A stretch of 64,000 nt of DNA from a virus, in the IMG/VR virus record IMGVR_UViG_3300042905_004067. One strand, written 5' to 3'. The translations under genes and the position numbers were made by a program. The notes beneath the pieces are model-generated. The model was not told where the DNA came from and searched no databases. It saw only the letters and a list, made by a program, of their open reading frames with translations. Shown here in pieces: positions 1-64,000 of this stretch (positions are counted from its first letter, which is position 1; the number at the start of each line of letters is the position of its first letter).

Positions 1-1980
1 CAACATTGGACCCCATGCAATACCACTGCCATACCATGCAAATTCTTCTTTGAATACTTCCTCTTGAGTTGGATTTACTCCATTTAGATCTCTGTCTACC
101 GATGCAGGGTAAAGAGAAACTATTATGTAATATGAGTCTGTATCTTTTCTTCTTAACGCGGCACATGTTTCTCCGGTAAATCCATATCCGATGTAATCAC
201 ACTCGCTTTGATAATAATGACTCGTTGTTTCTCCACCAAACATAAAATCTGCGGTGCTTCCGTGCCGCGAGAATGCATGTCTTGCTCCTAATATTTTTGA
301 TTTGTTTGGACTATACACACCAACCACCATTCCACCACCAAACAAATCTCCAGGTTTTAGTGGTGTCTCTAAAAATCCTCCACAACGTAAAGATGAATTA
401 CATGTAATACCGGAGCAAGATGAATTTGTTCCAAAATAGTAACCACCATTTTCGAAACAAGTTTCTGCTGTAGAATTTGTGCATGTTCCTGTTGAAGTGC
501 AACATGCACCGGTTCCAGTTGAACACACAGGATCTTTAGAATTTGCAACACATGAAATTGCTTTTCCTAAGAAATTTCCGCCGCTTAAAATACAATCAAT
601 TTGTGTCTTAGAGGTGCAATTTCCTTTTCCATCACAACATGCCCCTCTATCTTCAAAACATTCAGAACAATCCACGGTTGAACATATAGTTTCAATTCCA
701 TTAAAAACTGCTTGTGTTGAATTATTATTCAAAGCCAAACAATCATCTACTGATATATTTTCTAAGCAGTATGTGTTTACTTTTCCATCTATAGTATTTT
801 TTACGCAGCAAGAACCATTTTGTTGAGAACACAAATACGATCCAGTTATTCCACAAGTAGTTCCTGCTCCCGCAAAGAAGCCATCACAGAATTCGTATGT
901 TGTATATGTGCAACCACTAACGCCAGTGCAGCAAGCACCTGTCATTCCATTATAACTTTGTAATATTCTTTGTGCTTGTAATGGTAATTGCTGATTTAAA
1001 TCTGCACAGAAAAAATCATCCACATTACTATTTTTTCCAAAAATATAACCATAATATTGTGAATTTATATTAACAAAGTGTATTACTATATTTTGATTTT
1101 GTAATGGGCATGGAATTTTATTAAAAGGAAACACGACAGGTATACCAGAACCGTATTCAAATTCTGGAGGTATAAAAGTAGTTAACCAGTTTCCGTTTTG
1201 AAGATGCAACGAAAAAGAATTAATTATACTGCTGTCTTGTATACTAATAGTATTAACACCTTCGAAAGACTGATTACGGAAATTTTCTAAATCAGCAGAA
1301 AGTATTTTAGATCTACTAGATCTTTCTGATGTGGTTGGGTATATAAACCAAAGAGGTGTTTGAGTAATATTAAATGGTTTATCATTAGTACCATAAATTG
1401 GAGATTCTGTTTTTTCAAATACATTTGCTTTATTGATTTTAATAGACTGTGCTAGTTTTCCGTATTTTGCAGAACCTAATGTTGCACCCACTAAATTTCC
1501 ACCACCATCAGTTGCCAAAATATCTGTAAGTTCACCATAAAGATGGGTATATGTTCCATCATAGCGATCAACATTAACCAAAATTTCTCTGTTTGAATTT
1601 TGATTCGTAAGTTCTATTGAAGAACGAATTCCAGTAGTTCCCTCTAATTTTCTTATTACTACTGTTTGTTGTGATGGAATGCTACTTTTAAAAATGTAAC
1701 CAGTTCCTGTTGAACCAGTTTTTCCATCCATTAATATGGAAGTATTTCCAGTTATGCCTTTAAATAAACCAGTTGCAGCAAAAGTAATTCCATTTTGAAA
1801 TGTGCTTATGAGCGTATAACCAGATAAAGTTATGCTAGCAAATCTTAAAAATGCAGTTGCACCAGTTGGCCCTGCTAGATCATTTCCTCTTGGGCCCTGA
1901 GGACCAGTGCTTCCGGTTGCACCATAAACCGTGATGCCTTTTATGGATTTAAACTGGCTACTACCACGAATTGATGGCAT
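1..1980 (-). CDS. Tail/virion protein with short collagen-like N-terminus and Cys-rich GACC repeats (3' end outside window)
   Basis: Hand translation from ATG 1980 (MPSIRGSSQF...GATGSTGPQGPRG); no stop met in the stretches read (to about 300). Contains GACCTG, GSCCVK, GACCDG, GACCTS repeats and GDLFGGGMVVGVY. Absent from the ORF track, consistent with running off the window edge. Confidence 0.75.
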   Translation of the reverse strand, partial: MPSIRGSSQFKSIKGITVYGATGSTGPQGPRGNDLAGPTGATAFLRFASITLSGYTLISTFQNGITFAATGLFKGITGNTSILMDGKTGSTGTGYIFKSSIPSQQTVVIRKLEGTTGIRSSIELTNQNSNREILVNVDRYDGTYTHLYGELTDILATDGGGNLVGATLGSAKYGKLAQSIKINKANVFEKTESPIYGTNDKPFNITQTPLWFIYPTTSERSSRSKILSADLENFRNQSFEGVNTISIQDSSIINSFSLHLQNGNWLTTFIPPEFEYGSGIPVVFPFNKIPCPLQNQNIVIHFVNINSQYYGYIFGKNSNVDDFFCADLNQQLPLQAQRILQSYNGMTGACCTGVSGCTYTTYEFCDGFFAGAGTTCGITGSYLCSQQNGSCCVKNTIDGKVNTYCLENISVDDCLALNNNSTQAVFNGIETICSTVDCSECFEDRGACCDGKGNCTSKTQIDCILSGGNFLGKAISCVANSKDPVCSTGTGACCTSTGTCTNSTAETCFENGGYYFGTNSSCSGITCNSSLRCGGFLETPLKPGDLFGGGMVVGVYSPNKSKILGARHAFSRHGSTADFMFGGETTSHYYQSECDYIGYGFTGETCAALRRKDTDSYYIIVSLYPASVDRDLNGVNPTQEEVFKEEFAWYGSGIAWGPML

Positions 1981-1981
1981 T

Positions 1982-3181
1982 TTAGATTCCTAATTTTTGT
2001 TCTAGAACTTGTATTCTTGCTTCAAGATCCACCAATTTAGAATCTACGTTTGCGATATTTTCCGTTGACATCGTACCACCAATCACTAGATTATTAAAAT
2101 TTACATTTTCTGGTAGATATGAGACTACTGTATCTGGTTTGACACGAAGTAAAGTTTTAGTGGAAAAATCTAAAACTTGAGTAGATGTTCCGACTTTTGC
2201 ATCAACATTTAGTGAAATTTTTGGTGTTTTAAAATGTGTAATTTCACCAGAAGTTACAGTTACTTTTGTGAGATTTGCAACTGGTTCTGATATCTCATAT
2301 GTTGAATAAAAAGAACTCCATAAAATTTCATTTGTAGAATTGTGTTCTACAATTATGTAATTTTCAACAGTGTTTGCACTTATAACCAATGCGTATGCTC
2401 CAACTCCTCTTTTTGTTGTAGGATTAAGTGGTCTTATTGATTTTCCAACCAATCCTGATACAAAAGAAACAGATCCATTTACAGATAATTTTTCGTAAGA
2501 GCCATAACTAGTTCCATAAAGTGCATACGCAGAAGAGTATTCGGAGACTGATAAAAACTGAGGAATACTTGTATCAACCCATCCCTCTGGAACAGAAGAA
2601 CCAGAATCTACAACTTTTATGTCTCCAATTGTCGATTCAGAACTTCTTACTGTAAAATCTGATGCTTCCGATGACTCGTATCCAAGATAATTAATTACAA
2701 CCGAGTTATAGTTTGTTCCGGCAACTGGACACACCTGTAAAACTGGTTTTACTATAAATCCTCTTTGCTCAACTAACTCAAATGTTATTCCGCCTGGAAC
2801 CGATGGGCTTAAAAAGAAAACATCTGTTCCACCAATACCACCAGATGACGCTGAAATTCCTGCTATAGTAGAAGTTAGATTTGGATAAACCATAAGTCCC
2901 GAAGTTACAATTGTGGCATATGTAACACCAGATACTTGTTCGATTTTTTCAACAATTCCTATAACTTCAGCATTTGACAATCCATTATCATCATAGTCTG
3001 GATCTGCAATAGATCTTGTAAATTCTTTGTCATCTACGTCATAACGAATAACATCACCGGCGGCAATACTGGAATCCCAGTTCACATTTGTTTGTTGTTG
3101 AAATGCTATACGAAGACCGCTGGTTGCTTCAGTTGTGTTTATTGATATTGAATTAATAGTCGAGTTTGAGCAAGATGACAT
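1982..3181 (-). CDS. Tail fibre-associated protein with tail-collar-like segment
   Basis: AEVIGIVE..VTSG..FFLSPSVPG..VKPV domain shared with 6236-7234; IGDIKVV..VPEGW collar-like motif; tail module context. Confidence 0.6.
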   Translation of the reverse strand: MSSCSNSTINSISINTTEATSGLRIAFQQQTNVNWDSSIAAGDVIRYDVDDKEFTRSIADPDYDDNGLSNAEVIGIVEKIEQVSGVTYATIVTSGLMVYPNLTSTIAGISASSGGIGGTDVFFLSPSVPGGITFELVEQRGFIVKPVLQVCPVAGTNYNSVVINYLGYESSEASDFTVRSSESTIGDIKVVDSGSSVPEGWVDTSIPQFLSVSEYSSAYALYGTSYGSYEKLSVNGSVSFVSGLVGKSIRPLNPTTKRGVGAYALVISANTVENYIIVEHNSTNEILWSSFYSTYEISEPVANLTKVTVTSGEITHFKTPKISLNVDAKVGTSTQVLDFSTKTLLRVKPDTVVSYLPENVNFNNLVIGGTMSTENIANVDSKLVDLEARIQVLEQKLGI

Positions 3182-3196
3182 CTTCTATCCTTATGT

Positions 3197-4312
3197 TTAT
3201 GGAGTTTCAGGAGTTTCATATTCTATAGGTTCTGATGGACCTCTATCGTATGGACTTGGATCTATATCTGCATCAGCAATTATATGGACTAAAATATCAT
3301 CAAAAATCACTGCACCAGTGTTTACAGTAAAAGCCACACCATATGTATTTCCGGCTGCTGTAAGTGTTGATGCCCCTGTTGGAGAAAATCTTGTAATTTG
3401 ATTCCATCCACGAGTACCGGAAGTTAATCTCATATCTTTTTCAGCGGATTTGTTATAACCATCATTTTGTGTTCCGCTTTTTGGTGAATACACAGTAATT
3501 TGGGGTGCTTTTATTTGTTCAACTGGTAGTTTAAAATTATAAGAATAACTTGGTGTTACTGTGAAATTCAAAGCAGTTAAATCGTTTCCATTTTGAAGTG
3601 TAACGTCACCCGTATTATATTCAAGAGGATATGATCTATAATAATATTTGTTTTGTTTATTTTTTTCCTCAATAGGATCTGAAACAAAATTAGTGGATAT
3701 TTTAGATTGTGTTTGTTGAAGTAAAACATTTGAAATGCTAATATTACATTCTGGTAATATTTTAAATCCAATAGAAAAATAATGATCGCCACTTATTCCA
3801 TTATAATTTACACTGGAAGGAGTAAAATTTAAAGAATATTTTTGCCAATATGGTTGTACTGATAACTCTGTGGGCAAAACTGTGCTAAATTCTGTGGTGT
3901 TTGGATTTACTGCTTGTCTATAATAGCAAGATAAAGTTCCTCCAGTTATTCCAGACAATATTTTTGCAGAAAAACTTAAAGTTAATGGTACATTTTGGAA
4001 TGAATTTGCACCAAATTGTTTATTTTCAAAATAACAAAAACCAGAAGTTACTCCTGTTATTTGATTAGTTATTGTTACATAGTTTCCATAACCATGAATT
4101 GTTCCTATGTTAAATTTTTCTTTATAGACTTGAATTTGTCCGGTACTTCCACTAATTCTTTGTTGACTATCTATTAAATACCAACGATCTGCTGTTTTTC
4201 TGAGAGGCGCAGTCAACGTATTACCGGCATCTACATCGTTCCATAAAATAGAAAATGTGATTCCTCTTTGCCATAAATCAAAATTTCCATTTATGATTAA
4301 ATTATTAGTCAT
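3197..4312 (-). CDS. Tail fibre-like protein
   Basis: N-terminal NLIINGNFDLWQRG...TADRW motif typical of phage tail fibre domains. Confidence 0.65.
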   Translation of the reverse strand: MTNNLIINGNFDLWQRGITFSILWNDVDAGNTLTAPLRKTADRWYLIDSQQRISGSTGQIQVYKEKFNIGTIHGYGNYVTITNQITGVTSGFCYFENKQFGANSFQNVPLTLSFSAKILSGITGGTLSCYYRQAVNPNTTEFSTVLPTELSVQPYWQKYSLNFTPSSVNYNGISGDHYFSIGFKILPECNISISNVLLQQTQSKISTNFVSDPIEEKNKQNKYYYRSYPLEYNTGDVTLQNGNDLTALNFTVTPSYSYNFKLPVEQIKAPQITVYSPKSGTQNDGYNKSAEKDMRLTSGTRGWNQITRFSPTGASTLTAAGNTYGVAFTVNTGAVIFDDILVHIIADADIDPSPYDRGPSEPIEYETPETP

Positions 4313-4326
4313 TTGTGTTTCCTAGT

Positions 4327-4860
4327 TTAAGACTGAACATTTTTATCACCAAGATAACGATAGTAAATTTGATCCGCATTTAATATTTGATTACCGGAAA
4401 ATATACCTTTACCAAAAGTAATTCCCGTAATAGCATCAGCAGTAGCACCACCACCGGCACTAGTTAAAAATGCTTGTTTATTTGTTTGAATATAAAATGC
4501 TTCAAATTTATCATCAGATGTAGCAGTTATTGATGGATTTGCGGTAGAAAAATCTACAGATGTTGTAGCATATTTCCATGCTATGTTTATTTCATTTGGG
4601 GCCGCGATATAAAAATCAGGCATAAATGCACATGTAATTGTTCTATTTGTACTCACAAAGTCAGAACTGTTCAAATAAATTGTAGAAAATCCAGCTAATG
4701 TAGTTCCTCCAGATTTTGCAACACTAGGTGTTTTTGTAAATATTTCAGATTCAAAAGCATTACTATAGTCTGGGGCGGTAAACCCCGCTTTTGGTAAAGC
4801 ATTTGCTGTAGAAAGAGTTCTTGGAACAATTGCACCTGTTATGAATGTTGGTAATGGCAT
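4327..4860 (-). CDS. Hypothetical virion protein
   Basis: 177-aa ORF within tail operon. Confidence 0.5.
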   Translation of the reverse strand: MPLPTFITGAIVPRTLSTANALPKAGFTAPDYSNAFESEIFTKTPSVAKSGGTTLAGFSTIYLNSSDFVSTNRTITCAFMPDFYIAAPNEINIAWKYATTSVDFSTANPSITATSDDKFEAFYIQTNKQAFLTSAGGGATADAITGITFGKGIFSGNQILNADQIYYRYLGDKNVQS

Positions 4861-4864
4861 AAAT

Positions 4865-6235
4865 TTATCCTACTAAATTTTGATAAGCATTTTGAATTTT
4901 TGTCAATGTTGATGTTAATTTTTCCTGTAAAACATCAAATTGTTTTTTTGTTGCTACTTGTTTTTCATCTGTGTTTGAATAGTAATATGTAATTGGTATT
5001 TCTTGATCTATTAAATATTGCATTAATGGGTATACTTCATTATTTAACGAAGTATTCGAAATACCTCCACCGGTTAACATTCCTAATCCAAATATTTCAT
5101 TGTCTATTACCCTACAAAGTAAACCCGAAGAATCTCCTCCCACCGTGGCCGCCCTCCCCTTTATGTCGATTCCAAGCGGTAAAAAACTAGTATAAGTTAA
5201 TGGATTTTTAGCTACAAGTGTACTAGAATAATAAACATAACCATTTTTTGGTATTTTAAAAACTGTTTGATTTGCTCCTATGAAACAATATGTATCATTT
5301 TGTTTAACTGGAACTATTAACTTATTTAAACTTATAAAATAATCATTAAATCTTGTTTTTGGTTTTCTTTGTGTTTCTAAAGTAAAATTAGCAACTGTGG
5401 TCATATCATTTGGTAGGTTTCTTACAATATAGTTTTTAATATTTTTTCGTTCTTCTTTATTTAAACATGAGTATAGACTTAGAGTTCTCATGTATGGTGG
5501 ATCGCGAGGTTGAAGTGGAGCTTGACCAGGATTTTCATAGAATTTAATCAATCCAAAATCCCATCGATTTGTAACTCTATAAAATGTTGTACCGGGAACT
5601 AAAGTTTCTTCTATAAAAGAATCTGATAAAACTGGACAATTACTTGTATTTACACCAGAATACACTTGTTTTTCTGTGCTATGTTCATATGGTGTTTCTA
5701 CAAACTCATACGGTCTTCCAGCGTATAGACTATAATCAATAGTTTCAGAAAAAGAACTATTTGTGTCCCAAAAAGAAAGCCAGCCAGCAACTGGTAGTTC
5801 TACACTTCCCTGCGTGGATGCATAATTTGCAAATAGTTTATCAATTTGAAATTGAATTTGATTACCAGAATAAGATGGTCCAAATGTGTTTACACATGTT
5901 GTGTCATTTCCAGTTATTGTTATATCCTGAATATGAGTTGCAGTACAAACATGATAAGGACCTATCCAATAGGTTTTAACTCCATGTGACTGGTAATAAT
6001 TAGGAAAAAGACCGGGAGTTAATCCGGGTGGAATTCCTGCCAATCCCCCAGGCTGTCCTGCCGCTTCGTCAAAGTCACCGTAATATGTTCTTTCTATTAT
6101 ATTTTGAAATTTGTAGGATTCTCTTGCATTGTATAAAATACAATTCGGATTTATACCAGTTGGTGCTCCCATGCCGGAAACTCCACCGTATAAATACATG
6201 TCATGTAAGTTTGGATTGTATGTTGAAAAATACAT
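4865..6235 (-). CDS. Trypsin-like serine protease domain protein in tail module
   Basis: Triad motifs in correct order: CTATH, WDFGLIKF, GGDSSGLL. Confidence 0.55.
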   Translation of the reverse strand: MYFSTYNPNLHDMYLYGGVSGMGAPTGINPNCILYNARESYKFQNIIERTYYGDFDEAAGQPGGLAGIPPGLTPGLFPNYYQSHGVKTYWIGPYHVCTATHIQDITITGNDTTCVNTFGPSYSGNQIQFQIDKLFANYASTQGSVELPVAGWLSFWDTNSSFSETIDYSLYAGRPYEFVETPYEHSTEKQVYSGVNTSNCPVLSDSFIEETLVPGTTFYRVTNRWDFGLIKFYENPGQAPLQPRDPPYMRTLSLYSCLNKEERKNIKNYIVRNLPNDMTTVANFTLETQRKPKTRFNDYFISLNKLIVPVKQNDTYCFIGANQTVFKIPKNGYVYYSSTLVAKNPLTYTSFLPLGIDIKGRAATVGGDSSGLLCRVIDNEIFGLGMLTGGGISNTSLNNEVYPLMQYLIDQEIPITYYYSNTDEKQVATKKQFDVLQEKLTSTLTKIQNAYQNLVG

Positions 6236-7234
6236 TTAAAATTGTATCCAACCAGTGTTTCCAATTACAGTGTAATTACCATAAACTACTGCTCTAGAAA
6301 GATCATCTAATTGATCTTGCATTGTTACTAACGCAGAAAGAGCCGAAAGCATAGTAGATTCTCTGGGAAAATCTATCGAGGTATCAATAGAACTTGCAAC
6401 ATATACTTCGACATCATTGTTTTCTTTTGCTGAAACTTCAACACCTGGACCTTTAAATATTAAATTGTTTAATGAAGTCGTTATAGTTTCTTGATTAATT
6501 CCATTATCAAATAAAACTGTTATCGGAGAACCAGAACCACCAACTGAGGTTGAACTAGAACCGGATACACCACCAATGAATCCTCTATGAACTATAAACA
6601 GTCCGTCATTTCCAGTTATACCAATTACAACTGGTTTTGAAACATATTGTACTGAATCTGGTTCTAATGTTGTTCCTGCTCCAGACACTCCAGCACTCAA
6701 AAAGTAGACGGCACCTTTTATTAATGTTGCTCCAGCAGTTCCTATAAAATTTTCCACAAGGGAAGAACCAGAAAATTTACCTGAAGTGCATACTTGTGCG
6801 TTTGCTCCAGTAAATCCTACAACAATTCCTGCAACTTCGGCTGTGCATTCATCATCTGCTTTTGCTTTTTGTGCTTTTCCGGTAGAATCAATATAGACTA
6901 GATTTCCTAAAGTCACTCCAGTATTAAATGGTAATGACAATACAGTGCCAGAAACATCATTTGTAATTGAATAGTTTAAAACACCACTTACTGTTAAATT
7001 TCCATTAATGTTTACGTTGTTTCCAAATGTTACAGTTTTAGAAACCGTACTTGCAATAGCTAAAGTATAACCACCAGTAACAGATGGGTGTGGTGTGACT
7101 ATAATTCCATCACCGCCAGTAATGCTAGCAACTTTTCTATAATTTAGGCCAGCAATAATATCATTTGTGCGTTTATACCACGCACCAAAAGTATTTCCTA
7201 AACTTAATGAACTAATATTTGTTATGTCTGCCAT
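6236..7234 (-). CDS. Tail fibre/baseplate-associated protein
   Basis: N-terminal NTFGAWYKRTN motif as in T4-like fibre proteins; AEVAGIV..YFLS..VSKPV domain. Confidence 0.6.
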   Translation of the reverse strand: MADITNISSLSLGNTFGAWYKRTNDIIAGLNYRKVASITGGDGIIVTPHPSVTGGYTLAIASTVSKTVTFGNNVNINGNLTVSGVLNYSITNDVSGTVLSLPFNTGVTLGNLVYIDSTGKAQKAKADDECTAEVAGIVVGFTGANAQVCTSGKFSGSSLVENFIGTAGATLIKGAVYFLSAGVSGAGTTLEPDSVQYVSKPVVIGITGNDGLFIVHRGFIGGVSGSSSTSVGGSGSPITVLFDNGINQETITTSLNNLIFKGPGVEVSAKENNDVEVYVASSIDTSIDFPRESTMLSALSALVTMQDQLDDLSRAVVYGNYTVIGNTGWIQF

Positions 7235-7235
7235 A

Positions 7236-7958
7236 TTATGCTTCCGATACTTTAATATTATTTATGAAGTAAAACCCATCAGATCTTCGCTGTGCTATTG
7301 CAACAAATGAATTTGTTATTTGTTGGGTGGAAGTAACAACATCGGTTATTTTTAAGTAATATCTGGAAGATCCACATGCAGAGGAATTTGCAACACTAAG
7401 CGGATGTATTCCTGAGAGTCCAGATGTATTACAAGTGGCAATTTCTCCAGTATATTCTCCGCTTCCACTTGTGTTTAGACTAAAACCAACATATGAATTT
7501 AGTGGGATATCTGTAAGTGAAAGAAAATTATCAACGCTGGTTGGGGCATCTGTAACGAAATATAACCAAAAATACAAACCACTAGAATTTGCCTTACAAA
7601 GATACCAAGAATAATTTTTTAATAAAATAGAGGAACTGCTAGCCTTGACATTATCGGGTGTAATTGGAGTTGCGCCATCCCACCCTGGTCCAAAAGTCTC
7701 AGCAGAACCAGAGGTTAATATTTCTGTCATCCAATTTGATATCATCTCCATTGTCAATGTTTGATGAACATTCATTCTAAATTGGAGTTCATTTAATTCT
7801 TGTGCCTGTAATATTTTACCTGGCTCAAATGCGATCATTTTATAACCAGCCGAATAAGATCCTGCTGCTGCCTGACCATAATCAACTGCACCACCGAAAC
7901 TAAGTGGGCTGAAATCCGGTAATGAAGAAAGTTGTTCTGTTGTTATGTTTATTGCCAT
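7236..7958 (-). CDS. DUF4815-like virion structural protein (short)
   Basis: FEPGKILQAQELNELQ motif; lies downstream of gp8. Confidence 0.6.
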   Translation of the reverse strand: MAINITTEQLSSLPDFSPLSFGGAVDYGQAAAGSYSAGYKMIAFEPGKILQAQELNELQFRMNVHQTLTMEMISNWMTEILTSGSAETFGPGWDGATPITPDNVKASSSSILLKNYSWYLCKANSSGLYFWLYFVTDAPTSVDNFLSLTDIPLNSYVGFSLNTSGSGEYTGEIATCNTSGLSGIHPLSVANSSACGSSRYYLKITDVVTSTQQITNSFVAIAQRRSDGFYFINNIKVSEA

Positions 7959-7959
7959 T

Positions 7960-9696
7960 TTATATTAGGAATGAAAGTTTTGTTGATGCTATTGAACCAG
8001 TTTTTTCAAATTTAATATTTGTTGGAAGACTTCTGGTTGTGACGTAATTTACATTATCTAATTTATAATTAGGTGTATTTACATTTGTTATTGTGTATTC
8101 TACTGAATTTATTGACATTTTAGATTTTGGCTGAAGCACTTCTTGTGCAAGTTCGTCTACTCCGGCAATTTCTAAAATAGCATTAATTGCACTTCCACCA
8201 GATGTATAATTTTCTTTATATGCAGTTAATTTTGAACCATAATCTAAAGAATTTCTTGTTGAATCCGTTGAAGATTTAATAGTAACTGTTGTTGAATCTT
8301 TATTGTTAACATATATTTCTTTTTCATTCTCAAGACTGCTTGGTAAAGATCCACTAACTGGAGATAGTGTTATTTTTGTTGTAGTTCTTGCTTTTATTGA
8401 TTTATTTAACGTTGTATCGTCAGTTGGATTTAAATTTTCTAATGTTTTTATGTTTTTAACAATTCCTATTTTTGAAAAAATAGTTTGTTCTGTTTGTGTT
8501 TCTGTTAAATCACTACTTGATACAGTTTTTACTACAGAAATTCTAGGATTTGGTAAAAATGTAGAGGGATCTATTATATCTGGTAGAACTACTGCTTTAA
8601 TTGCGTTTTCTAAATTAGTTGTTCCTTGTGTAACTTTAAACGAAGGATTTATATAATTTTGTCCTGGTGTCTTTAAAGTAATTCCATTTGCTATAAAAAC
8701 ATTTCTTCTTATATCATAATAAGTTTCAATATTTGCTGTTGCTTCAAATCCAAGCGCATCTAAAACTATTACTTCTGGAGAAGCAACGGAGCAAATCCTG
8801 TCCTCTATCGAGAGAGAACTTACATCTAATTGTAAACTTTGAATTCCGTTATTTAAATTTTGAACATATTCATAATTTTTATACTGAATATAAAAGCGAT
8901 CATTTACATCTAATTTATCTGAAAGTATTGAAGATTCTAATTCATCAACAGAATTTCTATTAACTGTTGAATTTCCATTGTTACTGTAAAATGCACTTTT
9001 ATAACCTAATTTTTCACCAACCTCATGACAAGCCCAACACTCCCAGTCTACAGTTGGAATTCCCTTGGTAATTTGATCACCATTTTCATAAATCTCATAT
9101 CCGGCATCTGTTACTGGTTCTTTTGTTTTTGTAACATAGTAAAAATAACACGATCCCTGGTCATCCGCGCCGCCCGGACACAAAGAATTATATTTTGAGA
9201 GTAGTGTTGAACCATTTTCTATACTAGTGGTATAATCATTAATATTGCTAACTGGCATAAAACTTTCAGTTAAAAATTTACTTAGTTCAAAATCTATTCT
9301 ATACATGGCAAGCCAGGAGTAACCATCTGTGTATGTTTGAACCCCGTTTTCGTGAGTTGGTGATTCCGTACTAGGAAATGCAGTTTCTCCTAATAGACCA
9401 GTTGGTTGATTTTTACCAACACAGAGATATACTATGTCAGTAACATCATTATAACAGTATGTGGAAGAACTCGTTGAGGTTAAATAATAAGGCTCAAAGT
9501 TTGTTCCATAAGACCAATTTACTCTAGGAACTACGGTTGAAACTTCATCTTTTGTGATTCTGCTAACATAAGAAATATCAGTTTCGTCTACTAAATTACT
9601 TCCACCAGAAATACCACCAAGAAACACAAAAAAGTTTGTCATTTCTTTTTTTGTAACGTTTGCTGTGAAAGATTTTACTTGATTTTTAATACTCAT
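7960..9696 (-). CDS. gp8: Baseplate wedge subunit gp8-like
   Basis: VVPRVNWSYG, VYLC, DGYSWLAMY motifs; gp6-gp7-gp8 synteny. Confidence 0.8.
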   Translation of the reverse strand: MSIKNQVKSFTANVTKKEMTNFFVFLGGISGGSNLVDETDISYVSRITKDEVSTVVPRVNWSYGTNFEPYYLTSTSSSTYCYNDVTDIVYLCVGKNQPTGLLGETAFPSTESPTHENGVQTYTDGYSWLAMYRIDFELSKFLTESFMPVSNINDYTTSIENGSTLLSKYNSLCPGGADDQGSCYFYYVTKTKEPVTDAGYEIYENGDQITKGIPTVDWECWACHEVGEKLGYKSAFYSNNGNSTVNRNSVDELESSILSDKLDVNDRFYIQYKNYEYVQNLNNGIQSLQLDVSSLSIEDRICSVASPEVIVLDALGFEATANIETYYDIRRNVFIANGITLKTPGQNYINPSFKVTQGTTNLENAIKAVVLPDIIDPSTFLPNPRISVVKTVSSSDLTETQTEQTIFSKIGIVKNIKTLENLNPTDDTTLNKSIKARTTTKITLSPVSGSLPSSLENEKEIYVNNKDSTTVTIKSSTDSTRNSLDYGSKLTAYKENYTSGGSAINAILEIAGVDELAQEVLQPKSKMSINSVEYTITNVNTPNYKLDNVNYVTTRSLPTNIKFEKTGSIASTKLSFLI

Positions 9697-9703
9697 GGCT
9701 TTT

Positions 9704-9711
9704 TATTTATA
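9704..9711 (-). promoter_or_regulatory. T4-type late promoter TATAAATA
   Basis: Exact TATAAATA 7 nt upstream of gp8 start. Confidence 0.75.
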
Positions 9712-9713
9712 TG

Positions 9714-11132
9714 TTAAACACCAGTTGTAGTACAAAGAGCACAGTCTTGACCGTTTGTGTTTTCTGCTATTGATTCTTCACAGGTAGAACCAGTTCCTAT
9801 ATTTGGTGATAAATATGTGTTTGAGTACAAATCAGTAAAACTTCCAATTTTTACTTTTGAAAACGGGACAGTATCTGAAGACTCTTCAATTGGAACATTT
9901 GAACCATTTAAATCAATCCTGACATTATCTGCCCAGTCAGGCCACCAATGTTGTGGATAATAACCAGTAACTCCAGTTGGATCACAGTCATTAGTACAAC
10001 AGTAACAGAAATAACCATTTGGTGTGACACAATTAGGACTAACAAATCCAATAGTGACTAAATTGTCTTCTGTTCTGTCTGGAGAAAATAGCAAATAATG
10101 AGAAATAACTGGTTGTTCTGTTGAACCAGTTGACACTGGATCTGTATCTTCATCATTTACTTCATCTGGTCCTGCGTCTTCTTCTTCCAAAGGAACATAC
10201 TGTTCAAAGAAACCCAACATTCCAGCAGGGTGTGCTCCTGCTAAAATTGTAGATTTATACGTTTCTGCCTCCTGAACATCCGCGCTAGATGTCAGTAAAT
10301 ATGAGTGTTCTTGCCAAAAATAATCATCAGGCAAAACCGCTTCATTTAGAGCAGCACCAAACAAATTTGGTCTTATAGAAGCATCATAACCACCTAATGG
10401 GGATTGTGTAGCAGTTGGATTTCTTACATCAAAATCTTGTGGTAAATCTATTATTGTGTTATTTGTAACGTCCCATTGAAAATCAATATATTTCCCACCA
10501 TTTAATCTCATTAAATATTTTTTTGGATATTGAAATTGAACATTTGTTATATTAAATAATGTTTTCAAAATATATCGATATGAGTCTTCCGTTCCTTTGG
10601 TTATTAAGAAATTACTTTTTAATGATTTTAGAAAAGATCTGACATATTGCCTGTCTGTTGGGGTTATATCAGAAAGATTTATGAATGGAGCATATGTTTT
10701 GACGTAGTTATTTAAAAATGCGTCTGGTACTCGTTCAATATCTAAAAGTTCTTCAATATCATATGGAGTTAATTGAATTTCTTCTTTTTTAAATCCACAA
10801 TAAATCCAGTTGTAATATTCCTTTAAAAATAAAGTAAAATAATTATTAGAATCGGATGCACCGTAATTTTGTTTCATCCAAAACGGTATTTGTCCATCAA
10901 TAAAGGAAGGTGCTTCGCAATAAATGTCTTGTATTGGGTTTGTTGCATTTTCTATTACTACTAGATCTTTAAGATATAACGACGATGACGCCCCAGAATT
11001 TGAGACTGGTTGAAGTGATTGTTCAAATTCTCGTTCAATTTGTGATACAAAATTCCTAAAACTTAAAGCCTGAGAAGCAACTGCAATTGGGGGCTCTGTT
11101 TGAGGTTTCTTTAATAGAGTTATAATACTCAT
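9714..11132 (-). CDS. gp7: Baseplate wedge gp7-like
   Basis: KGTEDSYRYILKTLF, DDYFWQEHSY, HPAGMLGF motifs; synteny. Confidence 0.7.
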   Translation of the reverse strand: MSIITLLKKPQTEPPIAVASQALSFRNFVSQIEREFEQSLQPVSNSGASSSLYLKDLVVIENATNPIQDIYCEAPSFIDGQIPFWMKQNYGASDSNNYFTLFLKEYYNWIYCGFKKEEIQLTPYDIEELLDIERVPDAFLNNYVKTYAPFINLSDITPTDRQYVRSFLKSLKSNFLITKGTEDSYRYILKTLFNITNVQFQYPKKYLMRLNGGKYIDFQWDVTNNTIIDLPQDFDVRNPTATQSPLGGYDASIRPNLFGAALNEAVLPDDYFWQEHSYLLTSSADVQEAETYKSTILAGAHPAGMLGFFEQYVPLEEEDAGPDEVNDEDTDPVSTGSTEQPVISHYLLFSPDRTEDNLVTIGFVSPNCVTPNGYFCYCCTNDCDPTGVTGYYPQHWWPDWADNVRIDLNGSNVPIEESSDTVPFSKVKIGSFTDLYSNTYLSPNIGTGSTCEESIAENTNGQDCALCTTTGV

Positions 11133-12871
11133 ACTCTTTGAACCTGTGTTGTTATATTTGGACGAAGGTATACTTCATCTTTGGCTGTTATTTGATTGGT
11201 ATTATATGGCGCAGCAAGAATTTCAAACGACGAATTAGATAAATTTGGACTTAAAGTAACAACTCCAGTTTTATAGTTTATATCACCAACTGTTGCATTT
11301 ATTGCAAGAGTTACAACACCTTCTTGATTAACTGAGTATAGTTTTAATTTTCCAATTTCTGGTGGATTTTCGCTGTTTTGAAATAAAATAGGAACATCTC
11401 TTATTTGAACCTGGCTCTGTGAATAACTTGTAGAAGTAAAAAGAGAAGAAACTAAACTATAACCATTTTGTGTTGCTTGTGTTGGTGTTCTAAGTCTATT
11501 TTTAAAATTTAATGTTTTGATTCTTGTGCTAGGAGAAACCGTATATTGCAACGTTACGTTACTAAATGAATCTAAATTAAATCCTTCATATTGTTCAACA
11601 ATTTCTCTTGTATCTGACAGGGTTAATGATGTCGAATATGCTCCTACTGGATATTTGTTCAGTATTTCTTGTTTAATCAACGCAACAGCAACATCTGGTT
11701 GAACTGTGGCACTGTCGTTATAAGAAATGTTTGCGGTTAGATTTAAACGAAGAGAAACCGGATTTACATATTCTGGCAAAACTGTCACAACAGATCTTTC
11801 TTTGAGTTTAGTAACAACGTCACGAATGATGCTATTATCACTTGTGTTTATTCCACTTATCGAAAACAATAATCTTCCATAAATTGGGGGTGAATTGTCT
11901 TCTCCTCCCCAGACATACGCATTTGGATAACCAAGTTGAGCAAGATAACCTTTGTAATCTGATTTTGTTACTAACCTTTGTTGGGCTGCAAATATAAGAG
12001 GAGCCACAGTTTTTGCTTCTTCTAAATCGGGACTATTTAAACCACCCTGAGATGGTTGTAGTGTTCTCACAATTGAACCAGATGGTGTTATTGACGATCT
12101 AAAAGATCCACATCTATTGCCATTTGCTCCATTTGATGCCAAATATTGGATTTTGACCAAATCTCCTGCTACTAAATTTGTAGTAACAGCGGCAGTAGTT
12201 CTAAACTTTACCACAAAACCGCCGCTTGTTCTTTCTAGAGCATACAAATTATTAGTTGGTTCTATAAATTGTCCGCTGTAAGTATCAACTAAGGTCCAGT
12301 ACTTATAATCAGTATCTGTGGTTCTTTTAACACTTATTCTAATAGTGTTGATATCCATAGTTAAATCTGGTATTAGTATTTTTTGATCTGGGTAATCAAA
12401 ACCATTTCCACCGTATGTTAAAGTATTTAATGTTCCCTCATAGGCTGTAAAATAATTTGTACTATTATTTGTTACTGGTATTTGTTCTATATTCCAGAAA
12501 TTGTATTGAAGACCTTCTGGTGTTGTCCCTATTACATTTACAGTAAAAGGATCAATTATTGTTGCAGTGCTTACATTTTCTAATTTAATTCTTGCCTTTG
12601 AACTTATTCTTGTTGGAAGAACATACCCTAGTGGTTTTACTAAAGAAACAATTGATCTTTCAAGTTGTGCAGAATCAAGAAACGCCTCACCAGATATCAT
12701 GTTTGCAAAGTGAGCATAATACAATGTATTGTACGCTAACAAGTCAAGCAAAAAATTAACAGCAGATCCCTCAAAATTAAAATCTTTGACGGTATCTTGC
12801 TTTTTTAAATAATTAACCAAAGATTGTCGGATATTATCAAAATCTAGTTCTGATAAGTTTACTTGCGTCAT
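11129..12871 (-). CDS. gp6: Baseplate wedge subunit gp6
   Basis: LDFDNIRQSL..DFNFEGS..LLDLLAYNTLY..EAFLDSAQ; QQRLVTKSDY; VWGGEDN. Confidence 0.92.
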   Translation of the reverse strand: MTQVNLSELDFDNIRQSLVNYLKKQDTVKDFNFEGSAVNFLLDLLAYNTLYYAHFANMISGEAFLDSAQLERSIVSLVKPLGYVLPTRISSKARIKLENVSTATIIDPFTVNVIGTTPEGLQYNFWNIEQIPVTNNSTNYFTAYEGTLNTLTYGGNGFDYPDQKILIPDLTMDINTIRISVKRTTDTDYKYWTLVDTYSGQFIEPTNNLYALERTSGGFVVKFRTTAAVTTNLVAGDLVKIQYLASNGANGNRCGSFRSSITPSGSIVRTLQPSQGGLNSPDLEEAKTVAPLIFAAQQRLVTKSDYKGYLAQLGYPNAYVWGGEDNSPPIYGRLLFSISGINTSDNSIIRDVVTKLKERSVVTVLPEYVNPVSLRLNLTANISYNDSATVQPDVAVALIKQEILNKYPVGAYSTSLTLSDTREIVEQYEGFNLDSFSNVTLQYTVSPSTRIKTLNFKNRLRTPTQATQNGYSLVSSLFTSTSYSQSQVQIRDVPILFQNSENPPEIGKLKLYSVNQEGVVTLAINATVGDINYKTGVVTLSPNLSNSSFEILAAPYNTNQITAKDEVYLRPNITTQVQRV

Positions 12872-13260
12872 AGTTGATTTACCGTTAGTATGAGGGTTTG
12901 ACTGTTATTATTTTGCTGACTATTATTTAACTTATATTTAATATCTATAGTCAAGTCTTCTGTAGCACTATTTTCAGATGGGTATCTTATTTCTACAGAA
13001 TCTACTATAATTCTAGGTTCCAACTGATCTAAAATGTCTTTAATATCTTGAGACAAAAAAGCCATTTCAGCAGTGGTTGGTTGCTCAAACATCACATTAA
13101 CCGCATCAGTACCAAAATAATTATTAAAAGGTCTTTCTCCTTTTTTTGTTAGTACTATATTCTTAATAGACTGAACAATAGAAGAATTATTTGATACAAA
13201 TGATATATCAGAGTTGTCTACATTTTTCTTGAAGAAAATTTCTAAATCTCTGTATTTCAT
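12868..13260 (-). CDS. gp25: Baseplate wedge gp25
   Basis: QSIKNIVLTKKGERPFNNYFG..EPRI. Confidence 0.9.
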   Translation of the reverse strand: MKYRDLEIFFKKNVDNSDISFVSNNSSIVQSIKNIVLTKKGERPFNNYFGTDAVNVMFEQPTTAEMAFLSQDIKDILDQLEPRIIVDSVEIRYPSENSATEDLTIDIKYKLNNSQQNNNSQTLILTVNQL

Positions 13261-13267
13261 TGATGCC

Positions 13268-16200
13268 TTATTCAGTATTTAGCGTAAGTTTTTTTGCTTT
13301 CTTGTTTGGATCTTTGTATTCCGTATCCCGAATCAAAATTACATCCATTAAGTGCTTTGTCTTAGCAAAGTCATGTAAAATACTAGAAACTAACCATTTG
13401 CCCGAGTAGCGTTTATCTCCAAGATCTAAAGTTACTACATTACCTGGTCTGAGGGTAAGATCTCCGTTTAGTTTTACTAAAATTTTGTTTGACAGCAATT
13501 GCATCATTTGAGCGTTTCTCAATAAGGGTCTTTCTGGTGGGGTTTGCCAGAAAGTACAATAAGTTTGGGAATATCTCAAATAATCCATATAACGCTCACC
13601 GATACATGGACAATTACAATTAAGTGGGTTTTTGGGATCATTCCAAGCACATCCTAACCAATCTTCACCCAATTTCTCCTCAATCAAAGTACATTCTTTA
13701 ATTTCTTTTTCTAAATCTTTTAGTTCCTTGTAAGTTGGTTCGGAACCAGTAACTCCAACTAAAAGTCTATCAGGTCTGAGTTCTTGACATGGGCAATTAC
13801 ACAATGGATTGTCGTCTGGGCAAGGTGCATTATTTACTGGGTTTGGATTTGAACAGTTATAATCACCACATGGTCCTTCTATGTCAATTGTTTGACGAGT
13901 CATCACCACAAACTGAGCGGCAAAATTGCGATCAAAAACAGAGAATTCTTCTTCTAGTTCTGGTGAAACTAAACCATACTCTGTTTCTCCTGTATAATCA
14001 TTTTTCCAAACTAATTTTTCTAAATTATCTGCTAGTTCGTGTTTCCATATGGAGGAACCATAATAATAACCATAAAATGATGTTTCATCCTCTGGTTCTA
14101 CTCTTTCGTTTCTATTTTTTAAATAATTTTCCCCCAAAATTGTCCAAGAGGAAGTAATTCTATCACTAGTACTTGGTGGAAGTGGAGTTGTGCTTTTAAA
14201 ATAATTTACATCAATTGGAACTGGTTCATTTGCATGTATACGAATAGCTGTAGTATTTGAGAGTACAGGAATAGCGTTCATGAAGTCAGTGTCATTAAAA
14301 TCTTTAAACGCATCCACGGCGTTTAAACTTGTCCAAGAAGAAACCTCTGCATCTACATATACCTGTGTATAATTTCCGGCCGCGACCTCATATCTCGTAG
14401 TGCGATATCGCGCTTTTGGTATTTTAGTATTCCAAGAACCTCCCTCATAATAAGGAGTACTAAGATTATAATAAGATGAAGGCAGAGCAGTTCTTGCACT
14501 TATTGATCTTGGTCTAATATTTGAAAACTCATAATAAGATTGTGCCAATGATAGAGGGTTTTTTCTAGTAGTTCTTTGAATCATATCATAGTATAAAATT
14601 TCTGTTGTAGTTGTATTGATATTATTAGACGATCTCATATAAAAATTAGAAAAATCATCTTGAACTAATCTTTTATTATCGGAATCAGACGAAAAAACAT
14701 CTCCGATTGAATAACCATATGTTCTCGATTTTTGATCTAATACTTCTTGTGGTGGATAAAACCGTTTTTCATATAATGGAAAATTATCATTACTGTTATA
14801 AATCTTTGAGGCGGAATTAAACCTATTTAATGGTCTCCTAAAATAATTATCATACCCCCTCACGCCAATCGTGTATAGGCCATTATATGTTGTTGCAATA
14901 CTAGGCAAATAACCGTAAGTTGCTTCATAAGTTTCATTAGCAGGTCTCTCATAATATGATTGTGGAAAATGAGAATAACCAGTTTCTATAATATGATTGT
15001 CTTTATGATTAGTTAATGCTTTTTTACCAGTATTTAAGTTTTGTTTTTTCTTTTTTATTCGTTTAACTGCAACATCAAACCCAAAAGGATCTTGACCAAT
15101 TACAGATATATTATAGTCTACAGATTTAGTACCAAATGGACCTGGTGTTATTAAAACATTATATGGTAAATAATATTCCGAGCCTGGTGTATCATAAAAC
15201 CCTTGAGGAAAATCATACAAAGTATTAACGCCAATTGGTGTTTGAAATTCAATTCGCACAAAACTTTCTATTTCTTCTAAAATATTTTCTGTTGGTCTTA
15301 CTGGTTCTTCATTGCCTTCTATATTTACAAAATTTCTAGAATTCAAATAATCGATTGGATTAAAATCAGTAATTCTTTCTAACCCATAAGGAGCAGCAAC
15401 ACAAATTGCAGAATTAAACTGAGATAAATAAGGATTTCCTTTGTTATTACTAGCCGCCTCTACAAATTCAATTGTAAATGTATAATCGCTAAAATGGTTA
15501 TTACATGATGATGTTACATCATACCGCCTCCTAAAACTTATGGAATTATTTGTTTTATTTGTTATACTAAGATCGTCATTATATACAGAATAATAATAAA
15601 AATCATAAAAATAATCTGCGAAACCAGATTCTGAATAAGTAAGAGTTCGAATGTCATCCCACTTTTGTACTTCTAAATTTTGTATTGTTCTTTTTATAAT
15701 ATTATCTGGGGTTAATTCACTGGGATCAGTTCCAGTAGCAATACGATAATACTCATAAGTCTCTGTAAAAGAATCTTGCCTTGAATCGCAGGTAGGGGAA
15801 CCAGCAACTGGATACGATCTTTTAATGTCAACAGTCATTTTAAACAAATATTGTGCATAATAAGTAAAAACACTATAAGGATTTCTATCTAATGGTCCAC
15901 CAGAATCTGGACCACCAAAATCTTCAAATAGAGAAAAAGAAGGATTTGCATTATATCCAATATTTAAATTATATTGTGAATCATAGTGTGGGTGTTTTAT
16001 TGAAGGATCTATCGAAGAGTCATTATCATAATATATTTCATATGGATAATATGAAGTTGCTCCAACAGGAAATCCTTTAAAAGCAAAATCATTAGACTGC
16101 AATTGTTCTTCAGACAATGCTGCTATCCAATTATCTACTACTGATTTTTTTGCAAGTTTCTCATATTTACTTCCTCGTATTGGAACTCTTTTAATTGTTT

Positions 16201-18196
16201 TTATATTAAAAAGATTTAATTTAGAATTATCAGCAGTAAAACCTATTTCTTTTGATATAAAGAAGGCTTTTCTGTCTTTAAATTTTTCATAAACTTCTAA
16301 AAAGTTCTGTTTTTCCTCTGAAATAATGTTTTTTAACTTAGAAAAATAATTAGAATTTAAAATTTGTTGTCTATTGGCAATCGCCCGATCACAGTCTCTA
16401 AGGTGACGGTTATATCTTGCCTCACTTATGCTGCCCTCGCCATACGATTCAAAGAAATCACAATCAGGGTTTATTGAACATTCTGATACAAGTCTATTCC
16501 AACGTTCAATCATCATTTGTTTGATGTTTTGAATTCTAGTTATAGAGGCTTGTAAAAGATCTCTTGCAATATCTACTCTTTTTTCTTCTAAATCATAAAG
16601 ATATTTTGTTTGCAACGTAGGAGTGTCTACTAGATGAAACAAATCACCAATTGTTTTATTATAAGGATCACTATCTAGTTCATAACTTAATGTTAGACCC
16701 ATCGGAAACTGTCTTCCTAAAGTCGAACCATCTGCAATATCAAAATTAACCATATCACTGAAAGAACCAGCAGCAACAACGCCGTATTCGGGGGTAAATA
16801 CTGGTTCATTTTCAAGTTGTTCAGTGGGATCTCTATATCGTGTATCGCAACAAATACTGCAACGATATAATTTCCATTTTTCTTTTAAGTTTTTCTTATT
16901 TGCATATTCAATTTTTTTGTCTTTTATTTTTTGTTTTATTTCTTTTTGAATTATTTGGCATATTTTTCCATCTAATTCAGTTTGATCAAACATTGGTTGC
17001 CAAGTTTCAAAACCATCGCGGTTTGAAAAAGTATAACCATAATGATCCCACTCTACCGTTTTATCTCTATTGCTATAACTCGGTGAAAAATAACCAGAAA
17101 TATTGTCATTAATTACATTAGCAACTGTTGGTTTTGTATCAACACCAGTTTCTAAAAGAGGGTATTTTTCTACTTTTAACCACTTATTGTAATCTTTAAA
17201 ATAATCAAATGATATTTCTTTTACAGAATGAGATTCATTATAGTCTAGTATTTCTCTATATGGATGATCCCATTTTGGTTCAACAAGATAATACTTTGCA
17301 GAAAATGCGTTTGATTCAAGTAGTCTTAAATAATTTGATTCATTAATTATCTGTAGTTGACGAATATTTCCAGTTTTGGTTGAAACGGTCGATGCAACAT
17401 ACTTTTTATCAGTTTTTTCTTTTAGTAGAGACTCAACGCTTCTAAAATTCCAACGATCAATATCTTGCCAAAACATGTAATTACAAGCATATTGATTGCT
17501 TTCTGCTACAGAATGTTCGGCTAAAAACTGTAGAAGTTGAGTTGCTTTAACTGGTCTATTTAATTTACCCCAAGGATACAAAGATTGGTTCTGTTTATAC
17601 CAAACCCAATTATAAGTGGGTTCGATAAACATTGGTTTTTGAGTTGTTCCTTGTTGTTTATTTCCTGATTTAAAGAAATTATTATTAATTACATTTACTA
17701 AACCAAGATTATCTTCTCCATCTTTTGATGCTATTTTTGTAATAATATCAGCACCAGTAGATCCCGTCAATTCTGAAAATTCTTTATATGAAAGAAGATA
17801 ATGTTCATAAGAAATAAATTGTATTTCTAATTTGACAGAAGATATATTTACATCTTGATTTAGTTTGTTATTTTTAATCTGATCTTCTGTTGCCTTTACA
17901 TTATAAATTTTATAGCGTAAAGATTTATACGAGTTTGGAATATCTGGATTTTCTATTTTTATAACAACATCTTCAAATCCTGAAAAATTTATTTGTTCTG
18001 CTGTAGAATTTAAATCTCGTATTACTAATTTACCAACAACGGAAGCTTCAAACATTCCTTCCAATAATTCAAGTGAAACATAAGAAAGTTTTGATGCGTC
18101 TGGAAAAATTTGGTAAACTTGACCATCTTTTCCTATAATTTTTAAATCATGTATTGTTAAATTAATAAGTTCTTGTACAATTTCGCTATTTGACAT
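13268..18196 (-). CDS. Giant baseplate hub (gp27-like) with large internal insertion
   Basis: C-terminal GDLTLRPGNVVTL..YSGKWLVSSILH and N-terminal YMFWQD..WNFRSVESLL hub-like motifs; 1642 aa; between gp53 and gp25. Confidence 0.6.
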   Translation of the reverse strand: MSNSEIVQELINLTIHDLKIIGKDGQVYQIFPDASKLSYVSLELLEGMFEASVVGKLVIRDLNSTAEQINFSGFEDVVIKIENPDIPNSYKSLRYKIYNVKATEDQIKNNKLNQDVNISSVKLEIQFISYEHYLLSYKEFSELTGSTGADIITKIASKDGEDNLGLVNVINNNFFKSGNKQQGTTQKPMFIEPTYNWVWYKQNQSLYPWGKLNRPVKATQLLQFLAEHSVAESNQYACNYMFWQDIDRWNFRSVESLLKEKTDKKYVASTVSTKTGNIRQLQIINESNYLRLLESNAFSAKYYLVEPKWDHPYREILDYNESHSVKEISFDYFKDYNKWLKVEKYPLLETGVDTKPTVANVINDNISGYFSPSYSNRDKTVEWDHYGYTFSNRDGFETWQPMFDQTELDGKICQIIQKEIKQKIKDKKIEYANKKNLKEKWKLYRCSICCDTRYRDPTEQLENEPVFTPEYGVVAAGSFSDMVNFDIADGSTLGRQFPMGLTLSYELDSDPYNKTIGDLFHLVDTPTLQTKYLYDLEEKRVDIARDLLQASITRIQNIKQMMIERWNRLVSECSINPDCDFFESYGEGSISEARYNRHLRDCDRAIANRQQILNSNYFSKLKNIISEEKQNFLEVYEKFKDRKAFFISKEIGFTADNSKLNLFNIKTIKRVPIRGSKYEKLAKKSVVDNWIAALSEEQLQSNDFAFKGFPVGATSYYPYEIYYDNDSSIDPSIKHPHYDSQYNLNIGYNANPSFSLFEDFGGPDSGGPLDRNPYSVFTYYAQYLFKMTVDIKRSYPVAGSPTCDSRQDSFTETYEYYRIATGTDPSELTPDNIIKRTIQNLEVQKWDDIRTLTYSESGFADYFYDFYYYSVYNDDLSITNKTNNSISFRRRYDVTSSCNNHFSDYTFTIEFVEAASNNKGNPYLSQFNSAICVAAPYGLERITDFNPIDYLNSRNFVNIEGNEEPVRPTENILEEIESFVRIEFQTPIGVNTLYDFPQGFYDTPGSEYYLPYNVLITPGPFGTKSVDYNISVIGQDPFGFDVAVKRIKKKKQNLNTGKKALTNHKDNHIIETGYSHFPQSYYERPANETYEATYGYLPSIATTYNGLYTIGVRGYDNYFRRPLNRFNSASKIYNSNDNFPLYEKRFYPPQEVLDQKSRTYGYSIGDVFSSDSDNKRLVQDDFSNFYMRSSNNINTTTTEILYYDMIQRTTRKNPLSLAQSYYEFSNIRPRSISARTALPSSYYNLSTPYYEGGSWNTKIPKARYRTTRYEVAAGNYTQVYVDAEVSSWTSLNAVDAFKDFNDTDFMNAIPVLSNTTAIRIHANEPVPIDVNYFKSTTPLPPSTSDRITSSWTILGENYLKNRNERVEPEDETSFYGYYYGSSIWKHELADNLEKLVWKNDYTGETEYGLVSPELEEEFSVFDRNFAAQFVVMTRQTIDIEGPCGDYNCSNPNPVNNAPCPDDNPLCNCPCQELRPDRLLVGVTGSEPTYKELKDLEKEIKECTLIEEKLGEDWLGCAWNDPKNPLNCNCPCIGERYMDYLRYSQTYCTFWQTPPERPLLRNAQMMQLLSNKILVKLNGDLTLRPGNVVTLDLGDKRYSGKWLVSSILHDFAKTKHLMDVILIRDTEYKDPNKKAKKLTLNTE

Positions 18197-18198
18197 AA

Positions 18199-19116
18199 TT
18201 ATGGAGTTCTAAAAAGTGAGGTTGAAGTAACAGTTGGGTCATTAAATAAAAGTTTTGCTTTATCTTCGATGAGAGGAACTATACGAGTACTAATTACATT
18301 TAATTTTACTTTATCAACATACTCGGATACAGTTTTTTGTTCATATGTTCGTACTTTAATACCAGTAACAGATAAATTATTTATTACTCTGTAAATTAAT
18401 GTTTTTTGAAAAGCAGTTTTATCTGATGGACTGCAAGTATCAACTATAATTTTACTTTCCGATAAAGTTCCGCCTTCGGCTGAAATTAGTGGATTTAAAA
18501 CTTTGCCGTTATTTGCAAAAATTTGATAAGGAGAAGAGGCGTAATTTGAATAGCCAAATAAAGTAAAGTCTGTGGATGGTGTTGTACAGAAATTTGTCAA
18601 ATTAACTTCTTCAATCTGCGAAGAATTTGTCAATCTAGACAACCGTTTTATTTTAAATGTTGAAGAAGACAGTCCGGTGGTTGGAAGATTATAATTTTCT
18701 TTCAATACGATTTGTTTATAAAAAGGATTCCAAGATTCTATAATTCCATATGAATTTTCATTTAAATAAAGTATATCATTTGGCAAAATTTCTGCGTTTT
18801 CATACACATAAAAAGTTGCTTTTCTCGAATAATTGTCTAATAACGTTCCAAGTTCTTCTTGCTGTGATGGCCAATCGCGATTTACATCATATACTTTATT
18901 TGCAAGCATCATAATCCAATAATAATCAAACGTTCCATACTTTGAAAATGATAATCGTTCTGGTCTTAAGATTTTATCAGAGTATTCTTCATAAAATAAA
19001 TCAGGATTTTGAAAAAAAGAATCCTTTATTCCAACTTTAATAAACAAATCTGGAACGGTAAATACTCCATTCGAAAAAGTATATTCCATTTTTGGTAACT
19101 GTTCAAAGTAACGCAT
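18199..19116 (-). CDS. gp53: Baseplate wedge gp53
   Basis: MRYFEQLPKMEY..RPERLSFSKYG..YYWIMMLAN..DWP. Confidence 0.88.
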   Translation of the reverse strand: MRYFEQLPKMEYTFSNGVFTVPDLFIKVGIKDSFFQNPDLFYEEYSDKILRPERLSFSKYGTFDYYWIMMLANKVYDVNRDWPSQQEELGTLLDNYSRKATFYVYENAEILPNDILYLNENSYGIIESWNPFYKQIVLKENYNLPTTGLSSSTFKIKRLSRLTNSSQIEEVNLTNFCTTPSTDFTLFGYSNYASSPYQIFANNGKVLNPLISAEGGTLSESKIIVDTCSPSDKTAFQKTLIYRVINNLSVTGIKVRTYEQKTVSEYVDKVKLNVISTRIVPLIEDKAKLLFNDPTVTSTSLFRTP

Positions 19117-19928
19117 TAAATGATGTCTCCGTATCCAGCCGCGGCCCTGCTCATTATTTTTTCTGAGTTTGTGGCATCTCTATACGCTGGTTCTATTTCT
19201 AGAAATGCTAATTGAAGATCCAATCCCATATAATAATTATTGGTTGTTAAAATAGGAGAAGATGGATCTAATCGATTAACTGTGTAATTCACCAAAAGAG
19301 ATGGTTGTATTTGGTTCGACAAAACAAATGATTTATTTGGTCCAGCGCCTGGAACAATGCTTATTTTCCACATTGCTGGAGGTGTAATTTTATTAAATGT
19401 TCTGGATTCTAGTGTCGGATACATTCTGGACTGAAATCCGTTTGCAATTGCATCAATTATATCCGCATCTTTTCCGTTTTTTGCATATAAACTGAAACCA
19501 AAGGAGTGAGCACGTTTTGCCATATTTTTAAAAGACAAATCACTAAAAGAAACGTCCTGAATAGCAGAACCATTAATTCCGCCCAAAGCACCCATTACAT
19601 CATTTGGGGAAAATCCCTTCAGTATTGGCAAATCCAACACTAATGTTGAAAGTTTACCAACTCCACCACCCGTAAATAAATCTCGAACTCCCTGAAGAGC
19701 CATATCTACATTTGATGGTTCTACGTCTTGGTAATTTGCTGTGTTTGGTGAATTATATCTCTGAAGTGGTAGTATGTAAGAACCAGAATTACCTACAAGT
19801 TTTGCTTCTACTCTTTTATCAGGTCTAGTACTAAAATCTTGTGGTTGAAAACGAACCCAAGCAGCAACTCTTCTTTGATAAGTACTACTGGAGGGATATT
19901 GTTCGTTTACTGGTATTGATGTTGGCAT
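19116..19928 (-). CDS. gp48: Baseplate tail tube cap gp48-like
   Basis: FKNMAKRAHSFGFSLYAKN..LQLAFLEIE; synteny with gp53. Confidence 0.7.
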   Translation of the reverse strand: MPTSIPVNEQYPSSSTYQRRVAAWVRFQPQDFSTRPDKRVEAKLVGNSGSYILPLQRYNSPNTANYQDVEPSNVDMALQGVRDLFTGGGVGKLSTLVLDLPILKGFSPNDVMGALGGINGSAIQDVSFSDLSFKNMAKRAHSFGFSLYAKNGKDADIIDAIANGFQSRMYPTLESRTFNKITPPAMWKISIVPGAGPNKSFVLSNQIQPSLLVNYTVNRLDPSSPILTTNNYYMGLDLQLAFLEIEPAYRDATNSEKIMSRAAAGYGDII

Positions 19929-19939
19929 ATCTATTTCCT

Positions 19940-20383
19940 ATGGCGTATAAAAGTAAATATAAACCAAAAAATCCACAAAAATACGTTGGCAACCCAAACA
20001 ACATAATATGTAGATCCTTATGGGAAAGAACCTTCTGTAAGTATTTAGACGAAAATGCCAATATTATTCGTTGGTCTAGTGAAGAACTACAAATTCCTTA
20101 TATTTCTCCAGTCGATAACCAAGTTCACATGTACTATCCTGACTTTTTATTTGAAATGAAAAAAGAAAGGGAAGTAGAAACAGTGGTTGTGGAAATAAAA
20201 CCAGAAAAACAAACAAAACAACCAATTAAAGGCAAAAAAAGTAGTAAAACATTTTTAACTGAAACTATTCAATATGAGATAAATAAGTCTAAATGGCATT
20301 CTGCTAAAAATTTTTGTGATAAAAACGGATGGAAGTTTATGGTTTTGACAGAAAACAACCTTTTTAGAGGAACCACCAAATGA
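19940..20383 (+). CDS. gp4: Head completion nuclease gp4 (TnsA-like)
   Basis: MAYKSKYKPKNPQKYVG..RSLWER..WSSEE..YYPDF..VEIKP; start moved to ATG 19940. Confidence 0.9.
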   Translation: MAYKSKYKPKNPQKYVGNPNNIICRSLWERTFCKYLDENANIIRWSSEELQIPYISPVDNQVHMYYPDFLFEMKKEREVETVVVEIKPEKQTKQPIKGKKSSKTFLTETIQYEINKSKWHSAKNFCDKNGWKFMVLTENNLFRGTTK

Positions 20384-20949
20384 GTCTTTACGAACACTCA
20401 ATCTCCACTCTTCAAAACTATATAAATTCTCAAGGTGGGATACAACTCCCAAACAGATATCATGTAACAATAAAGAGAAAAGATCAAGATCAACAAGGTG
20501 AATTTATCTGTAGTATGTCTCAACTACCATCAAGAAGAGTTAAAGCATATGCAGATATGTTATCTGGTGTTGCCTCACCAATTGGTATGCCTTATGGGGT
20601 TGAATATGTAAATAATCTCATGGAATTTGTAATTGAGGAATCTTTTGCGAGCAGAAAATACTTTGAAGATTGGATTTCTTCACTTTTTACTGATGAATTT
20701 GGACATTCTGATTCAGATTATGTAAATAGAATAAATTTTGTTGAAAATGCAACCGGAGAGATAAAGATAGAAGCATTATCTGTTCAGAATAGAGGAAATT
20801 CACCAAAAGTAAATGCTAGATACAAATTGTATGAATGTTTTCCTTTAGAATTAATACCAACTAAATTCGATGAAACAATGATGAACTCTACAATGAAATT
20901 TACTGTTAATATGTTCTATTCACGTTACACATATGACATGCTTGCATAA
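20380..20949 (+). CDS. Baseplate tail tube initiator gp54-like
   Basis: GGIQLPNRY..RKYFEDW..YKLYECFP tube-fold motifs. Confidence 0.65.
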   Translation: MSLYEHSISTLQNYINSQGGIQLPNRYHVTIKRKDQDQQGEFICSMSQLPSRRVKAYADMLSGVASPIGMPYGVEYVNNLMEFVIEESFASRKYFEDWISSLFTDEFGHSDSDYVNRINFVENATGEIKIEALSVQNRGNSPKVNARYKLYECFPLELIPTKFDETMMNSTMKFTVNMFYSRYTYDMLA

Positions 20950-20973
20950 CTAATAAATATTATTGAGGTAATT

Positions 20974-21711
20974 ATGCTTAAAGAATTATTGATTGAAAAA
21001 ACACCAAAATATACTGAAATTTTACCAGTAACCCAAAAAAGAGTAACATTTAGACCATTTGTTGTTAGAGAAGAAAAAAATCTCATGATAGCAAAGGAAA
21101 CTTCATCATTTGATAATTTAATGACAACGGTTCAAGAAGTAATCAACTCTTGTACCACTGGCATTCCAAATGATGACTGTAAATCTCTACCATTTTGTGA
21201 TTTAGAATATTTGTTTTTAAAAATAAGAGAAAAATCGCTAGGAGAAATTGTTGAATGTTATCTAACTTGCCCAGAAACACAGGAACGAGTTGTTTCTTCT
21301 ATTAATTTACAAAACGTAAAAATATCAAATAAAAAAATAAATGACAAGATAAAGTTAGATTCGAATATTACAGTTGTAATGAAACAACCAACTCTTGACA
21401 CTTATTTAAAGTTAAATAAATTCGAATTTAAAGAAGAAGAAGAGGGAGTGTTAGAATTACTAGCATTGTGTGTTTCTGAAATACATGCAAAAGAAGAAGT
21501 TTATTACACAAAAGATGTACCTCACGAAGAAGTTCAACAGTTTATTGAGTCATTAACTGCAAAACAATTCAAAATATTAGTTTCTTTTTTGAAAGAAATA
21601 CCAACAATTGAATACACCATACCGTATAAAACAAAAGATGGGGTTGAAAGAACACTAACAATAAGAGGATTTTCTGATTTTTTAGAATTATTCTTGGTTA
21701 TGCCGATTTAA
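20974..21711 (+). CDS. gp26: Baseplate hub assembly chaperone gp26
   Basis: PKY..FRPFVVREEKNL..DLEYLFLKIREKSLGE. Confidence 0.88.
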   Translation: MLKELLIEKTPKYTEILPVTQKRVTFRPFVVREEKNLMIAKETSSFDNLMTTVQEVINSCTTGIPNDDCKSLPFCDLEYLFLKIREKSLGEIVECYLTCPETQERVVSSINLQNVKISNKKINDKIKLDSNITVVMKQPTLDTYLKLNKFEFKEEEEGVLELLALCVSEIHAKEEVYYTKDVPHEEVQQFIESLTAKQFKILVSFLKEIPTIEYTIPYKTKDGVERTLTIRGFSDFLELFLVMPI

Positions 21712-21857
21712 TCTCTATTTTTAAAATAAATTTTCAAATATTTTTTGAACATAAAGTGCCAATAGATCAAATAGAGAGAATGCTACCGTGGGAGAGAAAT
21801 TTATTCGTGGACATGATGAGAAAACATATAGAAAATCTAAACGAAGAATTAAAATAA
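21678..21857 (+). CDS. gp51: gp51-like hub assembly segment with no proper start (probable -1 frameshift extension of gp26)
   Basis: Frame reads IFKINFQIFFEHKVPIDQIERMLPWERNLFV; it opens right after TGA 21675-21677 at slippery TTTTTTA. Confidence 0.7.
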   Translation, partial: FFRIILGYADLISIFKINFQIFFEHKVPIDQIERMLPWERNLFVDMMRKHIENLNEELK

Positions 21858-21869
21858 TCATCAAAAGCC

Positions 21870-23336
21870 ATGAAGCCTACAAAAAAAGAACAAATTAAAA
21901 AAATTATAAGAAAACAAGCGAATAAAATTAACATACCTTTCTTTAATTTTGACAACGCAAAGAAAACTGTTGATATTTCTCCATCCACTACTCTAAAAAT
22001 TCTTCCAGATTTAATTGAAAAAGAAAAAAATGAGGAAACTAATGAAAAGTTTTCTCATTTTTTAATAAAACCCACTCCTGTTTTACCAAAAACAGCAAAA
22101 CTAAGTTCAATTACACAACCAATTTTGTTTAATTCCGTAAAAAATGAACAAAAATTGACAGCAAACTATAATAAAAATACACTGCAACCAAAATTATTAG
22201 TTAATAGTGCAGTTAACTCTGCAATTAAACCAAAATTATTAGTTAATAGTGGAGTTAACTCTGCAATTAAACCAAAATTAAAAGAAAATAATACTAAAAA
22301 TTCATTAATTTCATCAATATTAGTAAATAAACAGACAACTTCTCTTCCATCTATAGAGGCAAAACTAGAACCAAATGCAACGAGTGCTGGTGGGTTTGAG
22401 CAAGCAAAATTAATAACAATTAAAAAACCGAATGCCACCAAAAAAGAATTAGTTTTAGTGGGGGAACGGGGAAAAGAAACTATTAATCAAATAGACAATT
22501 CCATAGTTCCTGTAGATTTAATAAAACACATAAAAACAAAAACTAATCTTATCACAACCACAGATACTAAACCAAAAACAGAACTAAAAAAAGAAATAAA
22601 ACCAATTCAAATAAAAGCAAAAGATGATCTTGGAACCATAACAAATGTTTTAGTAGCAAAACATGACGCCAAATCTATTCTTTCTATGGTAAAAAATCAA
22701 TCAATTGCAAACAGAATTGAACGTAAATCTGACGGTGGATTTGAACTTCAAGCATCCGCACATTTCTTAGGAATGTTATCAAAAATAGGAAAAGCAACTA
22801 GTGCAATTAGTAAATCTGGCTTAGGATCAACCGCAAAAAATATGGCAAAAAATGCTGCTGGAAATATTAAATCTGGAGCTACATCTATAGCATCTAAATC
22901 TTCTGGATTGGCTGGTGTTGGTAGCCAGCCAGGTACTTCTGCGACAGTTGCTGTCCCATCTACTGCATCTGAACCACTCCCGGTTGCGGATCAGCCTCAA
23001 GCAGAAGAAGGAGGTTCTGGTGGATCGGCCGGCGGTGGAATTGCGTCTGCTGTGGGGGGGATAATGGGTGGTGCAGGAGCAGCATTAGGTGGTATCGCTT
23101 CTGGTTTAGGTGCAGGATTAGGTGCAATGAGTGCATTGAATCCTGCTTCAATGATTGGAAAGGGAATAAAAGGATTATTAGGTGGTAGCGATGAACAAAA
23201 ACCGGTTCTTCCAATTGTTCAAAGTAATTCGGCAAATCCAACAACAGTTACCACAATATTACATCAATATGATATCTACAGAAAAACAGCAGATGATTCA
23301 TTTATGCTGCCAAATTATAGAAGAGAATATGGTTAA
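21870..23336 (+). CDS. Tape-measure/hub-associated low-complexity protein
   Basis: LVGERGKE motif, Gly/Ala-rich C-terminus, follows gp26/gp51. Confidence 0.45.
   Translation: MKPTKKEQIKKIIRKQANKINIPFFNFDNAKKTVDISPSTTLKILPDLIEKEKNEETNEKFSHFLIKPTPVLPKTAKLSSITQPILFNSVKNEQKLTANYNKNTLQPKLLVNSAVNSAIKPKLLVNSGVNSAIKPKLKENNTKNSLISSILVNKQTTSLPSIEAKLEPNATSAGGFEQAKLITIKKPNATKKELVLVGERGKETINQIDNSIVPVDLIKHIKTKTNLITTTDTKPKTELKKEIKPIQIKAKDDLGTITNVLVAKHDAKSILSMVKNQSIANRIERKSDGGFELQASAHFLGMLSKIGKATSAISKSGLGSTAKNMAKNAAGNIKSGATSIASKSSGLAGVGSQPGTSATVAVPSTASEPLPVADQPQAEEGGSGGSAGGGIASAVGGIMGGAGAALGGIASGLGAGLGAMSALNPASMIGKGIKGLLGGSDEQKPVLPIVQSNSANPTTVTTILHQYDIYRKTADDSFMLPNYRREYG
22186..22280 (+). repeat. 42-bp tandem repeat (about 2.2 copies) encoding PKLLVNSxVNSAIK
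   Basis: aaccaaaattattagttaatagtgcagttaactctgcaatta repeated. Confidence 0.85.
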
Positions 23337-23369
23337 AAAGAAAAACCCCCGATTTCTCGGGGGAATTTC
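23335..23369. terminator. Intrinsic terminator between convergent genes
   Basis: CCCCCGA-TTTC-TCGGGGG hairpin with A-run on the left. Confidence 0.75.
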
Positions 23370-24281
23370 TTATTGTTCAGCCAACTTTTGGAAGTAAGAC
23401 AGAGAATCCATCTCCTCTTCCGGCTCATCTGTTGGAGCCGGTTCTTTCTTCTTTGGAGCAGGCTTGCTGCGACTGGGAGCATCAAAAGGTGTTTCGGTTT
23501 CGTCTTCGGCTCTTGACTGATTTTCCATTGTGTTAGAACGAATGTCATCACCAAGAGTTTCATACAACTTAGTCTTGAGAGCAGCATACTCCTTGAAATT
23601 CTTTGCTGAAACAAACTCTTGGAGAGAGTATTGCTTATTCCAAAGAGTCTCTAGTTTAGCATCATCGCCACCGAAGAGTGGAGATGCAGGAGCAAATTCA
23701 GACTTGTCATAGTTTGTATAACCAGCAACTTTTCGAATCTTCAACTTAAAGTCTGCTCCAGACCAAAAATTAAAGGGATCAATTGCGGCTTCATCTTTAA
23801 ATTCAGGATACATTGCTTCCTTGAGTTTATCAAAGATCTTTACGCCATACTTGAATAGGAAAACTTTTCCCTCATTTTGAGGATTTGCTTCATCCTTAAT
23901 AACAAGAATATTTGAGATATAAGTCAATTTACGCTTTCTATCTCGCGCAATATTCTTATCATCTTCAATTCCGCTATTCCATAGTTCGTTATTCAATTCA
24001 CACACAGGGCATTTGCCACCATTAGTAGTAAGGCAGTTTTCAATAAACCAACCATTCTTTCCCTGAAATGCATGTGAATATACTTTTACAAATGGTAGTT
24101 CTTCGTCCTTTGGTGATGGTAGAAATCGAAGAACTGCATATCCGTTTCCAGACTTGTCTGGCTCAGGACGCCAAAAACGGTCATCCTTATAATCCTTCTT
24201 ACCTTCTAGAGTTTCTAGTGCCTTAGTAAGATCGCTAATACTTGTTTTTGACTTCTTCTTAAAATCGTTAAATGATGACAT
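23370..24281 (-). CDS. gp32: ssDNA-binding protein gp32
   Basis: DDRFWRPEPDKSGNGYAVLRFLP..WFIENCLTT..CPVCE..YFQKLAE; start moved to MSSFNDF. Confidence 0.96.
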   Translation of the reverse strand: MSSFNDFKKKSKTSISDLTKALETLEGKKDYKDDRFWRPEPDKSGNGYAVLRFLPSPKDEELPFVKVYSHAFQGKNGWFIENCLTTNGGKCPVCELNNELWNSGIEDDKNIARDRKRKLTYISNILVIKDEANPQNEGKVFLFKYGVKIFDKLKEAMYPEFKDEAAIDPFNFWSGADFKLKIRKVAGYTNYDKSEFAPASPLFGGDDAKLETLWNKQYSLQEFVSAKNFKEYAALKTKLYETLGDDIRSNTMENQSRAEDETETPFDAPSRSKPAPKKKEPAPTDEPEEEMDSLSYFQKLAEQ

Positions 24282-24368
24282 TTTTTTTCCTTTATGGGAT
24301 CTACCCATTGCTAATGTTTAAGACGGGAACTACCCGCCACGAACATATGTAATTATAACAAATAAAGT

Positions 24369-24596
24369 TTAGATTGGAAGTTTATTTTTTATTTTTGGGA
24401 GAAGATTTATTTGCCGTCCCTCTTCTTGAATCTTCTCTACGATTGGTTTGGTGAGAAATTTGGCTGCAACTTCAGGTTCAATATTCATATCTTCCGTAAC
24501 TGCAACTATGGCTTCGAGATATGTTACATTCCATCGTTTTACATGATTTTCTATTTTTTTACAAAACTGTTGTTGTTTTTCGGTATCAAATATCAT
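24369..24596 (-). CDS. gp33: Late promoter coactivator gp33
   Basis: FCKKIE..YLEAIV..NIEPEVAAKFLTKPIVEKI..NLLP; adjacent to gp32. Confidence 0.85.
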   Translation of the reverse strand: MIFDTEKQQQFCKKIENHVKRWNVTYLEAIVAVTEDMNIEPEVAAKFLTKPIVEKIQEEGRQINLLPKIKNKLPI

Positions 24597-24649
24597 TTAT
24601 ATTCCTGTTTTCATAGTTATACATACTTTTATCAATACGGAGAATACGG

Positions 24650-25909
24650 ATGGCAGACACAGACAAAGATCTGACAATTGACGTTTCTGGTAACACCGCA
24701 AGTATAGCAACTGACTATCTATATGTCAATGGGCTAAGCGGTGACGCAGCACACGTTCAAATCATGAAAATGATGTGGGGAACCAGCGGCGAAGCATTTA
24801 GAGTTTCCCAATCAACACCACTTCCAGTTAATATTTATTCGACCAACCCGAGCACTGTTTTGGGTATTTCTGGTTCTGTTTCTGGAACTGTAACAGTCAC
24901 AAACACAGGAACTGGATCTAGTTTTGTTTATGTACGAGGGAGCACTGGGTATCAACTTCCAGTAACTGGTAATATTCAAGGTGTTACAAATGGCGTTCCT
25001 GTTGCCATCACGGGAAGTGTCAGCCTTCGTCAACCAGTAATCGTTGGAGGTGCTGGATCAACCGGAATAACCATACAACCAATTACAGTTACTGGTGGTA
25101 GATATCTTTCATCATCAAACGATAGTGTAAGTGTTACTGGTTCTGTAACAATCAGTGGTGGTAGATATCTTAATTCAGTAACCGACACTGTTTCTGTGTT
25201 GGGTTCTGACCTTGGAAGTAAAGTACTAACCAGATTGTATGACTCATCTGGTGCAACATTAAATTCAACATCAAATGCATTAAATGTTTATTTGACAAAT
25301 TCAGGATTTACTGCCACAATAAATGTTGGAGCAAGTACTGGTGTATTTAATCATAACAATTTACCGCTTGTTGTTGCTGGATCTACTTCAGGTGCTGCTA
25401 TCGTAGTAAAAGGAGAAAATGGAGATGCGATTGAAGTTACCGCAACAACTCCACTTGATGTTAATGTAACTAACGATCTAAGTATTGATGACACTGAAAT
25501 AGTAAATGCAATAACTCTTGAAACAACTCCGTTAATTTCTAAACTTTCTGATATTAAAACGAATACTGCTGTTTTGTCATCTATAAAAACAGACATAACT
25601 GGCGGAAATATCAGAGCAAAGGTATCAGAGATTATAAGACCATCAAAAGTAACAAGCGCAACTAAAACAATTGCTGCAACAGCCACTCAATTGAATTCAA
25701 ACTTTCCATTGCTTGTGGGTGTCACAGTAAAGGCAAATAGCACAAATACTGCGCTCGTTTACATTGGTGGTCCACAACTACTTACAAATCCAAGAGATGG
25801 TTATCCACTAGAGGCGGGAGAGAGCATTTATATAGAATGTAATAATTTGAGTGCTCTATATGCAAGATCGGCAGAAGGTTCTCAACTAATAAGTTATATT
25901 GGTTCGTAA
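24650..25909 (+). CDS. Probable virion structural protein (Gly/Thr/Val-rich beta repeats)
   Basis: VTGGRYL repeats, C-terminal GVTVKA..VYIG..GYPLEAGES. Confidence 0.5.
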   Translation: MADTDKDLTIDVSGNTASIATDYLYVNGLSGDAAHVQIMKMMWGTSGEAFRVSQSTPLPVNIYSTNPSTVLGISGSVSGTVTVTNTGTGSSFVYVRGSTGYQLPVTGNIQGVTNGVPVAITGSVSLRQPVIVGGAGSTGITIQPITVTGGRYLSSSNDSVSVTGSVTISGGRYLNSVTDTVSVLGSDLGSKVLTRLYDSSGATLNSTSNALNVYLTNSGFTATINVGASTGVFNHNNLPLVVAGSTSGAAIVVKGENGDAIEVTATTPLDVNVTNDLSIDDTEIVNAITLETTPLISKLSDIKTNTAVLSSIKTDITGGNIRAKVSEIIRPSKVTSATKTIAATATQLNSNFPLLVGVTVKANSTNTALVYIGGPQLLTNPRDGYPLEAGESIYIECNNLSALYARSAEGSQLISYIGS

Positions 25910-25912
25910 TGC

Positions 25913-27370
25913 ATGTCAGGAACTAGAAGAAATACTAAAAGAGTATACACTCAAAAAGATACAAGATCATTTTATCTTGTAGCAAACGATGTGTTTTATG
26001 GTTTGATTTTTTCTTCTACTCAAGAATTCTATTTTAAGAAAAATAGAAATTTATTGAGCATTCCGTCTTTGCTTTTTTATGATAATCAAAATAAAGTAAT
26101 AATAGATTACAGTAATTCTAAAAACGAAGATGATTTATCTTATGTTAGTTCGTTTTTTAATTCACTAACTCCTGGCATAACATTCACAATACAAGATGCT
26201 TTGTATGTTGATGATAAGTCACAGATTCAGGCAAATTTAAGTGGTACTTTTTCGTTTACCTCATTCGATCAAGGAAAAATAATAAGAGCCGAAGTTGTTT
26301 CTACCTCAAGACTGATAGAAAGTAACGATTCATATTTTTCTAAATTTTTTACACAAGTTCCTCAATTATTTAAGAGTTCTTCAACACTATCTTCTAAACA
26401 ACAAAAACAAAGCATAATCAAAAATTCACTGTCAAATGGAATATATTCTTTTAAACGAATGGGGATACAAGTTGGCGACTATGTTGAATTTGGTGGAACT
26501 ACATCTAATGACAATAAAAAATTAAAAGTTATTGATTTATTTACTGATGCGGATGGTTTTGAAAATATATTAGCTGATGAAGAAATAATAAGTGAAGATT
26601 TAATAGGACAACCTGTTCTTTTAAATTTATTTTATACAGGGGATAAACAATCAAATCCAAATCTGAATGATAAAACATATGGGGTTTGCATGTCTAATGC
26701 AACATGTACTCAGGCTCAAAATGAATTTTTGTGCAAAGAAATAATAGAAAAAAATCAACAAACATTTCTATATTATTCACCAAATCAAGAATGTCAAGAT
26801 GAATTAGAAGAAAGAAATAGATTTATGCAACAACTTGATGGAGTAGAACAAGGAAATAGAATTACACAACCTAGTGTTTTAGAACAAAGAAATAGACTTA
26901 TACAAGAAATTAGTAGAATAGAACAAAGAAATAGAATTACACAACCTACTGAAAATACTTCTAGTTCTTTATTTACAAATAACAATTTATCGGGTTCGGA
27001 GGCGTCGGTTTTACGCTCAATTCAACCTATTGTTAGAAATTATTCTGTAAGACCAAAAATATTTGGTAAATCAATATCGCTCAAAATATCTAAAAATTCT
27101 TTTGTGATTGATGAAAAAGAAACAAAAGAAATAACAGTAAACAAAAACACAAATTTAAAGTTTATTTTAGATAATCCAAGTTTAAAATCTTACAGTTTTA
27201 AGTTTTCGAATTCAGAAAATACTCTACAAGAAATTACAGAAAACGTGTTAGTATTAGGTACGCCCGGATCTTCAAATTCATATTCTTCGATATACACGGG
27301 AAGTACAGACAAAATAATTTATTTTGTTTCTAATAATTTGAAAACAAAACTAAAAATAATAGTAAAATAA
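25913..27370 (+). CDS. Hypothetical protein with internal EQRNRITQP repeats
   Basis: 485-aa ORF; repeats at about 26810-26950. Confidence 0.5.
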   Translation: MSGTRRNTKRVYTQKDTRSFYLVANDVFYGLIFSSTQEFYFKKNRNLLSIPSLLFYDNQNKVIIDYSNSKNEDDLSYVSSFFNSLTPGITFTIQDALYVDDKSQIQANLSGTFSFTSFDQGKIIRAEVVSTSRLIESNDSYFSKFFTQVPQLFKSSSTLSSKQQKQSIIKNSLSNGIYSFKRMGIQVGDYVEFGGTTSNDNKKLKVIDLFTDADGFENILADEEIISEDLIGQPVLLNLFYTGDKQSNPNLNDKTYGVCMSNATCTQAQNEFLCKEIIEKNQQTFLYYSPNQECQDELEERNRFMQQLDGVEQGNRITQPSVLEQRNRLIQEISRIEQRNRITQPTENTSSSLFTNNNLSGSEASVLRSIQPIVRNYSVRPKIFGKSISLKISKNSFVIDEKETKEITVNKNTNLKFILDNPSLKSYSFKFSNSENTLQEITENVLVLGTPGSSNSYSSIYTGSTDKIIYFVSNNLKTKLKIIVK

Positions 27371-27380
27371 AAACCCGCAT

Positions 27381-27590
27381 TTAGCGGGCTCTATTAGAAA
27401 CTCGTTGTGCTCGTCGCAGATTTTCTTTATCTGCTGAATTTACCATTACCAACTCTGGCGCAGTTTTATGATACCAATCCATAAACCCAACATATGGTTT
27501 TGCATCAGAACACTTTATGCACTTTGTTGTATAAGGGAGTGCTTCTAGTCTGGCTTTTGGAATTTCACAACCACATGTTTGACAGTTCAT
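27381..27590 (-). CDS. DksA/TraR-type C4 zinc finger protein
   Basis: CQTCGCEIPKARLEALPYTTKCIKC. Confidence 0.8.
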   Translation of the reverse strand: MNCQTCGCEIPKARLEALPYTTKCIKCSDAKPYVGFMDWYHKTAPELVMVNSADKENLRRAQRVSNRAR

Positions 27591-27778
27591 TGTTCTTTCT
27601 CCACGCATTTTACTAGTTTACGCTGTATTGCATAAGTGCCATCAAGATGCATTTTACGTTCTGCAATCGTTTTCTTTCCTAGTGCGCGTTTAGCAACTTG
27701 AAATACTATTTGTTTGCGAAAAGCACGACCTTGTGCTTCTGCTCCCATATCAATAACATCCCATTTACGTTTAGCCAT
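27587..27778 (-). CDS. Small basic hypothetical protein
   Basis: ORF immediately after sigma70-like promoter at 27785-27812. Confidence 0.55.
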   Translation of the reverse strand: MAKRKWDVIDMGAEAQGRAFRKQIVFQVAKRALGKKTIAERKMHLDGTYAIQRKLVKCVEKEQ

Positions 27779-27784
27779 GTAAAT

Positions 27785-27812
27785 ATTATATCAGACGAAA
27801 CAGTTATGTCAA
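27785..27812 (-). promoter_or_regulatory. sigma70-like promoter TTGACA-N16-TATAAT
   Basis: Exact hexamers, 16-bp spacer. Confidence 0.75.
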
Positions 27813-27814
27813 AA

Positions 27815-28115
27815 AATAAATCCGGTTTTTCAGATGCGGGAAAACCGGGAAACCCCACTGCTTCAAGCAGCCATTGCCAGTTCGTTGGCAATTATATTTG
27901 CAACTGTTTATTTACGACACTTGTTACCCGTGTCGGGTATCTCCTTCTTTCATACTCTGCTCCAGTCGATGCCATTCAGCCCCTTAAATGCCCCGCTGCA
28001 ACGAGGACTTGTTTCGCCATCCCTAAAGTTTGCAGAGGCTTTAGGTTAGGCTAATGGAGCCGAGGGGATTCGAACCCCTGTGCTGTTAGCATTTCTGTCC
28101 GAGATCAACAATACC
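27815..28115 (-). ncRNA. ssrA: Permuted (two-piece) tmRNA, tag ANIIANELAMAA
   Basis: Acceptor piece ..CAGGGGTTCGAATCCCCTCGGCTCCA (ends 28055) precedes the 5' piece GGGGCTGAATGGCATCGAC (starts 27983); G3-U70; PK1 ACCCGACACGGGT..GTGTC; tag ORF 27901-27863; terminator hairpin follows. Confidence 0.88.
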
Positions 28116-28118
28116 AAA

Positions 28119-28199
28119 AGCGTAGTGAGGGACCTGCACCCATGCTCAATCACCGTTTGCAACCAATGATCCTAGTAGGCATCACACACCTAGCCACGC
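28119..28199 (-). ncRNA. Atypical tRNA-Cys(GCA)-like element
   Basis: GCGTGG/CTACGC acceptor plus U discriminator, loop TTGCAAA, T-loop-like TGCAGGT; irregular stems. Confidence 0.4.
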
Positions 28200-28214
28200 A
28201 TATACCTTATATAG

Positions 28215-28296
28215 TGCGAGCAGAGAGATTCGAACTCCCGTAGGCGAAGCCATCTGATTTACAGTCAGACCTCGTTGACCACTTGAGTATACTCGC
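28215..28296 (-). tRNA. tRNA-Tyr(GTA)
   Basis: Cloverleaf, TCTGA-CTGTAAA-TCAGA, long variable arm, GTTCGAATC. Confidence 0.92.
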
Positions 28297-28299
28297 TAA

Positions 28300-28371
28300 A
28301 GCGGGAGAAGGGGATCGAACCCTCGACAGTTGGTTTGGAAAACCAATACTCTACCACTGAGTTACACCCGC
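28300..28371 (-). tRNA. tRNA-Gly(TCC)
   Basis: GCGGGTG acceptor, TTGGT-TTTCCAA-ACCAA, GTTCGATCC. Confidence 0.92.
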
Positions 28372-28379
28372 AAGACTGT

Positions 28380-28408
28380 ATTGTAAATTAAAGTTTAGCG
28401 CGTGTCAA
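28380..28408 (-). promoter_or_regulatory. sigma70 promoter TTGACA-N17-TACAAT for tRNA-Gly/Tyr/tmRNA unit
   Basis: Hexamers 8 nt upstream of tRNA-Gly. Confidence 0.75.
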
Positions 28409-28768
28409 TGATAAAAGTTTTTGAATCTGTAAATCGCACTGGGCTTCTCTTTGAACCCCTGGCCAAAAAATATAATCTTTTACTTTATTTTTCTTTAAAC
28501 TCGCTAAAAGTGGAAGAATAGTTTTTTCTATTTCCGTCATTCTGGCTTTTAGTAATTCATCATATTGACTTTTTACTGCCATTGCGCCTTCACATGTAGA
28601 ATTCATTTCAAGAATCATATCCAGTTTGTCTTTAATTGCAGCAATTTCTGCTGGCTCAGCAACGTTTGGTGTTAATAAATTACCAAGTTCATTTTGATCT
28701 ACGGTGCTGAAACCAAAATCTCCTTCTAGGAGCGATGGATCGATATTGTACTGAAAGGGGTCTACCAT
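28388..28768 (-). CDS. Conserved T4-like hypothetical protein
   Basis: DFGFSTVD..ILPLLASLKKN..DYIFWP; AATAAATA late-like promoter upstream. Confidence 0.6.
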   Translation of the reverse strand: MVDPFQYNIDPSLLEGDFGFSTVDQNELGNLLTPNVAEPAEIAAIKDKLDMILEMNSTCEGAMAVKSQYDELLKARMTEIEKTILPLLASLKKNKVKDYIFWPGVQREAQCDLQIQKLLSLTRAKL

Positions 28769-28776
28769 GTTATTAT

Positions 28777-29043
28777 TTATTTGCAAATAACTTTAATTTT
28801 GGCAGAACCTTCCTCACTATCCAGTATTTGTATAGAAGTCACGATTCTATCAACATTAAACTCAATAGCCTTTTCACCAACCATCACAAAAGGACCTCCT
28901 TCAAAGTCAAACATACAAATACTTCCATCATCGTTTGCACTGGCTCTAGTAAAATTAGTTTTTCCTTCCACAATATAAGTGTTCTTGGAATCCTTTATTA
29001 CCTTCCTAATATCACCGTATCTAGATTTAAATGTGTATTCCAT
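28777..29043 (-). CDS. Hypothetical protein
   Basis: SRYGD..FDFEGGPF motif. Confidence 0.55.
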   Translation of the reverse strand: MEYTFKSRYGDIRKVIKDSKNTYIVEGKTNFTRASANDDGSICMFDFEGGPFVMVGEKAIEFNVDRIVTSIQILDSEEGSAKIKVICK

Positions 29044-29048
29044 AATGT

Positions 29049-29612
29049 TTATCGAACCACAAATGAATTAATTTTAAAACAATAGTTATTCATTATAATA
29101 CCAGAAGCAGTTCCAACATTAATACTGCGAACAGAACCATATTGTGGAATATAAAGAATATCATCACACATACTTAGAACGTTTTCGGGAACCCCAATTT
29201 GTTCCTGACCAAAAATCATCACATAATGAATATTTGGATCAAATTGATATTCGTTTACGTCTTGTGCTTCAGGAACATTGTCAATTCCAAGTAATTTAAC
29301 TTTTTCTTCATGGGAGGAAATAATTTCTTTAATGTAGGAATTGAGGTTGTCAATAGTTTTAACATGACGGAAGTTGGTATAGTGATGGGTGCCAACGGTT
29401 CCCCGCCTGTCGTATTTTTTTTGTCCATAGATCGCTACTTCTTTTGCCAAAAACGCATTAGCGTTTCGAATAACTGTGGCAATATTAAAATCATTGCCAA
29501 TATTACAGCAGATAACTGTATAGTTAAAACGCTTATGGTTAAGATCTGCTCTAATAGCGTCATCGGACCAATATTTATAGTGATCAATTAGATTTCTTGT
29601 GTCCATTTTCAA
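29049..29612 (-). CDS. SpoU/TrmH-family RNA 2'-O-methyltransferase
   Basis: NIATVIRNANAF..FGQEQIGV..IPQYGSVRSINVGTASGI SPOUT motifs. Confidence 0.85.
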   Translation of the reverse strand: MKMDTRNLIDHYKYWSDDAIRADLNHKRFNYTVICCNIGNDFNIATVIRNANAFLAKEVAIYGQKKYDRRGTVGTHHYTNFRHVKTIDNLNSYIKEIISSHEEKVKLLGIDNVPEAQDVNEYQFDPNIHYVMIFGQEQIGVPENVLSMCDDILYIPQYGSVRSINVGTASGIIMNNYCFKINSFVVR

Positions 29613-30036
29613 CTAATTCAAAATCATGAGAAATTCTTGACTCTTCGCACAAAGTCATAAAGTGCCAACCCTTTTTGCACAATGCACCAGGTCGACCAGT
29701 TATTTGACAAATTCCATAAGAATCGTCTTCTGCTTTGTCTATTAATGTTTGAATATTCTTAAATAGAATTTCATTGTTTGTCTGAACCGTGTAATAGAAT
29801 CTTAGTCCTCCAAATTTTTCTTTTATTTGAAGAACCTCAAATACTGTATCTGAGTTTTTTTGCTTTTCTTCTGTCAAATATTGCTCAACAGTAGAACAAA
29901 CTTTGTCTAGCAATCCATACCAACCATTGGGAAGTTCATTGTATGTTTGTTCAGACATGGTTTCAAAAACCAGTGGATATTTTTCAATGAGAATATCAAT
30001 AGGTTCTTTAACCTCTTTAATTTCATTTTCATTCAT
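29584..30036 (-). CDS. Conserved phage protein (QIKEKFGGLRFY family)
   Basis: GWYGLL..QIKEKFGGLRFY..CQITGRPG. Confidence 0.65.
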   Translation of the reverse strand: MNENEIKEVKEPIDILIEKYPLVFETMSEQTYNELPNGWYGLLDKVCSTVEQYLTEEKQKNSDTVFEVLQIKEKFGGLRFYYTVQTNNEILFKNIQTLIDKAEDDSYGICQITGRPGALCKKGWHFMTLCEESRISHDFELVENGHKKSN

Positions 30037-30044
30037 AATTTAAA

Positions 30045-30470
30045 TTATCTTGTGTATCTTTTTCTGCGTTCTTGTGTTATCGTTTCTAAATGTTTTTCGG
30101 GATCAACAAATCTACCAGCCATTGGTCTACCAACTGGTTTTCCCTCTACAACTTTACGACCAACACCAGGACCTCTTTGTCCCTTTACCAGAGAAGAATG
30201 AACATCTCCGGCATGAACACTTGCTGCATGAAGACGATCTCTAACAGAATTTGGCATTTCAACATCGGTATTTAACGCATGTTGTACTGCACCGCGAAGA
30301 GTATTATGAGTATCCATAAACGCAGCAATTATTTGGTGATCTTGTTTTTGATTTGTATGCATTTGCTGCAATCTACTCAAAACTTTATTGTACCGCTCGG
30401 TGTGTGCGGAATGAAGATCGGTCATTGCTTGTCTGCAACCAGTCGGTACTGAAAATGTTCTTGAAGCCAT
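30045..30470 (-). CDS. His-rich late hypothetical protein
   Basis: Start MASRTF after AATAAATA and GGAG; the longer track ORF overlaps a tRNA. Confidence 0.55.
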   Translation of the reverse strand: MASRTFSVPTGCRQAMTDLHSAHTERYNKVLSRLQQMHTNQKQDHQIIAAFMDTHNTLRGAVQHALNTDVEMPNSVRDRLHAASVHAGDVHSSLVKGQRGPGVGRKVVEGKPVGRPMAGRFVDPEKHLETITQERRKRYTR

Positions 30471-30502
30471 AATATTATTCTCCGTACCGTATTTATTAAA
30501 AA

Positions 30503-30575
30503 TAGGATGTATAGGATTCGAACCTACTGCCACCTCGTTATAAGCAAGGCTGGGCCTCCCAGACCCCCACATCCC
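30503..30575 (-). tRNA. tRNA-Ile(TAT)
   Basis: GGGATGT/ACATCCT-A acceptor, CCTTG-CTTATAA-CGAGG anticodon arm, GTTCGAATC. Confidence 0.85.
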
Positions 30576-30581
30576 ATAAGT

Positions 30582-30809
30582 TCACACCCAGTGAATGTGA
30601 CACTTTTTGTTTGAAACATGACCGTTTTCATTCTTCAAGAGATAATTACTCTTTTGACGATCTTCGTCATGTCCAAGACGATAGTTTACTTGTTCTACTC
30701 CAAAAGTCAACATTTTTTCTTTCTCTAGAAGGTCGATAATCTTCTTTGAGATTTCTGCTGCTTCTGATTCGGTGCCAAGCAATGGAATATCAATATGAAG
30801 TCTAAACAT
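30582..30809 (-). CDS. Hypothetical protein
   Basis: Start MFRLHID with AGGAG SD. Confidence 0.55.
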   Translation of the reverse strand: MFRLHIDIPLLGTESEAAEISKKIIDLLEKEKMLTFGVEQVNYRLGHDEDRQKSNYLLKNENGHVSNKKCHIHWV

Positions 30810-30821
30810 TCTGTCTCCTAA

Positions 30822-30894
30822 TAGCACGGGTGGGACTCGAACCCACACTGAATCGATTTTAAGTCGATTGCCTCTGCCTTTGGGCTACCGCGCC
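30822..30894 (-). tRNA. tRNA-Leu(TAA), short variable arm
   Basis: ATCGA-CTTAAAA-TCGAT, GTTCGAGTC, 73 nt. Confidence 0.85.
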
Positions 30895-30900
30895 AATCCA

Positions 30901-31179
30901 TCACCTAGAGGTGCGCTCAAGGTGAGAAATACGATCTGACATTTCCTTCTTAACTTCCTCTAGTGTATAGTATTCACGATCATAACGCATATCAGACTTT
31001 AGATCCTTGATATGTGTATGCAGTGAAGAAATGCATAGTCCTAGAAAAGCAAGGCTAGCAACACCAAAACCAAAAACGTATGGATTCTTAAAATCTAGGT
31101 TTGCAACATTAACAAAACCAAGAATTGAAATTGCACTTAGGATCAAACTGTTTGTTGAATTAAATGAACGATAAATCAT
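30901..31179 (-). CDS. Small two-TM membrane protein
   Basis: Two hydrophobic segments plus charged tail; AAGGAG SD. Confidence 0.6.
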   Translation of the reverse strand: MIYRSFNSTNSLILSAISILGFVNVANLDFKNPYVFGFGVASLAFLGLCISSLHTHIKDLKSDMRYDREYYTLEEVKKEMSDRISHLERTSR

Positions 31180-31196
31180 AGTATCTCCTTTAAAAA

Positions 31197-31574
31197 TTAG
31201 TACTCAAGACGCTGAATACCTGTATCAGTAGTATAGTGAATAGTGTGAAAAACTTCAACACACCACGGTAAACATTTTTCACATGGCTTTGACATTCTCA
31301 TTTGAGCAAACTTATTAAATCGAATATTAATCAAATGTATCTTTTTGGCTTTATCTTCTTTGTCGAGTTTGCGATAGGCATCAAGTTCTGAATGCATTTC
31401 CTCAAACTTATAACCAATTTCTTTTGCCATTGGATGCGTTTTGAAATAATTCATACCAACGGCAATAATTCTCTTTTTACAAATAACAAGAGAAACGTGC
31501 TTTTTTTGCCTTGGAATGGCTAGGCACATAGGAAACGCAGTCTGTAGATATTCTTCTACATGAGACAGTTGCAT
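31197..31574 (-). CDS. Cytidine/dCMP deaminase-fold protein
   Basis: HSE..SKPCEKC zinc motif. Confidence 0.7.
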   Translation of the reverse strand: MQLSHVEEYLQTAFPMCLAIPRQKKHVSLVICKKRIIAVGMNYFKTHPMAKEIGYKFEEMHSELDAYRKLDKEDKAKKIHLINIRFNKFAQMRMSKPCEKCLPWCVEVFHTIHYTTDTGIQRLEY

Positions 31575-31612
31575 GACAGAATTATAACAAAAAATAAAAC
31601 AAATGCAACCAA

Positions 31613-31792
31613 TTATGATTGAATTTTAATGTACTGAATATAGGCTTCCCAAGGATCGTCTTTATATACAGATTGCCCTGTTACTCCTGCTATCTTTTGC
31701 CCGTTCTCGTCTAATTGAAAGACCGTGGCTCCAGATGGTCCAGTAATTGCCCATATAACGGGATATACTAATATTTTTTCTTGAAATCCCAT
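31613..31792 (-). CDS. 59-aa late hypothetical protein (MGFQEKILVYP...)
   Basis: Hand-translated ORF after AATAAATA. Confidence 0.5.
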   Translation of the reverse strand: MGFQEKILVYPVIWAITGPSGATVFQLDENGQKIAGVTGQSVYKDDPWEAYIQYIKIQS

Positions 31793-31805
31793 AATACTAT
31801 TTATT

Positions 31806-31907
31806 AAAAAGAAAGAGGGGGATTACCCGAATCCCCCCCTCTGACGGTCTAAAGGTAGCGAAGTTCCTTTTTCGCACGAACAGCGTAGTTCGCGAGCCCG
31901 TCTGTAC
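31806..31907 (-). ncRNA. Putative late small RNA (three-way junction plus terminator)
   Basis: CATAAATA at 31911-31918; stems GACGG/CCGTC, CGCGAAC/GTTCGTG, AAAGG/CCTTT; G-C terminator with U-run. Confidence 0.55.
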
Positions 31908-31935
31908 TTTTATTTATGAATATACATATTTTACT

Positions 31936-34263
31936 ATGCCAATATGGATTCATAATTATTCACAAGTTCGAGATAACATAGATGTTTTTCGTTATGACAC
32001 AGAGCCTGCTGTATTTCCTCAATATGTTGCGGCAAATCCTATAGCCTACAACCCAAACCTATTTACAAATCAAGAAAGTATTACTGTAAATGGAGAGCAA
32101 ATACCAATTACTGTTGACTTTTCTGGTTGTAGGGTCGGACAAAAAAAATATGGTGATGGTGGCTCGGTTTGGTGTGGAGATGCAAATCAAGACGGAAGTT
32201 TTGAACCAAATGAAGGATTTATAGCATGTAAAGAGTCTACTAATGCAGTTTTTCCATTTTGTAATGCTTTTTGGGCATATGCTAAAGCAGGAGATCAGGC
32301 TTCATGCTCTCTTAATAACATATCTATTTCAGAACGAATTGCACTTTACAAAAATAGTGGAACAATAAACCCACCATATACACCTCATCAACCCTGCGAA
32401 TCTTTTTTAGCAAATTCTTGTGTGTTTGATTCTTATTGGGCAGATAATCGTGGATATAATCCACAACCGTTCAAAAAAATAGATCCGAGAATATCAACAA
32501 ATGGAAAATATTGGAATAATACAAATTTATGGTTTAGTGGTAGCTGGTGGGGCGACGTTTTGGTAGAAAATGATGGTCCAAAATACGGTGAACCTGACGG
32601 GTATGAATATGCAATAACTGTAGGGCATCCAATTACTACCTCACCATGCAGCACAACACTTACTTTTAGTTACTTTGATAAAGAATTAAACGAAATACAG
32701 TATAGAGAATTTGAATGTCCATGTAATGCTTGGGGCAATCCCCCTAACTGCATTAGTTTACAAGAAGACTATCATAGACTTTGGGTAATGAAACCAGATC
32801 AAGAACCAATTCCAGATCATATAAAAAGATATAAGGTACTACAAGGACCAATTAGAAACAATCATCCAACTTACGGATTTCATGAAAATTATACTATAAC
32901 AAAAGTAATTCATAAATTAGAAAATGGCATTTCAGTTGGGATCGCTGATAGATCTAAACCATTTACATTTGGTGTTGATCCAGCACTAATCGGTCTTGGT
33001 TTAAATTATAATGGAAACGAGCAACTATATTTTCAAGGACAAGGAGAGGACGGTGGTTCAGTATTTACTGTAACTCCTGAAGGTGAAACAATTTATGTAG
33101 GAAGACACGAAAACACACATGGAACTAAATTTGGTATATCAAACAGAGATACTATTGATGCATCTAGTTGTTCCACGCCCGATGATGTGTTTTTAATAGC
33201 AGGAGATGAATTGGTATTAAATACAAGATGTGCTTTAGACATCTATCACCCAAATGAAATTTCTGAAGAAAGCACAACAGATATAAAATTAAATCTTGGC
33301 AATCTTAATAATTACCTGTCATATACGAATGATATTCTGGGAACAATTGAAAAACCAAAAATTAAAACTTATGTGTTTCCTGAATTTATTGTAAACCCTG
33401 ATGTAAATATAGAAAATATTTCAGATGTAAATAAAAAATATCCACTAAAAGAAGTTCCGTATCTTTCTAGAGAATCTAAAAATACATTTTTTGAAAATTC
33501 AAACAACATTATTTTTGGTTCTAAAAAAATGTTACAAGCATCGGAATTAAACGAACTTCAAGAAAAATTTTATAAAAACCAATCATTATTTGTTGAATAT
33601 GTAAAAAATTGGATTACTTATTCAAAAATTTATGGTGTTGATTCTTTAGGATTTACAAGAACTGGAAATTCAAGTATAAATCCTTTTGGGTTTGATCTTA
33701 ATAAAATCATACCACTCAATATTGATATGGTAAAAATAAATAAAACAGCACAAACCGAATATGTTATTACCATGAATGCTGGTTGGTATTTGTTAAATTC
33801 AAATTTAACGTTGTTAAGCGCCGGCGAAGGACTCGTTCAATATTTTGGGAGATATGGAAATAATGATTTTATTCATTTAACAGAGAACCAATCAATAACT
33901 ATAAACTTGAACAATATAACTTCTTTTCAGACAAATTTAACAACTGTAAATATTAAACAAAATAATATAATAAATTGTACAAATTACGAAGAATTAAAAG
34001 ACAATACAAATGGAATTCTTCAAGTATCTCCATGCGGTGCTCAAAGAAATTTATTGTTTTTTAAAGAATTAAAAAATGCAACATATACTTCACAAATAAC
34101 ATTTAACGAACCCCCATCAATTCTATCACCACTACCACCACTTCCATTTTATGGTTATTTAGAGAAAAATCTAGGAAGTAATAACTTATTGTTGTATACT
34201 AAAACAACAGGACAGGGATTGTCATTCTATTTTGCTAACGATGTCCCTATCGAATTTACTTAA
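31936..34263 (+). CDS. Virion protein: degenerate trypsin-like N-domain fused to DUF4815-like domain
   Basis: ITVGH and GEDGGSVF motifs; KKMLQASELNELQ C-domain homologous to 7236-7958; TATACATA upstream. Confidence 0.5.
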   Translation: MPIWIHNYSQVRDNIDVFRYDTEPAVFPQYVAANPIAYNPNLFTNQESITVNGEQIPITVDFSGCRVGQKKYGDGGSVWCGDANQDGSFEPNEGFIACKESTNAVFPFCNAFWAYAKAGDQASCSLNNISISERIALYKNSGTINPPYTPHQPCESFLANSCVFDSYWADNRGYNPQPFKKIDPRISTNGKYWNNTNLWFSGSWWGDVLVENDGPKYGEPDGYEYAITVGHPITTSPCSTTLTFSYFDKELNEIQYREFECPCNAWGNPPNCISLQEDYHRLWVMKPDQEPIPDHIKRYKVLQGPIRNNHPTYGFHENYTITKVIHKLENGISVGIADRSKPFTFGVDPALIGLGLNYNGNEQLYFQGQGEDGGSVFTVTPEGETIYVGRHENTHGTKFGISNRDTIDASSCSTPDDVFLIAGDELVLNTRCALDIYHPNEISEESTTDIKLNLGNLNNYLSYTNDILGTIEKPKIKTYVFPEFIVNPDVNIENISDVNKKYPLKEVPYLSRESKNTFFENSNNIIFGSKKMLQASELNELQEKFYKNQSLFVEYVKNWITYSKIYGVDSLGFTRTGNSSINPFGFDLNKIIPLNIDMVKINKTAQTEYVITMNAGWYLLNSNLTLLSAGEGLVQYFGRYGNNDFIHLTENQSITINLNNITSFQTNLTTVNIKQNNIINCTNYEELKDNTNGILQVSPCGAQRNLLFFKELKNATYTSQITFNEPPSILSPLPPLPFYGYLEKNLGSNNLLLYTKTTGQGLSFYFANDVPIEFT

Positions 34264-34357
34264 TTCAATTTTGAGTTGTTCAATTTCTTTTTGAAGTCTA
34301 AAAACAAGATCATCCCCTCTGTTTTCATAGAGGGGATGATTCTTTAATGGTGATTCT

Positions 34358-34579
34358 TCAGTCTTGGAGGAATTGTTTTCCATGACCCTGCTCATTAAGT
34401 TGAGAAATACTTCTTTCCTTTGCTTCCTCAAATATTTTATTATCTGCTTCCGTCCAACCTGTCATCCATTCGTGTCCTTGCATTGACCGAATAGTGTATG
34501 GATTCTCGGATCGATGCTTTCCTGAATAACGAGCCTTAAAGCCCTCATCAAAACTATTTCCGGCATTGTACTCACTCAT
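34358..34579 (-). CDS. Rmf/CrpP-fold-like small protein
   Basis: FDEGFKA..G..NPY..EWMTGW pattern. Confidence 0.5.
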   Translation of the reverse strand: MSEYNAGNSFDEGFKARYSGKHRSENPYTIRSMQGHEWMTGWTEADNKIFEEAKERSISQLNEQGHGKQFLQD

Positions 34580-34687
34580 TTTTTAGATTCCTTTTTCTTA
34601 ATTTTTTTATTGAAAATACGATCCCAGTTGTCAGACCATTTTTTATAGTCTACTGGTCTATATCTATCGCCTTTTCCAGCACCGTGT

Positions 34688-35689
34688 TTACCACCCACGA
34701 TTAAAACTCACTTCTTCTCTATTTCCAGAGAATGATATGTTTGCATTTAAGAACTCTAATGTATTTGAAATAAATTCAGTCATTTTAAGCAAACTACTAA
34801 ATTGATGTAGAAACCCTTTGTAGTATACTTTGAATACGCCAACTGTTTCTAAAACATCACACTTATTTATGATGAGATAATCACAACCAGAAAGTTGCAT
34901 TGATTCAATCAACTTATCAAGATTTAACCAATTTACTAGTCTCTTACGGCCGGTTGTGGAACCGTATTCTTGGCCAAGTTCAATGATTCGATTTAGTGTT
35001 TCATCCTCCCATAAAGTTTCAGGGAACAGTGGATCTACACCACTTTTCGTATCGTAGATTTTAGCAACACCAATACTACGACCAATGTACTTTGGAGGAA
35101 TACCAAGAGAACATGCTCCGTATGGTAAAGTAGTACTACTCGTCACAAATGGATAGTTTCCATGATCAATATCAAGCCACACACTTTGTGCTCCTTCACA
35201 TAAAACTGCACCAGAAAGATGTCCATCCCAGATATACTGAGCATCTAGAACATCTTTTGCTTGTGTACCACAACGAAGCATCTTATCGGCATAGCATGGA
35301 GCAATTCCTTGTCCTGTAGTTCCAAACTTCTTTTTTAATTCTTTCATGTCTCGTTCAATATGCTCATCTGTGATGATATGAGCATGAGGAGAAACTTTTA
35401 CAAGAGAGACATCAAAACCATTTTGCTCCAAGTAAGAAATTTCTTGTAAAAACTTATTTACATGAAGAACACATCCAGGACCAATAATTGATTTTTTACC
35501 TTTAAAAATTCCACAAGGAACACTGTGTGTTTTATACTTTTTGTCTTTGATGTAAACGGTATGTCCCGCATTTGGACCACCATTCCATCGACAAACATAA
35601 TCGTATTCGTGCGCGATTGCATTAGAAATTTTTCCTTTGCCTTCGTCGCCCCATGCGAGTCCATAAATTACGTCTGCATAATCAATCAT
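34688..35689 (-). CDS. purA: Adenylosuccinate synthetase (short form)
   Basis: WGDEGKGK, GGPNAGHT, GTTGQGIAPCYADK, EGAQ, YPFVTSS, EYGSTTGRKR. Confidence 0.95.
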   Translation of the reverse strand: MIDYADVIYGLAWGDEGKGKISNAIAHEYDYVCRWNGGPNAGHTVYIKDKKYKTHSVPCGIFKGKKSIIGPGCVLHVNKFLQEISYLEQNGFDVSLVKVSPHAHIITDEHIERDMKELKKKFGTTGQGIAPCYADKMLRCGTQAKDVLDAQYIWDGHLSGAVLCEGAQSVWLDIDHGNYPFVTSSTTLPYGACSLGIPPKYIGRSIGVAKIYDTKSGVDPLFPETLWEDETLNRIIELGQEYGSTTGRKRLVNWLNLDKLIESMQLSGCDYLIINKCDVLETVGVFKVYYKGFLHQFSSLLKMTEFISNTLEFLNANISFSGNREEVSFNRGW

Positions 35690-35717
35690 GATAAATTCTC
35701 CAACTCCTTCGTTTAAA

Positions 35718-35789
35718 CTGGAGCGACAGGATTTGAACCTGTAACCGATCCGTTAACAGCGGATTGCACTACCGTTGTGCTACGCTCCA
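35718..35789 (-). tRNA. tRNA-Asn(GTT)
   Basis: ATCCG-CTGTTAA-CGGAT, GTTCAAATC. Confidence 0.92.
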
Positions 35790-35837
35790 TCTCATGAATT
35801 TCTCTATGGCAATTTGCACATGTGAATTAAAATTTAA

Positions 35838-35911
35838 CGTCCCTGGCAGGATTTGAACCTGCAATCTACGGCTTAGAAGGTCGTTGCATTATCCTGTTAT
35901 GCTACAGGGAC
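35838..35911 (-). tRNA. tRNA-Arg(TCT)
   Basis: Anticodon loop CTTCTAA, GTCCCTG/CAGGGAC acceptor. Confidence 0.9.
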
Positions 35912-35937
35912 GGATGTTCCTTTTTCAAGGAACACAA

Positions 35938-35965
35938 ATTATATCCACTGTCGTTCACAAGTCAA
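35938..35965 (-). promoter_or_regulatory. sigma70-like promoter TTGACT-N16-TATAAT
   Basis: Upstream of tRNA-Arg/Asn. Confidence 0.65.
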
Positions 35966-36291
35966 GTTGTAAGTTTAAGACCAGCACCAGCACCGACTGG
36001 TCCGTTATTTGGAACGACTAGACCAGAAAGCATTCCTAGATATTGATTCTTCATCTCTTCATCAATATCAACAACAAACATAACAAAACGATCATCAATG
36101 GTAATTCCGTGTGTGTGCTGATTTTCGCTAACATATGGCATCCACTTTGCAAAAGCCAACTTACCTTGTCCCATTGGGAACAAAATTGCTGAATCTGTTA
36201 GAATGTGAATTACACCGTTTACATCTTTGTCACTACGGTACTTACAAATAATTTCTTCACCCGAACTCAAACGAACCATTTTAATTGACAT
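35962..36291 (-). CDS. Conserved T4-like Sm-fold-type protein
   Basis: IKMVRLSSGEEII..KWMPY..Y..SGLVVP. Confidence 0.55.
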   Translation of the reverse strand: MSIKMVRLSSGEEIICKYRSDKDVNGVIHILTDSAILFPMGQGKLAFAKWMPYVSENQHTHGITIDDRFVMFVVDIDEEMKNQYLGMLSGLVVPNNGPVGAGAGLKLTT

Positions 36292-36301
36292 AATATCTCC
36301 A

Positions 36302-36523
36302 TTATTGGCAATTACAATTGCCTAAAAGTTTTTCCCAAATACTGCATTTACGTTTTTCTACAGGAACTCCGCAGCAAAGTTCTGTATAACCGCGAACATC
36401 GTTTACTAACTGAGGATTTTCTTTTGCTCTTGTATGAGCACGAACAATTTCACCGTTAGTTAATAGAAGATCAATACATCTTCCATCAATTTGTACTTTA
36501 GCATAAAAATAATTTATTTCCAT
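36302..36523 (-). CDS. Hypothetical protein
   Basis: Start MEINYF with GGAGG SD. Confidence 0.5.
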   Translation of the reverse strand: MEINYFYAKVQIDGRCIDLLLTNGEIVRAHTRAKENPQLVNDVRGYTELCCGVPVEKRKCSIWEKLLGNCNCQ

Positions 36524-36609
36524 AAAAATCCTCCAACAATATTTATGGGAATAAAAAAGGTGCTGTTTGAGCAGCACCTTTAACCATTCACATGGTTTTA
36601 TTTAATTGT

Positions 36610-36879
36610 TCAGAGAACGTAACGGCTACCGTCGTTGCGGAAACCGTAGGTACGATCACCCGGATGAGTGTCGATCATGACATAACGAGTCTTTCCGGTT
36701 GAAGAAACCTCAGTCTCGATTTGCCAATTACCAAAACGCTCAACGAGTTCACGAATGTTGCTGATCGTTGCGCGAAGATTGCGAACGCCAAAACGGGCGC
36801 GCGCTTCAGATGCGGTAAGAGTATTACCGTTTGCAAGATAGTTGATGACCTTGCGAGTCTTGCTAAGAGTATTAGCCAT
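36610..36879 (-). CDS. Winged helix-turn-helix DNA-binding protein
   Basis: VINYLANGNTLTASEARARFGVRNLRATISNIR. Confidence 0.75.
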   Translation of the reverse strand: MANTLSKTRKVINYLANGNTLTASEARARFGVRNLRATISNIRELVERFGNWQIETEVSSTGKTRYVMIDTHPGDRTYGFRNDGSRYVL

Positions 36880-36960
36880 AGTAAAGAATCCTTTTGAGAC
36901 TTGTTTCTAAAAAGAGTTTGTTGTAAGTCTCAACAACCAACATTCCCTTGATTTGAGTTT

Positions 36961-36988
36961 ATTATAGTAAATATTTAATTTGTGTCAA
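36961..36988 (-). promoter_or_regulatory. sigma70-like promoter TTGACA-N16-TATAAT
   Basis: Exact hexamers upstream of the HTH gene leader. Confidence 0.75.
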
Positions 36989-37154
36989 CAGAATTGTTCC
37001 AAGAAAGTGCTACTTCCTCGGCTTTTGTTCTGTCACGAAACGCAAACTTCTTAATGATATCACATCCCTTGTAACAAACCACGAAAAAGATAATATCTTT
37101 CTCGTTATCGTCAACAAAAGTAATATGAATCTCAGATGTTTTTGTAAGTGACAT
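36975..37154 (-). CDS. Hypothetical protein
   Basis: Start MSLTKT just downstream of tRNA-Glu. Confidence 0.45.
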   Translation of the reverse strand: MSLTKTSEIHITFVDDNEKDIIFFVVCYKGCDIIKKFAFRDRTKAEEVALSWNNSVDTN

Positions 37155-37156
37155 AG

Positions 37157-37230
37157 TACGCCCACGGGGACTCGAACCCCGACTCACCGCCTTGAAAGGG
37201 CGGGGATTTAGCCAGTTAATCTATGAGCGC
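37157..37230 (-). tRNA. tRNA-Glu(TTC)
   Basis: CCGCC-CTTTCAA-GGCGG, GTTCGAGTC. Confidence 0.92.
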
Positions 37231-37241
37231 ATAACAAACAA

Positions 37242-37314
37242 TGCCTCCAGTAGGGATCGAACCTACGACCTATCGGTTAAAAGCCGAATGCTCTACCATC
37301 TGAGCTATAGAGGC
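37242..37314 (-). tRNA. tRNA-Lys(TTT)
   Basis: TCGG-CTTTTAA-CCGA, GTTCGATCC. Confidence 0.92.
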
Positions 37315-37335
37315 GTCTTCACTTGTACGGTGTTA

Positions 37336-37363
37336 ATTATATCGCTCAATTTTTTTATGTCAA
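37336..37363 (-). promoter_or_regulatory. sigma70-like promoter TTGACA-N16-TATAAT
   Basis: Upstream of tRNA-Lys/Glu. Confidence 0.75.
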
Positions 37364-37435
37364 TCTATTTTTTACTTCTTTTAGTATTTTTTGAGTAATT
37401 GTTTATGACGCTTCTTCATAACAATATGTAAAAAT

Positions 37436-37590
37436 AAAAAAACCCAACCATTACTGGCTGGGGAGTCGTTTACCATGACTCTTTGGGGAGGCGTCGATTC
37501 TCCTTACGACGAGAGTTTTATTTTCGATGCATATCAGATTACTCTAAACTGTATGCATCCACTGCGTTTAAGGAGTGCAGGCTCCTTATA
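37436..37590 (-). ncRNA. Putative multi-pseudoknot ncRNA
   Basis: Five consecutive helices, three loop-downstream complementarities, terminator with U-run. Confidence 0.6.
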
Positions 37591-37646
37591 ATATAATAAT
37601 ATACTGTGTCATAGAGTTAAATACATGGTAATTTCCATTCATCTAA

Positions 37647-37730
37647 TGGGATAGATGGGAATCGAACCCATATGCCCTTGCGGGCGGCAGATTTTGAGTC
37701 TGCTGCGTCTGCCTGTTCCGCCACATTCCC
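37647..37730 (-). tRNA. tRNA-Leu(CAA)
   Basis: GCAGA-CTCAAAA-TCTGC, long variable arm; two acceptor-stem mismatches. Confidence 0.85.
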
Positions 37731-37737
37731 GTTTCTG

Positions 37738-38313
37738 TTATGCTGGTATTGTAACAGGTATTTGTAAACCGTCAAGATACCATTTTGGTATTTTTCCATC
37801 TGGCCACTTTGCAAAACGGCTTTTTTCATTAACATAATATGCTCTATATGCCTCTACCGCATTTTCTTTTTTATATTGATCTGGCATGGCTTGTGCAAAA
37901 GGAGGAAGATCTGCCGTAATTGGAATTGTTTTTGGTTTATGAATTAAAGAGTGTTGAACCAACGAATCATACGCATGAACTTTATTATATCGAACTTCAT
38001 AAACTTTTAGCATTTCTTTCACATGAGACCATAACCAACTATATGCTAAGTTAGAAGAGCGAGTCCAAATTGTACATGGATGATTTACCATAGTGCAACG
38101 AAGAAGAGGAGGAAAAAAGAAATCCTTTCTAGTGGTTTCATAGGTAGAAAACTTACGTCCATTTTTTCCTGTACGAGTAATCTGAATACCATCAAGAACG
38201 TGATGTGCTGTTGATAATAATTGACAAGATTCAACAATCATCTTTACGACATGCTTGTTGCACATATCCCACGCGGCTTGCGCGGGATCTTCATCTAATA
38301 CAAAAATATTCAT
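37738..38313 (-). CDS. Pyrimidine dimer DNA glycosylase family protein (DenV-like)
   Basis: [51 protein letters not shown]. Confidence 0.8.
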   Translation of the reverse strand: MNIFVLDEDPAQAAWDMCNKHVVKMIVESCQLLSTAHHVLDGIQITRTGKNGRKFSTYETTRKDFFFPPLLRCTMVNHPCTIWTRSSNLAYSWLWSHVKEMLKVYEVRYNKVHAYDSLVQHSLIHKPKTIPITADLPPFAQAMPDQYKKENAVEAYRAYYVNEKSRFAKWPDGKIPKWYLDGLQIPVTIPA

Positions 38314-38474
38314 CTTCCTAGTTTTTGCTTAACAATTTTTGGCAAACAACCTTCTCGTTCAAGTCGATCAAGTGTCTTTTTGCTTGCATTTAGTAGCAAT
38401 AGTTGATCACGACGCTTTCGAAGTTTGCGGCGACGACTAATTCTAAGTTTGTTTTTCTTATCAGTGCTGTTCAT
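38310..38474 (-). CDS. 54-aa highly basic protein ([22 protein letters not shown]...)
   Basis: Hand-translated; ATGA overlaps with both neighbours. Confidence 0.55.
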
Positions 38475-39535
38475 AATGAATCTCCATAAACTGTATTGAG
38501 TTGACGATTAACACGAATGAATGTACAACATTTTGGTAAATCTTTCAAGTGTCTTGCACCAACATAAGTGCAAGCAGATCGAACACCACCCAAAATTTGT
38601 TGAATAGTTTCTTTTACCGGACCTTTTGCATCCAAGTATACCGTTTTACCTTCTGCCGCTCTATATTGTGCGACTCCACCAAAATGTTTATCCATACAAC
38701 TTTTTGATGACATTCCATAAAATGGAATTTTAATATTTCCATTTTCATCTTGTAGTGAATTCATTTCAGACTCGTCATGCCCTGCCAACATACCACCTAG
38801 CATAACAAAGTCTGCTCCACCACCAAATGCTTTTGCAACATCTCCGGGTATCGTACAACCACCGTCTGCAAGAACGTGTGCGCGAAGCCCATGTGCTGCA
38901 TCGGCACATTCAATAATGGCAGACAGTTGAGGATAACCGACGCCAGCAACTTTTCTAGTAGTACAAACACTTCCAGAACCAATACCAACCTTTACTATGT
39001 CTGCTCCTGCAAGAACTAGTGCTTCTGTCATTTCAGGAGTTACAACATTTCCTGCAATAATGATTTTATTTGGGAATAATTGCCGAATGCGTTTTACATA
39101 ATCAACAAATTTTTCTGTATATCCATTTGCGACATCAATGCAAATGAATTTTACGTTGGTACATATTTTTAAAATATCTGTTGCTTTTGAGATTTCTTGA
39201 TATGGATCATGTGTCATACCAAGAGTATAAACTAAATTCTCACAATGTAGATAGCCATTTACTAATGAATTTTCGTAATTAGTAATCCACTCCTGAACCG
39301 AATAGAATTTATTAATACCACATAGCATATAGTATGGCTCTAGACTTTTTGCCATACTAAAAGTACCAACACCTTCCATATTTGAAGCAATGATTGGTAC
39401 TCCTTCCCACGTTAATCCACTTGGGAATTTAAAATTCCTGTTTAGTTCTACTTGCTTTCTACTAACAAGTGTGCTGCGTTTTGGGCGAATTAAAACATCA
39501 CTAAAATCTAACTTAATGTCATTTTCAATTTTCAT
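38471..39535 (-). CDS. guaC: GMP reductase
   Basis: [48 protein letters not shown]. Confidence 0.95.
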
Positions 39536-39541
39536 AATGAA

Positions 39542-39790
39542 TCATTCAAAATAGTCTTTGTAATCTCTGTTTTCTATCCTTTTTGCTTTTGGATAATCAG
39601 AGGGAGGAAGAAGGTTTAACACATTATGCACTCTTTTCATTGTTTTTGCAAGAGAATTATATGTAATTCTATCCATGAGATATTCTTCGTATGCCTTAAC
39701 AGCATCACTACTGGCATCTATTAAAGATTGAACCCATTCGTCAGAGTGCGTCTGGTGTTTCTTGTTGAACATAAGAATCCTCCGAGACAT
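39542..39790 (-). CDS. Hypothetical protein
   Basis: ORF in operon. Confidence 0.5.
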   Translation of the reverse strand: MSRRILMFNKKHQTHSDEWVQSLIDASSDAVKAYEEYLMDRITYNSLAKTMKRVHNVLNLLPPSDYPKAKRIENRDYKDYFE

Positions 39791-40007
39791 TTTCGAACAG
39801 AGGCAACTTCTCGTTGGCTCTATTGTATCTATTCATAATGTCCAAGGATTCTTGTAACATTTGTATCAAAGATTTTACTTCATCCGATGTATATCCGGCA
39901 AGAGTGTCTTCGATATTCCAATCCTCTAAAACTAATAGACTTTGACCATTTCCTGTATCTACTAGTTTTGCGGTTGGAGATTGTTCATATTCATTATTGT
40001 TTATCAC
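39741..40007 (-). CDS. Hypothetical protein
   Basis: ORF in operon with AGGAG SD. Confidence 0.5.
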   Translation of the reverse strand: MINNNEYEQSPTAKLVDTGNGQSLLVLEDWNIEDTLAGYTSDEVKSLIQMLQESLDIMNRYNRANEKLPLFENVSEDSYVQQETPDAL

Positions 40008-40008
40008 G

Positions 40009-40329
40009 TTATTCTCCTAATAAAACCTTAAATGCGTAAATTGAGTCATAATAAAAACTTTTCCATTCTCTGCTTGAAATGTCCCATACAGGTATTATGT
40101 CTTTATATCCATGTGGATTTTCTATTACACCGTGAATAAGAGATTCATATTCTGATGGAAGTTTTTCAAAATTTCTAGTACATTTTAGCGAACGAAATTG
40201 TCCATTCAATTTTTTTCTAAAAAGAACTTGGCAAGTATATGTTTCTAATTGCTTTACGATCCATCTTGGAGATGGGTCTATTATTCTTTTTGTTTCTTTG
40301 TTGTTCTTATCAACAACAATAGCAATCAT
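40009..40329 (-). CDS. WYL-like/DUF2693 SH3-fold protein
   Basis: FRKKLNGQFRSLKCT..VWDISSREWKSF. Confidence 0.6.
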   Translation of the reverse strand: MIAIVVDKNNKETKRIIDPSPRWIVKQLETYTCQVLFRKKLNGQFRSLKCTRNFEKLPSEYESLIHGVIENPHGYKDIIPVWDISSREWKSFYYDSIYAFKVLLGE

Positions 40330-41036
40330 TATAACACCTCATCCCAGACACCTCCAACTATTTTTGGAGAATTTAAATTACCAACAGATTGTTCTGATGC
40401 ATCTACTCCAAATATATTACCTAAAGCATTTGCATGATGAACTATTGTTCTTCTATGATGCTCTAGTTCTCTTATATTCTTTTCGTGTTCTGCCGCTAAT
40501 TCTTGGTGATGATGTGCTTGTAATTGATGTTCTTCTATGCTGTTTCCGAGAGGAACAGATCTACTCAAAGAACTTAGTGTGTTTTGTTTCATTGTTTTCA
40601 ATGAATCAACTGCCATTCTGTGAGATTGTCTCCATCTATCTCTGTGTTTTTCTATTGCTGAAGATAAACCATCGTGTAATGTTTTTAAATACAAAAGATA
40701 CTTAGATGGTTTTTTACTAAAAGCACGTTCAACTAAATGTTTTACAGAATGTTCTTGTTTAGGGTGATGTTGAGGAAGTGGAATTAATGACTTGCCAATT
40801 CCTAACTGGTGTGTTAGAACTTCGTTTCCTCTATACCCACCCTGAATAGAGTATTCTGCGATTCCATTTTTGTGTATTGGTTTATTAGTAAAGAAACCTA
40901 AAGAAGTTAAATGTTTAGAAATAGGAAGGTGAACGTCGCCATGAATTGTTTCATGGTGAAATCGATCAGCGATATACCGTGGTGAGGATTTGAAATCTCT
41001 CATTTCTTTTAATAACTTTTTTGTTTTTTCATTCAT
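40329..41036 (-). CDS. His-rich putative internal head protein
   Basis: Leader MNEKTKKLLKE; late operon. Confidence 0.45.
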   Translation of the reverse strand: MNEKTKKLLKEMRDFKSSPRYIADRFHHETIHGDVHLPISKHLTSLGFFTNKPIHKNGIAEYSIQGGYRGNEVLTHQLGIGKSLIPLPQHHPKQEHSVKHLVERAFSKKPSKYLLYLKTLHDGLSSAIEKHRDRWRQSHRMAVDSLKTMKQNTLSSLSRSVPLGNSIEEHQLQAHHHQELAAEHEKNIRELEHHRRTIVHHANALGNIFGVDASEQSVGNLNSPKIVGGVWDEVL

Positions 41037-41397
41037 AAAAATCTGGATTTTGTTTTCCGTACATTCTTACAATTCTACCAGCAATTGCATTTGCTTCGTC
41101 TTCATGTGGAGATCCAGTTGAACCATCCAAGTCATCTGTCTTTTTGTGTTGAGCGGCATGAACCATCTCATGTGCTATGCTTCTACAAATATCAAATGCT
41201 GCTCTTCCTTTGATATAGACTTTTATTTCACCATTTTTCATATTATAACTTGCTGTAGTCATATCCGGTTCTCTCTCTGGTAGAAGAATAACTTTTGGTA
41301 CTTCAAGGTTTAAAAACTCGGCAGCAAATTTAACAAAGTCATCTATTCGACCTTGTTTCTCGTATTGTTCGACTATAAATTTTACGAAATGTTTCAT
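41029..41397 (-). CDS. Capsid-targeting-leader protein with HExxH metallopeptidase motif
   Basis: MKHFVKFIVE leader; IAHEMVH..EDEANAIAG; GATAAATA upstream. Confidence 0.65.
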   Translation of the reverse strand: MKHFVKFIVEQYEKQGRIDDFVKFAAEFLNLEVPKVILLPEREPDMTTASYNMKNGEIKVYIKGRAAFDICRSIAHEMVHAAQHKKTDDLDGSTGSPHEDEANAIAGRIVRMYGKQNPDFYE

Positions 41398-41411
41398 AAA
41401 AGTATTTATCC

Positions 41412-41478
41412 AAAAAGAAACCTCCCGATGCGTAGAGCGGGAGGTCGGGCTTGAGATACGATCTCAAGCGGGGTTACT
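41412..41478 (-). ncRNA. Putative late small RNA or double-hairpin terminator
   Basis: CATAAATA, then GCTTGAGAT/ATCTCAAGC and ACCTCCCG/CGGGAGGT plus U-run. Confidence 0.4.
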
Positions 41479-41479
41479 A

Positions 41480-41593
41480 TTATTTATGTTTGTTTCTACC
41501 ACAATTACAAGATTTTTTTGTAAGTTTTGGGTCTGGCTTTGAAATAGGAACAGATCTAAAATTTAGTGGTTTGTTTGGTTTTTTTGGTGTCAT
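41480..41593 (-). CDS. 37-aa basic peptide (MTPKKPNKPL...SCNCGRNKHK)
   Basis: Hand-translated; ATGA overlap with upstream gene. Confidence 0.45.
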   Translation of the reverse strand: MTPKKPNKPLNFRSVPISKPDPKLTKKSCNCGRNKHK

Positions 41594-42081
41594 TCGCAGT
41601 TCCATTTTCGTAGAGACTTATTAATACGAGAATCTGGATCTCTTGCGGTCTTTGCGGAAGTTAGTTTAGCTTTCATGCCTTTCATTCGACGGCAAAAAGA
41701 CAAACGACGTTTTGCTTTCTTTGAACCTGGCTTTAGTTTGCTTGGTTCGGTTGTTACTGCTGTTTGTAACTTTGACCCAGGATTTGCTCTGCGATATGAA
41801 GCGACACCTTTTTTATTCAAACCACCTTCTGGATCTTTCCCCTCTTTGCGTTGCCATGCAGCAGACTTTGCTTCTTCTAATTGGGTTTGTTCTTCCATTG
41901 ACTTAGCCAACTTGACAATTTTTTCGGCTGCTTTTTCGTCGTGAGTAAAGTGTTTGTTTGCTTCATCAGCGGTTGGTTTCTTGCTCTTAATGTGTCTTCC
42001 AACCAACTTTGCAATTTTTTCTGACTCAGAAGCAGCGGCCTCTTTCATGATACCACGGATAATAGTCTCTGGGTTCTTCAT
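41590..42081 (-). CDS. DUF6321-like basic phage protein with internal LEE site
   Basis: GGLNKKGVASYRRANPGSKL..RRLSFCRRM..DPDSRINKSLRKWNC. Confidence 0.65.
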   Translation of the reverse strand: MKNPETIIRGIMKEAAASESEKIAKLVGRHIKSKKPTADEANKHFTHDEKAAEKIVKLAKSMEEQTQLEEAKSAAWQRKEGKDPEGGLNKKGVASYRRANPGSKLQTAVTTEPSKLKPGSKKAKRRLSFCRRMKGMKAKLTSAKTARDPDSRINKSLRKWNCE

Positions 42082-42121
42082 ATTATTCTCCTAGTATATG
42101 TAGTTTTTCATAAATACTGGG

Positions 42122-42838
42122 ATGAAGCATTTTAGCCTATATCTTCAAGAAGAGTCCTTATCATTAAAACAGCATGATACGCTCAATCCAAAGTTTTGGA
42201 CAAAGGATTCACTTAAACCAATAGTAAGAAAAAAACTATTAGAAATAGGCAAAACATGGGCAGAGTTTGCCAATATTCCAGACGAAGCAATCAAAGACAT
42301 AATATTCGTCGGTGGAAATGCAAATTACAATTATACAGAACATTCCGATGTTGATGTTCACGTTGTAATAGACAAAAACAAACTTCCAGATTGCCCTGAA
42401 GTACTAGAAGATTATTTTCAGGACAAAAAACAATTGTGGAGTCTTACACATAACATTCAAGTATATGCCCATGATGTTGAACTTTATGCACAAGACATGA
42501 CACTCAAGACTCCAAAGAATCAAGGTTCATTTAGTCTGTTAAAAAATAAATGGATAACAAAACCAAAGCAAGTTGAAGTCAAAATAGACGATGAACATAT
42601 TGGTAAAAAGGTACGAGAACTAACACACAGAATTCAAAACTTAATTTCATCGAATGCAAAAGACGAATCATTTAAGGCTCTCAAAACAAAAATAAAAAAC
42701 ATGAGAGCCGCTGGATTGAAACGATCAGGTGAATTTTCTTTTGAAAATCTAGTATTCAAAGAACTGAGAAACAGCGGCATACTAGACAAAATGAACAACT
42801 ACATTAAAACTAGAGAAGACAAAAAACTCAGTCTTTAA
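42122..42838 (+). CDS. Pol-beta superfamily nucleotidyltransferase with capsid-targeting leader
   Basis: MKHFSLYLQE leader; GGNANYNYTEHSDVDVHV..DVELY; CATAAATA upstream. Confidence 0.75.
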   Translation: MKHFSLYLQEESLSLKQHDTLNPKFWTKDSLKPIVRKKLLEIGKTWAEFANIPDEAIKDIIFVGGNANYNYTEHSDVDVHVVIDKNKLPDCPEVLEDYFQDKKQLWSLTHNIQVYAHDVELYAQDMTLKTPKNQGSFSLLKNKWITKPKQVEVKIDDEHIGKKVRELTHRIQNLISSNAKDESFKALKTKIKNMRAAGLKRSGEFSFENLVFKELRNSGILDKMNNYIKTREDKKLSL

Positions 42839-43214
42839 TGTGTTTGCTGATTAGTGTTGGTGCAACCAACTTGGTTTGTATGGTTCTTTGACCAGCAAAG
42901 TGCGCCTTAGCAAGGCGATGTGATCCATCCACTATATTACCAGAAGAATCCACATGAATGGGGTAACTCATGTCTGCTCTATCCACCCTAGCCATAAATG
43001 GTTCCGATGGTTTCTGTAATTGATCACCCAATCTACCCTCTTTTGTTCCAACATCTTGGTTGACACGAATCAAATCTTTGACTCGTCTTGTTTGATTTCT
43101 TGTTTGTGTTCCACGAATCAGAGTATCTACTGGTGCCACTCCTCTTTCGTCACCATAGAACTGACCTACAATTTTTCCCTTTGCTTCATTCAGATATTGA
43201 ATAAACGATTTCAT
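42828..43214 (-). CDS. ParB/Srx-like domain protein with capsid-targeting leader
   Basis: MKSFIQYLNE leader; ADMSYPIHV..IVDGSHRLAKA. Confidence 0.65.
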   Translation of the reverse strand: MKSFIQYLNEAKGKIVGQFYGDERGVAPVDTLIRGTQTRNQTRRVKDLIRVNQDVGTKEGRLGDQLQKPSEPFMARVDRADMSYPIHVDSSGNIVDGSHRLAKAHFAGQRTIQTKLVAPTLISKHIKD

Positions 43215-43537
43215 AAGTCGTAGTCTACTTTCTGAAACTTCGCGCCTTCCGGCAATTTTTTTACGAACTCATGAACTGCGTTACGAATATTTTCTTTGCT
43301 CGTCACACGCTCTGAAACCTCACCTTTTTCTGGGTGAGTATAAGTGACAGTTGCAGACCACTCTTGTTCTTCATTCAGAAACTGTTTGAAAGACATGATG
43401 TTTCTCTCTTCCTTCATATGTTTAAAGTATTCAACTTGACGAAGCCGTTTCACAGCACCAGCGCGAGTCGGAGAACAACCTAGGTTTCTACCCTTCTTAC
43501 TTGTAACGCAATACTGTGAGCCACGCTTTACGATCAT
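43211..43537 (-). CDS. Basic phage protein with internal capsid-targeting leader (possible second start at 43396)
   Basis: GRNLGCSPTRAGAVKRLRQVEYFKH then MSFKQFLNE. Confidence 0.55.
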   Translation of the reverse strand: MIVKRGSQYCVTSKKGRNLGCSPTRAGAVKRLRQVEYFKHMKEERNIMSFKQFLNEEQEWSATVTYTHPEKGEVSERVTSKENIRNAVHEFVKKLPEGAKFQKVDYDL

Positions 43538-44343
43538 TTTCTTTTCTTTTTTCCCTGTACTGTGAGAGTAATATCTCTAGCAGCCTCTTGATACGGTTCT
43601 CCATAAACAATATCATCATGCTTTCTTGGATTATAATTACCCATTTTACTTAGATTAATTGTCTTTCGTTTAAAATCTTTTGGATGTGGAAGATCTTTTG
43701 CAGTTTTCATTCTTGCCAAGACTTTTTTATTCATCCCAAGTTCTCTTAATCTTGTTTTTACATTTCTTACAGTTGACCATCCATCTTCTATGCCAGAATG
43801 TATGTCTTCATAATCAGCATGTTGATCCAAATTTAATCTCAGGTTTGGATGGTTCGGATGGGAAAAATACACAGCACTTGTTGAACGACTAGCCAACTCA
43901 CTTGATCTTCGGATTCTAACTGGTCGCATCTTGGCTAATCGCGCCCAGATAGATCTTCCGCCTTTTGTTTGTTGTTCTCCACTTTCTACTGTGCCAACTT
44001 TATCTGCGATCATAGCATAGACTTTAGGTACTAGATTTTTCACTAGTGCTTTTTTTCCACGATGGGCCGCAGTCATTGTAGGAAAGTCAATACGAATTGG
44101 TGAATTTCTTCCACTCCTTCTAATGTCAAACTGACCAACCTGTTTTCCACCATGTCGCACCGACACGATTTCGCCCGCGAGATCATCATCTTCGTGGTGA
44201 TGAACTTCATATGGTCCTATTCTCCCCAGTTTTGTGCTTTTTGATCTTGGTATTTTCGGAGAAACTGTATGCTCTCTTGCACCACCGCCATCTTGGTACT
44301 CTGGCATGTCCTCCGCAAGAAGATATTTTTTGAATCGTAGCAT
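43534..44343 (-). CDS. GNAT-like protein with capsid-targeting leader
   Basis: MLRFKKYLLAE; HRGKK..SGEQQTKGGRSIWARL; paralog of 58765-59436. Confidence 0.55.
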   Translation of the reverse strand: MLRFKKYLLAEDMPEYQDGGGAREHTVSPKIPRSKSTKLGRIGPYEVHHHEDDDLAGEIVSVRHGGKQVGQFDIRRSGRNSPIRIDFPTMTAAHRGKKALVKNLVPKVYAMIADKVGTVESGEQQTKGGRSIWARLAKMRPVRIRRSSELASRSTSAVYFSHPNHPNLRLNLDQHADYEDIHSGIEDGWSTVRNVKTRLRELGMNKKVLARMKTAKDLPHPKDFKRKTINLSKMGNYNPRKHDDIVYGEPYQEAARDITLTVQGKKKRK

Positions 44344-44951
44344 TAGTACTTTTTCTTTTGTTGGTTGCCACTCATTGGTTTTGATTGAGATTGAGGAGGA
44401 GGAAGTTCTGGTTTGAATGCAGGAACTTCAGATGCACTTCTTCCCATTGCTTCTGCTGCACCAGCCACCTGAGAACGAACAATGTGTCCGTGCAGATTTC
44501 GAAGTTTTCTTGACATATATGGATTGTTTAAACCAACAGAAGGTTTGCCAACCAAGGATCTATTAAATGAAACCGCATCTGCTGCTCTATTCATAAGAAC
44601 AGGATTTCCTCTAATACGTTCCATTCCTCCTTGTCTTACTCTTGAAGCAAGATCACCGAGATCATTCCACTTTTGAATATTCTTTGCCACAGGAAAGAGA
44701 TCTTTATGTGTGGTTCTCAGTGGATACTTAAACCCACTTTTGGCTTGGTTGATTTTGTCTATGTTAAGAGCAATGTCTTGTGCTTTTATTGATTGACCAC
44801 CAATATCAGCAGTCATTGCTCTCGCAGCCAGACGACCTTCTGCACCACTAATAGCAGTTTGAACATCCGGCGACCATCGGCGGTTCGACTGAGCCAATCT
44901 CATCGCTCTTCTTGCTTTTACTTCTAATAAAAAATCTTTGGATAATCTCAT
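44343..44951 (-). CDS. Basic putative internal head protein
   Basis: MRLSKDFLLE leader; first gene after TATAAATA. Confidence 0.5.
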   Translation of the reverse strand: MRLSKDFLLEVKARRAMRLAQSNRRWSPDVQTAISGAEGRLAARAMTADIGGQSIKAQDIALNIDKINQAKSGFKYPLRTTHKDLFPVAKNIQKWNDLGDLASRVRQGGMERIRGNPVLMNRAADAVSFNRSLVGKPSVGLNNPYMSRKLRNLHGHIVRSQVAGAAEAMGRSASEVPAFKPELPPPQSQSKPMSGNQQKKKY

Positions 44952-44959
44952 GGTAAATT

Positions 44960-44967
44960 TATTTATA
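44960..44967 (-). promoter_or_regulatory. T4-type late promoter TATAAATA
   Basis: Exact match 8 nt upstream of 44951. Confidence 0.75.
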
Positions 44968-45142
44968 GGGACTCCAATCTAGGGGTCCCCTACTGGGAGT
45001 CTCAGGGGTAGGGGAGGTAGGGGTAGGAGTCCCTTAAAGGATTTTTAGGGGGGAGTCTCATGGGTGGGAGTCCCATGTTCAGAAAGTCTTTAAGAATTCT
45101 TTGAGGGGGGCTTCGCTAGCGGGAGGCTCCAACGGGAGTCCC
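44968..45142 (+). repeat. G-rich array of GGGAGTCYC-like motifs
   Basis: Copies at 44968, 44982, 44995, 45026, 45051, 45066, 45121, 45134. Confidence 0.8.
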
Positions 45143-45278
45143 ATCGCTCCCTATACTGTTCGGACAGGAGCAAACTCACAGCAATGCATAACAATGCATA
45201 CGCTAAACACATGCTAGATTTGAGATGAAGTATGTGCTTCTCCCACGATTATCCCTAGTTTCCTAGATCGATATCCGC

Positions 45279-45307
45279 TTGCATTCAAGTGGCATTTCCA
45301 GTACAAT
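45279..45307 (+). promoter_or_regulatory. Early sigma70 promoter TTGCAT-N17-TACAAT
   Basis: Upstream of Gp88-like gene. Confidence 0.7.
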
Positions 45308-45335
45308 CTATGCACCAAACGAAAGGACTACTGCT

Positions 45336-46085
45336 ATGACTATCGCTCTCGCTCAACTTGCTCCCATTCACGCTCCCTGCGCTACCACCACGGACATCGA
45401 TCCGATTCATGACGGCTACGCACACAGTTACGCGGATCACCAACTCTGTGATGCATCGTGGGGTACGCTCGATGCTCTCACTGGCGGCTTGTCGTTGCCG
45501 TCGAAGATGCCGGGTCATTCGTTCTCGATCAGCGCGAAGCGTTGCAAGGTTGGCGCTGCGCTGCGCAAGGTCGCTGGCTCTACTTGCAGCAAGTGCTACG
45601 CTCTGAAGGGTCGGTATGTGTTTCCGAATGTGGCTGCTGCAATGGAGCGCCGGTATCAGAAGATGCGCTCTAACTCCACGGTGTGGGCTGCTGCAATGAT
45701 CGCCAGCATTCGTAAGACTGGCGATAAGCACTTTCGCTGGCACGACAGCGGAGACTTGCAGGGGATGAATCACCTCTTCGCCATCACCGTGATCGCGGAA
45801 GCCACTCCGTGGGTGCAGCACTGGCTGCCCACTCGGGAGTATGCGTTGGTGCGTGAGTATCTGCGCCAGTATCACCACTTCCCGGTGAATCTCACGGTGC
45901 GCGTGTCTGCGCCCATGATCGGGTCAGTCGCCAGTGAGTGGGAGAACAGCAGCAGCGTCGATGCTACTCGCACTCCCATGACTGCGTGGGTCGATTGCCC
46001 TGCGTCGAAGCAGGGAAACAAGTGCATGGACTGCCGCGCTTGTTGGGATAAGGATGTCGAAGTCGTCAACTACAAGAAGCACTAA
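45336..46085 (+). CDS. Gp88-like phage protein (Cys-cluster)
   Basis: SKMPG..C..CSKCYALKGRY..FRWHDSGDLQ..HWLPTRE..CPA..CMDCRACW; start MTIALA after GAAAGGA. Confidence 0.75.
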   Translation: MTIALAQLAPIHAPCATTTDIDPIHDGYAHSYADHQLCDASWGTLDALTGGLSLPSKMPGHSFSISAKRCKVGAALRKVAGSTCSKCYALKGRYVFPNVAAAMERRYQKMRSNSTVWAAAMIASIRKTGDKHFRWHDSGDLQGMNHLFAITVIAEATPWVQHWLPTREYALVREYLRQYHHFPVNLTVRVSAPMIGSVASEWENSSSVDATRTPMTAWVDCPASKQGNKCMDCRACWDKDVEVVNYKKH

Positions 46086-46107
46086 CTCTAACCAAAGGAC
46101 TCATACC

Positions 46108-46341
46108 ATGAGCAACAACACCAACAACGCTACTGCCAATCACGAACCCGGAGGCGATTATGTCTTCTACACTCCTCCCACCACTCCCGATGGTGATCGG
46201 GACTACCGTGCTGAGATCACTCGGTGGAAGGCGTACCGCGTGAAACTCGGTTCGATTGATCAATACCCCATCGATGCGCTGATCATCATCGACAACCTAC
46301 TCGATGCGCTCGATGCTGCGCGGAAGTCTCGGAATCAGTGA
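46108..46341 (+). CDS. Early hypothetical protein (paralog of 46691-46948)
   Basis: PP.TP.GDRD..IDNLLDALDAARK. Confidence 0.7.
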   Translation: MSNNTNNATANHEPGGDYVFYTPPTTPDGDRDYRAEITRWKAYRVKLGSIDQYPIDALIIIDNLLDALDAARKSRNQ

Positions 46342-46379
46342 TTCCGACAGTCTCAACCAAAACAGAAAGGACTCATACC

Positions 46380-46667
46380 ATGAGCAAGAAGAGCATTCTC
46401 AACAACTGGCGTCGTCGCTTCCGTTCGCTCTTGGATTCCACATTGTCCATCGAGTGTGTATTCTGCGGAAACAGTCTGATTGGCGACGGGCCCGCAACTC
46501 CCGTCATCTGCCTTGATTGTTTCTCGCATCCCGGTGTGATCTTGAATGATTGCACCATCTGCATGAACTGCGCCGCGGATGAGATGTCGTCCGGTACACT
46601 CGTCACCAAGACAACGCACCCCGATGGGTTCACTTGCGCGGAATGCTGCAAGGTTGTCACCGTCTAA
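46380..46667 (+). CDS. Early Cys-rich zinc-binding protein
   Basis: Four CxxC pairs; GAAAGGA SD. Confidence 0.65.
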   Translation: MSKKSILNNWRRRFRSLLDSTLSIECVFCGNSLIGDGPATPVICLDCFSHPGVILNDCTICMNCAADEMSSGTLVTKTTHPDGFTCAECCKVVTV

Positions 46668-46690
46668 CCCAAACGAAAGGACTCAATCAC

Positions 46691-46948
46691 ATGAGCAACA
46701 ACACCCAACCCCGTTATGAGTTCATCTACAATCCGCCTCTCACTCCTGCGGGCGACCGCGACTGGCGGAAGGAGCTTGATGTGTGGAAGCGCGGCCGCAA
46801 CAGCGGAAACGCACCGCTGGACATCACCACGATTGTCGTGATCGACAATCTGCTCGACGCGCTCGACGCAGCGCGAAAGGAGCGCGACGATGCGCGTTCG
46901 GCTGGAGCGTGGAAGTACATCGGAAACCCCAATGATCGCATCCCATGA
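46691..46948 (+). CDS. Early hypothetical protein (paralog of 46108-46341)
   Basis: IDNLLDALDAARK identical segment. Confidence 0.7.
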   Translation: MSNNTQPRYEFIYNPPLTPAGDRDWRKELDVWKRGRNSGNAPLDITTIVVIDNLLDALDAARKERDDARSAGAWKYIGNPNDRIP

Positions 46949-47014
46949 GGTGCGATTGTTGATAGTATTATTATCGGACTCAAAAACTTTTTGATTTTCC
47001 CCTGCTTTCCCCAC

Positions 47015-47043
47015 TTGCACCGATTCCCGTCTTCCGGTATAAT
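47015..47043 (+). promoter_or_regulatory. Early sigma70 promoter TTGCAC-N17-TATAAT
   Basis: ATG 9 nt after the -10 box. Confidence 0.75.
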
Positions 47044-47052
47044 GAAACGACT

Positions 47053-47697
47053 ATGGCTACCACCAAGTTCAACCCCACCTATCGTCCGTTCAAGACCTCG
47101 CACCACGCGATCATGGGCGCGGTCGATCACTACATGAGCGATGCGCCGCTGCGCTTCACCAGCGGAGGCGCGCAAGCGTCGTTCATTCGCAACAACGCCC
47201 GCGCGAATACGCCGCGTGAATACGGCATCAAGTTGTTTCCCAATGTTTCGCAGGCGTTCGCCGCGTACCAGCGTCAGAAGATTGCCGCCGACGCTGGCGC
47301 TGCTCCGCCGGTGCGCCGCATGGTGTGCTTCTCGCATCCCGGTATGGTGTACAATCGGGAGCAGGATCGGTATGTTCGCGCCACCGTCCTCAGTTGGGGG
47401 TATCAGACTTGCGTGGCGTACTCCATCGGTATCGAAGCGATGGAAGTGCCGTGGGACATGGAAGAGATGACGAATCCTCCCCTCAGCATGATCCCGGAGC
47501 GGCGTACTCGCGAGTTGTACAAGCTGATGCGTAGTCTCAGCACGGCTGGCACGCAGATCGACGGAAAGCCGCTCGGTACGATTCGCCGTCGTTCGCGGCG
47601 CATGGTTTACGATCTGCACCGTGACAACATCGGTTTCTGGCGCAAGCGCCCCGTTGTCATCGACTTCGGTTACCACATCGTTCAGGAGGCCTGCTAA
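47053..47697 (+). CDS. Protein kinase-like early protein
   Basis: YGIKLF (beta3 Lys), DLHRDNIG catalytic loop, VIDFG. Confidence 0.7.
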   Translation: MATTKFNPTYRPFKTSHHAIMGAVDHYMSDAPLRFTSGGAQASFIRNNARANTPREYGIKLFPNVSQAFAAYQRQKIAADAGAAPPVRRMVCFSHPGMVYNREQDRYVRATVLSWGYQTCVAYSIGIEAMEVPWDMEEMTNPPLSMIPERRTRELYKLMRSLSTAGTQIDGKPLGTIRRRSRRMVYDLHRDNIGFWRKRPVVIDFGYHIVQEAC

Positions 47698-47810
47698 TGA
47701 CAGAGACTCTGCTCTCTTTCGGCGTTTACTGCGTGATTGCGTTCTTCGTTCTCGCAATCTTCTTCGTCCTCTACATTCTCGCTCTCATTCTTTCGGAGGT
47801 AATCTCATGA
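47697..47810 (+). CDS. 37-aa single-pass membrane protein (MTETLLSFGVYCVIAFFVLAIFFVLYILALILSEVIS)
   Basis: Hand-translated; stop/start overlaps with both neighbours; AGGAGG upstream. Confidence 0.6.
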   Translation: MTETLLSFGVYCVIAFFVLAIFFVLYILALILSEVIS

Positions 47811-48184
47811 AGGTTTTCATCGTCAAGATCGACAACGGTAGTTCGACCGCTTGCCACGTTTTCAACAACGAAGCGGCCGCGAACGAGTTTCACGACAAGA
47901 TGAGCCGCCACTACGACGCGGTTGATCCCGAGACTTGGGTTCTCGCTCCGGAGGAGTGTGAAGTTCACGACGGAGTGGCAACCGCGCTCGTCAACGAGTT
48001 GGATGGCGAAGAGTTGCGGTACGAACCCGAATACTGCGACAACTGCGGTGTTCAGGTGTTTGCCACTTCACGCTACAGCGTTCCGATTCTCCCGGTGAAC
48101 ATCGCGTCTGCCAATGCGGGAGAGTCCGCGGTTCTTTGTCCTGAGTGCTGGCAGACGCACATCTGCAAGTGGAGGAAGAAGTAA
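47807..48184 (+). CDS. Early hypothetical protein with C-terminal zinc ribbon
   Basis: Start MKVFIV after GGAGGT; CDNC..CPEC. Confidence 0.6.
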   Translation: MKVFIVKIDNGSSTACHVFNNEAAANEFHDKMSRHYDAVDPETWVLAPEECEVHDGVATALVNELDGEELRYEPEYCDNCGVQVFATSRYSVPILPVNIASANAGESAVLCPECWQTHICKWRKK

Positions 48185-48327
48185 TGAAAATCCGAGTTCG
48201 TTTCGTGCATGATGCTCTTCGCGAAGGAGAGCGCCTGCGTCCCAAGACTTGGGGAAAGAAGGATCGCAATCCCCGCGCCGACCGTCGGCGTATCAAGCGA
48301 GCCATTCACAGAGGAGATTTCGAATGA
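48184..48327 (+). CDS. Small Arg-rich early protein
   Basis: MKIRVRFVHD..; GGAGG SD. Confidence 0.55.
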   Translation: MKIRVRFVHDALREGERLRPKTWGKKDRNPRADRRRIKRAIHRGDFE

Positions 48328-48617
48328 GCGCAATGAACCGCATGTCCCGTGTCATCACCTTCCGTATGCCGTCGGCGCCTGGATGGAAGGTGCAGTTCAA
48401 CATGAACGATCAGCACTTCACGATGATGCGTTTCGGTGAAGTGAAGGATCGTTGGCAGTTGGAACGCGAAGCCGATTGGCGTGGTCAGCGGCGCGATCTA
48501 GAACTGAACGAAATCGAGAACGAAGCGGAGCGCAAACTCCAGCTCGAGACACTTGCATGGGAACACGACCGGCATGCCGATGACGCCGATTTCACCGATC
48601 TCTACCCCAGCTACTGA
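48324..48617 (+). CDS. Early hypothetical protein
   Basis: MSAMNRMS; AGGAG SD. Confidence 0.55.
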   Translation: MSAMNRMSRVITFRMPSAPGWKVQFNMNDQHFTMMRFGEVKDRWQLEREADWRGQRRDLELNEIENEAERKLQLETLAWEHDRHADDADFTDLYPSY

Positions 48618-48728
48618 GGAGCCACAAAACCGATGAACATCATCTTGCGTCAACTGATGAAGGTTGCTACAATCATGGGGTACAAGTGGGAAACGTATCC
48701 CACCGACAACTCCAACAAAGGAAACCGA

Positions 48729-48971
48729 ATGACTGAGACTGACATGATTGTGAACACGTTCCGCGACTATCTGCGCCTCCTCTCTTCTAGCGTCCGAAAC
48801 GCTTCGGAGAGCAAGCAGCGCGACATTTTCGCCCGTGCTCGCACCGTCCGTCAGATCGCTCGTTCCGCCGGTATGCTCCCGCGTCTTGATCGCGCCATCG
48901 CGCACGACAAGACCACGAGCACCGTGTTCGTGAACAGCGACTTCAACTGGACGAAGTACGCGAACGCTTGA
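48729..48971 (+). CDS. Early hypothetical protein
   Basis: MTETDMIV after AAAGGA (alternative start 48633). Confidence 0.55.
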   Translation: MTETDMIVNTFRDYLRLLSSSVRNASESKQRDIFARARTVRQIARSAGMLPRLDRAIAHDKTTSTVFVNSDFNWTKYANA

Positions 48972-49063
48972 TCTCTCCCGTGTGTGTATGGGGAGGGAGT
49001 GCCGCTACTTCTCCCTCCCCGCACACGCCTCATCAAATGAGCCTTGATCAGAAAGACTTTGAT

Positions 49064-49279
49064 ATGGCAAACGGACGATACATCCTTGACTGGCGTAACG
49101 ACCCGCATTACTACTCGGCGGTGAATTTGGATCGGGATGTTCCCGATTACGATCCCGACGAGGATGAGGACGAAAACGAAGATTGGGAAGACCTGGAGGA
49201 CGACACACATGACGGTGGTAGCCATGATGAGTCCGAAGGCAACGATGATTGGTCTGGCCCTGACGAAGATCTAGACTGA
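49064..49279 (+). CDS. Highly acidic small early protein
   Basis: DYDPDEDEDENEDWEDLEDD... Confidence 0.55.
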   Translation: MANGRYILDWRNDPHYYSAVNLDRDVPDYDPDEDEDENEDWEDLEDDTHDGGSHDESEGNDDWSGPDEDLD

Positions 49280-49345
49280 CACCATCGGGAGCGCCGCGGG
49301 GCGCTCGCCCAATCCAAACAAACCTAGTGCATCTAGGCAGTCCCG

Positions 49346-49374
49346 CCCCCCTACTGCGAAGTGGGGGTTTTTTA
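49346..49374 (+). terminator. Intrinsic terminator
   Basis: CCCCCTAC-TGCGAA-GTGGGGG plus T-run. Confidence 0.7.
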
Positions 49375-49448
49375 TTTGTCCGTGTTGATAGTATTATTAT
49401 CGGACGTAACGTTATCGGACATGCGCCGTTTGCTTACGTTTTAGGGGG

Positions 49449-49477
49449 TTGACACGACCCCCCAGGTCCAGTACAAT
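49449..49477 (+). promoter_or_regulatory. Early sigma70 promoter TTGACA-N17-TACAAT
   Basis: Near-identical to 51703-51731; -35 lies inside a GGGGG..CCCCC inverted repeat. Confidence 0.8.
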
Positions 49478-49486
49478 GGGCGCACT

Positions 49487-50917
49487 ATGGCTACCGCTCT
49501 CTCTACCAAGCAGTCCGCGTTCGTTTCCGCTCTCGCCTCCATCACCACGATCTCGCCCGTGAAGCGCGCGGATCTCGTGGCCGCTGCCGCCAAGTGCGGT
49601 ATGGCGTGCCCTCCCGCGTGGATCGTCAAGGACACCGCCCGCAGTGCGGGTCGTGGCCTGTTCCACGTGCCGGAACTGAAGGGTGAGCAGATGGTGCTCA
49701 CGCCGGCTGCTGCTGCGCCTGCGCCTGTCGTTGCTCAGGCGGTGCGCGGTTCCACCCCAGTCATCAGCAGTGCTTCCGTGCTCGGGATGACCGGCGGCGA
49801 GCGCATGACGCTGATCCCCGACAAGATCGATACCTACGTTCCGTGGGGTCACTTCGCGTCGATTGAGTCGATCCTGCGTTCGCGGCTGTTCTCGCCCATG
49901 TTCATCACGGGTCTGTCCGGCAACGGTAAGACGACGATGGTGGAGCAGGTCTGCGCCAAGTTGAAGCGTGAGTGCTTCCGCGTCAACATCACCGCCGAAA
50001 CCGACGAGAGCGATCTGCTCGGTTCGTTCGGCCTCGTTGACGGCAACACCGTCTGGCAGGATGGTCCCGTCACGGTTGCGCTGAAGCGCGGTGCCGTGCT
50101 GCTCCTTGACGAGATCGATCTCGGCACGGAGAAGATCATGTGCCTTCAGTCCGTGCTTGAGGGTAAGGGCGTGATGATCAAGAAGATCGGCCAGTTCGTG
50201 CATCCGGCTGATGGGTTCACCGTCATCGCGACCGCGAACACGAAGGGTAAGGGCGACGACAACGGACGTTTCGCCGGTACTCGCATTCTCAACGAAGCGT
50301 TCCTTGACCGTTTCGACTTCACCTACGAGCAGTCGTATGCTCCCAAGGCGACTGAGAAGAAGATTCTCACCAAGAAGATGGAGAAGTTCGGCAAGATTGA
50401 CGAGAAGTTCGCAGAGAACCTTGTGCGGTGGGCGGAGATCATCCGTGCCACCTACGAGGAGAACGGGATTGACGAGATCATCACCACGCGCCGCCTGGAG
50501 GGCGTGTGCAAGGCGTTCGCCATCTTTGGCGACCGCATGGAAGCGGTGAAGATGTGCGTTTCCCGGTTTGACGAACTGACTCGCCAGGGTATGCTTGACG
50601 CTTACACCAAGGTCGACGCCGAGGTGAACCCGGTGAGCGCGACTCAGACCGCCGAGGAGGCGCAGGGTCCGCAGCCCTACGATGCGTCCAAGACCTACGC
50701 TGCTGAAGCGATCAACTCTGCGAAGGTTCTCTGGCTGATGGCGGCCAAGTACGAGGACCGGAACGATGTCAAGTCGGCGGGAGCGATGTGGGACCCTGCG
50801 AACAAGAAGTGGGGTATCTCGCCTTCCATGTACTGGTCCTCGCCTGCGACCTGGAACAAGTACGAGCCGCGTCCCGTTGACATGAACGGGCAGATCCTTC
50901 CCTCGTTCAACGCCTAA
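49487..50917 (+). CDS. MoxR/CobS-like AAA+ ATPase with C-terminal DUF5710-like domain
   Basis: GLSGNGKT, LLLDEID, ATANTKG, NEAFLDRF, ITTRRL; C-terminal VKSAGAMWDPANKKW. Confidence 0.9.
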   Translation: MATALSTKQSAFVSALASITTISPVKRADLVAAAAKCGMACPPAWIVKDTARSAGRGLFHVPELKGEQMVLTPAAAAPAPVVAQAVRGSTPVISSASVLGMTGGERMTLIPDKIDTYVPWGHFASIESILRSRLFSPMFITGLSGNGKTTMVEQVCAKLKRECFRVNITAETDESDLLGSFGLVDGNTVWQDGPVTVALKRGAVLLLDEIDLGTEKIMCLQSVLEGKGVMIKKIGQFVHPADGFTVIATANTKGKGDDNGRFAGTRILNEAFLDRFDFTYEQSYAPKATEKKILTKKMEKFGKIDEKFAENLVRWAEIIRATYEENGIDEIITTRRLEGVCKAFAIFGDRMEAVKMCVSRFDELTRQGMLDAYTKVDAEVNPVSATQTAEEAQGPQPYDASKTYAAEAINSAKVLWLMAAKYEDRNDVKSAGAMWDPANKKWGISPSMYWSSPATWNKYEPRPVDMNGQILPSFNA

Positions 50918-50990
50918 TGGCAGCCATATCAGCAGAAATCCTTCGGGATTTTTGTTGATAGTACTCCCCCTCTCTGATACAATCGACCCC

Positions 50991-51230
50991 ATGAACAGCA
51001 GCACCACCATCTCTGATTCACTCTCTCAACTTCGGACTCTTTCGAATCAAGATCCGAACTTCCAGTCCTATGTGTCGGTCGTTATGGCCGGCAGGATCAT
51101 CATGAGCCTGTCTCGTCTTGATCGTCAACTGTTCAGCGACGAAGAGATCAAGGAGTTTAATCTGATCGCTGATCGCGCCAGCCTGTCGGCTCGCATGTTC
51201 GCCTCCAACATCAACAACGACACTTACTGA
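50991..51230 (+). CDS. Early hypothetical protein
   Basis: TTGATA-N17-TACAAT promoter 7 nt upstream of ATG. Confidence 0.55.
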   Translation: MNSSTTISDSLSQLRTLSNQDPNFQSYVSVVMAGRIIMSLSRLDRQLFSDEEIKEFNLIADRASLSARMFASNINNDTY

Positions 51231-51233
51231 ACC

Positions 51234-51578
51234 ATGAATACCAACAACAACAATTCGTACCGTGGCAATGATTACAATCTCCTGAAGCCTTACCAGCAGG
51301 AGTTCATCCGAATGATCGCAAACTGGGCTTCAGTCAGCATGAAGACCACGATCACCGCAGACTTCGGATGGGATCGCTCTCTTCTTCGCGACATCGCGAT
51401 TTCGAACGGGATGAAGTGGGCGCCAGCCTGGATCGTGAAGGACAAGAATCGAAAGAAGGGACGAGGCTATTATATGGTTCCCGAGGTGTGTGATTACATT
51501 CTCTCCGTGATGCCTAACGAGAGCACCGAGCGGGATGCGGCTGTGGAATCCGCAGAGACTGAGCCAGTCGCCGTCTAA
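51234..51578 (+). CDS. Stand-alone homolog of the ATPase N-terminal domain
   Basis: APAWIVKDKNRKKGRGYYMVPE versus PPAWIVKDTARSAGRGLFHVPE. Confidence 0.65.
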   Translation: MNTNNNNSYRGNDYNLLKPYQQEFIRMIANWASVSMKTTITADFGWDRSLLRDIAISNGMKWAPAWIVKDKNRKKGRGYYMVPEVCDYILSVMPNESTERDAAVESAETEPVAV

Positions 51579-51702
51579 GGCACAAGCCAGTTTCCCATCT
51601 TTCAGGGGCAGGTCTTCACAGAGACCTGCCCCTTATCATTTGACGATTGTTGATAGTACAGTTATCGGACGTACCCCCGTTTTCTAGGTAGGTTTTAGGG
51701 GG

Positions 51703-51731
51703 TTGACACGACCCCCCAGGTCCTGTATAAT
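51703..51731 (+). promoter_or_regulatory. Early sigma70 promoter TTGACA-N17-TATAAT (perfect consensus)
   Basis: Exact consensus; ATG 7 nt after the -10 box. Confidence 0.85.
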
Positions 51732-51738
51732 GAACACT

Positions 51739-54195
51739 ATGGCTAAGCTTCCCACCGTCACTACCTCCACGCACAATCACGCGGCCGCGTCCGTCATGGC
51801 GCGCATTCTGTCGACCGAGAACATCTCGGTCGTCGTGAATCCGGCTGCGAGCACCGCATCGTTCGATCTCGCGAATCGCGTTCTGTATCTTCCCGAGTGG
51901 AAGGACATGAGCCGCAACGTGTACGACATGCTCATCGGGCATGAGATCTCCCACGCGCTGCACACTCCCGCTGACGGCTGGCGTTCGACTTGCGATTCGA
52001 TCAGCGGTACGACCGACACTTCCTCGCCTGAGTGGCGCACTGCGTCGCTCTACCTCAACGTGGTTGAGGATGCGCGTATCGAACGGCTGGTCAAGGACAA
52101 GTTCCCCGGCTTCAAGCGCGACTTCGTGACTGCGTACAACGAACTCGCCGCCAAGGACTTCTTCGGCGTGAAGAAGATCGACCTCAACACGCTCACGCTC
52201 CCGGATCGCCTGAACCTGTACTACAAGCTCGGCACCATCGGTTCGGTCGGTATTCGTTTCACCGCTGACGAGCAGCAGTTCATCTCTCGTATCGACGCTG
52301 CAAAGTCGTTCGATGAGATCTCGTCCATCGCTGCGGATCTCTACACCTTCTGCAAGGAGCAGCAGGCGAAGAAGCAGAAGCAGCAGCAGACGCCTACCGT
52401 TCCGAACGACGGCGACTCGTCGGACAACGGGAAGAACGACACGAAGGCGCCCGAGAGCAAGAAGGGCGAGAAGGCGCAGGACAAGGGTCCGGCGCAGAAC
52501 ATGAAGGGTAGCGGCGACAAGTCGGATTCGTCGGATCAGAAGGATCAGACTTCTGCTGCTGAGAGTTCGTCCGATGGTGACGAGCAGCAGGAACGCCCCC
52601 AGTCGCAGTCTCCGTCTGCCCCTGCGGCTGGAACTGGCGCTGCTCCGACGCCCATCACTCAGCAGGCGTTCAACGACGCGCTTCAGCAGAGCGTGAAGAA
52701 GCCCAATGCTTACGAAACCTCGGATCTCATCGCGCAGACCGAACTGGTTTTCCCCGATCTCTCCAAGGTCGTGATCGACTACAAGACGCTCGTGGCTGAC
52801 TCCAAGACCGATGCGCCTGGTTTCTTCAACCCGGTGAAGGCGTATGATCAGGAGTACCGCAAGAACATTCTCGCGGCCGACGAGAAGTTTGTTCGCGAGA
52901 GCAAGCGTAGCGTCGACCTGCTGATCAAGCAGTTTGAACTGCGAAAGGCTGCTCAGGTGTCGAAGCGCGCCGCGATTCGCAACACCGGCGTCCTTGACAC
53001 GGTTCGCATGACGAGCTACAAGTGGTCGGATGACATCTTCCGCCGCAACACGATTCTGCCGGAGGGAAAGAATCACGGCCTCGTCATGTACGTTGACTGG
53101 TCGGGTTCCATGTCCTGCAATCTGCTGTCCGTGCTTGAGCAGACGTATGTGCTCTGCGACTTCTGCCGTCGCGCAGGGATTCCGTTCGAAGTCTATGCGT
53201 TCACGACTCGTTCGTGGAGCACTGGAACCGAATACACTGCTGATCCTAGCACCGATCAGAACAATATGCTCGGCGTGTGGGGTAAGGATCGTGTCAGTTT
53301 TGATCGGTATCAGAACCCCTCCCCGAAGAACGGTAGCGGCGCGCGAACTCAGCCGGCGGCGCACTATGTGTTCTCGCTGCTGAACCTGTTCTCCTCGCGC
53401 ATGAACAAGCAGGAGTACATTCAGATGCGCCAGTTCACTCGCGCCCTGGCCAGTGTTTCGCACACGACCGGGTACATGGATCGCCCGACGCGGTGGGATC
53501 TCAGCGGCACTGCCCTTGACGAAGCAATCGTCAGCGCCATGCTGATGGTTCCCAAGTTCAAGGCGGACAACCGGCTCGACATCGTGAACACGGTGTTCCT
53601 CACCGATGGCGAAACGAGCATTCCGTACTGCGGAAAGCAGCTGATCGACCCCAAGACTCGCGCAGTCTATTCGACCGCCGAACTTGACCGCAACAACGCG
53701 GAACTGGAGCAGGGACGCAGCAGCCACGGTTCCTCCACCAACGTCCTGCTCCTCGCGTTCCGCGAGATCACCGGCAGCCGTGCGGTTGGTATGTACCTCA
53801 CCTCGCACCCCTCCATGCAGCCCTGCACCATGTTCCCGAAGCGTGTTGCGAAGCAACTTCCCATCTCTGAGCAGATTCTGATCGCGCGCGGACACAACAA
53901 GACCAGTACTTACTTCCGCACCGAAGTCATTCGTCACTCTGCCGCTGCGGTGCAGGACGATCTGATCAAGGAGTTCAAGGCGAACAACATGATCGTCACC
54001 GAACCGAACACGACAGGGTACGACGAGTTCTTCATCATCAAGTCCAACGTCAAGGTCGTTGGCGAGGACGAGTTCAAGAACGTCGAAGTCGGTGCGTCGC
54101 AGTTGAAGCTCAAGCGCGCTTTCGCCAAGTCGTTTGGTGATCGCAACAAGAACCGCACCCTCGTCAACCGTTTCATCGAACTGATCGCCCGCTAA
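51739..54195 (+). CDS. HExxH metallopeptidase-like plus VWA (CobT-like) partner of the MoxR ATPase
   Basis: GHEISH, NVVEDARIE, low-complexity linker, MIDAS DWSGSM..GTAL..FLTDGE. Confidence 0.88.
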   Translation: MAKLPTVTTSTHNHAAASVMARILSTENISVVVNPAASTASFDLANRVLYLPEWKDMSRNVYDMLIGHEISHALHTPADGWRSTCDSISGTTDTSSPEWRTASLYLNVVEDARIERLVKDKFPGFKRDFVTAYNELAAKDFFGVKKIDLNTLTLPDRLNLYYKLGTIGSVGIRFTADEQQFISRIDAAKSFDEISSIAADLYTFCKEQQAKKQKQQQTPTVPNDGDSSDNGKNDTKAPESKKGEKAQDKGPAQNMKGSGDKSDSSDQKDQTSAAESSSDGDEQQERPQSQSPSAPAAGTGAAPTPITQQAFNDALQQSVKKPNAYETSDLIAQTELVFPDLSKVVIDYKTLVADSKTDAPGFFNPVKAYDQEYRKNILAADEKFVRESKRSVDLLIKQFELRKAAQVSKRAAIRNTGVLDTVRMTSYKWSDDIFRRNTILPEGKNHGLVMYVDWSGSMSCNLLSVLEQTYVLCDFCRRAGIPFEVYAFTTRSWSTGTEYTADPSTDQNNMLGVWGKDRVSFDRYQNPSPKNGSGARTQPAAHYVFSLLNLFSSRMNKQEYIQMRQFTRALASVSHTTGYMDRPTRWDLSGTALDEAIVSAMLMVPKFKADNRLDIVNTVFLTDGETSIPYCGKQLIDPKTRAVYSTAELDRNNAELEQGRSSHGSSTNVLLLAFREITGSRAVGMYLTSHPSMQPCTMFPKRVAKQLPISEQILIARGHNKTSTYFRTEVIRHSAAAVQDDLIKEFKANNMIVTEPNTTGYDEFFIIKSNVKVVGEDEFKNVEVGASQLKLKRAFAKSFGDRNKNRTLVNRFIELIAR

Positions 54196-54206
54196 TAGGA
54201 GCAACT

Positions 54207-54401
54207 ATGACACTTCCCTACGAAGAGTATAACGCGATTCTTTCCTGCACCCGGTTCATGTATGATCTCATGGACCCGAAGCGCACTCCCGGAGTTCCCA
54301 AGTGGGTGCGCGTGGAGGCACGGCGCCGTGTGAAGCACATGCCGCTTGAACCGGTTCTGCTAGAGCGGTACAAGGACTTGCTTCCGAAACAGCCTCAATA
54401 A
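54207..54401 (+). CDS. Conserved small phage protein
   Basis: MTLPYE..TPGVPKWVR..KHMP; AGGAG SD. Confidence 0.6.
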   Translation: MTLPYEEYNAILSCTRFMYDLMDPKRTPGVPKWVRVEARRRVKHMPLEPVLLERYKDLLPKQPQ

Positions 54402-54498
54402 TCGGTACAAACAGTCTTAGCCCAAACGGGCCAGTCGGGATACATATCTTGACTGGCTCGTTTTTGTTTGGTACGATTGTTGATAGTAGGAGCACTCT

Positions 54499-55089
54499 AT
54501 GAAGGAATCCGAATTCATCCGCCTAGTCCGCGACGATCTCGCAAGCGAGAATGTAAATTTGATCATTGGTAGAGGAAAGCAAATCAACTGCGATGGTATT
54601 CGCGTCGATGGATACTTTAGCGATTACGCACGAGAACTTCGAGTAGCACGAGGATGTAAGCAATGGCTTGGCACTCTATGCCACGAATACGCCCACTTTC
54701 GTCAGTGGATAGAGGGATGCAAACACTATCAACAATCCACCAAAGCCATACAGATTATCGACACATGGTTCTCTGGAAAGGAATACTCCGAACGGGAACT
54801 GTCGAGAGCATTTCGACTCGTTCGCACGATGGAACGTGATGCCGAACGGAGAACTGCCGAAATGATCGAACGGTATTCTCTTCCCGTAGATCTGAATCTT
54901 TATATCAAAAGAGCAAACTGCTACATCTATGCTCACTTCATCATGGAGCGACATCGTAAGTTCTGGGCGTTCTCTCGCGACCCATTTCGTAGCAGAGTTG
55001 TTCTGAACCTCATGCCAAACGATTTTCGTTGTCAGTCCCATCACAAACTCCCACCTGACATCGACACAGCACTTGAATCCCTCGTCTGA
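54499..55089 (+). CDS. HExxH zinc metallopeptidase-like protein
   Basis: DGYF..LCHEYAHFRQW..MERDAE. Confidence 0.6.
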   Translation: MKESEFIRLVRDDLASENVNLIIGRGKQINCDGIRVDGYFSDYARELRVARGCKQWLGTLCHEYAHFRQWIEGCKHYQQSTKAIQIIDTWFSGKEYSERELSRAFRLVRTMERDAERRTAEMIERYSLPVDLNLYIKRANCYIYAHFIMERHRKFWAFSRDPFRSRVVLNLMPNDFRCQSHHKLPPDIDTALESLV

Positions 55090-55168
55090 TTGTTGATAGT
55101 ATATGCATATTATTCCATTGCATAGCATATTATTTCATTGAATAAATAATGGTATAGGAGTTTTCATT

Positions 55169-55462
55169 ATGCCGACTTATAATTATTCATGCGAATCCTG
55201 CAAGAAACTTTGGGAAGAAACACACACTATTGCCGAACGGGAATCCCCATGTTCGCTACCTTGTCCTCATTGCAAGAAGAAGAAGGTATTCAAGACAATG
55301 GAAGGATGCTTACCCGGTCTTGGCGCCGACAAAACTCTCACTCCCAACAAAGCATCTGGGGGACGCTGGAACGAACTCATGTCCAAGATCAAATCTGGTG
55401 CTCCCAAGAGGCTTCACAAGAATATTGACGGCACTGGCGGTGTCGGTCATCGTTGGAAATAA
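55169..55462 (+). CDS. FmdB-family zinc ribbon protein
   Basis: MPTYNYSCESC..CPHC. Confidence 0.8.
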   Translation: MPTYNYSCESCKKLWEETHTIAERESPCSLPCPHCKKKKVFKTMEGCLPGLGADKTLTPNKASGGRWNELMSKIKSGAPKRLHKNIDGTGGVGHRWK

Positions 55463-55778
55463 AACTCTGACAAAACCTGGATGTTTCAGTAAAACACTTA
55501 CAGGCTCGCTAGGAGTTCGCGGCTTGGCGGTGGCTTGGCGGTGAAACTGAGATATAGTGATAGGCTGTACAAAGCATAGAATGCTCTCGACAGAACTGCG
55601 TGGCTTTGCGTGATTTGGCGGCTTGCGGGATAGAATGCCACTTTACCCCCACATCCCCCCATATTTCCCCACATCTATTTACCCCATTCGTCCATACCCT
55701 GTCATTTTGACAGATTTAGTATACAGGCATTCCCTTCCCGTGATTACCAATGCCGAACGGGTGTCTTATCCTTGTGTC

Positions 55779-56222
55779 CTACCGAAATGGATGCTTCTCT
55801 ACCCGTACCAATGGTGTTTCTATCCCCTGTTGCTTCTGTATCTCTCCCCACTTTGCTTGAAAGATAGCATGATTCTTCTCTCCTCTTTCACCAGCATTGG
55901 TCTGATACTGAACCTGTGCGATCTTTGGGTTTGAACGAGCAAAATCAGCCACATGATCCATTGCTGTTCTCAATCTGGCAGATCTGACTTCCTTTGGTAC
56001 ATCAGGTGGTGCAACATCAGTCAACTCCCCTTTGGCATTTGGTACTTGAAAGCCCCAATAGGCTATTCCTTTTTTGGCATCTGTGTGTATTCTTGTATGA
56101 ACACCAGTATCCGAATCCCTATAGAAATGAGTAGAGATATGTGGTGTCTCTTTGTCTGAAGTGACAGAGACTAGATGCGGATGAGTTTCACTCTCTGAGA
56201 GGTATTGCCGAAAAGTGAGCAT
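55779..56222 (-). CDS. Capsid-targeting-leader protein
   Basis: MLTFRQYLSE leader identical to 57710-58228. Confidence 0.65.
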   Translation of the reverse strand: MLTFRQYLSESETHPHLVSVTSDKETPHISTHFYRDSDTGVHTRIHTDAKKGIAYWGFQVPNAKGELTDVAPPDVPKEVRSARLRTAMDHVADFARSNPKIAQVQYQTNAGERGEKNHAIFQAKWGEIQKQQGIETPLVRVEKHPFR

Positions 56223-56273
56223 GAAAATATGTAGTGTGAAGCCGAACGGGTGTCTCTACTCTGTAACCACCAA

Positions 56274-56308
56274 AGAAAAACCCCCTAGATGCTCTCTAGA
56301 GGGGTTAT
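56274..56308 (-). terminator. Intrinsic terminator
   Basis: ACCCC-TAGA..TCTAG-AGGGGT hairpin with A-run on + strand. Confidence 0.6.
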
Positions 56309-56330
56309 TCAATCTGTTTTTTAGTCTATC

Positions 56331-57305
56331 TTATTTCTTACGGGGGGTTCTCATTACCTTACCACCCTTGCCGTATAATGTTTTGGATCTTTTTTCACGT
56401 TGGTTTTGTTTTATCGCGTCGTTTAATGCTGTTCTCGCATCAATAAGATCATCAACGGAATCCGCGAATTCCATTGGCTCGGTGGCTGGTGATACTGTTG
56501 CTTTTTTACCATACATCGCGTTCCAAAGTGCGTTTGAACGTCTACCCAATCGGTTAACGTATTTGGTCCAATCTTTTATTTCAGTTTCCATCTCTGCTGC
56601 ACGTTCAGGAGTCTGTAAGTCTTCTTTCAGTCTTTTCTTCTTTGCTTTTGTTCCCACAATCTTTCCGCCGAGGCCATAAATCTTCGTGGGGTGTTTTCTT
56701 TCGCGTTCGGCTCTCGCTTCTGCCTGATCTTTTGCGGCTACCGCATCAACATAAGCATCAACGGAATCGGGGTAACTAGTATCATATGGATCTACACCGC
56801 CAAACCCTATTCTACCAAGATCACCAACGGTATTGACTTTGTCAACATCAACTCCATATATTTTTTTGTAGATAGCATCCGATCTCTTGCCTAATCTGGT
56901 CGCTTCTCGTCCAAGTCTTCTTACCACGCTGGCGGTCTCTGCTGCACGTTCAGGAGTCTGTATATCCTCTGTCACCGGACGAGTTCCGAGTGGTCTTTTA
57001 GTTGCTGCTTTGGGAAGTTGTCCTCTTTGAGCCATATCGACGGCTCCCGCCGGATCATCAAGATCAAGATCAAGATTTTTTTGGGAACGAGATAGTGGTT
57101 TTTCTGGTTTCACAACTGGATCATCAAGATCAAGCCGTAATTTTCCCACCCTGCGTTTACCTTCTTTAAGAGGTTCAGCACCTAAAATTTCTGTCATTTC
57201 TTGAACAATTGCTTTGAGTTGATTTAACTCATGATTGGCTTCCATGAGTTGTCGTTGAAGTTGATTCTTTTCGTTGATGAGTTTTTGTTGGTAAAAGTAG
57301 TCCAT
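56331..57305 (-). CDS. Putative internal head polyprotein with repeated modules
   Basis: MDYFYQQKLINE leader; EDIQTPERAAET / EDLQTPERAAEM duplicated modules. Confidence 0.6.
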   Translation of the reverse strand: MDYFYQQKLINEKNQLQRQLMEANHELNQLKAIVQEMTEILGAEPLKEGKRRVGKLRLDLDDPVVKPEKPLSRSQKNLDLDLDDPAGAVDMAQRGQLPKAATKRPLGTRPVTEDIQTPERAAETASVVRRLGREATRLGKRSDAIYKKIYGVDVDKVNTVGDLGRIGFGGVDPYDTSYPDSVDAYVDAVAAKDQAEARAERERKHPTKIYGLGGKIVGTKAKKKRLKEDLQTPERAAEMETEIKDWTKYVNRLGRRSNALWNAMYGKKATVSPATEPMEFADSVDDLIDARTALNDAIKQNQREKRSKTLYGKGGKVMRTPRKK

Positions 57306-57683
57306 TTATTTTCCTTTGTTTTTGCGAAGTCGATTGTTTCTTCTCAATAATCCCTCTATGTTCTTTTGTGTGCCTCTTGCACCAATCATTGCGCTCTTCA
57401 GTTCTTCGTCTGATGCTCCTGCCCACGCACCACCTCTTTTGTCTTGAGGTAGTGCCATTTGCCGCATCAATTCGGTTCTTGTCATGTGTGCGCCGCCGAG
57501 CATTGATTTGTTGTATGCTTCGTGACCACCTGGCGCGTCAAGATGAATGTCCATTTGATCCATTGCGGCCGAATCTATGCGATCTAATACCGCGCGTCTT
57601 TTTGGTGTGAGCCTATAGACTTCATCCAATTTCATTTGACGATATGCGTCAGCAACGGCTTTGATTTGTTTATTTGCATCCAT
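57306..57683 (-). CDS. Putative internal head protein
   Basis: MDANKQIKAVADAYRQMKLDE leader. Confidence 0.5.
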   Translation of the reverse strand: MDANKQIKAVADAYRQMKLDEVYRLTPKRRAVLDRIDSAAMDQMDIHLDAPGGHEAYNKSMLGGAHMTRTELMRQMALPQDKRGGAWAGASDEELKSAMIGARGTQKNIEGLLRRNNRLRKNKGK

Positions 57684-57709
57684 GAGTAGATTCCTTGATA
57701 TTTTATTTA

Positions 57710-58228
57710 TCATCCTGCAACCGGCAACCACGGTTCATTCTCTCGTCGTGAACTTCTTGAACCACCGCGATCCAATTCTTTGTCCAATGGAGCCAGGTTC
57801 TTTGCTTCGATGCCTAATCGTCGCGCACCGGCTTGGTAGATGCGGTGTTTTTTTGGATGTGTTGTATCGTAAACTAAAACAGGGGGTTTGCCGTTTTTAT
57901 GAATCTGACTGCTCACAAAATGTGAAAAGTGATCAAATACTCGTTTGGTGACATCTGATGGAAAATCATGAGTTGGATTCTTGCTGTGAGTGCCACCCAC
58001 TGAAAACAAAACTTCCCAATGATGATCCCAGTAGGGCTTTTTTACGAATGATGTGTGTATAGTCTTGTCAGATATGACAAAACCATTTTCTCCTCTTGGT
58101 TTGTGGTGATACACGACATAATCTTCTTTGTCAATAGTTCTATCTGGATGATCCGGGTGTGGTTCCCCTCTATTCGCTGTCTGATTACCACGAAAGATCT
58201 CTGAGAGGTATTGCCGAAAGGTGAGCAT
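57710..58228 (-). CDS. Capsid-targeting-leader protein
   Basis: MLTFRQYLSE; CATAAATA upstream. Confidence 0.65.
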   Translation of the reverse strand: MLTFRQYLSEIFRGNQTANRGEPHPDHPDRTIDKEDYVVYHHKPRGENGFVISDKTIHTSFVKKPYWDHHWEVLFSVGGTHSKNPTHDFPSDVTKRVFDHFSHFVSSQIHKNGKPPVLVYDTTHPKKHRIYQAGARRLGIEAKNLAPLDKELDRGGSRSSRRENEPWLPVAG

Positions 58229-58249
58229 GAAATTATTTATGGTAGGTGT

Positions 58250-58768
58250 TTAGGGATTGCCGAAAGCTTTTCTTCTTCGTTTATCCGCCTCCAGTTTTTT
58301 AGCAATTTCGCCCGCGGCAGATCCTAGAGTGTGTAGTCCGTGTGGTGTTTGTTTTAGGGTGGGCATTTGTTTTTCTTCTCGTCGCCCTTGAGCAATTTCA
58401 GAACCGGCATTTAGTAGTCCACCAAGCAATGCTTTATTACTTGGCAAGTTTTCGATGCCTTTCACTATCCTTTTTCCTACTTGTGTTGCTGCACCAACTA
58501 CTGCGGTTCCTGCTTTAGTGGCGAGATTACTCAGCACACCTTCGTTCACAGGTTCTCCCATTCTCTTTTTTATCATGTTTATGATTCTTTGTTTGTCTTC
58601 ATATTCTTTGGCATATTCACCTGCTTTTTCTGGTGTTCCAAATTTTTTCTCTATTGCTTCGCCAGTTTTAGCCGATTCTGCTTCGTGTGTTCTGAATATA
58701 CGAAGCCGCTTTAGTGCTCTTTGTCCTGCTGGAGTGTCGCCTATTTCGTTTAGTAGTTTTTTGTTCAT
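58250..58768 (-). CDS. Putative internal head protein
   Basis: MNKKLLNE leader, internal PVNE site. Confidence 0.5.
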   Translation of the reverse strand: MNKKLLNEIGDTPAGQRALKRLRIFRTHEAESAKTGEAIEKKFGTPEKAGEYAKEYEDKQRIINMIKKRMGEPVNEGVLSNLATKAGTAVVGAATQVGKRIVKGIENLPSNKALLGGLLNAGSEIAQGRREEKQMPTLKQTPHGLHTLGSAAGEIAKKLEADKRRRKAFGNP

Positions 58769-59436
58769 GGGTTTTCCTTTTTTGGTTGTTCTGGGTGATG
58801 TATTAAAAGCCAATAGTACCCAGATTGATGACCACCGCCCGAAGTCGATGAATATACTGTGTTATGGTGTTCTGGCTTATCTGGATCGTAATCATGTATG
58901 CGTTCTCCTGTTCGTGTATTCAAGGCACTTACTTTTCCCATTTTTGCCAAATTTTTCCAAACATTTTGCCCGCCTCTGGATTGTCGGGCGCCACTAACGA
59001 CAGGCATATTCAAATGCTGTGATATCATTTTATAAACATGAGATGGCAATCCAGACACCCTGGCTTTCTTTCCACTATGACTTAATTGAAACAATGGATG
59101 TTGAGACACCAAATGTTTTGGGAGGTTCATAAAACCTGGTTTTTCTTCCGAAAAAGTAACTACTCCAACTCGGTTGCCTTTATGAGTAACAACAGCATGA
59201 TGTTGCCTGTATATGTGGCCGCCAATTGATCCAACCATTTCAGTGGGGACATGATGGACTTCATATGGTCCAATTTCTCCTATTTTCTTTAAAGGAGTAT
59301 CACCTTTGGCTGCATCCAAAGATTTTAATCTTTGGCGAAGGTCTGCCGCTCTAAATGCCTTATCCTCTTTGCTTTGCTCGTACTCATCATCAAGATAAGG
59401 CATATCTTCTGAAATAAATTGCTTGAATCTCAACAT
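58765..59436 (-). CDS. GNAT-like protein with capsid-targeting leader
   Basis: MLRFKQFISE-DMPY; IGPYEVHH; QSRGGQNVWKNL. Confidence 0.55.
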   Translation of the reverse strand: MLRFKQFISEDMPYLDDEYEQSKEDKAFRAADLRQRLKSLDAAKGDTPLKKIGEIGPYEVHHVPTEMVGSIGGHIYRQHHAVVTHKGNRVGVVTFSEEKPGFMNLPKHLVSQHPLFQLSHSGKKARVSGLPSHVYKMISQHLNMPVVSGARQSRGGQNVWKNLAKMGKVSALNTRTGERIHDYDPDKPEHHNTVYSSTSGGGHQSGYYWLLIHHPEQPKKENP

Positions 59437-59460
59437 AGAAGTATGTAGAATACTAAAACT

Positions 59461-60057
59461 ATGACTGACTACGAACCCCTAGACTACCGCCTACGCTGCC
59501 ATACCAAGCGCACCGATCTCCCTTCTGATGTTCTGCGGGACATTGGTGAGGCGTATGAATACATCAACGACTTGCAGAAGCGCATTCAGATGCTCAGGGA
59601 TGGCTTTGAGGGTTCCTGCACAGCCTGTGAGCCTGTTGGCGAGATGAACAAGAAGTTGCGTGAGGAGCGGGATGAAGCGAGGCGGGAAGTCTGTGGCTTT
59701 CACCATTTGACAGGATTCCTTGCGGGTGACTATGCCAATTCGCGTGGTTGGGATTGCTTCAAGGATCATCCAAGAGGACTTGGATTTCCACCGTCTGTCA
59801 ATGACTTCAAGATATTCCTTGAGGGTCAGGATAAGATTTTATTGGAGAAGATTGACCGTTTGACCGCCGAGCGCGACAAGGCGAGGAAAAATGTATTGGA
59901 ATTGATGCACCCCGACTCTAGACACGGGTATATCACTGCAATGGAATGGGATTGTTTCAATACTCCCGAAGTCAAGGTTGACAAGACGTTGAATGGTGTT
60001 ATAGTTGATGGTGGCAAAGCAGTTCCACCTAAGTACGAGGATCTAGACAATGTGTAA
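59461..60057 (+). CDS. Hypothetical protein (ERDEARR coiled-coil repeats)
   Basis: Two ERD.AR..WDCF modules; higher GC than flanks. Confidence 0.55.
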   Translation: MTDYEPLDYRLRCHTKRTDLPSDVLRDIGEAYEYINDLQKRIQMLRDGFEGSCTACEPVGEMNKKLREERDEARREVCGFHHLTGFLAGDYANSRGWDCFKDHPRGLGFPPSVNDFKIFLEGQDKILLEKIDRLTAERDKARKNVLELMHPDSRHGYITAMEWDCFNTPEVKVDKTLNGVIVDGGKAVPPKYEDLDNV

Positions 60058-60421
60058 CAAGATGACCAGAGAGCGTTGGCTTGAACTCATGCAGCCCTAT
60101 GCAGAGAACGATGGCATCAACCTGACTCCCGAAGAGATTGAGGCTGGATGGCATTGGTGCGAGGAGTGGGACGGGCTGCTCATTCATGTTGATGACGATG
60201 AGTTTCTGTGTTGCTGTACTTGCTCTTGGATGGACAAGTTCCGCACTCCTGAACGCATGAAGGCGTATGAGGAGCGCATGGAGAAGCGGTACAAGCAACA
60301 GGAAGCAATGGACAAGATAGCAAAGTTGGATGAGGAGTTGGGGTTGAATCCGGGACAGGATGCCTTGGACTACTTTTCTAATCTGAAATACAATCCAAAC
60401 GAAACTCGGGGCAGTGAATGA
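60050..60421 (+). CDS. Hypothetical protein
   Basis: GWHWCEEWDGL motif; overlaps previous stop. Confidence 0.55.
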   Translation: MCNKMTRERWLELMQPYAENDGINLTPEEIEAGWHWCEEWDGLLIHVDDDEFLCCCTCSWMDKFRTPERMKAYEERMEKRYKQQEAMDKIAKLDEELGLNPGQDALDYFSNLKYNPNETRGSE

Positions 60422-60747
60422 ACGAAAACACGATTAGTGATCAAAAAACTATAATTGCAGAATTGAATAATGAAATTCAAATTCTTCGCAAAGAAACGTT
60501 TATTCAAGCAAGCAAAATTGATGAACTAAACAAAGAAGTAACTCGTCTTATTTCTATGTTTATAAACATGAAATCCGAAAAAAATGTTTGAGCAAATACC
60601 ATTTTTTTGGTTCATGTGTATAACGTTTTCTGTACCAATTTGTTTAGTAATTGTCGAAACAATAATTTTTCTCTTAAAAGAGAAAGATCGTCATTTCTGA
60701 CGATCCTTCCCCAAACTTAAGTTGTTTTGTTTTTAAAGTAACCCTTA

Positions 60748-61152
60748 TTATTTATTGTCTTTGTTTAAAAGATGGTTGATGTTCTTCAATTCATCTTTGT
60801 GGTGATTTTTTTCTGCTGTAGTTTTTGCAGTATTAATTTTGTTTTCATATTTTGACTTCAACCCACGCAATTTTATCTTATTTAATTTTTTGAGTTGATC
60901 TAAAGTATGACTTTCATTTATTTTTTTTTTACGAAGAAGTTTGAAGTCTTCAGCATCAATTTTGTTATTCTTATTGGCATCAATTTTATGTTGTTTGCCT
61001 TTTAGTTCTTCTTCAATTTGAGTTTTGGCAAAAAACTCTTTATAAAAGGCAAGTTCTTCTTCTAAGTTTGCCATTTTTTTATTTGCCATATAGAGTTTTT
61101 TCTCTAATTCGTTTTTTTCGTTTATGATTTTCTTTTGTAGGAATAGGTCCAT
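60748..61152 (-). CDS. Putative internal head protein
   Basis: MDLFLQKKIINE leader like 56331; QHKIDANKNNKIDAEDFKLLR segment; AAGGAG SD. Confidence 0.55.
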   Translation of the reverse strand: MDLFLQKKIINEKNELEKKLYMANKKMANLEEELAFYKEFFAKTQIEEELKGKQHKIDANKNNKIDAEDFKLLRKKKINESHTLDQLKKLNKIKLRGLKSKYENKINTAKTTAEKNHHKDELKNINHLLNKDNK

Positions 61153-61216
61153 ACGTTTCTCCTTGAATACATTATTTATCATTTGATTTTTTCTACAATT
61201 TTAGTATAATTGATTT

Positions 61217-61696
61217 ATGACAAAGATTGATCATATTCGACATTCTATTATTTTTGCTATTAAAAATAGCATCAACGAATGCAAAAAGCGAATTAGAGAT
61301 ATATCAGGAACAAAGGAAGCACATTACGCCTTGATGTTTCTTGGTGAAATTACTTCAACACTAGAACTTTCTCTTGAAGAAATTACCTTGCTTGAGAGCG
61401 AACTCGAACGGCTTCGAAAGAGTAATTCTGACCTTTCAAGCAAATGTGCGGTTCTTGAAAAGACAATGTTGGAGGCCCAACAGAATCTGTTGGAAGCCCA
61501 ACAAAAGAATACAAAACTTCAAGAATTTAATCACGCTCAGGCTATTGAAATCACTGGATTGTGGAAGAAACCCTACCCAAAAAAAAAGTACATTTACCCT
61601 ACATTCCTGTCAGATGAAGATGAAGAGTATGAGTATAAACAAACCGATTCAATAGTCAACATAAAGACAAAAACAAGTTACGCTTTAGATGCATAA
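61217..61696 (+). CDS. Coiled-coil hypothetical protein
   Basis: Follows TTGATT-N16-TATAAT, leaderless. Confidence 0.55.
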   Translation: MTKIDHIRHSIIFAIKNSINECKKRIRDISGTKEAHYALMFLGEITSTLELSLEEITLLESELERLRKSNSDLSSKCAVLEKTMLEAQQNLLEAQQKNTKLQEFNHAQAIEITGLWKKPYPKKKYIYPTFLSDEDEEYEYKQTDSIVNIKTKTSYALDA

Positions 61697-61698
61697 AT

Positions 61699-61729
61699 AA
61701 AAACCCTCCGATTTCTCGGAGGGTTTTTT
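61699..61729. terminator. Bidirectional intrinsic terminator
   Basis: AAAAACCCTCCGA-TTTC-TCGGAGGGTTTTTT. Confidence 0.85.
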
Positions 61730-61745
61730 GTGGGCAAAATTAAAT

Positions 61746-61916
61746 TTACTTACCGACAAAAAGACTTACAACGTTATGTGCAACGTTTTGAACAACACCT
61801 ACACCTGAAACAACAAAAGGTAGGAGGGCAAGAGCAAGCGCCCAATGCCAAACGTTCTTCCAGCAAAAACCACAGGGTACGCAAGACTTCTTAGTAGTAC
61901 AAGTTTCTTCAGCCAT
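61746..61916 (-). CDS. 56-aa membrane protein (MAEETCTTKKSCVPCGFCWKNVWHWALALALLPF...)
   Basis: Hand-translated; AAGGAG SD; one hydrophobic helix. Confidence 0.6.
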   Translation of the reverse strand: MAEETCTTKKSCVPCGFCWKNVWHWALALALLPFVVSGVGVVQNVAHNVVSLFVGK

Positions 61917-62020
61917 TTTAAAATCTCCTTAAAGTCCCCTATCAGGGGAGGTAGGATATATATCGCTATAGTTTTCAATTTGTCGTTTAAAATACATAGA
62001 TTACAGGCACAGGTGCTAAA

Positions 62021-62590
62021 ATGAACGAAAATTTAAAAAATCAATACAAAGAACTCGTAGAGTCTCGCATGAAAGAAACCATGTTGAAGGCGATGGAACG
62101 TCCAGACATAGTAATAACAAAAAAAGCCAGATTAGAAGCAGCACAAAAAACTCATGCTGCAATTACAAAAGCCATAGACTCTGATAAAATTGTAACAATC
62201 AGAGTAAGACAAACACCAGACTTTGAAGCACCAGCCACAGATCACAATTTAGTAAAACATCAGGGAACATTGATGTTGGTTGATCCAAGGGGAAGAGGAC
62301 ACGTTGTTTCTCAATTAGCACCATCTGAAAGCGGACACATCACCGTTTACTTCAAGGAAAAAGGTGGTCGAGCAAAAAAACCACTACATCTTCACGCTGG
62401 TACTGGTGCCGTGGGTGACATGCTTGAGACAGAAAAAGAAGCATCTCCATATCGTGTTTCTCTTGTTGGTGGAAAACACGAATTTAGAGGACTACCAGAT
62501 CTTTCCGAACAGTTTAACGAAGAAGCAAATTTAGTTCGGATTATGAATCGTTTGGAAGAAGCACTAATTAAAAAAAAAATAGTGGATTAA
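62021..62590 (+). CDS. Putative internal head protein, probably fused to downstream lysozyme by frameshift
   Basis: ELVE, FNEE, LEE sites; ends in an A10 run. Confidence 0.55.
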   Translation: MNENLKNQYKELVESRMKETMLKAMERPDIVITKKARLEAAQKTHAAITKAIDSDKIVTIRVRQTPDFEAPATDHNLVKHQGTLMLVDPRGRGHVVSQLAPSESGHITVYFKEKGGRAKKPLHLHAGTGAVGDMLETEKEASPYRVSLVGGKHEFRGLPDLSEQFNEEANLVRIMNRLEEALIKKKIVD

Positions 62591-62658
62591 AGACGCTAGT
62601 AACCGGAACTGCTCTTGGTCTTGGACTCGGTGGTTCTATTATTGCCGGTCACCGCGCA

Positions 62659-63246
62659 ATGACTGCACCATCGGTTTCATCTAAAACACAAATAACTCAA
62701 CCACAATCTAAAATTGGTTCTGGTAAGGTAGAATCAAAAACAAAAGAAGAAACACCAACAAGTAGAGCACATGAAATTGCTGCTGATTTGATCAAAGGAC
62801 ACGAATCTTTTAGATCAAAAGCATACAACCATGACGGTGTTTGGACTATAGGTTATGGAAATACTCGCTATTCCGATGGTAGAGCAGTTCAGGCGGGAGA
62901 CACTATAACACACGAAACCGCGTTAAAAGAGCACGAACACCACATACACAACGTTGTTATTCCAAAATTACAATCAAAAATACCACATTGGCATTCAATG
63001 AATGATCATCAAAAAGCGGCATTAATCAGTTTTTCCTATAACGCAGGAGAAAATTTTTATGGTCATAAAAACTTTGGAACTATAACTCATGCATTGAGTC
63101 ACCCAGATAACTGGCACAAAGTTCCTGCTGCTTTGAATTTGTATAATAAAGGATTTGATGTAAAACAAAATAAAGTCACCGTTCTTCGGGGCCTTGTAAG
63201 AAGACGCGGCGAAGAGGGTGCTTTATTTTCTAAACCAATTAATTGA
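62659..63246 (+). CDS. GH24 lysozyme
   Basis: HESFRSKAY..DGVWTIGYG..ALISFSYNAG..GLVRRRGEEGALF. Confidence 0.9.
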   Translation: MTAPSVSSKTQITQPQSKIGSGKVESKTKEETPTSRAHEIAADLIKGHESFRSKAYNHDGVWTIGYGNTRYSDGRAVQAGDTITHETALKEHEHHIHNVVIPKLQSKIPHWHSMNDHQKAALISFSYNAGENFYGHKNFGTITHALSHPDNWHKVPAALNLYNKGFDVKQNKVTVLRGLVRRRGEEGALFSKPIN

Positions 63247-63475
63247 GTTCTAGAACGGAACCAGTTGACAAGGTAATTCCGTAAACAGATACTGGAATTA
63301 CCGTAACAGTTCCAGCAAGACCAGTTACTCCTAAAGAACCAGTAGAAACCCAGTTTCCACCGGACATTCCCTGAAATTCTACTATTGCACTAGCGGCACC
63401 AACCAACATGATACCCTTATTCTTCTTTAGTTTTCCGCTTGCGCCTATAAGTCTAGCACTTTTGTAAATATCCAT
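63239..63475 (-). CDS. Small late structural-like protein
   Basis: TATACATA upstream (63503-63510), GAGG SD. Confidence 0.55.
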   Translation of the reverse strand: MDIYKSARLIGASGKLKKNKGIMLVGAASAIVEFQGMSGGNWVSTGSLGVTGLAGTVTVIPVSVYGITLSTGSVLELN

Positions 63476-63502
63476 TTTGCGTATTCCTCGTTGATGTAAA
63501 AG

Positions 63503-63519
63503 TATGTATACTATAAATA
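63503..63519. promoter_or_regulatory. Back-to-back late promoters (TATACATA on -, TATAAATA on +)
   Basis: Between divergent genes. Confidence 0.65.
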
Positions 63520-63535
63520 AATGCGGAGATTCTAC

Positions 63536-64000
63536 ATGGACACATCAAAACAGAAGTCAATTTTAAACGTTGTTAATCAAATTGTAAACAAGCAAGAACC
63601 CTCTTTTCCAGAGGAATTTCATGTTATTGCAGAACAACTAGAAAAGACTATGAATCAGTTTGAGGAAAAGTTTCAAGTCAAATTAACCGAAGATCAAGAG
63701 GATTATTTGACGGAGGTTGGAATTGCTCGTTTCATGAGCGAAACACCAGTAGAATCCGTAGAACTTAGCGAAAACATAGATGAACTTATAAACGAATACG
63801 AACCAGTTGATGTATTTAAGATTATGTTAGAAGCAAACATGTCTGGTATGATTGCCAGAGGTAGAGCAATGCGCGCCAGACTTGCAAAAGATCCATCAAA
63901 AAAATCGGGAGATGAGGAAGATCAACAGCAAGGATCAGATGGAGAAGAAACCGCAAATGTATACGGGTTTCAATATCAAAATTTAGCACAAGCAAGCAGC
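63536..64000 (+). CDS. Acidic prohead core/internal-type protein (partial)
   Basis: MDTSKQKSIL..; many LxE/IxE sites; open to window end. Confidence 0.55.
   Translation, partial: MDTSKQKSILNVVNQIVNKQEPSFPEEFHVIAEQLEKTMNQFEEKFQVKLTEDQEDYLTEVGIARFMSETPVESVELSENIDELINEYEPVDVFKIMLEANMSGMIARGRAMRARLAKDPSKKSGDEEDQQQGSDGEETANVYGFQYQNLAQASS

Follow-up and report, generated by a model that had tools for sequence, protein, structure and literature searches.

Does a short segment on the minus strand of a viral DNA stretch of 64,000 nucleotides (hereafter the window) encode a working tmRNA in two pieces, and if so, which tag does it carry and to which lineage does it belong? A preliminary description had claimed a phage-encoded, circularly permuted tmRNA at this locus. 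Reading the sequence, we find a circularly permuted tmRNA gene at 27811-28118 on the minus strand, whose parts follow one another in the order T-arm, acceptor 3' strand, a 71-nt segment, acceptor 5' strand, PK1, tag frame and a hairpin with a U-run. The Rfam 15 model tmRNA_permuted (RF04321; gathering score 47 bits), into which the alpha, beta and cyanobacterial tmRNA models were merged (PMC11915505), matches 27863-28115 over its full length (model positions 1-213) with a score of 73 bits and an E-value of 4e-12. The claim is upheld by this search, although the cut-offs of the clade-specific alpha, beta and cyanobacterial models are not reached by the window, and by the covariation among relatives set out below. 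The gene is real, well supported and ordinary in kind, and its carrier is a lake-type, uncultured, T4-like phage. We put at about 85% the probability that it is a genuine, functional two-piece tmRNA (ssrA) gene of this phage, akin to the genes of alphaproteobacterial type in Melnitz-like aquatic myophages.

Searches with the exact 5' half recovered two viral and five metagenome contigs among the matches listed, while the block spanning the tag end and helix 5 matched at least 119 viral contigs and the PK1 block 61. A first pattern scan for the acceptor end returned mostly tRNA-Ala genes, nhmmer searches with the two pieces against the collected loci gave weak matches only, and co-folding of the two pieces yielded an energy gain no better than that obtained with a shuffled partner. 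Members were extracted on structure alone, as loci in which a T-arm is immediately followed by a 7-nt strand fully complementary, G3-U70 included, to a downstream strand of the form GGG..., which gave 119 members from viral contigs in IMG/VR, 96 of them unique. In all 119 the acceptor 5' half comes after the T-arm and the acceptor 3' half, and the family displays a 7-bp acceptor stem with G3-U70, a helix 2 joining the pieces and a hydrophobic-Ala-Ala tag. Conservation at the DNA level between family contigs is restricted to RNA genes, the flanking coding sequence having diverged beyond detection by blastn.

We counted an explicit model of 44 base pairs on the alignment of the 96 unique members (A3). 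Standard pairs fill 95.5% of the modelled cells, against 41-45% when partners are slid, and 25 of the 44 pairs have changed on both sides, in 393 cells; none of 500 shuffles reached these values. Covariation among homologs had earlier been named as a test of the two-piece reading, which passes it. Given that pairing and covariation among the unique relatives stand far above the slid and shuffled controls, the resemblance to a tmRNA is more than a chance likeness.

Individual helices bear this out. The acceptor piece (28056-28118, its 5' end probably near 28118) carries the 3'-side strands of helix 2 (GGUAU, UGCU and CAG at 28115-28111, 28091-28088 and 28085-28083), the T-arm AGGGG/UUCGAAU/CCCCU (28079-28063; 100% paired, four of five pairs covarying) and the acceptor 3' strand CGGCUCC (28062-28056). 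The last pairs with the acceptor 5' strand GGGGCUG (27977-27983), which forms G3-U70 with U28058; this pair had been said to be retained, and it is indeed U-G in 96/96 unique members. Eleven kinds of acceptor 5' strand occur in the family, each with a matching 3' strand, and positions 4-6 covary; the stem is 86.6% paired, with some alignment rows off by one base. The 5'-side strands of helix 2, CUG, AGCA and AUACC, lie at 27965-27963, 27961-27958 and 27940-27936 (27936-27965 overall). Its outer part, GGUAU/AUACC, is 99.4% paired with covariation at four of five pairs, and its inner part, UGCU/AGCA with CAG/CUG (P2a/b), is 92.9% paired with all seven pairs changed on both sides, so that 11 of the 12 pairs of helix 2 have done so. 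Two joining helices had been proposed: AGCA/TGCT survives as part of inner helix 2, all of its pairs covarying, whereas GAGAT/ATCTC has its middle pair broken in 54/96 members, shows no covariation beyond shuffles and overlaps GGUAU/AUACC. As judged from covariation, the joins between the pieces are GGUAU/AUACC and UGCU/AGCA. PK1 (27900-27935) comprises stem 1, CGACAC/GUGUCG (27935-27930/27920-27915; 92.2% paired, three pairs covarying), and stem 2, GUAAC/GUUGC (27927-27923/27904-27900; 99.4% paired, three pairs changed on both sides), the latter with a matched C/G insertion in A3 rows (GUCAAC with GUUGGC). RNAalifold on six sequences skipped helix 2 and suggested two helices that were rejected: CAGUUGC/GCAUCUG, in favour of the covarying stem 2 of PK1, and a helix between the 5' and 3' ends, in favour of the covarying stem 2 of PK2.

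The tag required correction. It had been given as ANIIANELAMAA, starting at GCA 27901-27899, but in the family the tag comprises eight codons and begins at GCC. The upstream GCA sits within the 3' strand of PK1 stem 2, and 1-nt indels between it and the next GCY leave it in frame in 27 of 52 unique tag regions and out of frame in the other 25; the 8-codon frame from GCY, by comparison, is intact in 52/52 unique variants (36 GCC, 15 GCU and one GGC). PK1 precedes the tag and the resume codon lies about 10 nt (9-11 nt) beyond it, after leaders of the AUAAUU type in the family tag regions (AAAUAUAAUU at 27899-27890 in the window). In Melnitz the resume codon has the same leader ahead of it (CUAUAAUU followed by GCA AAC GAC), and the AUAAUU type also stands before that of a one-piece phage tmRNA (L148). 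Both Rfam alignments (RF04321 and beta_tmRNA) pick GCC as the tag start, and ARAGORN with thresholds at 80% reports the tag ANELAMAA. Since the PK1 overlap, the indels, the intact frame, the leader, Rfam and ARAGORN agree, we take GCC at 27889 as the real start, and the predicted tag frame is GCC AAC GAA CUG GCA AUG GCU GCU UGA (27863-27889, stop codon at 27865-27863), that is, the eight residues ANELAMAA. Variants in the family include AAPMRMAA, ANQLAMAA, AAPMAMAA and ANYMAMAA, and the last two alanine codons show GCU to GCC changes that keep alanine (L417/L419, L418/L420). In every tag variant a hairpin of 4-8 bp covers the resume codon, in the registers AUUGCYA.../...URGCAAU or CCGCA/UGCGG (AUUGCCA/UGGCAAU at 27892-27886/27879-27873 in the window), which suggests that much of the peptide variation tracks RNA pairing. 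The window and L002 encode near-identical RNAs, nearly all of whose differences fall in the tag region 27873-27892, with the hairpin preserved in alternative registers.

Downstream, the stop codon lies in the loop of helix 5, CUGCU/AGCAG (27858-27870; 99.6% paired, with CG for UA in two members), which is followed by a PK2-type pseudoknot (27811-27857). Stem 1 of this knot, UGGG/CCCG (27857-27854/27840-27837), is invariant in the family and hence offers no covariation evidence; its 5' strand was part of the search motif that gathered the relatives. Stem 2, CCGGUUUU/AAAACCGG (27848-27841/27829-27822), takes the form of at least eight different complementary arm pairs across the family, e.g. GGUUC/GAACC, UGAUCC/GGAUCA and GGUCA/UGACC. 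As a U-run (27820-27811) follows stem 2 in the window, the stem seems to double as an intrinsic terminator (hairpin and U-run, 27848-27811), in agreement with the terminator claimed earlier. The next gene's putative promoter, TTGACA-16-TATAAT (27785-27812, 12/12 consensus matches), begins directly after and marks the 3' limit of the tmRNA gene. The description of the RNA as lacking PK2-4 does not hold, given the PK2-like knot; two-piece tmRNAs typically keep PK1 and PK2 only (reviewed in PMC3985003), so PK1, tag and PK2 constitute the typical layout rather than an extreme reduction.

These features bear on whether the RNA tags proteins at all. The tRNA-like part might instead soak up host SmpB or AlaRS and thereby block host trans-translation, with the tag left untranslated. 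Such a role has a precedent in mycobacteriophage DS6A, whose tag-less tmRNA is cited in PMC11915505 as inhibiting host tmRNA. A tag-less mini form also occurs in another viral contig: at L151:4831-4920, flanked by tRNA genes, an RNA some 90 nt long has the two tmRNA acceptor halves in their standard order but neither a tag frame nor pseudoknots, and resembles the DS6A form. Moreover, we found no SmpB gene in five partial family contigs of 108-137 kb (58-76% complete), nor one adjoining the tmRNA gene, whose neighbours code for a DksA/TraR zinc finger and a SpoU methylase. Yet the 8-codon frame, the stop in the loop of helix 5, the leader motif and the PK1 spacing are kept in 52/52 variants, and PK1 covaries; a decoy would need none of these, and their conservation makes this role quite improbable.

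A functional two-piece tmRNA would have to be matured. CCA is encoded in none of the 119 members, which have UUA, UUC, UUU or CUN after the discriminator (A28055, then UUA, in the window), and in none of the window's nine tRNA genes, where U or CU follows each discriminator. A sigma-70-like sequence, TTGACA-17-TACAAT (28380-28408; 11/12 consensus matches), is the presumed promoter upstream of tRNA-Gly, from which the transcription unit likely runs through tRNA-Gly, tRNA-Tyr and an odd tRNA-like element (28119-28199) to the tmRNA; co-transcription with the upstream tRNAs is accordingly probable. Two-piece tmRNAs are processed by RNase P and tRNase Z (PMC3985003). By analogy with these and with the tRNA genes of the phage, which encode no CCA, cleavage would be by RNase P before G27983 and by an RNase Z-type enzyme after A28055, whereupon a CCA-adding enzyme would supply CCA and the 71-nt spacer would be freed. 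The acceptor stem and helix 2 would keep the two products associated: an acceptor piece of about 64 nt, to which CCA is added, and a coding piece of about 170 nt. Assuming compatibility with the host's SmpB, AlaRS and proteases, the RNA would be charged with alanine via G3-U70 and enter stalled ribosomes, where translation would resume at GCC 27889 and append AANELAMAA, the hydrophobic-Ala-Ala end of which resembles protease tags. On this sequence evidence, the host's SmpB, AlaRS and EF-Tu are most likely used for ribosome rescue and product tagging during infection, and the phage would gain by freeing ribosomes stuck on broken host messages. As a separate observation, the odd tRNA-like element directly upstream (28119-28203) is conserved together with the tmRNA in L002, L276 and L283 (blastn block 27804-28203), while in L285 it lies about 6 kb from the tmRNA; it escapes both ARAGORN and the Rfam tRNA model.

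The intervening segment (28054-27984) had been described as having two hairpins, and these do pair above slid controls: in the window's length class the hairpins are 78% paired, against 33-50% when slid, with GC/AU swaps, which amounts to moderate support. Presumably cut out during maturation, the spacer falls into discrete length classes among the 119 members (5-6, 11-13, 39, 71-74, 95-99, 122-136 and 165-173 nt). Spacers of 5-6 nt hold no module, those of 71-74 nt two hairpins and those of 95-99 nt three, and other modules occur at 122-173 nt; the shortest forms indicate that the spacer is dispensable for the tmRNA itself. The spacers of 122-173 nt (e.g. L001:1766-1938 and L285:811-980) share conserved blocks, such as GUUGAGAAGACUCG, GCGUAAAAC, GACAAAGC and AAUCCUUCC, for which we obtained no Rfam family at E below 0.001. 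These discrete, conserved and structured modules raise the speculative idea, to which we give a low probability, that maturation releases a second functional small RNA and that the covarying hairpin over the resume codon gates the start of tagging.

It had been anticipated that standard callers may miss the gene, and ARAGORN 1.2.41 at default settings indeed reports nine tRNAs and no tmRNA in the window. The same settings miss the whole family, as judged by the five members run (window, L001, L002, L269 and L285, 5/5 missed), as well as L135, L137 and L127; they do detect the tmRNA genes of Melnitz and Variovorax, both permuted, and that of L148, which is one-piece. Consequently, surveys based on ARAGORN, such as the one that called 53 of 133 unique phage tmRNAs two-piece, mostly in aquatic phages (PMC9004378), undercount these forms, which RF04321 finds. 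Among the genes missed, L135:1331-1588 (95 bits) and L137:2040-2230 (134 bits) are clear alpha-type and beta-type permuted phage tmRNAs respectively. The permuted phage tmRNA at L127:950-1110 (minus strand) is a minimal one: its spacer measures 18 nt, CCA is not encoded, no PK1 is obvious and the tag is DEQLLAAA. RF04321 matches it partially with 55 bits. The novelty implied in the preliminary description is not sustained: the two-piece tmRNAs of Melnitz and other aquatic phages are published (PMC9004378), and Rfam 15 detects the window gene. The gene leaves the understanding of trans-translation and of phage tmRNA unchanged. The gain lies in a structure model with good support, together with a corrected tag, for a widespread tmRNA family of uncultured phages, present in at least 119 IMG/VR contigs and with no member detectable by blastn in GenBank phages. 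The tmRNA database lists 79 phage sequences (PMC11915505).

The carrier contig is low in G+C (33-37%); its products include T4-type baseplate wedge proteins and PurZ-like and GMP-reductase-like enzymes, alongside nine tRNAs. A blastn search of the gene and the 20 kb around it against GenBank phages gave nothing or matches of T-arm size only. The predicted gp6 has at most 29% identity to Synechococcus myophages and the Methylophilales phage Melnitz, all Kyanoviridae, and this similarity places the phage near that family, Melnitz included. Two other features of the window deserve mention. The PurZ-like gene (34688-35689; a match to phrog_1211, an adenylosuccinate-synthetase relative) and a gene of the IMPDH/GMP reductase family (38471-39535) may point to an altered purine metabolism or to a modified base in the genome. 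Between 44000 and 56000 the G+C content is 52-57%, against 33-37% elsewhere, with long overlapping ORFs on both strands; a GP88-family protein is encoded at 45279-46085 and an AAA_5 ATPase at 49487-50917. This stretch may have been acquired as an island or may reflect a chimeric assembly.

As to lineage, the permutation had been suggested to be independent, i.e. to have arisen from a one-piece tmRNA, for instance of a Bacteroidota host, apart from the alpha, beta and cyanobacterial lineages. It is true that no clade-specific Rfam cut-off is reached by the window or by most of its relatives: the best such match of the window is to beta_tmRNA (RF01850), with 30.3 bits against a cut-off of 84; alpha_tmRNA (RF01849; cut-off 50) falls under that score and is dropped by clan competition, cyano_tmRNA (RF01851) is likewise outscored within the clan and short of its gathering score, and L001 and L285 have no clade-specific match. 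The family is also CCA-less like the one-piece genes of Saprospiraceae, which also contain the motif GGGGCUGAAUGGNNUCGAC and whose tags likewise end in AMAA. A scan of genome contigs with the 5'-half motif returned mainly one-piece tmRNAs of Saprospiraceae, Schleiferiaceae and Acidimicrobiia, with one permuted Variovorax gene, and identified no donor. However, the motif is also present in the alpha-type and beta-type phage genes L135 (alpha_tmRNA, 64 bits against 50) and L137 (beta_tmRNA, 124 bits against 84) and so does not discriminate between lineages. L360 and L397, with a coding piece nearly the same as that of the window, pass the alpha_tmRNA cut-off (58.5 and 55 bits against 50) and have the unusual T-loop of Melnitz, GGCAGUA, which recurs in L389 too. 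They link the family to the alpha-type genes of aquatic T4-like phages, a group known for alpha-type two-piece tmRNAs to which this phage belongs; the two-piece layout being the usual one as well, a separate permutation is very improbable. That the locus is a decaying relic or a chance tRNA-like sequence without function is hardly credible, as nothing beyond the ARAGORN miss speaks for it, while at least 119 contigs carry the tmRNA with compensatory changes throughout and it is far better conserved than the adjoining genes.

The window's two-piece tmRNA can be set beside three known systems. Melnitz (MZ577097.1, 46013-46345) and related pelagimyophages are, like the window, aquatic T4-like myophage carriers, and the Melnitz tmRNA (RF04321, 113 bits) has the same gene order, PK1-tag-PK2 layout and leader AUAAUU before an alanine resume codon. 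It differs in encoding CCA, in its 14-residue tag ANDNYVPVDYALAA against eight residues in the window, in a spacer of about 140 nt, in the glutamine riboswitch after the gene and in being found by ARAGORN; blastn detects no similarity between the two genes beyond the T-arm. With the betaproteobacterial form (RF01850), as in Variovorax soli (L248; beta_tmRNA, 79 bits) and phage L137, the leader and start of the tag align (UAAAU followed by GCC AAC GA) and a hairpin follows the tag, but the beta forms examined encode CCA and the window does not. Against the alphaproteobacterial two-piece tmRNA of the Caulobacter type (RF01849), the window has a short tag and no encoded CCA and stays under a cut-off that some family members exceed; the permuted order, the join by acceptor stem and helix 2, and the restriction to PK1 and PK2 are the same (PMC3985003).

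Follow-up and report, generated by a model that had tools for sequence, protein, structure and literature searches.

A candidate non-coding RNA built of three tandem pseudoknots precedes tRNA-Lys in uncultured freshwater T4-like phages

A viral contig from IMG/VR (record IMGVR_UViG_3300042905_004067; the whole 64,000-nt stretch analysed is referred to as the window) carries, as judged from its sequence and that of its relatives, a real gene for a compact non-coding RNA on its minus strand. The core of this RNA spans approximately 105 nt and is made up of three consecutive pseudoknots, and its total length ranges from 105 to 155 nt across versions. We recovered about 18 distinct versions, which fall into two subfamilies, from uncultured viral and freshwater metagenome contigs (the freshwater origin of the related contigs was judged from sample identifiers); in all of them the same gene for a 191-aa protein lies upstream and a tRNA-Lys gene lies downstream. 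The group that carries the element consists of uncultured freshwater T4-like phages in which the RNA stands at the head of the tRNA cluster. Comparison of the versions indicates that conservation applies to the fold, to the A-rich loops that connect its helices and to the placement ahead of tRNA-Lys, and that all three pseudoknots are supported by compensatory changes.

The initial annotation, made from the letters of the window alone, had described three hairpins whose loops pair with downstream tracts, a fourth hairpin and a terminator, and every helix it listed is present on the minus strand (Table 1). Other parts of that description need adjusting. Nearly every base was said to lie in a helix, and the proportion inside the proposed helices is about 64%. 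The element is richer in GC than the AT-rich spacer downstream (0.39 versus 0.29), as had been stated of its flanks in general, but it does not exceed the phage average or the tRNAs. Likewise, both copies of TAAGGAG had been considered sequestered, whereas the second copy sits in a loop and is only partly so. No ORF of at least 40 codons crosses the element on either strand. Because UAA triplets occur in all of its frames, and because the loops of the different versions contain frame-breaking indels, a coding role is excluded. Hairpin E, with eight pairs (five of them G-C), a 4-nt loop and a run of seven U, has the make-up of an intrinsic terminator. The knots belong to the H-type class, in that a hairpin loop pairs outside the hairpin and both helices are kept, with a non-classical geometry at PK-C. 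By standard pseudoknot geometry, a 1-nt linker such as that of PK-C, which is present in both subfamilies, should make it impossible to cross 5 bp in a classical coaxial H-type knot; we infer that the helices of stem C and PK-C pack side by side, or that they alternate. Candidate PK-D is probably a fourth small pseudoknot in the window phage.

Table 1. Predicted features of the RNA element and its surroundings (window coordinates)
Feature	Position	Strand	Remarks
RNA element with three tandem pseudoknots, hairpin D and terminator	37588-37436	-	Helices read from sequence
Stem A	37588-37582 with 37575-37569	-	Helix present
PK-A	Loop 37580-37577 with 37565-37562	-	Module A, 37562..37588
Stem B	37559-37549 with 37537-37526	-	One bulged A; module B, 37512..37559
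PK-B	Loop 37545-37542 with 37515-37512	-	Module B also holds an A-rich linker
Stem C	37511-37507 with 37496-37492	-	10-nt loop; module C, 37487..37511
PK-C	Loop 37503-37500 with 37490-37487	-	1 nt between stem C and the 3' strand of the knot
Hairpin D	37481-37477 with 37467-37463	-	5 bp; region 37463..37486
Candidate PK-D	37486-37484 with D loop 37475-37473	-	3 bp; suggested by RNAalifold and covariation
Hairpin E (37462-37443) and U run, intrinsic terminator	37436..37462	-	Gives the 3' end of the RNA in the window
Sigma-70-type promoter	37748..37775	-	10/12 matches, TG-extended; at 3' end of upstream 191-aa gene
tRNA-Leu(CAA)	37647..37730	-	Just upstream of the RNA
SD-like GGAA (37636-37633) and 5-codon mini-ORF	37609..37636	-	ATG at 37626, TGA ending at 37609; Tyr is codon 2
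Weak promoter-like site	37593..37620	-	9/12 matches; directly before stem A
12-codon remnant of 580-aa J-domain protein gene	37381..37419	-	Full gene in six related versions
Consensus promoter	37363-37336	-	12/12 matches; precedes tRNA-Lys/tRNA-Glu
tRNA-Lys(UUU)	37314-37242	-	tRNA array always preceded by the RNA
tRNA-Glu(UUC)	37230-37156	-	Same array, after tRNA-Lys

The nested part of the fold alone is unusually stable: its minimum free energy is -48.7 kcal/mol versus -33.0 +/- 3.7 kcal/mol for shuffled sequences (z = -4.24), and none of 200 shuffles was as stable. The nested fold of L044, a member of the second subfamily (related contigs and loci are designated here by L numbers), is no better than its shuffles (z = -0.76), which is expected if much of the stability resides in the knots. 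Loop pairings of 4 bp are not significant in any single sequence. A descriptor combining stem B, PK-B, stem C and PK-C, run over approximately 1 Mb of related DNA, returned family members only, and nothing in the shuffled copies. RNAalifold, which cannot draw knots, selected the helices of PK-A and of PK-C unaided. The same program proposed a long-range 5-bp helix joining 37510-37506 to 37469-37465 on the minus strand, which is pairable in all 13 versions of the main family and is mutually exclusive with stem C and hairpin D; this alternative shows one-sided changes only and none on both sides, so that a conformational switch, though possible, has no support. Inspection by eye of different partners for the CUCU tract and the hairpin D loop led to their rejection, as the proposed partners vary while the tracts are invariant. 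Dimer prediction was uninformative because stem B is self-complementary.

Homologs were reached through the neighboring protein and through pattern scans. A search with the 191-aa sequence led to four viral contigs with the element at the same place, and pattern scans of viral and metagenome contigs raised the main family to 13 distinct versions; throughout this family the upstream protein is 47–84% identical and tRNA-Lys followed by tRNA-Glu lies downstream. What separates the RNA from tRNA-Lys differs. A terminator and a promoter intervene in three versions (the window, L019 and L022). In L001, L002, L009, L023, L025 and L026, the space is occupied by a 1.7-kb gene for a 580-aa protein (L001:4818-6560) that has a C-terminal J domain with an HPD motif; only a 12-codon remnant of it is found in the window, and the J-domain gene has therefore been lost from the window phage. 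In L013 and L030, 5–6 nt lie between hairpin E and tRNA-Lys, and the hairpin is kept while its U run is absent. An alignment-based search with the neighboring protein added 80 loci at 38–56% identity, one of which, L044, was matched weakly by the family model (23.5 bits). The second subfamily, assembled by reading L044 and the related L043 and by one last pattern scan, comprises five distinct versions that have the same three modules without hairpins D and E and that end 4–5 nt before a single tRNA-Lys. The minimal form is thus three pseudoknots placed 4–5 nt 5' of a lone tRNA-Lys. The complete unit in L044 consists of a promoter, the RNA, one tRNA-Lys and a terminator-like hairpin (noted by eye, and in L044 only), and L043, as far as its sequence could be read, likewise shows a promoter, the RNA and one tRNA-Lys. 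In L043 and L119, the position that the mini-ORF occupies elsewhere, downstream of the consensus promoter and ahead of the RNA, is taken by a terminator-like hairpin with a U run (L043:3575-3600, approximate).

The distribution of the RNA follows that of tRNA-Lys. Approximately 75 related loci lack the RNA, and none of them has tRNA-Lys downstream; related phages without the RNA include L004-L008, L010-L012 and Caulobacter phage Cr30. The family is narrow. Searches of a known-phage collection at near and distant sensitivity matched tRNAs only, and no match came from 185,579 genomes of bacteria and archaea scanned with the pattern. Two further hits of the pattern scans, L020 and L124, were set aside as chance matches.

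The core of the RNA is retained whatever follows it, be it a terminator and promoter, the 1.7-kb gene, or tRNA-Lys directly (L013, L030, L043 and L044). A stretch of 36 nt is identical in the 12 full-length versions of the main family, while the identity of the neighboring protein falls to 47%; the partial version L021 has one difference within this stretch, which gives a U-G pair in stem C. The invariant stretch is longer than any invariant run in the adjacent tRNA-Lys. This invariance is partly circular, since portions of the core were held constant in the scan patterns; every portion was nonetheless unconstrained in one or more scans, and the U-G variant was the only one that emerged. Many unpaired bases are also invariant, including those of the A-rich connecting loops. 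As a separate observation, the version at L026:3522-3697 combines a 5' half like that of L013 with a 3' half, comprising hairpins D and E, like that of L009, which suggests recombination within the RNA gene between related phages.

Covariation also supports the fold. Over the 13 versions of the main family, 91% of the cells at the proposed pairs are paired, versus 35–44% after sliding of the partners, and both-sided changes are seen at 19 pairs. PK-A is 100% paired in this family, with three pairs changing on both sides; one lineage carries a single compensatory change, and another has exchanged the whole hairpin while still forming a stem and a knot, the latter of 6 bp. Within the second subfamily, L044 and L122 differ by a further compensatory change in PK-A (A-U to U-A), so that several independent changes back this knot. 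Both-sided changes in the main family further affect seven pairs of stem B, two of hairpin D and six of hairpin E. The variable pair of PK-D is A-U in seven versions and U-A in six and is always paired; the second subfamily lacks PK-D. PK-B, stem C and PK-C are invariant among the 13 versions, except for the U-G pair of L021. When the second subfamily was added in a plain MAFFT alignment, these three helices remained 100% paired, and L044 and L122 showed both-sided changes in 2/4 pairs of PK-B, 2/5 of stem C and 2/4 of PK-C, all six being compensatory, versus no both-sided change in the slid controls. The covariation in PK-B and PK-C comes from a single divergent lineage and amounts in effect to one evolutionary event. 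Since L044 was found through its sequence and nested structure and not through its knots, the knots in L044 constitute an independent test. In L043 and L119, PK-B is kept and PK-C has two possible registers of 3–4 bp. The G-U pairs are compatible with the minus strand only, which indicates that the RNA is read from that strand. Homologs and covariation had been proposed as a check when the RNA was initially annotated; with about 18 versions in hand and compensatory changes in each of the three pseudoknots, the annotation of an RNA of this form within the tRNA cluster has been borne out, and we regard the fold, and selection on the fold, as demonstrated at the level of compared sequences.

Among the products encoded in the window are nine tRNAs, a circularly permuted, two-piece tmRNA and a gp6-like baseplate wedge protein (phrog_219); the structural protein is less than 30% identical to the counterparts in cyanophages and other distant T4-like phages. 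For the related contigs, CheckV implied genome sizes from about 50 kb to several hundred kb, mostly about 160–350 kb. The permuted tmRNA (27863-28115, minus strand) matched the full model with 73 bits. Permuted tmRNAs were also found in L081 and L109, and L046 has a standard one-piece tmRNA; the tags of all three end in ALAA, an ending that we take to resemble alphaproteobacterial tmRNA tags, and by this analogy an alphaproteobacterial host is inferred. The 191-aa gene upstream of the element (37738-38313, minus strand) matches Pfam Pyr_excise (pyrimidine dimer glycosylase of the T4 endonuclease V type) and is labelled 'DNA binding protein' in other phage records; among named phages its product is closest to that of a Caulobacter phage Cr30 gene, with 42% identity. 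A scan of nine neighboring ORFs gave matches that included a Pyr_excise-like protein, IMPDH/GMP reductase, adenylosuccinate synthetase and a wHTH domain. The tRNA region is flanked by an adenylosuccinate-synthetase-like gene (34688-35689, minus strand), whose PHROG family bears the name of a PurZ-type enzyme, and by a GMP-reductase/IMPDH-like gene (38471-39535, minus strand). These two would be phage genes for purine rerouting, and the first may be a PurA or a PurZ.

Upstream of the RNA, the predicted promoter at 37775-37748 probably starts one transcript that comprises tRNA-Leu, the mini-ORF and the RNA; a similar pair of hexamers was seen by eye at the same place in L009, L019, L043 and L044. 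The weak site at 37593..37620 could be a start of the RNA's own, or it could be spurious in AT-rich DNA. The position of tRNA-Leu is not fixed, as in other versions it follows tRNA-Glu/Gln instead. Seven lineages (the window, L001, L002, L009, L019, L022 and L044) have an SD-like tract followed by a frame of 2–7 codons that always includes Tyr, located 48–73 nt before stem A and predicted to encode MY, MIY, MNY, MYHL, MYLTL or MNIYMNF; the mini-ORF is absent from L043 and L119. Insertions of whole codons and a TAT/TAC difference fit a coding constraint on this frame. In form, it is similar to the lambda bar minigenes.

Comparison with known RNA families yielded no relative by sequence. At gathering thresholds, Rfam 15 matched tRNAs and the permuted tmRNA elsewhere in the window and nothing at the element, in agreement with the initial annotation of an unannotated RNA, and sensitive Rfam scans of 37350-37700 and of L044 returned noise (at most 18 bits versus cut-offs of 50–80 bits). 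A set of 8,495 unnamed structured-RNA candidates has been drawn from IMG/VR, among which a piece of the window RNA may be included (PMC10690425). Our best reading is that the family, having no Rfam match, is a new phage RNA, possibly with a prior listing among those unnamed candidates. The RNAs closest in setting are RNAC and RNAD of T4, which were sequenced in the 1970s and are likewise small stable RNAs that lie in a T4-type tRNA cluster and are co-oriented with the tRNAs. They come from the tRNA region of the phage, and their role is still unknown (PMC3014915; PMC9697503). Homology to them was rejected: with filters off, the family model reached at most 12.2 bits in the T4 tRNA region, and most of this match falls beyond rnaC on its downstream side, the score being due to a terminator-like hairpin. 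Moreover, RNAC has a T-arm-like segment that the window RNA lacks, and a string of pseudoknots is not described for RNAC or RNAD. GOLLD, ROOL and manA are also structured non-coding RNAs that recur in the tRNA arrays of phages and prophages; GOLLD and ROOL have been reported in such arrays, and GOLLD, like the present family, is variable toward its 5' end and conserved toward its 3' end (PMC12990946). In contrast to the window family, with its 105–155 nt, GOLLD, ROOL and manA measure about 400–800 nt, have many junctions and form RNA-only cages, and the window RNA fits none of their Rfam models. A target site for RegB/S1 was considered as well, taking as its marks an exposed GGAG followed by an A-rich tract, in a phage that has its own regB; in the main family only, the motif matches over its initial 7 nt, it is lost in L044, and regB was found neither in the window nor in four related contigs (all incomplete genomes), while the T4 control was detected. 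The site was rejected on these grounds.

What the RNA does can be addressed by its arrangement and pattern of conservation. We tentatively favor, at rather less than even confidence, a stably folded, shape-specific RNA that is made with the tRNAs and acts separately in trans. It would be transcribed together with the phage tRNAs from the sigma-70-type promoter at the end of the upstream gene and released as a separate stable molecule, in the window presumably by its own terminator and by cutting of tRNA-Leu, and in relatives that abut tRNA-Lys presumably by RNase P cleavage. Its shape would be a rod or bundle of stacked helices joined by the invariant A-rich connecting loops, and it may bind, or serve as a decoy for, a protein or RNP of the tRNA or translation machinery that is relevant to the supply of phage tRNA-Lys. 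The nuclease decoy put forward in the initial annotation is likewise conceivable. A separately acting RNA is favored by the fact that the core is kept both in versions that are physically joined to the tRNA transcript and in those that are not.

A role in cis ranks close behind the reading in trans, although on its own we hold it to be rather doubtful. The RNA would in this case be a leader of the tRNA-Lys unit that guides or times RNase P or RNase E, shields the precursor, or alters read-through by RNA polymerase. Its constant place before the tRNA-Lys unit suits such a role no less well: every version lies upstream of tRNA-Lys in the same orientation, the two co-occur perfectly, the RNA ends only 4–6 nt before the tRNA in the minimal subfamily and in L013 and L030, and in L044 (and in L043 as read) the unit runs from a promoter through the RNA to one tRNA-Lys. 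The put RNA of phage HK022 makes RNA polymerase read through terminators, and the order of promoter, RNA, terminator and downstream genes resembles antitermination of the put type, which also counts in favor of a leader. Against it stand the strong terminator and the separate 12/12 promoter between the RNA and tRNA-Lys in the window, as well as the 1.7-kb protein gene that intervenes in six versions. As the core is unchanged despite these intervening elements, linkage to the tRNA is not needed for selection on the core.

It is also conceivable, and in our judgment unlikely, that the RNA is a sensor or attenuator which, together with the Tyr mini-ORF, senses a small molecule, translation or tRNA supply and controls read-through at hairpin E, and with it transcription of the tRNA array or the J-domain gene. 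The order of a folded domain, an intrinsic terminator and an ORF in six versions counts toward such a role, and in the other versions a tRNA or promoter takes the place of the ORF. The SD and mini-ORF with its invariant Tyr codon in seven lineages, the alternative helix that excludes stem C and hairpin D and can always be paired, and the many invariant unpaired bases, which recall an aptamer, point the same way. Nevertheless, the minimal subfamily has no terminator and neither hairpin D nor hairpin E, and the U run is missing from L013 and L030. The stop codon of the mini-ORF lies 20–50 nt from stem A, beyond the reach of a ribosome, and two versions (L043 and L119) do without the mini-ORF; no riboswitch family was matched, and the alternative helix is without both-sided changes.

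The mini-ORF and the knots may be seen together in yet another manner. By analogy, the SD and Tyr mini-ORF, the three pseudoknots and tRNA-Lys could form one unit that is like tmRNA in its build, organized around a complete tRNA, and that would couple the translation of Tyr codons, or the state of a tRNA attacked by a host defence, to the supply, protection or delivery of tRNA-Lys; we consider this to be quite improbable. The string PK2-PK4 of tmRNA likewise consists of three consecutive small pseudoknots directly 5' of a tRNA-type structure, and a short reading frame precedes the window-type knots in seven lineages, a likeness of order only. The differences are that the present element adjoins a complete tRNA-Lys with an anticodon instead of a split alanine-accepting domain, and that the mini-ORF of the window has an SD and AUG of its own, so that the likeness is architectural only. 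ARAGORN found no tmRNA at the locus, and the best match to a tmRNA model there scored 10.8 bits and fell on the T arm of tRNA-Leu. A comparable architecture occurs in the 3' UTR of tobacco mosaic virus, where a stack of three pseudoknots directly precedes an element shaped like a tRNA; that element belongs to a plant (eukaryotic) RNA virus, is located at the 3' end of an mRNA and binds eEF1A. The two were compared by description only and are unrelated in sequence.

The initial annotation had suggested a ribosome-binding RNA, which could act through SD-like motifs. In such a reading, a loop would mimic the SD and bind the 3' end of 16S rRNA, or the RNA would be a base-pairing sRNA whose C-rich strand targets ribosome-binding sites. 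In the main family, the hairpin C loop contains a 7-nt match to a perfect SD and is followed by a CCUCC tract, GGAGAAU also serves three phage genes of the window as their ribosome-binding site, and the A-rich linker and U tail resemble those of Hfq-binding sRNAs. The second subfamily has GCGG with CCGC in place of GGAG with CUCC, a pair that is no longer SD-like and has kept its mutual pairing; this concerted change indicates that the constraint is on intramolecular pairing and not on SD identity. The first SD-like arm also varies among versions, and taken together with the exchange it implies that resemblance to an SD is not the conserved feature. The suggestion is thereby weakened, and we rate a role of this kind as very unlikely.

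Least probable of all, and scarcely to be expected, is that the RNA is a pseudoknot antitoxin mimic of the ToxI type, as was also proposed at the outset, or a decoy for a host defence protein that is guided or inhibited by RNA: ToxI and other type III antitoxin RNAs are likewise small, pseudoknotted and involved in phage-host conflict, and phage tRNA sets for Lys, Glu, Gln, Asn, Tyr and Arg are often linked to anticodon-nuclease defences, but being pseudoknot-rich and phage-borne are general points only, and the three modules are unlike each other in sequence and length, tandem repeats of 34–45 nt are absent (Tandem Repeats Finder reported only an 8-nt AT repeat upstream of the RNA), no ToxI or antitoxin RNA family was matched, the nine nearby ORFs scanned contain no toxin family such as ToxN/AbiQ, and no hairpin loop resembles an anticodon loop.

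Structured RNAs inside the tRNA arrays of large phages have had obscure roles ever since RNAC and RNAD of T4. The present family offers a tractable case, with a minimal form of 105 nt, a fold defined by covariation and a tight tie to tRNA-Lys(UUU). Its three to four very compact pseudoknots in a row, one of which has an unusual 1-nt linker, are also of interest for RNA structure. If the RNA proves to bind a host factor or a defence nuclease, it would represent an RNA-based layer in the control of translation by phages; if the mini-ORF, the knots and the tRNA act as a unit, it would constitute a new translation-linked RNA device that is related to tmRNA in form.

Follow-up and report, generated by a model that had tools for sequence, protein, structure and literature searches.

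Unrelated proteins of a divergent T4-like phage share an N-terminal leader that probably serves as a capsid-targeting sequence

In phage T4, the internal proteins IPII and IPIII, and also IPI, begin with a 10-residue leader (MKTYQEFIAE) that is processed by gp21, and suppressor mutagenesis of this capsid-targeting sequence (CTS) in IPIII showed that targeting depends on residues 4 and 7 and processing on residues 8 and 10 (PMC9026906). The hypervariable internal-protein loci of T-even phages encode diverse defence-countering proteins with only the CTS in common (PMC3012670, PMC9026906), and the idea of one tag on diverse proteins is thus already known (PMC3012670). A precedent for an enzyme in a T4-type head is the ADP-ribosyltransferase Alt, which is head-packaged, injected and processed by gp21, the cleaved propeptides lying at both termini (PMC9026906). 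Here, we investigated a 64,000-nt stretch of viral DNA (IMG/VR record IMGVR_UViG_3300042905_004067), referred to as the window, in which no ADP-ribosyltransferase was found. To our knowledge, Alt has a propeptide of a type other than MKTYQEFIAE.

The source of the window is a deeply divergent T4-like myophage of an uncultured, low-GC environmental lineage. Whereas the T-even cases are close T4 relatives infecting enterobacteria, this phage is very distant from T4 in host and lineage. The T4-like setting includes gp6-type baseplate and gp32 genes, the gp6 homologue having only ~29% identity to any catalogued phage. The cluster of candidate cargo genes lies ~2 kb from a denV homologue, and in T4 denV directly adjoins ipII and ipIII, so that in both phages late genes occupy a locus beside denV. 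No prohead protease gene was found within the 64-kb window; the conservation of T4-like core genes suggests that one may be present elsewhere in the genome.

A sequence-only reading of the window had listed nine leaders on otherwise unrelated ORFs, and all nine N-termini were found (Table 1; genes are denoted by the position of their ATG). When the six-frame translation of the 64 kb was scanned with the strict pattern M-x(1-2)-F-xx-[FY]-[LI]-x(1-2)-E, eight matches were obtained, all of them at listed leader starts and confined to 41-44.4 kb and 56-59.5 kb; locally shuffled DNA gave a mean of 0.17 matches (maximum 3). Elsewhere in the window, and across 60 kb of G001, a partially similar contig, no real ORF start bore the strict motif. 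The conserved positions are F4, Y/F7, L/I8 and E10, and these coincide with the functional residues of IPIII; in the T4 leader, too, residues 4 and 7 are aromatic, residue 8 is Leu/Ile and residue 10 is Glu. The weakest fits among the nine are 44951, with Ser at position 4, and the internal 43396. Leader codons vary synonymously while residues are kept (AAA/AAG, TTC/TTT, TAT/TAC, CTT/CTG/CTC, GAA/GAG). The bodies behind the leaders are mostly unrelated, as claimed, except for two paralogous pairs in all-against-all BLASTP, 44343/59436 (E 8e-19, also aligned) and 56222/58228 (E 1e-5), which leaves at least seven unrelated families. As with the T4 internal proteins, the leader is thus attached to unrelated, mostly basic small proteins, but the cargo bodies share no homology with IPI, IPII or IPIII, and the tagged genes number 9 to ~14 in 20 kb versus 3 in T4.

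Table 1. Leader-bearing genes, further candidates, promoter-like motifs and the synteny marker in the window
Feature	Coordinates	Strand	Remarks
denV (Pyr_excise) homologue	37738..38313	-	Synteny marker
Possible further member, 235 aa	40329..41036	-	MNEKTKKLLKE-M start
HExxH cargo gene, 122 aa	41029..41397	-	Leader MKHFVKFIVE, then zincin-like domain (HEMVH ... EDEANA)
ATAAATA late-promoter-like motif	41403..41409	-	5 nt before ATG at 41397
Possible further member, 163 aa, basic	41590..42081	-	DUF6321 family; MKNPETIIRGIMKE
ATAAATA late-promoter-like motif	42110..42116	+	5 nt before ATG at 42122
Nucleotidyltransferase cargo gene, 238 aa	42122..42838	+	Leader MKHFSLYLQE, then pol-beta-type (GG...SDVDV)
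Basic cargo gene, 128 aa	42828..43214	-	Leader MKSFIQYLNE; DGSHRL motif
ORF, 108 aa	43211..43537	-	Internal leader-like MSFKQFLNE at 43396
Very basic cargo gene, 269 aa	43534..44343	-	Leader MLRFKKYLLAE; paralogue of 59436 gene (GNAT-like family)
Very basic cargo candidate (pI 11), 202 aa	44343..44951	-	Looser leader MRLSKDFLLE
TATAAATA late-promoter consensus	44960..44967	-	8 nt before ATG at 44951
Cargo gene, 147 aa	55779..56222	-	Leader MLTFRQYLSE; paralogue of 58228 gene
CTACATA, possible variant late promoter	56228..56234	-	5 nt before ATG at 56222
Polyprotein-like cargo candidate, 324 aa	56331..57305	-	12-residue MDYFYQQKLINE start; 7 [LIVM]xE sites
Cargo gene, 172 aa	57710..58228	-	Leader MLTFRQYLSE; family of unknown function
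ATAAATA late-promoter-like motif	58234..58240	-	5 nt before ATG at 58228
Probable further member, ~172 aa, basic	58250..58768	-	MNKKLLNE variant leader
Cargo gene, 223 aa	58765..59436	-	Leader MLRFKQFISE, then GNAT-like fold
CTACATA, possible variant late promoter	59442..59448	-	5 nt before ATG at 59436

The arrangement of the genes agrees with the earlier proposal that all leaders lie behind late promoters or in late operons. Promoter-like motifs precede 41397, 42122, 44951, 56222, 58228 and 59436, and the rest are coupled to 44951, the first gene of a 44951-to-42828 operon in which 44343, 43537 and 43214 follow through overlapping stop/start codons (TAATG, ATGA), the 44343 start overlapping the preceding stop as TAATG. 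In the relative L010, TATACATA-N5-ATG precedes the orthologue of the 59436 gene.

Unlike the T4 internal proteins, several cargo proteins of the window have enzyme-like domains, for which weak profile or fold matches suggest activities. The HExxH call for 41397 held up: besides the HEMVH motif, Pfam gave Peptidase_M78 (E 0.002) and SprT-like matches, both weak and below the cut-off. The domain has 1677 homologues and starts at about residue 13-18, past the leader, and most stand-alone homologues have similar leaders. The nucleotidyltransferase call for 42122 was likewise confirmed, by the GG...SDVDV motif and a match to phrog_36119 (E 8e-79); Pfam NTP_transf_2 was below the cut-off (E 0.002), and homologues occur in 45 phage records. 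The two GNAT-like payloads that had been proposed are moderately supported. An AlphaFold model of the 59436 protein (pLDDT 79, residues 1-18 disordered) had nearly exclusively GNAT acetyltransferases among its top Foldseek matches (E 2e-3 to 2e-2), and 44343 is its paralogue. The leader of 59436 is retained in homologues at 50-96% identity.

For 43214, structure prediction yielded no usable fold (pLDDT 39) and Pfam no match, and the proposed ParB/Srx call is only a weak lead: the DGSHRL motif and an Atlas cluster with ParB_N in 44% of its members (score 0.91) point to a possibly ParB_N/Srx-like product. Its leader is retained in 11 full-length homologues. In the 43211..43537 ORF, residues 2-45 weakly match phrog_3684, and a purine-rich GAAGGAAGAGAG stretch precedes MSFKQFLNE at 43396(-), which may serve as an alternative start or else mark a cleavage site within the protein. 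The 44951 protein has no family match in Pfam and PHROG searches and no relatives in IMG/VR. The 58228 protein has full-length homologues at 32-93% identity, and the leader is present in 20/20 of them, two N-terminally truncated entries being left out of the count.

Further candidates have looser starts. The ATG of the gene at 58768, a probable further member with a variant leader, overlaps the preceding stop (ATGA). The L022 homologue of the 41036 protein retains its L-L-x-E-M site, and L022 also retains the I-[MI]-K-E site of the 42081 protein. The ORF at 61152 opens with MDLFLQKKIINE, which is similar to the MDYFYQQKLINE start of the 57305 protein. In the mature cargo bodies, [LIVM]xE sites are about two-fold depleted (7 observed vs 15.1 expected, P ~0.008); in 25 non-cargo proteins of the window, observed/expected was 1.12.

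As at the T-even loci (T2, T6 and others), a constant tag goes with changing payloads and a repertoire that differs between relatives (PMC3012670, PMC9026906): in L010, L020 and L022 the leader heads other payloads, namely proteins of 546 aa and 136 aa and, in L022, a NUDIX protein. The payloads themselves (nucleotidyltransferase, GNAT-like, HExxH and, in this relative, NUDIX) are unlike those of T-even phages. The leader persists in homologues with as little as 32% identity; its x positions and codons vary.

The degenerate DNA pattern ATG-N6-TWY-N6-TWY-NTN-N3-GAR finds both the window cargo genes and those of T4, where it identified ipII and ipIII plus gp61.1, with 0 control matches. In the cyanophage S-CREM2, it matched three annotated starts, ORF6 (SAM hydrolase), ORF136 and ORF154 (cytidylyltransferase), and 3/3 are in the CsCl-purified virion proteome (PMC10665884). 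The leader is also present in S-CREM2 gp13 and the gp14 kinase, both virion proteins (PMC10665884), and ORF156, a homologue of the window nucleotidyltransferase (51% identity), is in the virion proteome. In S-CRM01, 4/4 matches were annotated starts, one being a Ser/Thr kinase that is cited as virion-associated (PMC10665884). Window-type leaders thus stand on the S-CREM2 SAM hydrolase, APH/ChoK-like kinase and cytidylyltransferase, all detected in virions, and on the S-CRM01 kinase (MKDFDSFLEE, VKRFDAFLTE, MKNFSSFLTE, MISFDQFLSE); nucleotidyltransferase excepted, the payload families differ from those of the window. PMC10665884 does not link the S-CREM2 virion enzymes to a targeting leader, the word 'internal' being absent from it, and its authors warn that virion preparations may contain co-purified abundant proteins. 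The specificity of the motif is imperfect: gp61.1 lies in an early-gene region of T4, S-CREM2 gp175 begins similarly but was not detected in virions, and NrdA contains an internal chance match.

Most cargo proteins are strongly basic (pI 9-11 in 12/14 candidates analysed, net charge up to +22), five families showed no recognisable catalytic domain in Pfam and PHROG searches, and T4 internal proteins touch DNA phosphates via lysines (PMC3012670). These properties would suit a leader that targets the prohead while most cargo works inside the capsid, as a core or scaffold accessory or a neutraliser of DNA charge, instead of being injected as host effectors. We consider this unlikely, as the nucleotidyltransferase, the HExxH protein, the GNAT-like fold and the L022 NUDIX protein have no obvious use in a capsid, T4 ejects its internal proteins together with the DNA, IPI* serving against restriction (PMC3012670), and fast repertoire turnover between relatives is typical of host-interaction genes.

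Readings in which the leader has no targeting role fare worse. The promoter-like motif lies exactly 5 nt before the ATG in 5/9 genes, and with T4-type late promoter geometry the transcription start would then coincide with the ATG or adjoin it, so the shared 5' coding sequence could be an RNA-level signal for translation initiation or stability of late mRNAs with a very short or no 5' leader. This is very improbable given the synonymous codon variation, the equal presence of the leader on genes that are translationally coupled and lack a promoter of their own (43214, 44343), conservation that tracks amino-acid positions important in T4 (PMC9026906) and the occurrence of leader-bearing proteins in S-CREM2 virions. 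We give least credence to common descent or chance, with diverged paralogues merely keeping an N-terminal helix: two pairs are truly paralogous, and the 56222 and 58228 leaders are one nucleotide apart, but the remaining families have no BLASTP-detectable similarity past the leader, HExxH and nucleotidyltransferase proteins are large independent families with the leader outside the domain boundary, and only 0.17 matches are expected by chance.

Taken together, several independent if indirect lines (the T4 mutagenesis positions, the pattern matches in T4 and S-CREM2, the virion homologues, leader conservation and site depletion) argue that the shared N-termini are probably T4-type CTSs on unrelated payloads, as the sequence-only reading had held. 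By analogy with T4, cargo genes would be expressed late, from TATAAATA-type promoters or via translational coupling, and the leader would dock each protein on the scaffolding core while the prohead is being assembled. A gp21-type prohead protease would then cleave after the Glu of [LI]-x-E, setting a mature, mostly basic protein free inside the head, which would exit with the DNA when the next cell is infected. The cargo so delivered would comprise the nucleotidyltransferase, the HExxH zincin-like protein, two GNAT-like paralogues, a possible ParB_N-like protein and several families of unknown function, which may have effector (e.g. anti-defence) activity and might act before any phage transcription. 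This would add a large new case to a known strategy, in which one address tag serves at least seven unrelated small proteins, and, if true, the proteins that enter the host along with the phage DNA can be predicted from the leader.

All nine leader N-termini listed in the sequence-only reading were present as described (genes are named here by start coordinate; see the table). When a six-frame translation of the window was searched with the strict pattern M-x(1-2)-F-xx-[FY]-[LI]-x(1-2)-E, eight matches were obtained, every one at a reported start, against a mean of 0.17 in locally shuffled DNA. The extra matches of a looser pattern elsewhere in the window were all short or internal chance ORFs, and this pattern matched no real gene start in a 60-kb stretch of the partially similar environmental contig G001. 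Eight leaders lie at the extreme N-terminus, starting from the first ATG that is plausible for the ORF; the ninth, that of 43396, is internal to its ORF. The eight strict leaders carry two aromatic residues, F and, three residues on, Y or F, at positions 4 and 7 (3 and 6 in the internal, 9-residue leader of 43396); the leader of 44951 deviates, with S4 and F7. By sequence, a processing-type [LI]-x-E site occurs in all nine, offset by one residue in the 11-residue leader of 44343 and in that of 43396.

Leader-bearing genes, likely further cargo and other features of the window
Start or span	Length (aa)	Feature	Late-promoter-like motif plus the 5-nt spacer to the ATG
41397	122	HExxH	41398-41409
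42122	238	putative nucleotidyltransferase	42110-42121
43214	128	ParB/Srx-like lead	
43396	108	leader internal to ORF	
44343	269	GNAT-like	
44951	202		
56222	147		56223-56234
58228	172		58229-58240
59436	223	GNAT-like	59437-59448
41036		likely cargo, variant propeptide	
42081		likely cargo, variant propeptide; DUF6321 family	
57305		likely cargo, variant propeptide	
58768		likely cargo, variant propeptide; start MNKKLLNE; coupled by ATGA overlap	
61152		likely cargo, variant propeptide	
28768		promoter-N5-ATG arrangement	
31792		promoter-N5-ATG arrangement	
19841-20383		TnsA-like endonuclease N-terminal domain	
34688-35689		ORF similar to phrog_1211	
45100-54500		GC-rich block, + strand	

This arrangement closely resembles the T4 capsid-targeting sequence (CTS). 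In the T4 internal protein IPIII, the first 10 residues are enough for packaging, with positions 4 and 7, the aromatic Y4 and F7, serving targeting and positions 8 and 10 serving processing (PMC9026906). Positions 4, 7, 8 and 10 are also the invariant positions of the window leaders. Leader codons differ synonymously and the residues are nevertheless kept, which argues that selection acts on the peptide. Two other explanations of the leader were weighed. A short N-terminal peptide might have been a signal peptide, but the leader is amphipathic, ends in Glu and is devoid of a hydrophobic core, which puts this reading out. Common descent of the whole genes would make all the proteins paralogues; all-against-all BLASTP, however, related only 44343 to 59436 and 56222 to 58228. 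This rules out descent of all from one gene and bears out the claim that the leader sits on otherwise unrelated ORFs: with only two paralogous pairs, it is common to at least seven unrelated bodies.

The cargo proteins themselves showed signatures in line with a CTS-like tag. In eight cargo bodies, counted from residue 13 on, [LIVM]xE sites numbered 7 versus 15.1 expected (P ~0.008, residue shuffles), with zero in four of them, and 25 non-cargo proteins of the window had an observed/expected ratio of 1.12. The depletion fits cargo that would need to survive protease cutting at such sites. A pI of 9-11, as in T4 internal proteins, was found for 12 of the 14 cargo candidates analysed, and the AlphaFold model of the 223-aa protein (pLDDT 79) places residues 1-18, which are disordered, outside the fold. 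Five further genes, at 58768, 41036, 42081, 57305 and 61152, begin with variant propeptides ending in [LI]-x-E and are likely additional cargo.

The motif was recast as a degenerate DNA pattern and run on the whole phage records of T4 and the cyanophages S-CRM01 and S-CREM2. T4 yielded three sites and no control matches: ipII and ipIII (both MKTYQEFIAE) and gp61.1. In S-CRM01 (HQ615693.1), all four matches were annotated starts, namely g33, g127, g130 (Ser/Thr kinase) and g185 (acetyltransferase). In S-CREM2 (OR473000.1), three annotated starts were matched, ORF6 (SAM hydrolase), ORF136 and ORF154 (cytidylyltransferase), and a fourth match was internal to nrdA. All three of these ORFs are in the proteome of CsCl-purified virions (PMC10665884, Table 3). 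Reading of nearby N-termini showed the leader on S-CREM2 gp13 and the gp14 kinase as well, both of them virion proteins. The homologue of the putative window nucleotidyltransferase in this phage, ORF156 (51% identity), starts MKKLISE and is likewise in the virion proteome (PMC10665884), and the S-CRM01 Ser/Thr kinase is cited as virion-associated (PMC10665884). CTS-like leaders would explain the virion presence, hitherto unaccounted for, of several 'non-structural' enzymes, namely of the S-CREM2 SAM hydrolase, APH/ChoK-like kinase and cytidylyltransferase and of the S-CRM01 Ser/Thr kinase; the authors of the S-CREM2 study consider co-purification with virions possible and draw no link between these enzymes and a targeting leader (PMC10665884). 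In the literature searched, we did not find the CTS pattern described as a mark of virion-detected cyanophage enzymes. The motif is imperfectly specific, with T4 gp61.1, S-CREM2 gp175 and the internal NrdA match as exceptions. T4 gp61.1 (NC_000866.4 18966-19130) is a 54-aa hypothetical protein adjoining the primase gene; its start, MKTFKEFIKE, fits the CTS pattern completely, and the gene is not one of the known internal-protein genes.

Late expression had been proposed for the leader genes, and a late promoter-like motif or operon coupling was found for all nine, with CTACATA only a putative promoter variant. Six genes are closely preceded by a promoter-like motif, which is ATAAATA or TATAAATA in four and CTACATA in two, and the remaining three are translationally coupled downstream of 44951. 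At five of the genes the motif stands exactly 5 nt 5' of the ATG without a Shine-Dalgarno sequence (see the table). The same promoter-N5-ATG arrangement was seen at two other places in the window, and the identical 5-nt spacing in the environmental relative L010. The geometry of T4 late promoters, with TATAAATA at -13 to -6, would start transcription at the A of the ATG and so would imply leaderless late mRNAs.

Among homologues, the leader was more durable than the set of genes carrying it. It was kept in homologues of the 223-aa protein at 50-96% identity, in 20/20 full-length homologues of the 172-aa protein at 32-93% identity (two further entries are N-terminally truncated) and in homologues of the 128-aa protein, with drift at the x positions in all three families. 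Metagenome-derived relatives bear it on other bodies: on proteins of 68, 136 and 546 aa in L010, on proteins of 136 and 180 aa in the relative L020, and on seven tandem genes, one encoding a NUDIX protein, in L022, a relative syntenic with the 40-45 kb cluster of the window and without the 108-, 202- and 269-aa genes. The cargo set therefore turns over and the tag stays. Between the window and the relative L004 (IMGVR_UViG_3300034092_003233), DNA identity is 91-93% across the cargo cluster at 56514-59568, whereas the flank at 59.6-64 kb either cannot be aligned or reaches no more than 67%; this contrast could reflect either a recent cassette exchange or a hypervariable flank. A Peptidase_S8 (subtilisin-like) gene lies in or beside the cargo cluster in L004 (11246-12757), where it interrupts the cargo genes and encodes a signal-peptide-like N-terminus, and in L010 (6532-7941), and is absent from the window. 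Two further ORFs of G001/L004, at 241-1314 (357 aa, start MLNE) and 1919-5242 (1107 aa, start MNILTE), are rich in x-[LI]-N-E sites and have the look of polyprotein-style head cargo, putatively cut into pieces by the prohead protease.

The proposed payload identities held up in part. The nucleotidyltransferase assignment of 42122 was judged by the Pol-beta motif hG[GS]-x(9-13)-D-h-[DE] together with a family profile match. Its GG...SDVDV motif, conserved in a homologue, and a strong phrog_36119 match support the assignment, but Pfam NTP_transf_2 fell just below the cut-off (E 0.002, 18.8 bits versus 21), and PADLOC gave only a weak PDC-S09 match. A zincin-like metallopeptidase, the candidate identity of 41397, was judged by HExxH with a third ligand further downstream and by a family profile match. 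The HExxH domain of 41397 has 1677 homologues, matched from about residue 13-18, past the leader; HE[ML]VH and a downstream acidic motif, E[DN]EANA, were conserved across the 17 that were read, but Pfam Peptidase_M78 and SprT-like were below cut-off. Stand-alone homologues mostly have a similar leader, such as MKKYTEFLTE, and others lie inside long proteins. A GNAT alpha/beta fold was considered for 59436 and its paralogue 44343. The Foldseek list for 59436 consisted almost entirely of GNAT acetyltransferases, but with E values of only 2e-3 to 2e-2 and TM scores of 0.3-0.47; the invariant Q-S-R-G-G-Q is an inexact fit to the canonical acetyl-CoA loop Q/R-x-x-G-x-G/A. Neither protein had a Pfam match, and catalogued phages gave no match in tblastn with the 223-aa protein. 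The ParB_N/sulfiredoxin-like (ParB/Srx) label of 43214 stands as an Atlas lead only: its DGSHRL, an instance of the DGxHR motif, is invariant; Pfam gave nothing up to E 10, and the AlphaFold model (pLDDT 39) was unusable. PDB sequence searches with the 128- and 238-aa proteins returned nothing meaningful, the 202-aa protein had no relatives in IMG/VR, and no function could be assigned to the 147/172-, 202- and 61/108-aa proteins.

The window (GC ~35%) holds T4-type baseplate genes (phrog_219, phrog_438, phrog_232, PF12322), a gp32-type SSB, nine tRNA genes and a denV homologue ~2 kb from a leader cluster; in T4, denV directly adjoins ipII and ipIII. The gp6-like protein is ~29% identical to its best matches, which are cyanophages and the Methylophilales phage Melnitz. 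No near-identical DNA to either leader cluster was found in the phage collection, and an exact 45-mer was absent from IMG/VR. Together, the T4-type genes, the low gp6-like identity and the lack of near-identical DNA indicate that the source is a deeply divergent, uncultured T4-like myophage. There is no prohead protease gene within the 64 kb, and a PF03420 (gp21) search of the 75-kb partial relative G001 gave no match but was uninformative, as its control failed too. Between the two leader clusters lies a block of ~9.5 kb with 50-63% GC, holding a GP88-family gene, a CobS-like AAA_5/DUF5710 ATPase and a CobT-like 830-aa protein; an assembly chimera was ruled out as its cause by equivalent CobS/CobT-like genes that are GC-rich in L020, L021 and L022 too. 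The phrog_1211 match (E 1e-67), to an adenylosuccinate-synthetase-like family with PurZ-type naming, is a hint that the phage DNA may contain a modified purine. The TnsA-like gene (PF08722, E 3e-19) sits on the margin of the baseplate cluster and could encode a mobile endonuclease.

T-even internal proteins are a highly diverse set whose only common feature is the CTS, and reviews suggest that the CTS is an evolutionary device to load various proteins (PMC3012670; PMC9026906). The cargo set of the window appears to extend this mechanism to a very distant lineage, in which the tagged set is larger and the payloads are enzyme-like. By likeness to T4 IPI* and Alt, the cargo is predicted to be injected and to act as effectors. 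Because the concept is established in T4 biology, this is a useful extension to the specialist and no surprise; the added value lies in the cross-lineage check, in which one pattern marks virion-detected cyanophage enzymes too. The pattern picks both T4 internal proteins and cyanophage virion enzymes, so the rule seems valid across a very wide T4-like span. We tentatively propose, with rather less than even confidence, that the leader, often with its promoter-N5-ATG unit, is a portable cassette that gives environmental T4-like phages a rapid means of exchanging the enzymes of a large injected 'first-strike' proteome, comprising 9-14 tagged proteins in the window and polyprotein-like cargo elsewhere in the genome. 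If true, the leader pattern would predict injected effectors across the T4-like superfamily and would account for the so far unexplained presence of kinases, SAM hydrolase and nucleotidyltransferases in cyanophage virions. Should the tag function as it does in T4, a pattern of ten residues would suffice to reveal directly from sequence the proteins delivered together with the DNA, a likely source of anti-defence and host-takeover enzymes; the set tagged here is unusually large and fast-changing, and is thus a good source of candidate effectors.

Follow-up and report, generated by a model that had tools for sequence, protein, structure and literature searches.

A sharply bounded GC-rich block in an AT-rich T4-like phage genome carries conserved sigma70-type promoters and avoids the codons of phage-encoded tRNAs

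The window analysed here, a 64,000-nucleotide stretch from the AT-rich genome of an uncultured T4-like virus (IMG/VR record IMGVR_UViG_3300042905_004067), contains a 9.4 kb block that runs from about 45.0 kb to about 54.4 kb, the right limit of the codon-level island. Its GC content is 0.53-0.62, an abrupt rise from the value of about 0.33 over 1-44 kb. Calculated per gene, GC at third codon positions (GC3) is 0.54-0.80 in 13 of 13 island genes and 0.13-0.25 in the structural genes, confirming an abrupt GC-rich island beside AT-rich structural genes in a form stronger than the original prediction had claimed. The island is an extreme, sharply bounded form of the already known partition of codon usage between early and late genes. 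Directly observed are the island with its borders, its conservation without amelioration, its conserved promoters, and the complementarity between the codons that it avoids and the tRNAs that the phage encodes. The explanation preferred here, to which we give about an even chance of being correct, is that vertically inherited early units of a divergent T4-like myovirus have been selected for host-like codons, the rest of the genome being served by phage tRNAs.

Table 1. Features of the island, its borders and related regions (positions in the window; A3, A at third codon positions; promoter scores out of 12)
Position	Strand	Feature	Evidence or composition
27863..37730	-	AT-rich cluster: 9 tRNAs, permuted tmRNA, small ORFs	several 11-12/12 sigma70-type promoters, mostly 16-nt spacers
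44960..44967	-	late-type promoter motif TATAAATA	8 nt upstream of AT-rich gene 44343-44951
44968..45142	.	7-copy GGRGTCYC array at AT/GC boundary	between leftward late-type promoter and first island operon
45336..46085	+	GP88-family protein, 249 aa	PF17338; JGI gene call; GC3 0.70, A3 0.04
46108..46948	+	three small ORFs (46108-46341, 46380-46667, 46692-46948)	GC3 0.63-0.70
46953..47043	+	operator-like box TTGTTGATAGTA..GTTATCGGAC and promoter TTGCAC-17-TATAAT	-10 ends 9 nt before ATG 47053
47053..49279	+	ORFan operon (214, 37, 125, 47, 97, 112, 80 aa)	GC3 0.54-0.76
49348..49367	+	intrinsic terminator	8 bp stem then T-run; sequence
49379..49477	+	operator-like boxes and sigma70-type promoter TTGACA-17-TACAAT	11/12; -10 ends 9 nt before CobS ATG
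49487..50917	+	CobS-like MoxR-class AAA+ ATPase, 476 aa	AAA_5, phrog_249; GC3 0.80, A3 0.02
within 50955-51578	+	promoter TTGATA-17-TGnTACAAT before 50991 gene	10/12; sequence
50955..51578	+	two small genes (50991-51230, 51234-51578) with promoter	sequence
51604..51731	+	terminator (51604-51633), operator-like boxes, promoter TTGACA-17-TATAAT (51703-51731)	12/12
51739..54195	+	VWA-domain partner of CobS, 818 aa	phrog_459; GC3 0.78, A3 0.04
54207..54463	+	64-aa ORF and terminator; right end of codon-level island	GC3 0.68
54424-54463	+	strong terminator	after 64-aa ORF
54499..55462	+	transition genes	GC3 0.48; 196-aa ORF behind 9/12 promoter and box
55169-55462	+	Zn-ribbon protein	late-type ATAAATA motif upstream
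59461..60421	+	second small GC3-rich pair	GC3 0.55 and 0.61; sigma70-like promoters 9/12 and 11/12

Because codons ending in A are nearly missing from the island while those ending in T persist, the pattern points to tRNA-linked selection; at fourfold sites on the coding strand A is down about 10-fold and T only about 1.5-fold, the spacers being symmetric. Nine tRNAs are encoded (Tyr-GTA, Gly-TCC, Ile-TAT, Leu-TAA, Asn-GTT, Arg-TCT, Glu-TTC, Lys-TTT and Leu-CAA), six of which read A-ending codons, as had been noted before, and the same set is kept in a relative (G001). The six A-ending codons cognate to these tRNAs occur at 215 per 1000 in the structural genes and at 34 per 1000 in the island, a difference that favours the proposal of late AT-rich genes using phage tRNAs, an interpretation which overall is partly supported. 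To the right of the island, GC content is intermediate over 54.4-60.4 kb, mostly as a GC1 (amino-acid) effect, with the GC3-rich pair at 59461-60421 as the exception. The long minus-strand ORFs at 49412-51010, 51616-54204 and 46726-47757 are indeed antisense shadows, the plus frames being favoured by both GC3 phase and homology.

The island comprises about 16 genes in about six units, all on the plus strand over about 9 kb, and its recognisable products are of phage type, both in keeping with what had been read from the sequence: a GP88 protein, small ORFans, a CobS-like MoxR ATPase and its VWA partner. Several program-listed ORF starts are actually -35 hexamers, and corrected starts (45336, 46108, 46380, 46692, 47807, 48324, 49037, 50991 and 51739) are used here. 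The GP88 domain scores 88.9 bits against a curated cut-off of 24.4 (E 5.9e-25), with which the JGI annotation concurs, and its gene has an SD-like AAAGGA upstream together with a weak promoter, TTGCAT-17-TACAAT, at 45279-45307. Among the three small ORFs that follow, the first and third are paralogues, between which a natural deletion is found in L145. Family searches with the products of the ORFan operon returned no significant match, and their orthologues in the relatives L001 and L002 are 39-62% identical. The CobS-like ATPase matches AAA_5 (PF07728; 70.6 bits against a cut-off of 22, E 1.7e-19) and phrog_249 (E 2.8e-105), has intact Walker A (GLSGNGKT, residue 142) and Walker B (VLLLDE, residue 204) motifs, and carries an additional N-terminal module, to which the product of gene 51234-51578 is similar, as well as a DUF5710-like C-terminal tail. 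The name 'porphyrin biosynthesis' that it bears is no more than an annotation, and a cobaltochelatase activity is putative; no CobN partner was seen within the 64-kb window. The VWA protein, annotated as 'peptidase' in cyanophages, matches phrog_459 (E 1.1e-168) and has a MIDAS motif, DWSGS, at residue 453 that is kept in S-PM2, Syn19 and HTVC008M; the Pfam VWA/CobT_C domain scores below the cut-off (CobT_C, 17.1 bits against 21), and the family assignment rests on the PHROG profile and the motif.

The units have conserved sigma70-type promoters, operator-like boxes and terminators, and are often leaderless by prediction. The near-consensus promoters reported earlier are borne out by sites scoring 10-12/12 directly 5' of CobS, the 50991 gene and the VWA gene, the -10 element of the last ending 7 nt before its ATG; these are the only three island plus-strand promoters of at least 10/12, against 0.27 expected (P ~0.003), and all stand at gene starts, whereas the AT-rich backbone has 44 chance sites of this quality. 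The boxes upstream of the ORFan operon are retained in L001 and L002, and in alignments the CobS promoter region is conserved in the same two relatives. The architecture is thus early-type and conserved across three genomes, with a sigma70-type promoter at the start of the unit, as in T4-type early units, and no late ATAAATA motif anywhere inside the island, which is flanked on both sides by ATAAATA-motif genes with a GC3 of 0.21-0.37. Within the 64 kb window the GGRGTCYC repeat is confined to the array at the AT/GC boundary, and L001 and L002 have it at the corresponding border, in 7 and 13 copies, respectively. The spacers of the island are full of GC-rich hairpins and motifs. The remaining genes with GC3 above 0.45 (36610, 59461 and 60050) likewise lie behind sigma70-like promoters. 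The bias is not common to all early units, most of the small genes that follow sigma70 promoters of 11-12/12 within the tRNA cluster being AT-rich (GC3 0.20-0.35).

A regional force acting on the DNA rather than on translation is unlikely to be the main cause, though several features would fit it. The shift could be driven by GC-biased gene conversion, or by recombination concentrated at a hot spot beside the boundary iteron array; alternatively, GC-rich DNA could be selected around early promoters, so that the few true sigma70 promoters would stand out and the incoming early region would evade AT-targeting silencers or nucleases. The scarcity of chance promoter sites and the conserved motif array at the border agree with such a force, as do spacers with a GC content of 0.50 in the island against 0.34 in the backbone, and a rise in GC1 and GC2 that fits a regime of roughly 58% GC; since spacers and the first two codon positions are affected, part of the shift is not synonymous-codon selection. 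Conversion or mutation bias, however, should lower A and T equally, in conflict with the fourfold sites and with the new substitutions in the island, of which 28 are to T and 5 to A. The GC3 of the block (about 0.72) also lies well above the GC content of its spacers, which consist largely of functional hairpins and boxes rich in GC and are therefore not a neutral reference, and GC3 peaks in the two most conserved genes of the island. On the preferred explanation, translation rather than a property of the DNA would be the selected trait.

The island is not a fresh transfer. Collinear orthologues extend across both borders in L001 and L002, both of which have the same GC island, and over 109 kb of the contig from L002 it is the only GC3-rich block. 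Identity at fourfold sites between the window and L001 is 0.60, with a saturation expectation of 0.32, so that about 40% of these sites have turned over without GC-to-AT drift, the composition being unchanged (A 0.04 and 0.05, C 0.40 and 0.38, in the window and L001, respectively). On the window branch 12 polarised changes run from S to W and 28 from W to S (15 and 21, respectively, on the L001 branch), and A accounts for 5 of 116 new bases in the island against 14 of 49 in the flanking genes. Compared with the flanks, the island has a lower synonymous divergence, yet a higher protein divergence. On these alignments the bias is maintained. Its abrupt discontinuity of about 9 kb and atypical codon usage resemble a classical acquired genomic island, from which it differs in being syntenic in diverged relatives, in lacking mobility genes (profile searches for an integrase or homing endonuclease gave no match) and amelioration, and in having core genes typical of T4-like phages.

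It seems improbable that the block came in long ago as a module from a T4-like lineage of higher GC content and that its composition is mainly ancestral. In the CobS tree the window, L001 and L002 stand beside L036/L062, L027/L024/L021 and L028, whose flanks have a GC content of 0.45-0.53, the CobS-then-VWA order and location are unlike those of Kyanoviridae, in which gp46 and gp45 flank the pair, and the other known occurrences of GP88 are in unrelated phages. Ancestry alone, however, cannot hold a GC3 of 0.8 through the turnover described above, the AT-richness of the backbone lineage goes back at least as far (gp6 relatives of 59-61% identity have a GC3 of 0.15-0.24), and a search found no close cellular donor. 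Import can explain the origin of the block, not its maintenance.

It is quite improbable that the pattern reflects ordinary translational selection for high expression, with timing irrelevant and with CobS and the VWA protein simply abundant and encoded in host-preferred codons. In S-PM2, gp23 (GC3 0.41, A3 0.20) and CobS (GC3 0.38, A3 0.15) are mildly shifted alike, and the major capsid gene (gp23) of a relative has a somewhat elevated GC3 (0.38, compared with about 0.20). This most abundant late protein nevertheless stays well below the island genes, at 0.54-0.61 in that relative and up to 0.80 in the window, so a high expression level is not by itself enough to account for the island; the bias moreover extends to tiny island ORFans and is missing from baseplate and other late genes adjoining the island. 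An assembly chimera or very recent foreign insertion, suggested by the compositional step at both borders and proposed for checking in the original prediction, is rejected with near certainty, given that contigs assembled from several other samples cross both junctions at 99.99-100% identity (L141 over 43812-60917 at 99.994%, L143 over 44433-55638 at 100%) and that collinear relatives at 55-86% protein identity have the same island in the same place with no signal of amelioration.

Partition of codon usage between early and late genes was reportedly described for T4 itself by Cowe and Sharp in 1991. In phages examined by Mioduser et al. 2017 (PMC5683454), early and late genes likewise differ in synonymous codons, and phage tRNAs fit the codons of later genes. 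Those published differences are statistical tendencies spread genome-wide, whereas the present island is extreme (GC3 0.8 against 0.17), sharply bounded, conserved across diverged relatives, and also involves spacers and amino-acid composition. Low-GC T4-like cyanomyoviruses supply GC-rich hosts with tRNAs of AT-rich anticodons (Limor-Waisberg 2011, PMC3152331; Zborowsky 2025, PMC11726456), and in GC-rich Synechococcus, where the host's Leu-TAA and Arg-TCT tRNAs are limiting, the translation of UUA/AGA-rich T4-like cyanophage genes is blocked by this shortage (PMC11726456). The likeness lies in an AT-rich T4-like genome with Leu-TAA, Arg-TCT and other such tRNAs and in the tRNA-dependent translation of UUA/AGA-rich genes; the cyanomyovirus studies (PMC3152331, PMC11726456), in contrast, describe whole-genome strategies, and at cobS and 'peptidase' the cultured cyanophages examined show a GC3 island faintly or not at all, with little elevation in S-PM2 and S-B64 and none in Syn19, all on GC-rich Synechococcus. 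In Kyanoviridae and pelagimyophages (S-PM2 p119/p120, HTVC008M, P-HM2 PHM2_135/136), an adjacent MoxR-class AAA+ ATPase and DWSGS VWA protein are also found. Here, by comparison, the order is inverted with CobS first, two small genes lie between, the pair is set apart from the replication cluster of gp46/gp45, CobS has extra N- and C-terminal modules, and GC3 is 20-40 points higher than in the cultured phages. Elevated GC3 in CobS and VWA genes is seen again in several uncultured T4-like lineages.

In P-HM2, the cobS-'peptidase' pair is expressed early to middle (PMC5082946 S2 Table), cobS and its upstream neighbour being classed as 'Early (A)', the earliest expression cluster, in light among Mid (C) neighbours and the orthologues as Mid (B) in the dark. 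Together with the conserved sigma70 promoters and the missing late motif, this timing sustains the idea of partition by infection time in part; AT-rich sigma70-driven genes of the tRNA cluster, GC-richer spacers and the mild or missing shift in cultured cyanophages tell against a clean partition. The island would be expressed early in the present phage, and the host may be GC-rich; psbA is absent from 109 kb of a relative.

Under the preferred explanation of selection for host-like codons, the block would consist of about six resident, vertically inherited early transcription units, transcribed by the host's sigma70 RNA polymerase in its unmodified state. Many of the units would yield leaderless or near-leaderless mRNAs, and the units have operator-like boxes in common. 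Selection would keep the coding sequences host-like, with C/G-ending codons preferred, T-ending ones tolerated and A-ending ones nearly excluded, and the CobS-type MoxR ATPase, its VWA partner, GP88 and takeover-type small ORFans could therefore be made from the host's own tRNA pool. The AT-rich remainder, above all the late structural genes, is rich in UUA, AUA, AGA, AAA, GAA and GGA, the codons of phage-encoded tRNAs. Such a 'two-compartment' genome, with an immediate-early block around a leaderless CobS-type ATPase and its VWA partner, actively kept at host-like codons and lacking those of U34 tRNAs, and an AT-rich remainder living on phage tRNAs, might even be general and repeatedly evolved in uncultured T4-like phages, a suggestion that is offered tentatively and to which we give less than an even chance. 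If it is true, CobS/VWA would be a key first-wave machine of host takeover, not a cobalamin 'auxiliary metabolic gene'.

The block of genes at ~45.0-54.4 kb stands apart from the AT-rich genome around it as the original prediction held, with a GC content of 0.53-0.62 against ~0.33 in the backbone. Its 13-16 genes, all co-oriented on the + strand, show the reported switch to C- and G-ending codons, the per-gene GC3 (the G+C share at third codon positions) being 0.54-0.80 in the island and 0.13-0.25 in the structural genes. Antisense open reading frames exceed the + frames of the two large genes in length, yet they are the shadows they had been taken for, as phase-specific GC places a GC3 of ~0.8 in the + frames. 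At the other codon positions the island is raised by ~0.13 (GC1) and ~0.06 (GC2). The 'intermediate' GC of 54.4-60.4 kb is mainly GC1, in - strand genes with a GC3 of 0.28-0.39, the exception being a second GC3-rich pair.

Baseplate wedge proteins of T4 type are encoded in the backbone and match phrog_219 (gp6-like, E 1.8e-83), phrog_438, and phrog_232. Because its gp6 is only 28-29% identical to that of cyanophages and a Methylophilales phage, and megablast of island and backbone against 50,697 phage records gave no match and no close cultured relative, the phage is best placed, from its sequence, as a T4-like myovirus that is uncultured and deeply divergent. Backbone composition is stable, gp6 relatives at 59-61% identity showing a GC3 of 0.15-0.24. 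Nine tRNAs are encoded there along with a permuted tmRNA, the tag of which terminates in ...ANELAMAA; ARAGORN classes a homologue in the relative G001 (contig L132, 15506-15851) as permuted. The two-piece form of tmRNA typifies Alphaproteobacteria, picocyanobacteria, and some Betaproteobacteria, and by this analogy the tmRNA may offer a host lead only. As a further host clue, psbA was sought in the 109 kb and 45 kb contigs of relatives and found in neither.

The island genes are of phage type, as had been proposed, and include a GP88 family protein (PF17338), a MoxR-class ATPase, and a VWA partner, besides ~10 ORFans without significant family match; the small island proteins drew no significant hit from Pfam (E up to 1), PHROGs, or PADLOC. 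The ATPase is a CobS-like AAA+ protein matching AAA_5 and phrog_249, with Walker A and B motifs and a DUF5710-like C-terminal tail (E 1.2e-4). An 818-aa protein matching phrog_459 ('peptidase') carries a conserved MIDAS motif, DWSGS, and by sequence is assigned as the VWA partner of CobS. This ATPase/VWA pair is well known from Kyanoviridae and pelagimyophages, where cobS and the peptidase gene are neighbours, but here it lies in inverted order and in another neighbourhood. Two small genes follow CobS on its 3' side, one of which repeats the CobS N-terminal module: its 114-aa product and the CobS N-terminus have ..APAWIVKD..GRG..VPE.. in common. A 214-aa ORFan ends in DLHRDN...IDFG, resembling kinase catalytic-loop and DFG motifs; the kinase reading was rejected for want of profile support, no Pfam kinase model matching at E up to 1. 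Recombination between two paralogous small genes is indicated because a natural variant from another sample (contig L145) lacks ~515 bp between them.

The island is predicted to be split into ~6 transcription units. The near-consensus sigma70 promoters originally described lie exactly at unit starts, and + strand sites of at least 10/12 number 3 against 0.27 expected (P ~0.003); weaker sigma70-like promoters and a 44-nt promoter module in two copies are also present, and intrinsic terminators close units. A TTGTTGATAGTA box (n=6), often followed by GTTATCGGAC, stands upstream of the island promoters and is kept in the diverged relatives L001 and L002, L001 having one copy outside the island (position 1430); this box is likely an operator or alternative promoter element that would define a regulon. 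In four genes just 7-9 nt separate the end of the -10 element from the ATG, and leaderless or near-leaderless mRNAs are therefore implied. L001 and L002 share with the window the -35/-10/ATG geometry and the boxes ahead of both CobS and the VWA gene (alignment A1), a pattern read from the aligned sequences as a phylogenetic footprint. The late-type ATAAATA motif does not occur inside the island and precedes flanking genes on both sides, which have a GC3 of 0.21-0.37. At the left border, a G-rich non-coding stretch holds seven GGRGTCYC motifs, each with GANTC; the motif is absent elsewhere in the 64-kb window, and L001 (6195-6402) and L002 (5855-6630, 13 copies) carry the array at the corresponding border. 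It may represent an origin, a protein-binding array, or an insulator.

Features of the island, its borders and the backbone (window coordinates)
Feature	Position	Strand	Remarks
Promoters of tRNA genes and tmRNA	27812, 28408, 35965, 36988, 37363, 37775	-	sigma70-type, 10-12/12
Permuted (two-piece) tmRNA	27863-28115	-	Rfam RF04321, 73 bits vs gathering score 47
GC3-rich, A3-poor gene in tRNA cluster	36610-36879	-	GC3 0.47, A3 0.09
Flanking genes with ATAAATA motif	41029, 42122, 44343, 57710		5-8 nt before ATG
GGRGTCYC array	44968-45142		175 bp, AT/GC boundary
Weaker sigma70-like promoters	45279, 47016, 54449		
GP88 gene	45336-46085	+	
Paralogous small genes	46108, 46692	+	
Segment missing in L145	46326-46841		~515 bp
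TTGTTGATAGTA boxes	46953, 49379, 50952, 51644, 54474, 55087		
-10 to ATG, four genes	47038-47055, 49472-49489, 50978-50993, 51726-51741	+	
ORFan, 214 aa	47053-47697	+	
Intrinsic terminators	49348, 51604, 54424	+	close units
44-nt promoter module	49435, 51689		
sigma70 promoter	49449	+	11/12
CobS gene	49487-50917	+	N-terminal module 49487-49800
sigma70 promoter	50955	+	10/12 + TG
114-aa protein	51234-51578	+	
sigma70 promoter	51703	+	12/12
VWA-partner gene	51739-54195	+	
Gene with late-type motif	55169-55462		GC3 0.48
Second GC3-rich pair	59461-60421		

In the T4-like cyanophage P-HM2, cobS (PHM2_136) and the upstream PHM2_135, which synteny suggests is the peptidase, are classed as 'Early (A)' (light) or 'Mid (B)' (dark), with their neighbours classed as Mid (C) (PMC5082946 S2 Table); by homology, the island would be expressed early. 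The published pelagiphage transcriptome includes no myophage. All credible window genes with a GC3 above 0.45 lie behind a sigma70-like promoter, except one that has a late-type motif. The sole clearly GC3-rich, A3-poor gene (A3 being the A share at third positions) of the AT-rich tRNA cluster has a perfect 12/12 sigma70 promoter (spacer 16 nt) 81 nt upstream, and the remaining cluster genes downstream of 11-12/12 promoters are AT-rich. Sigma70-type promoters precede the tRNA genes and the tmRNA; spacers are mostly 16 nt in this cluster as against 17 nt in the island, and the two may be promoter classes of different temporal class.

The codon bias is directed against A. A-ending codons are nearly absent from the island (TTA 0.01, ATA 0.01, AGA 0.02, AAA 0.05, CCA 0.04, GTA 0.02), T-ending codons are kept (GCT 0.28, GGT 0.34, GAT 0.47), and from backbone to island A at fourfold sites falls from 0.39 to 0.04 and T merely from 0.36 to 0.24. 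NNU and NNC codons share G34 tRNAs, whereas NNA codons need separate U34 tRNAs, and because of these decoding rules the asymmetry is a prediction of tRNA-linked selection. The phage tRNAs do cover UUA, AUA, AGA, AAA, GAA, and GGA, as had been claimed, and the set is conserved in G001; their six cognate codons number 215 per 1000 in structural genes, 174 in tRNA-cluster ORFs, and 34 in the island. The best-supported reading, to which we give about an even chance, is that the island is an early regulon resident in this phage, which selection keeps at a host-like, A-avoiding codon usage; it would complement the AT-rich genome supplied by phage tRNAs.

Such maintenance can be followed in L001 and L002 (CobS identity to the window 79% and 69%, the latter on a 109 kb contig where the island is the sole GC3-rich block), which have collinear orthologues across both borders and the same GC island. 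Fourfold-site identity to the window in the island is 0.60 for L001, against 0.32 expected at saturation, with essentially identical composition, and 0.42 against 0.27 for L002, the island of which is still A3-poor (0.14 vs 0.33 in its flank). With L002 as outgroup, polarised G/C-to-A/T versus A/T-to-G/C changes number 12 vs 28 on the window branch and 15 vs 21 on the L001 branch; among new bases, A accounts for 5/116 in the island and 14/49 in the genes flanking it in the same genomes. Synonymous sites have diverged less in the island than in its flanks, although island proteins have diverged more, as expected under selection on synonymous sites.

A regional, DNA-level component, either gBGC or selection that favours GC-rich DNA near early promoters, is unlikely as the main explanation. 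Island spacers reach 50% GC (backbone 34%), with A ~ T, so that either such a component exists or GC-rich functional elements dominate the spacers. The A-versus-T asymmetry is not what a symmetric mutation or conversion bias towards GC would predict. Entry of the block from a GC-richer T4-like lineage is quite improbable as the main story; origin cannot explain maintenance. Unameliorated recent horizontal transfer is ruled out by the synteny in L001 and L002, the fourfold-site turnover, and the polarised substitutions; a CobS scan of 185,579 species genomes yielded no close cellular donor, the sole hits being three phage fragments mis-binned into MAGs. Expression level alone is likewise ruled out: abundance is not the sole driver because in a relative the major capsid gene, which is late and highly expressed, has a GC3 of just 0.38. 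Assembly chimerism is excluded by near-identical independent assemblies from other samples, L141 (window 43812-60917, 99.994% identity), L143 (44433-55638, 100%), and L142 (39487-50972, 100%, from a 155.7 kb contig), and the exact CobS protein occurs on 12 contigs from at least 8 samples.

In a set of 80 viral contigs that bear CobS, CobS/VWA GC3 equals background where background GC3 is below ~0.27 and exceeds it by 0.15-0.39 in many contigs with higher background, such as L024 (0.83 vs 0.45), L014 (0.68 vs 0.33), and L009 (0.67 vs 0.36), with r = 0.89 for the comparison. Close relatives may differ (L008 0.44; L009 and L014 0.67). A quick IQ-TREE phylogeny of CobS places the window in a 23-member clade, mostly high-GC3 with nested low-GC3 members; high GC3 appears in other clades too, and well-supported branches force at least 7 state changes. 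The cultured phages group apart, in a clade of low GC3, with no elevation in HTVC008M, Syn19, and P-TIM40 and mild elevation in S-PM2 and S-B64; a GC-rich host is therefore insufficient for a strong island. A search for a cultured analogue with CobS of L024, from a GC-richer lineage, returned ordinary cyanophages only.

The general idea is already in print (PMC5683454, PMC3152331, PMC11726456); what this analysis adds is an extreme, conserved island with sharp bounds, its CobS/VWA link, and its recurrence. If selection of this kind is confirmed, one phage genome need not have one composition, and a kilobase-scale block would be held 20-25 GC points and 55-60 GC3 points off the remainder over the long term. 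Composition-based calls of horizontal transfer and chimerism would be affected, as would the interpretation of phage tRNAs and host prediction from k-mers or codon usage, island and backbone indicating different hosts. The promoters, the implied leaderless starts, the operator-like boxes, and codon recoding offer experimental handles. The cobS/'peptidase' pair is near-universal and has long been puzzling in marine T4-like phages; it would be recast as a MoxR-VWA machine that is expressed early and faces an unusual constraint on its translation.
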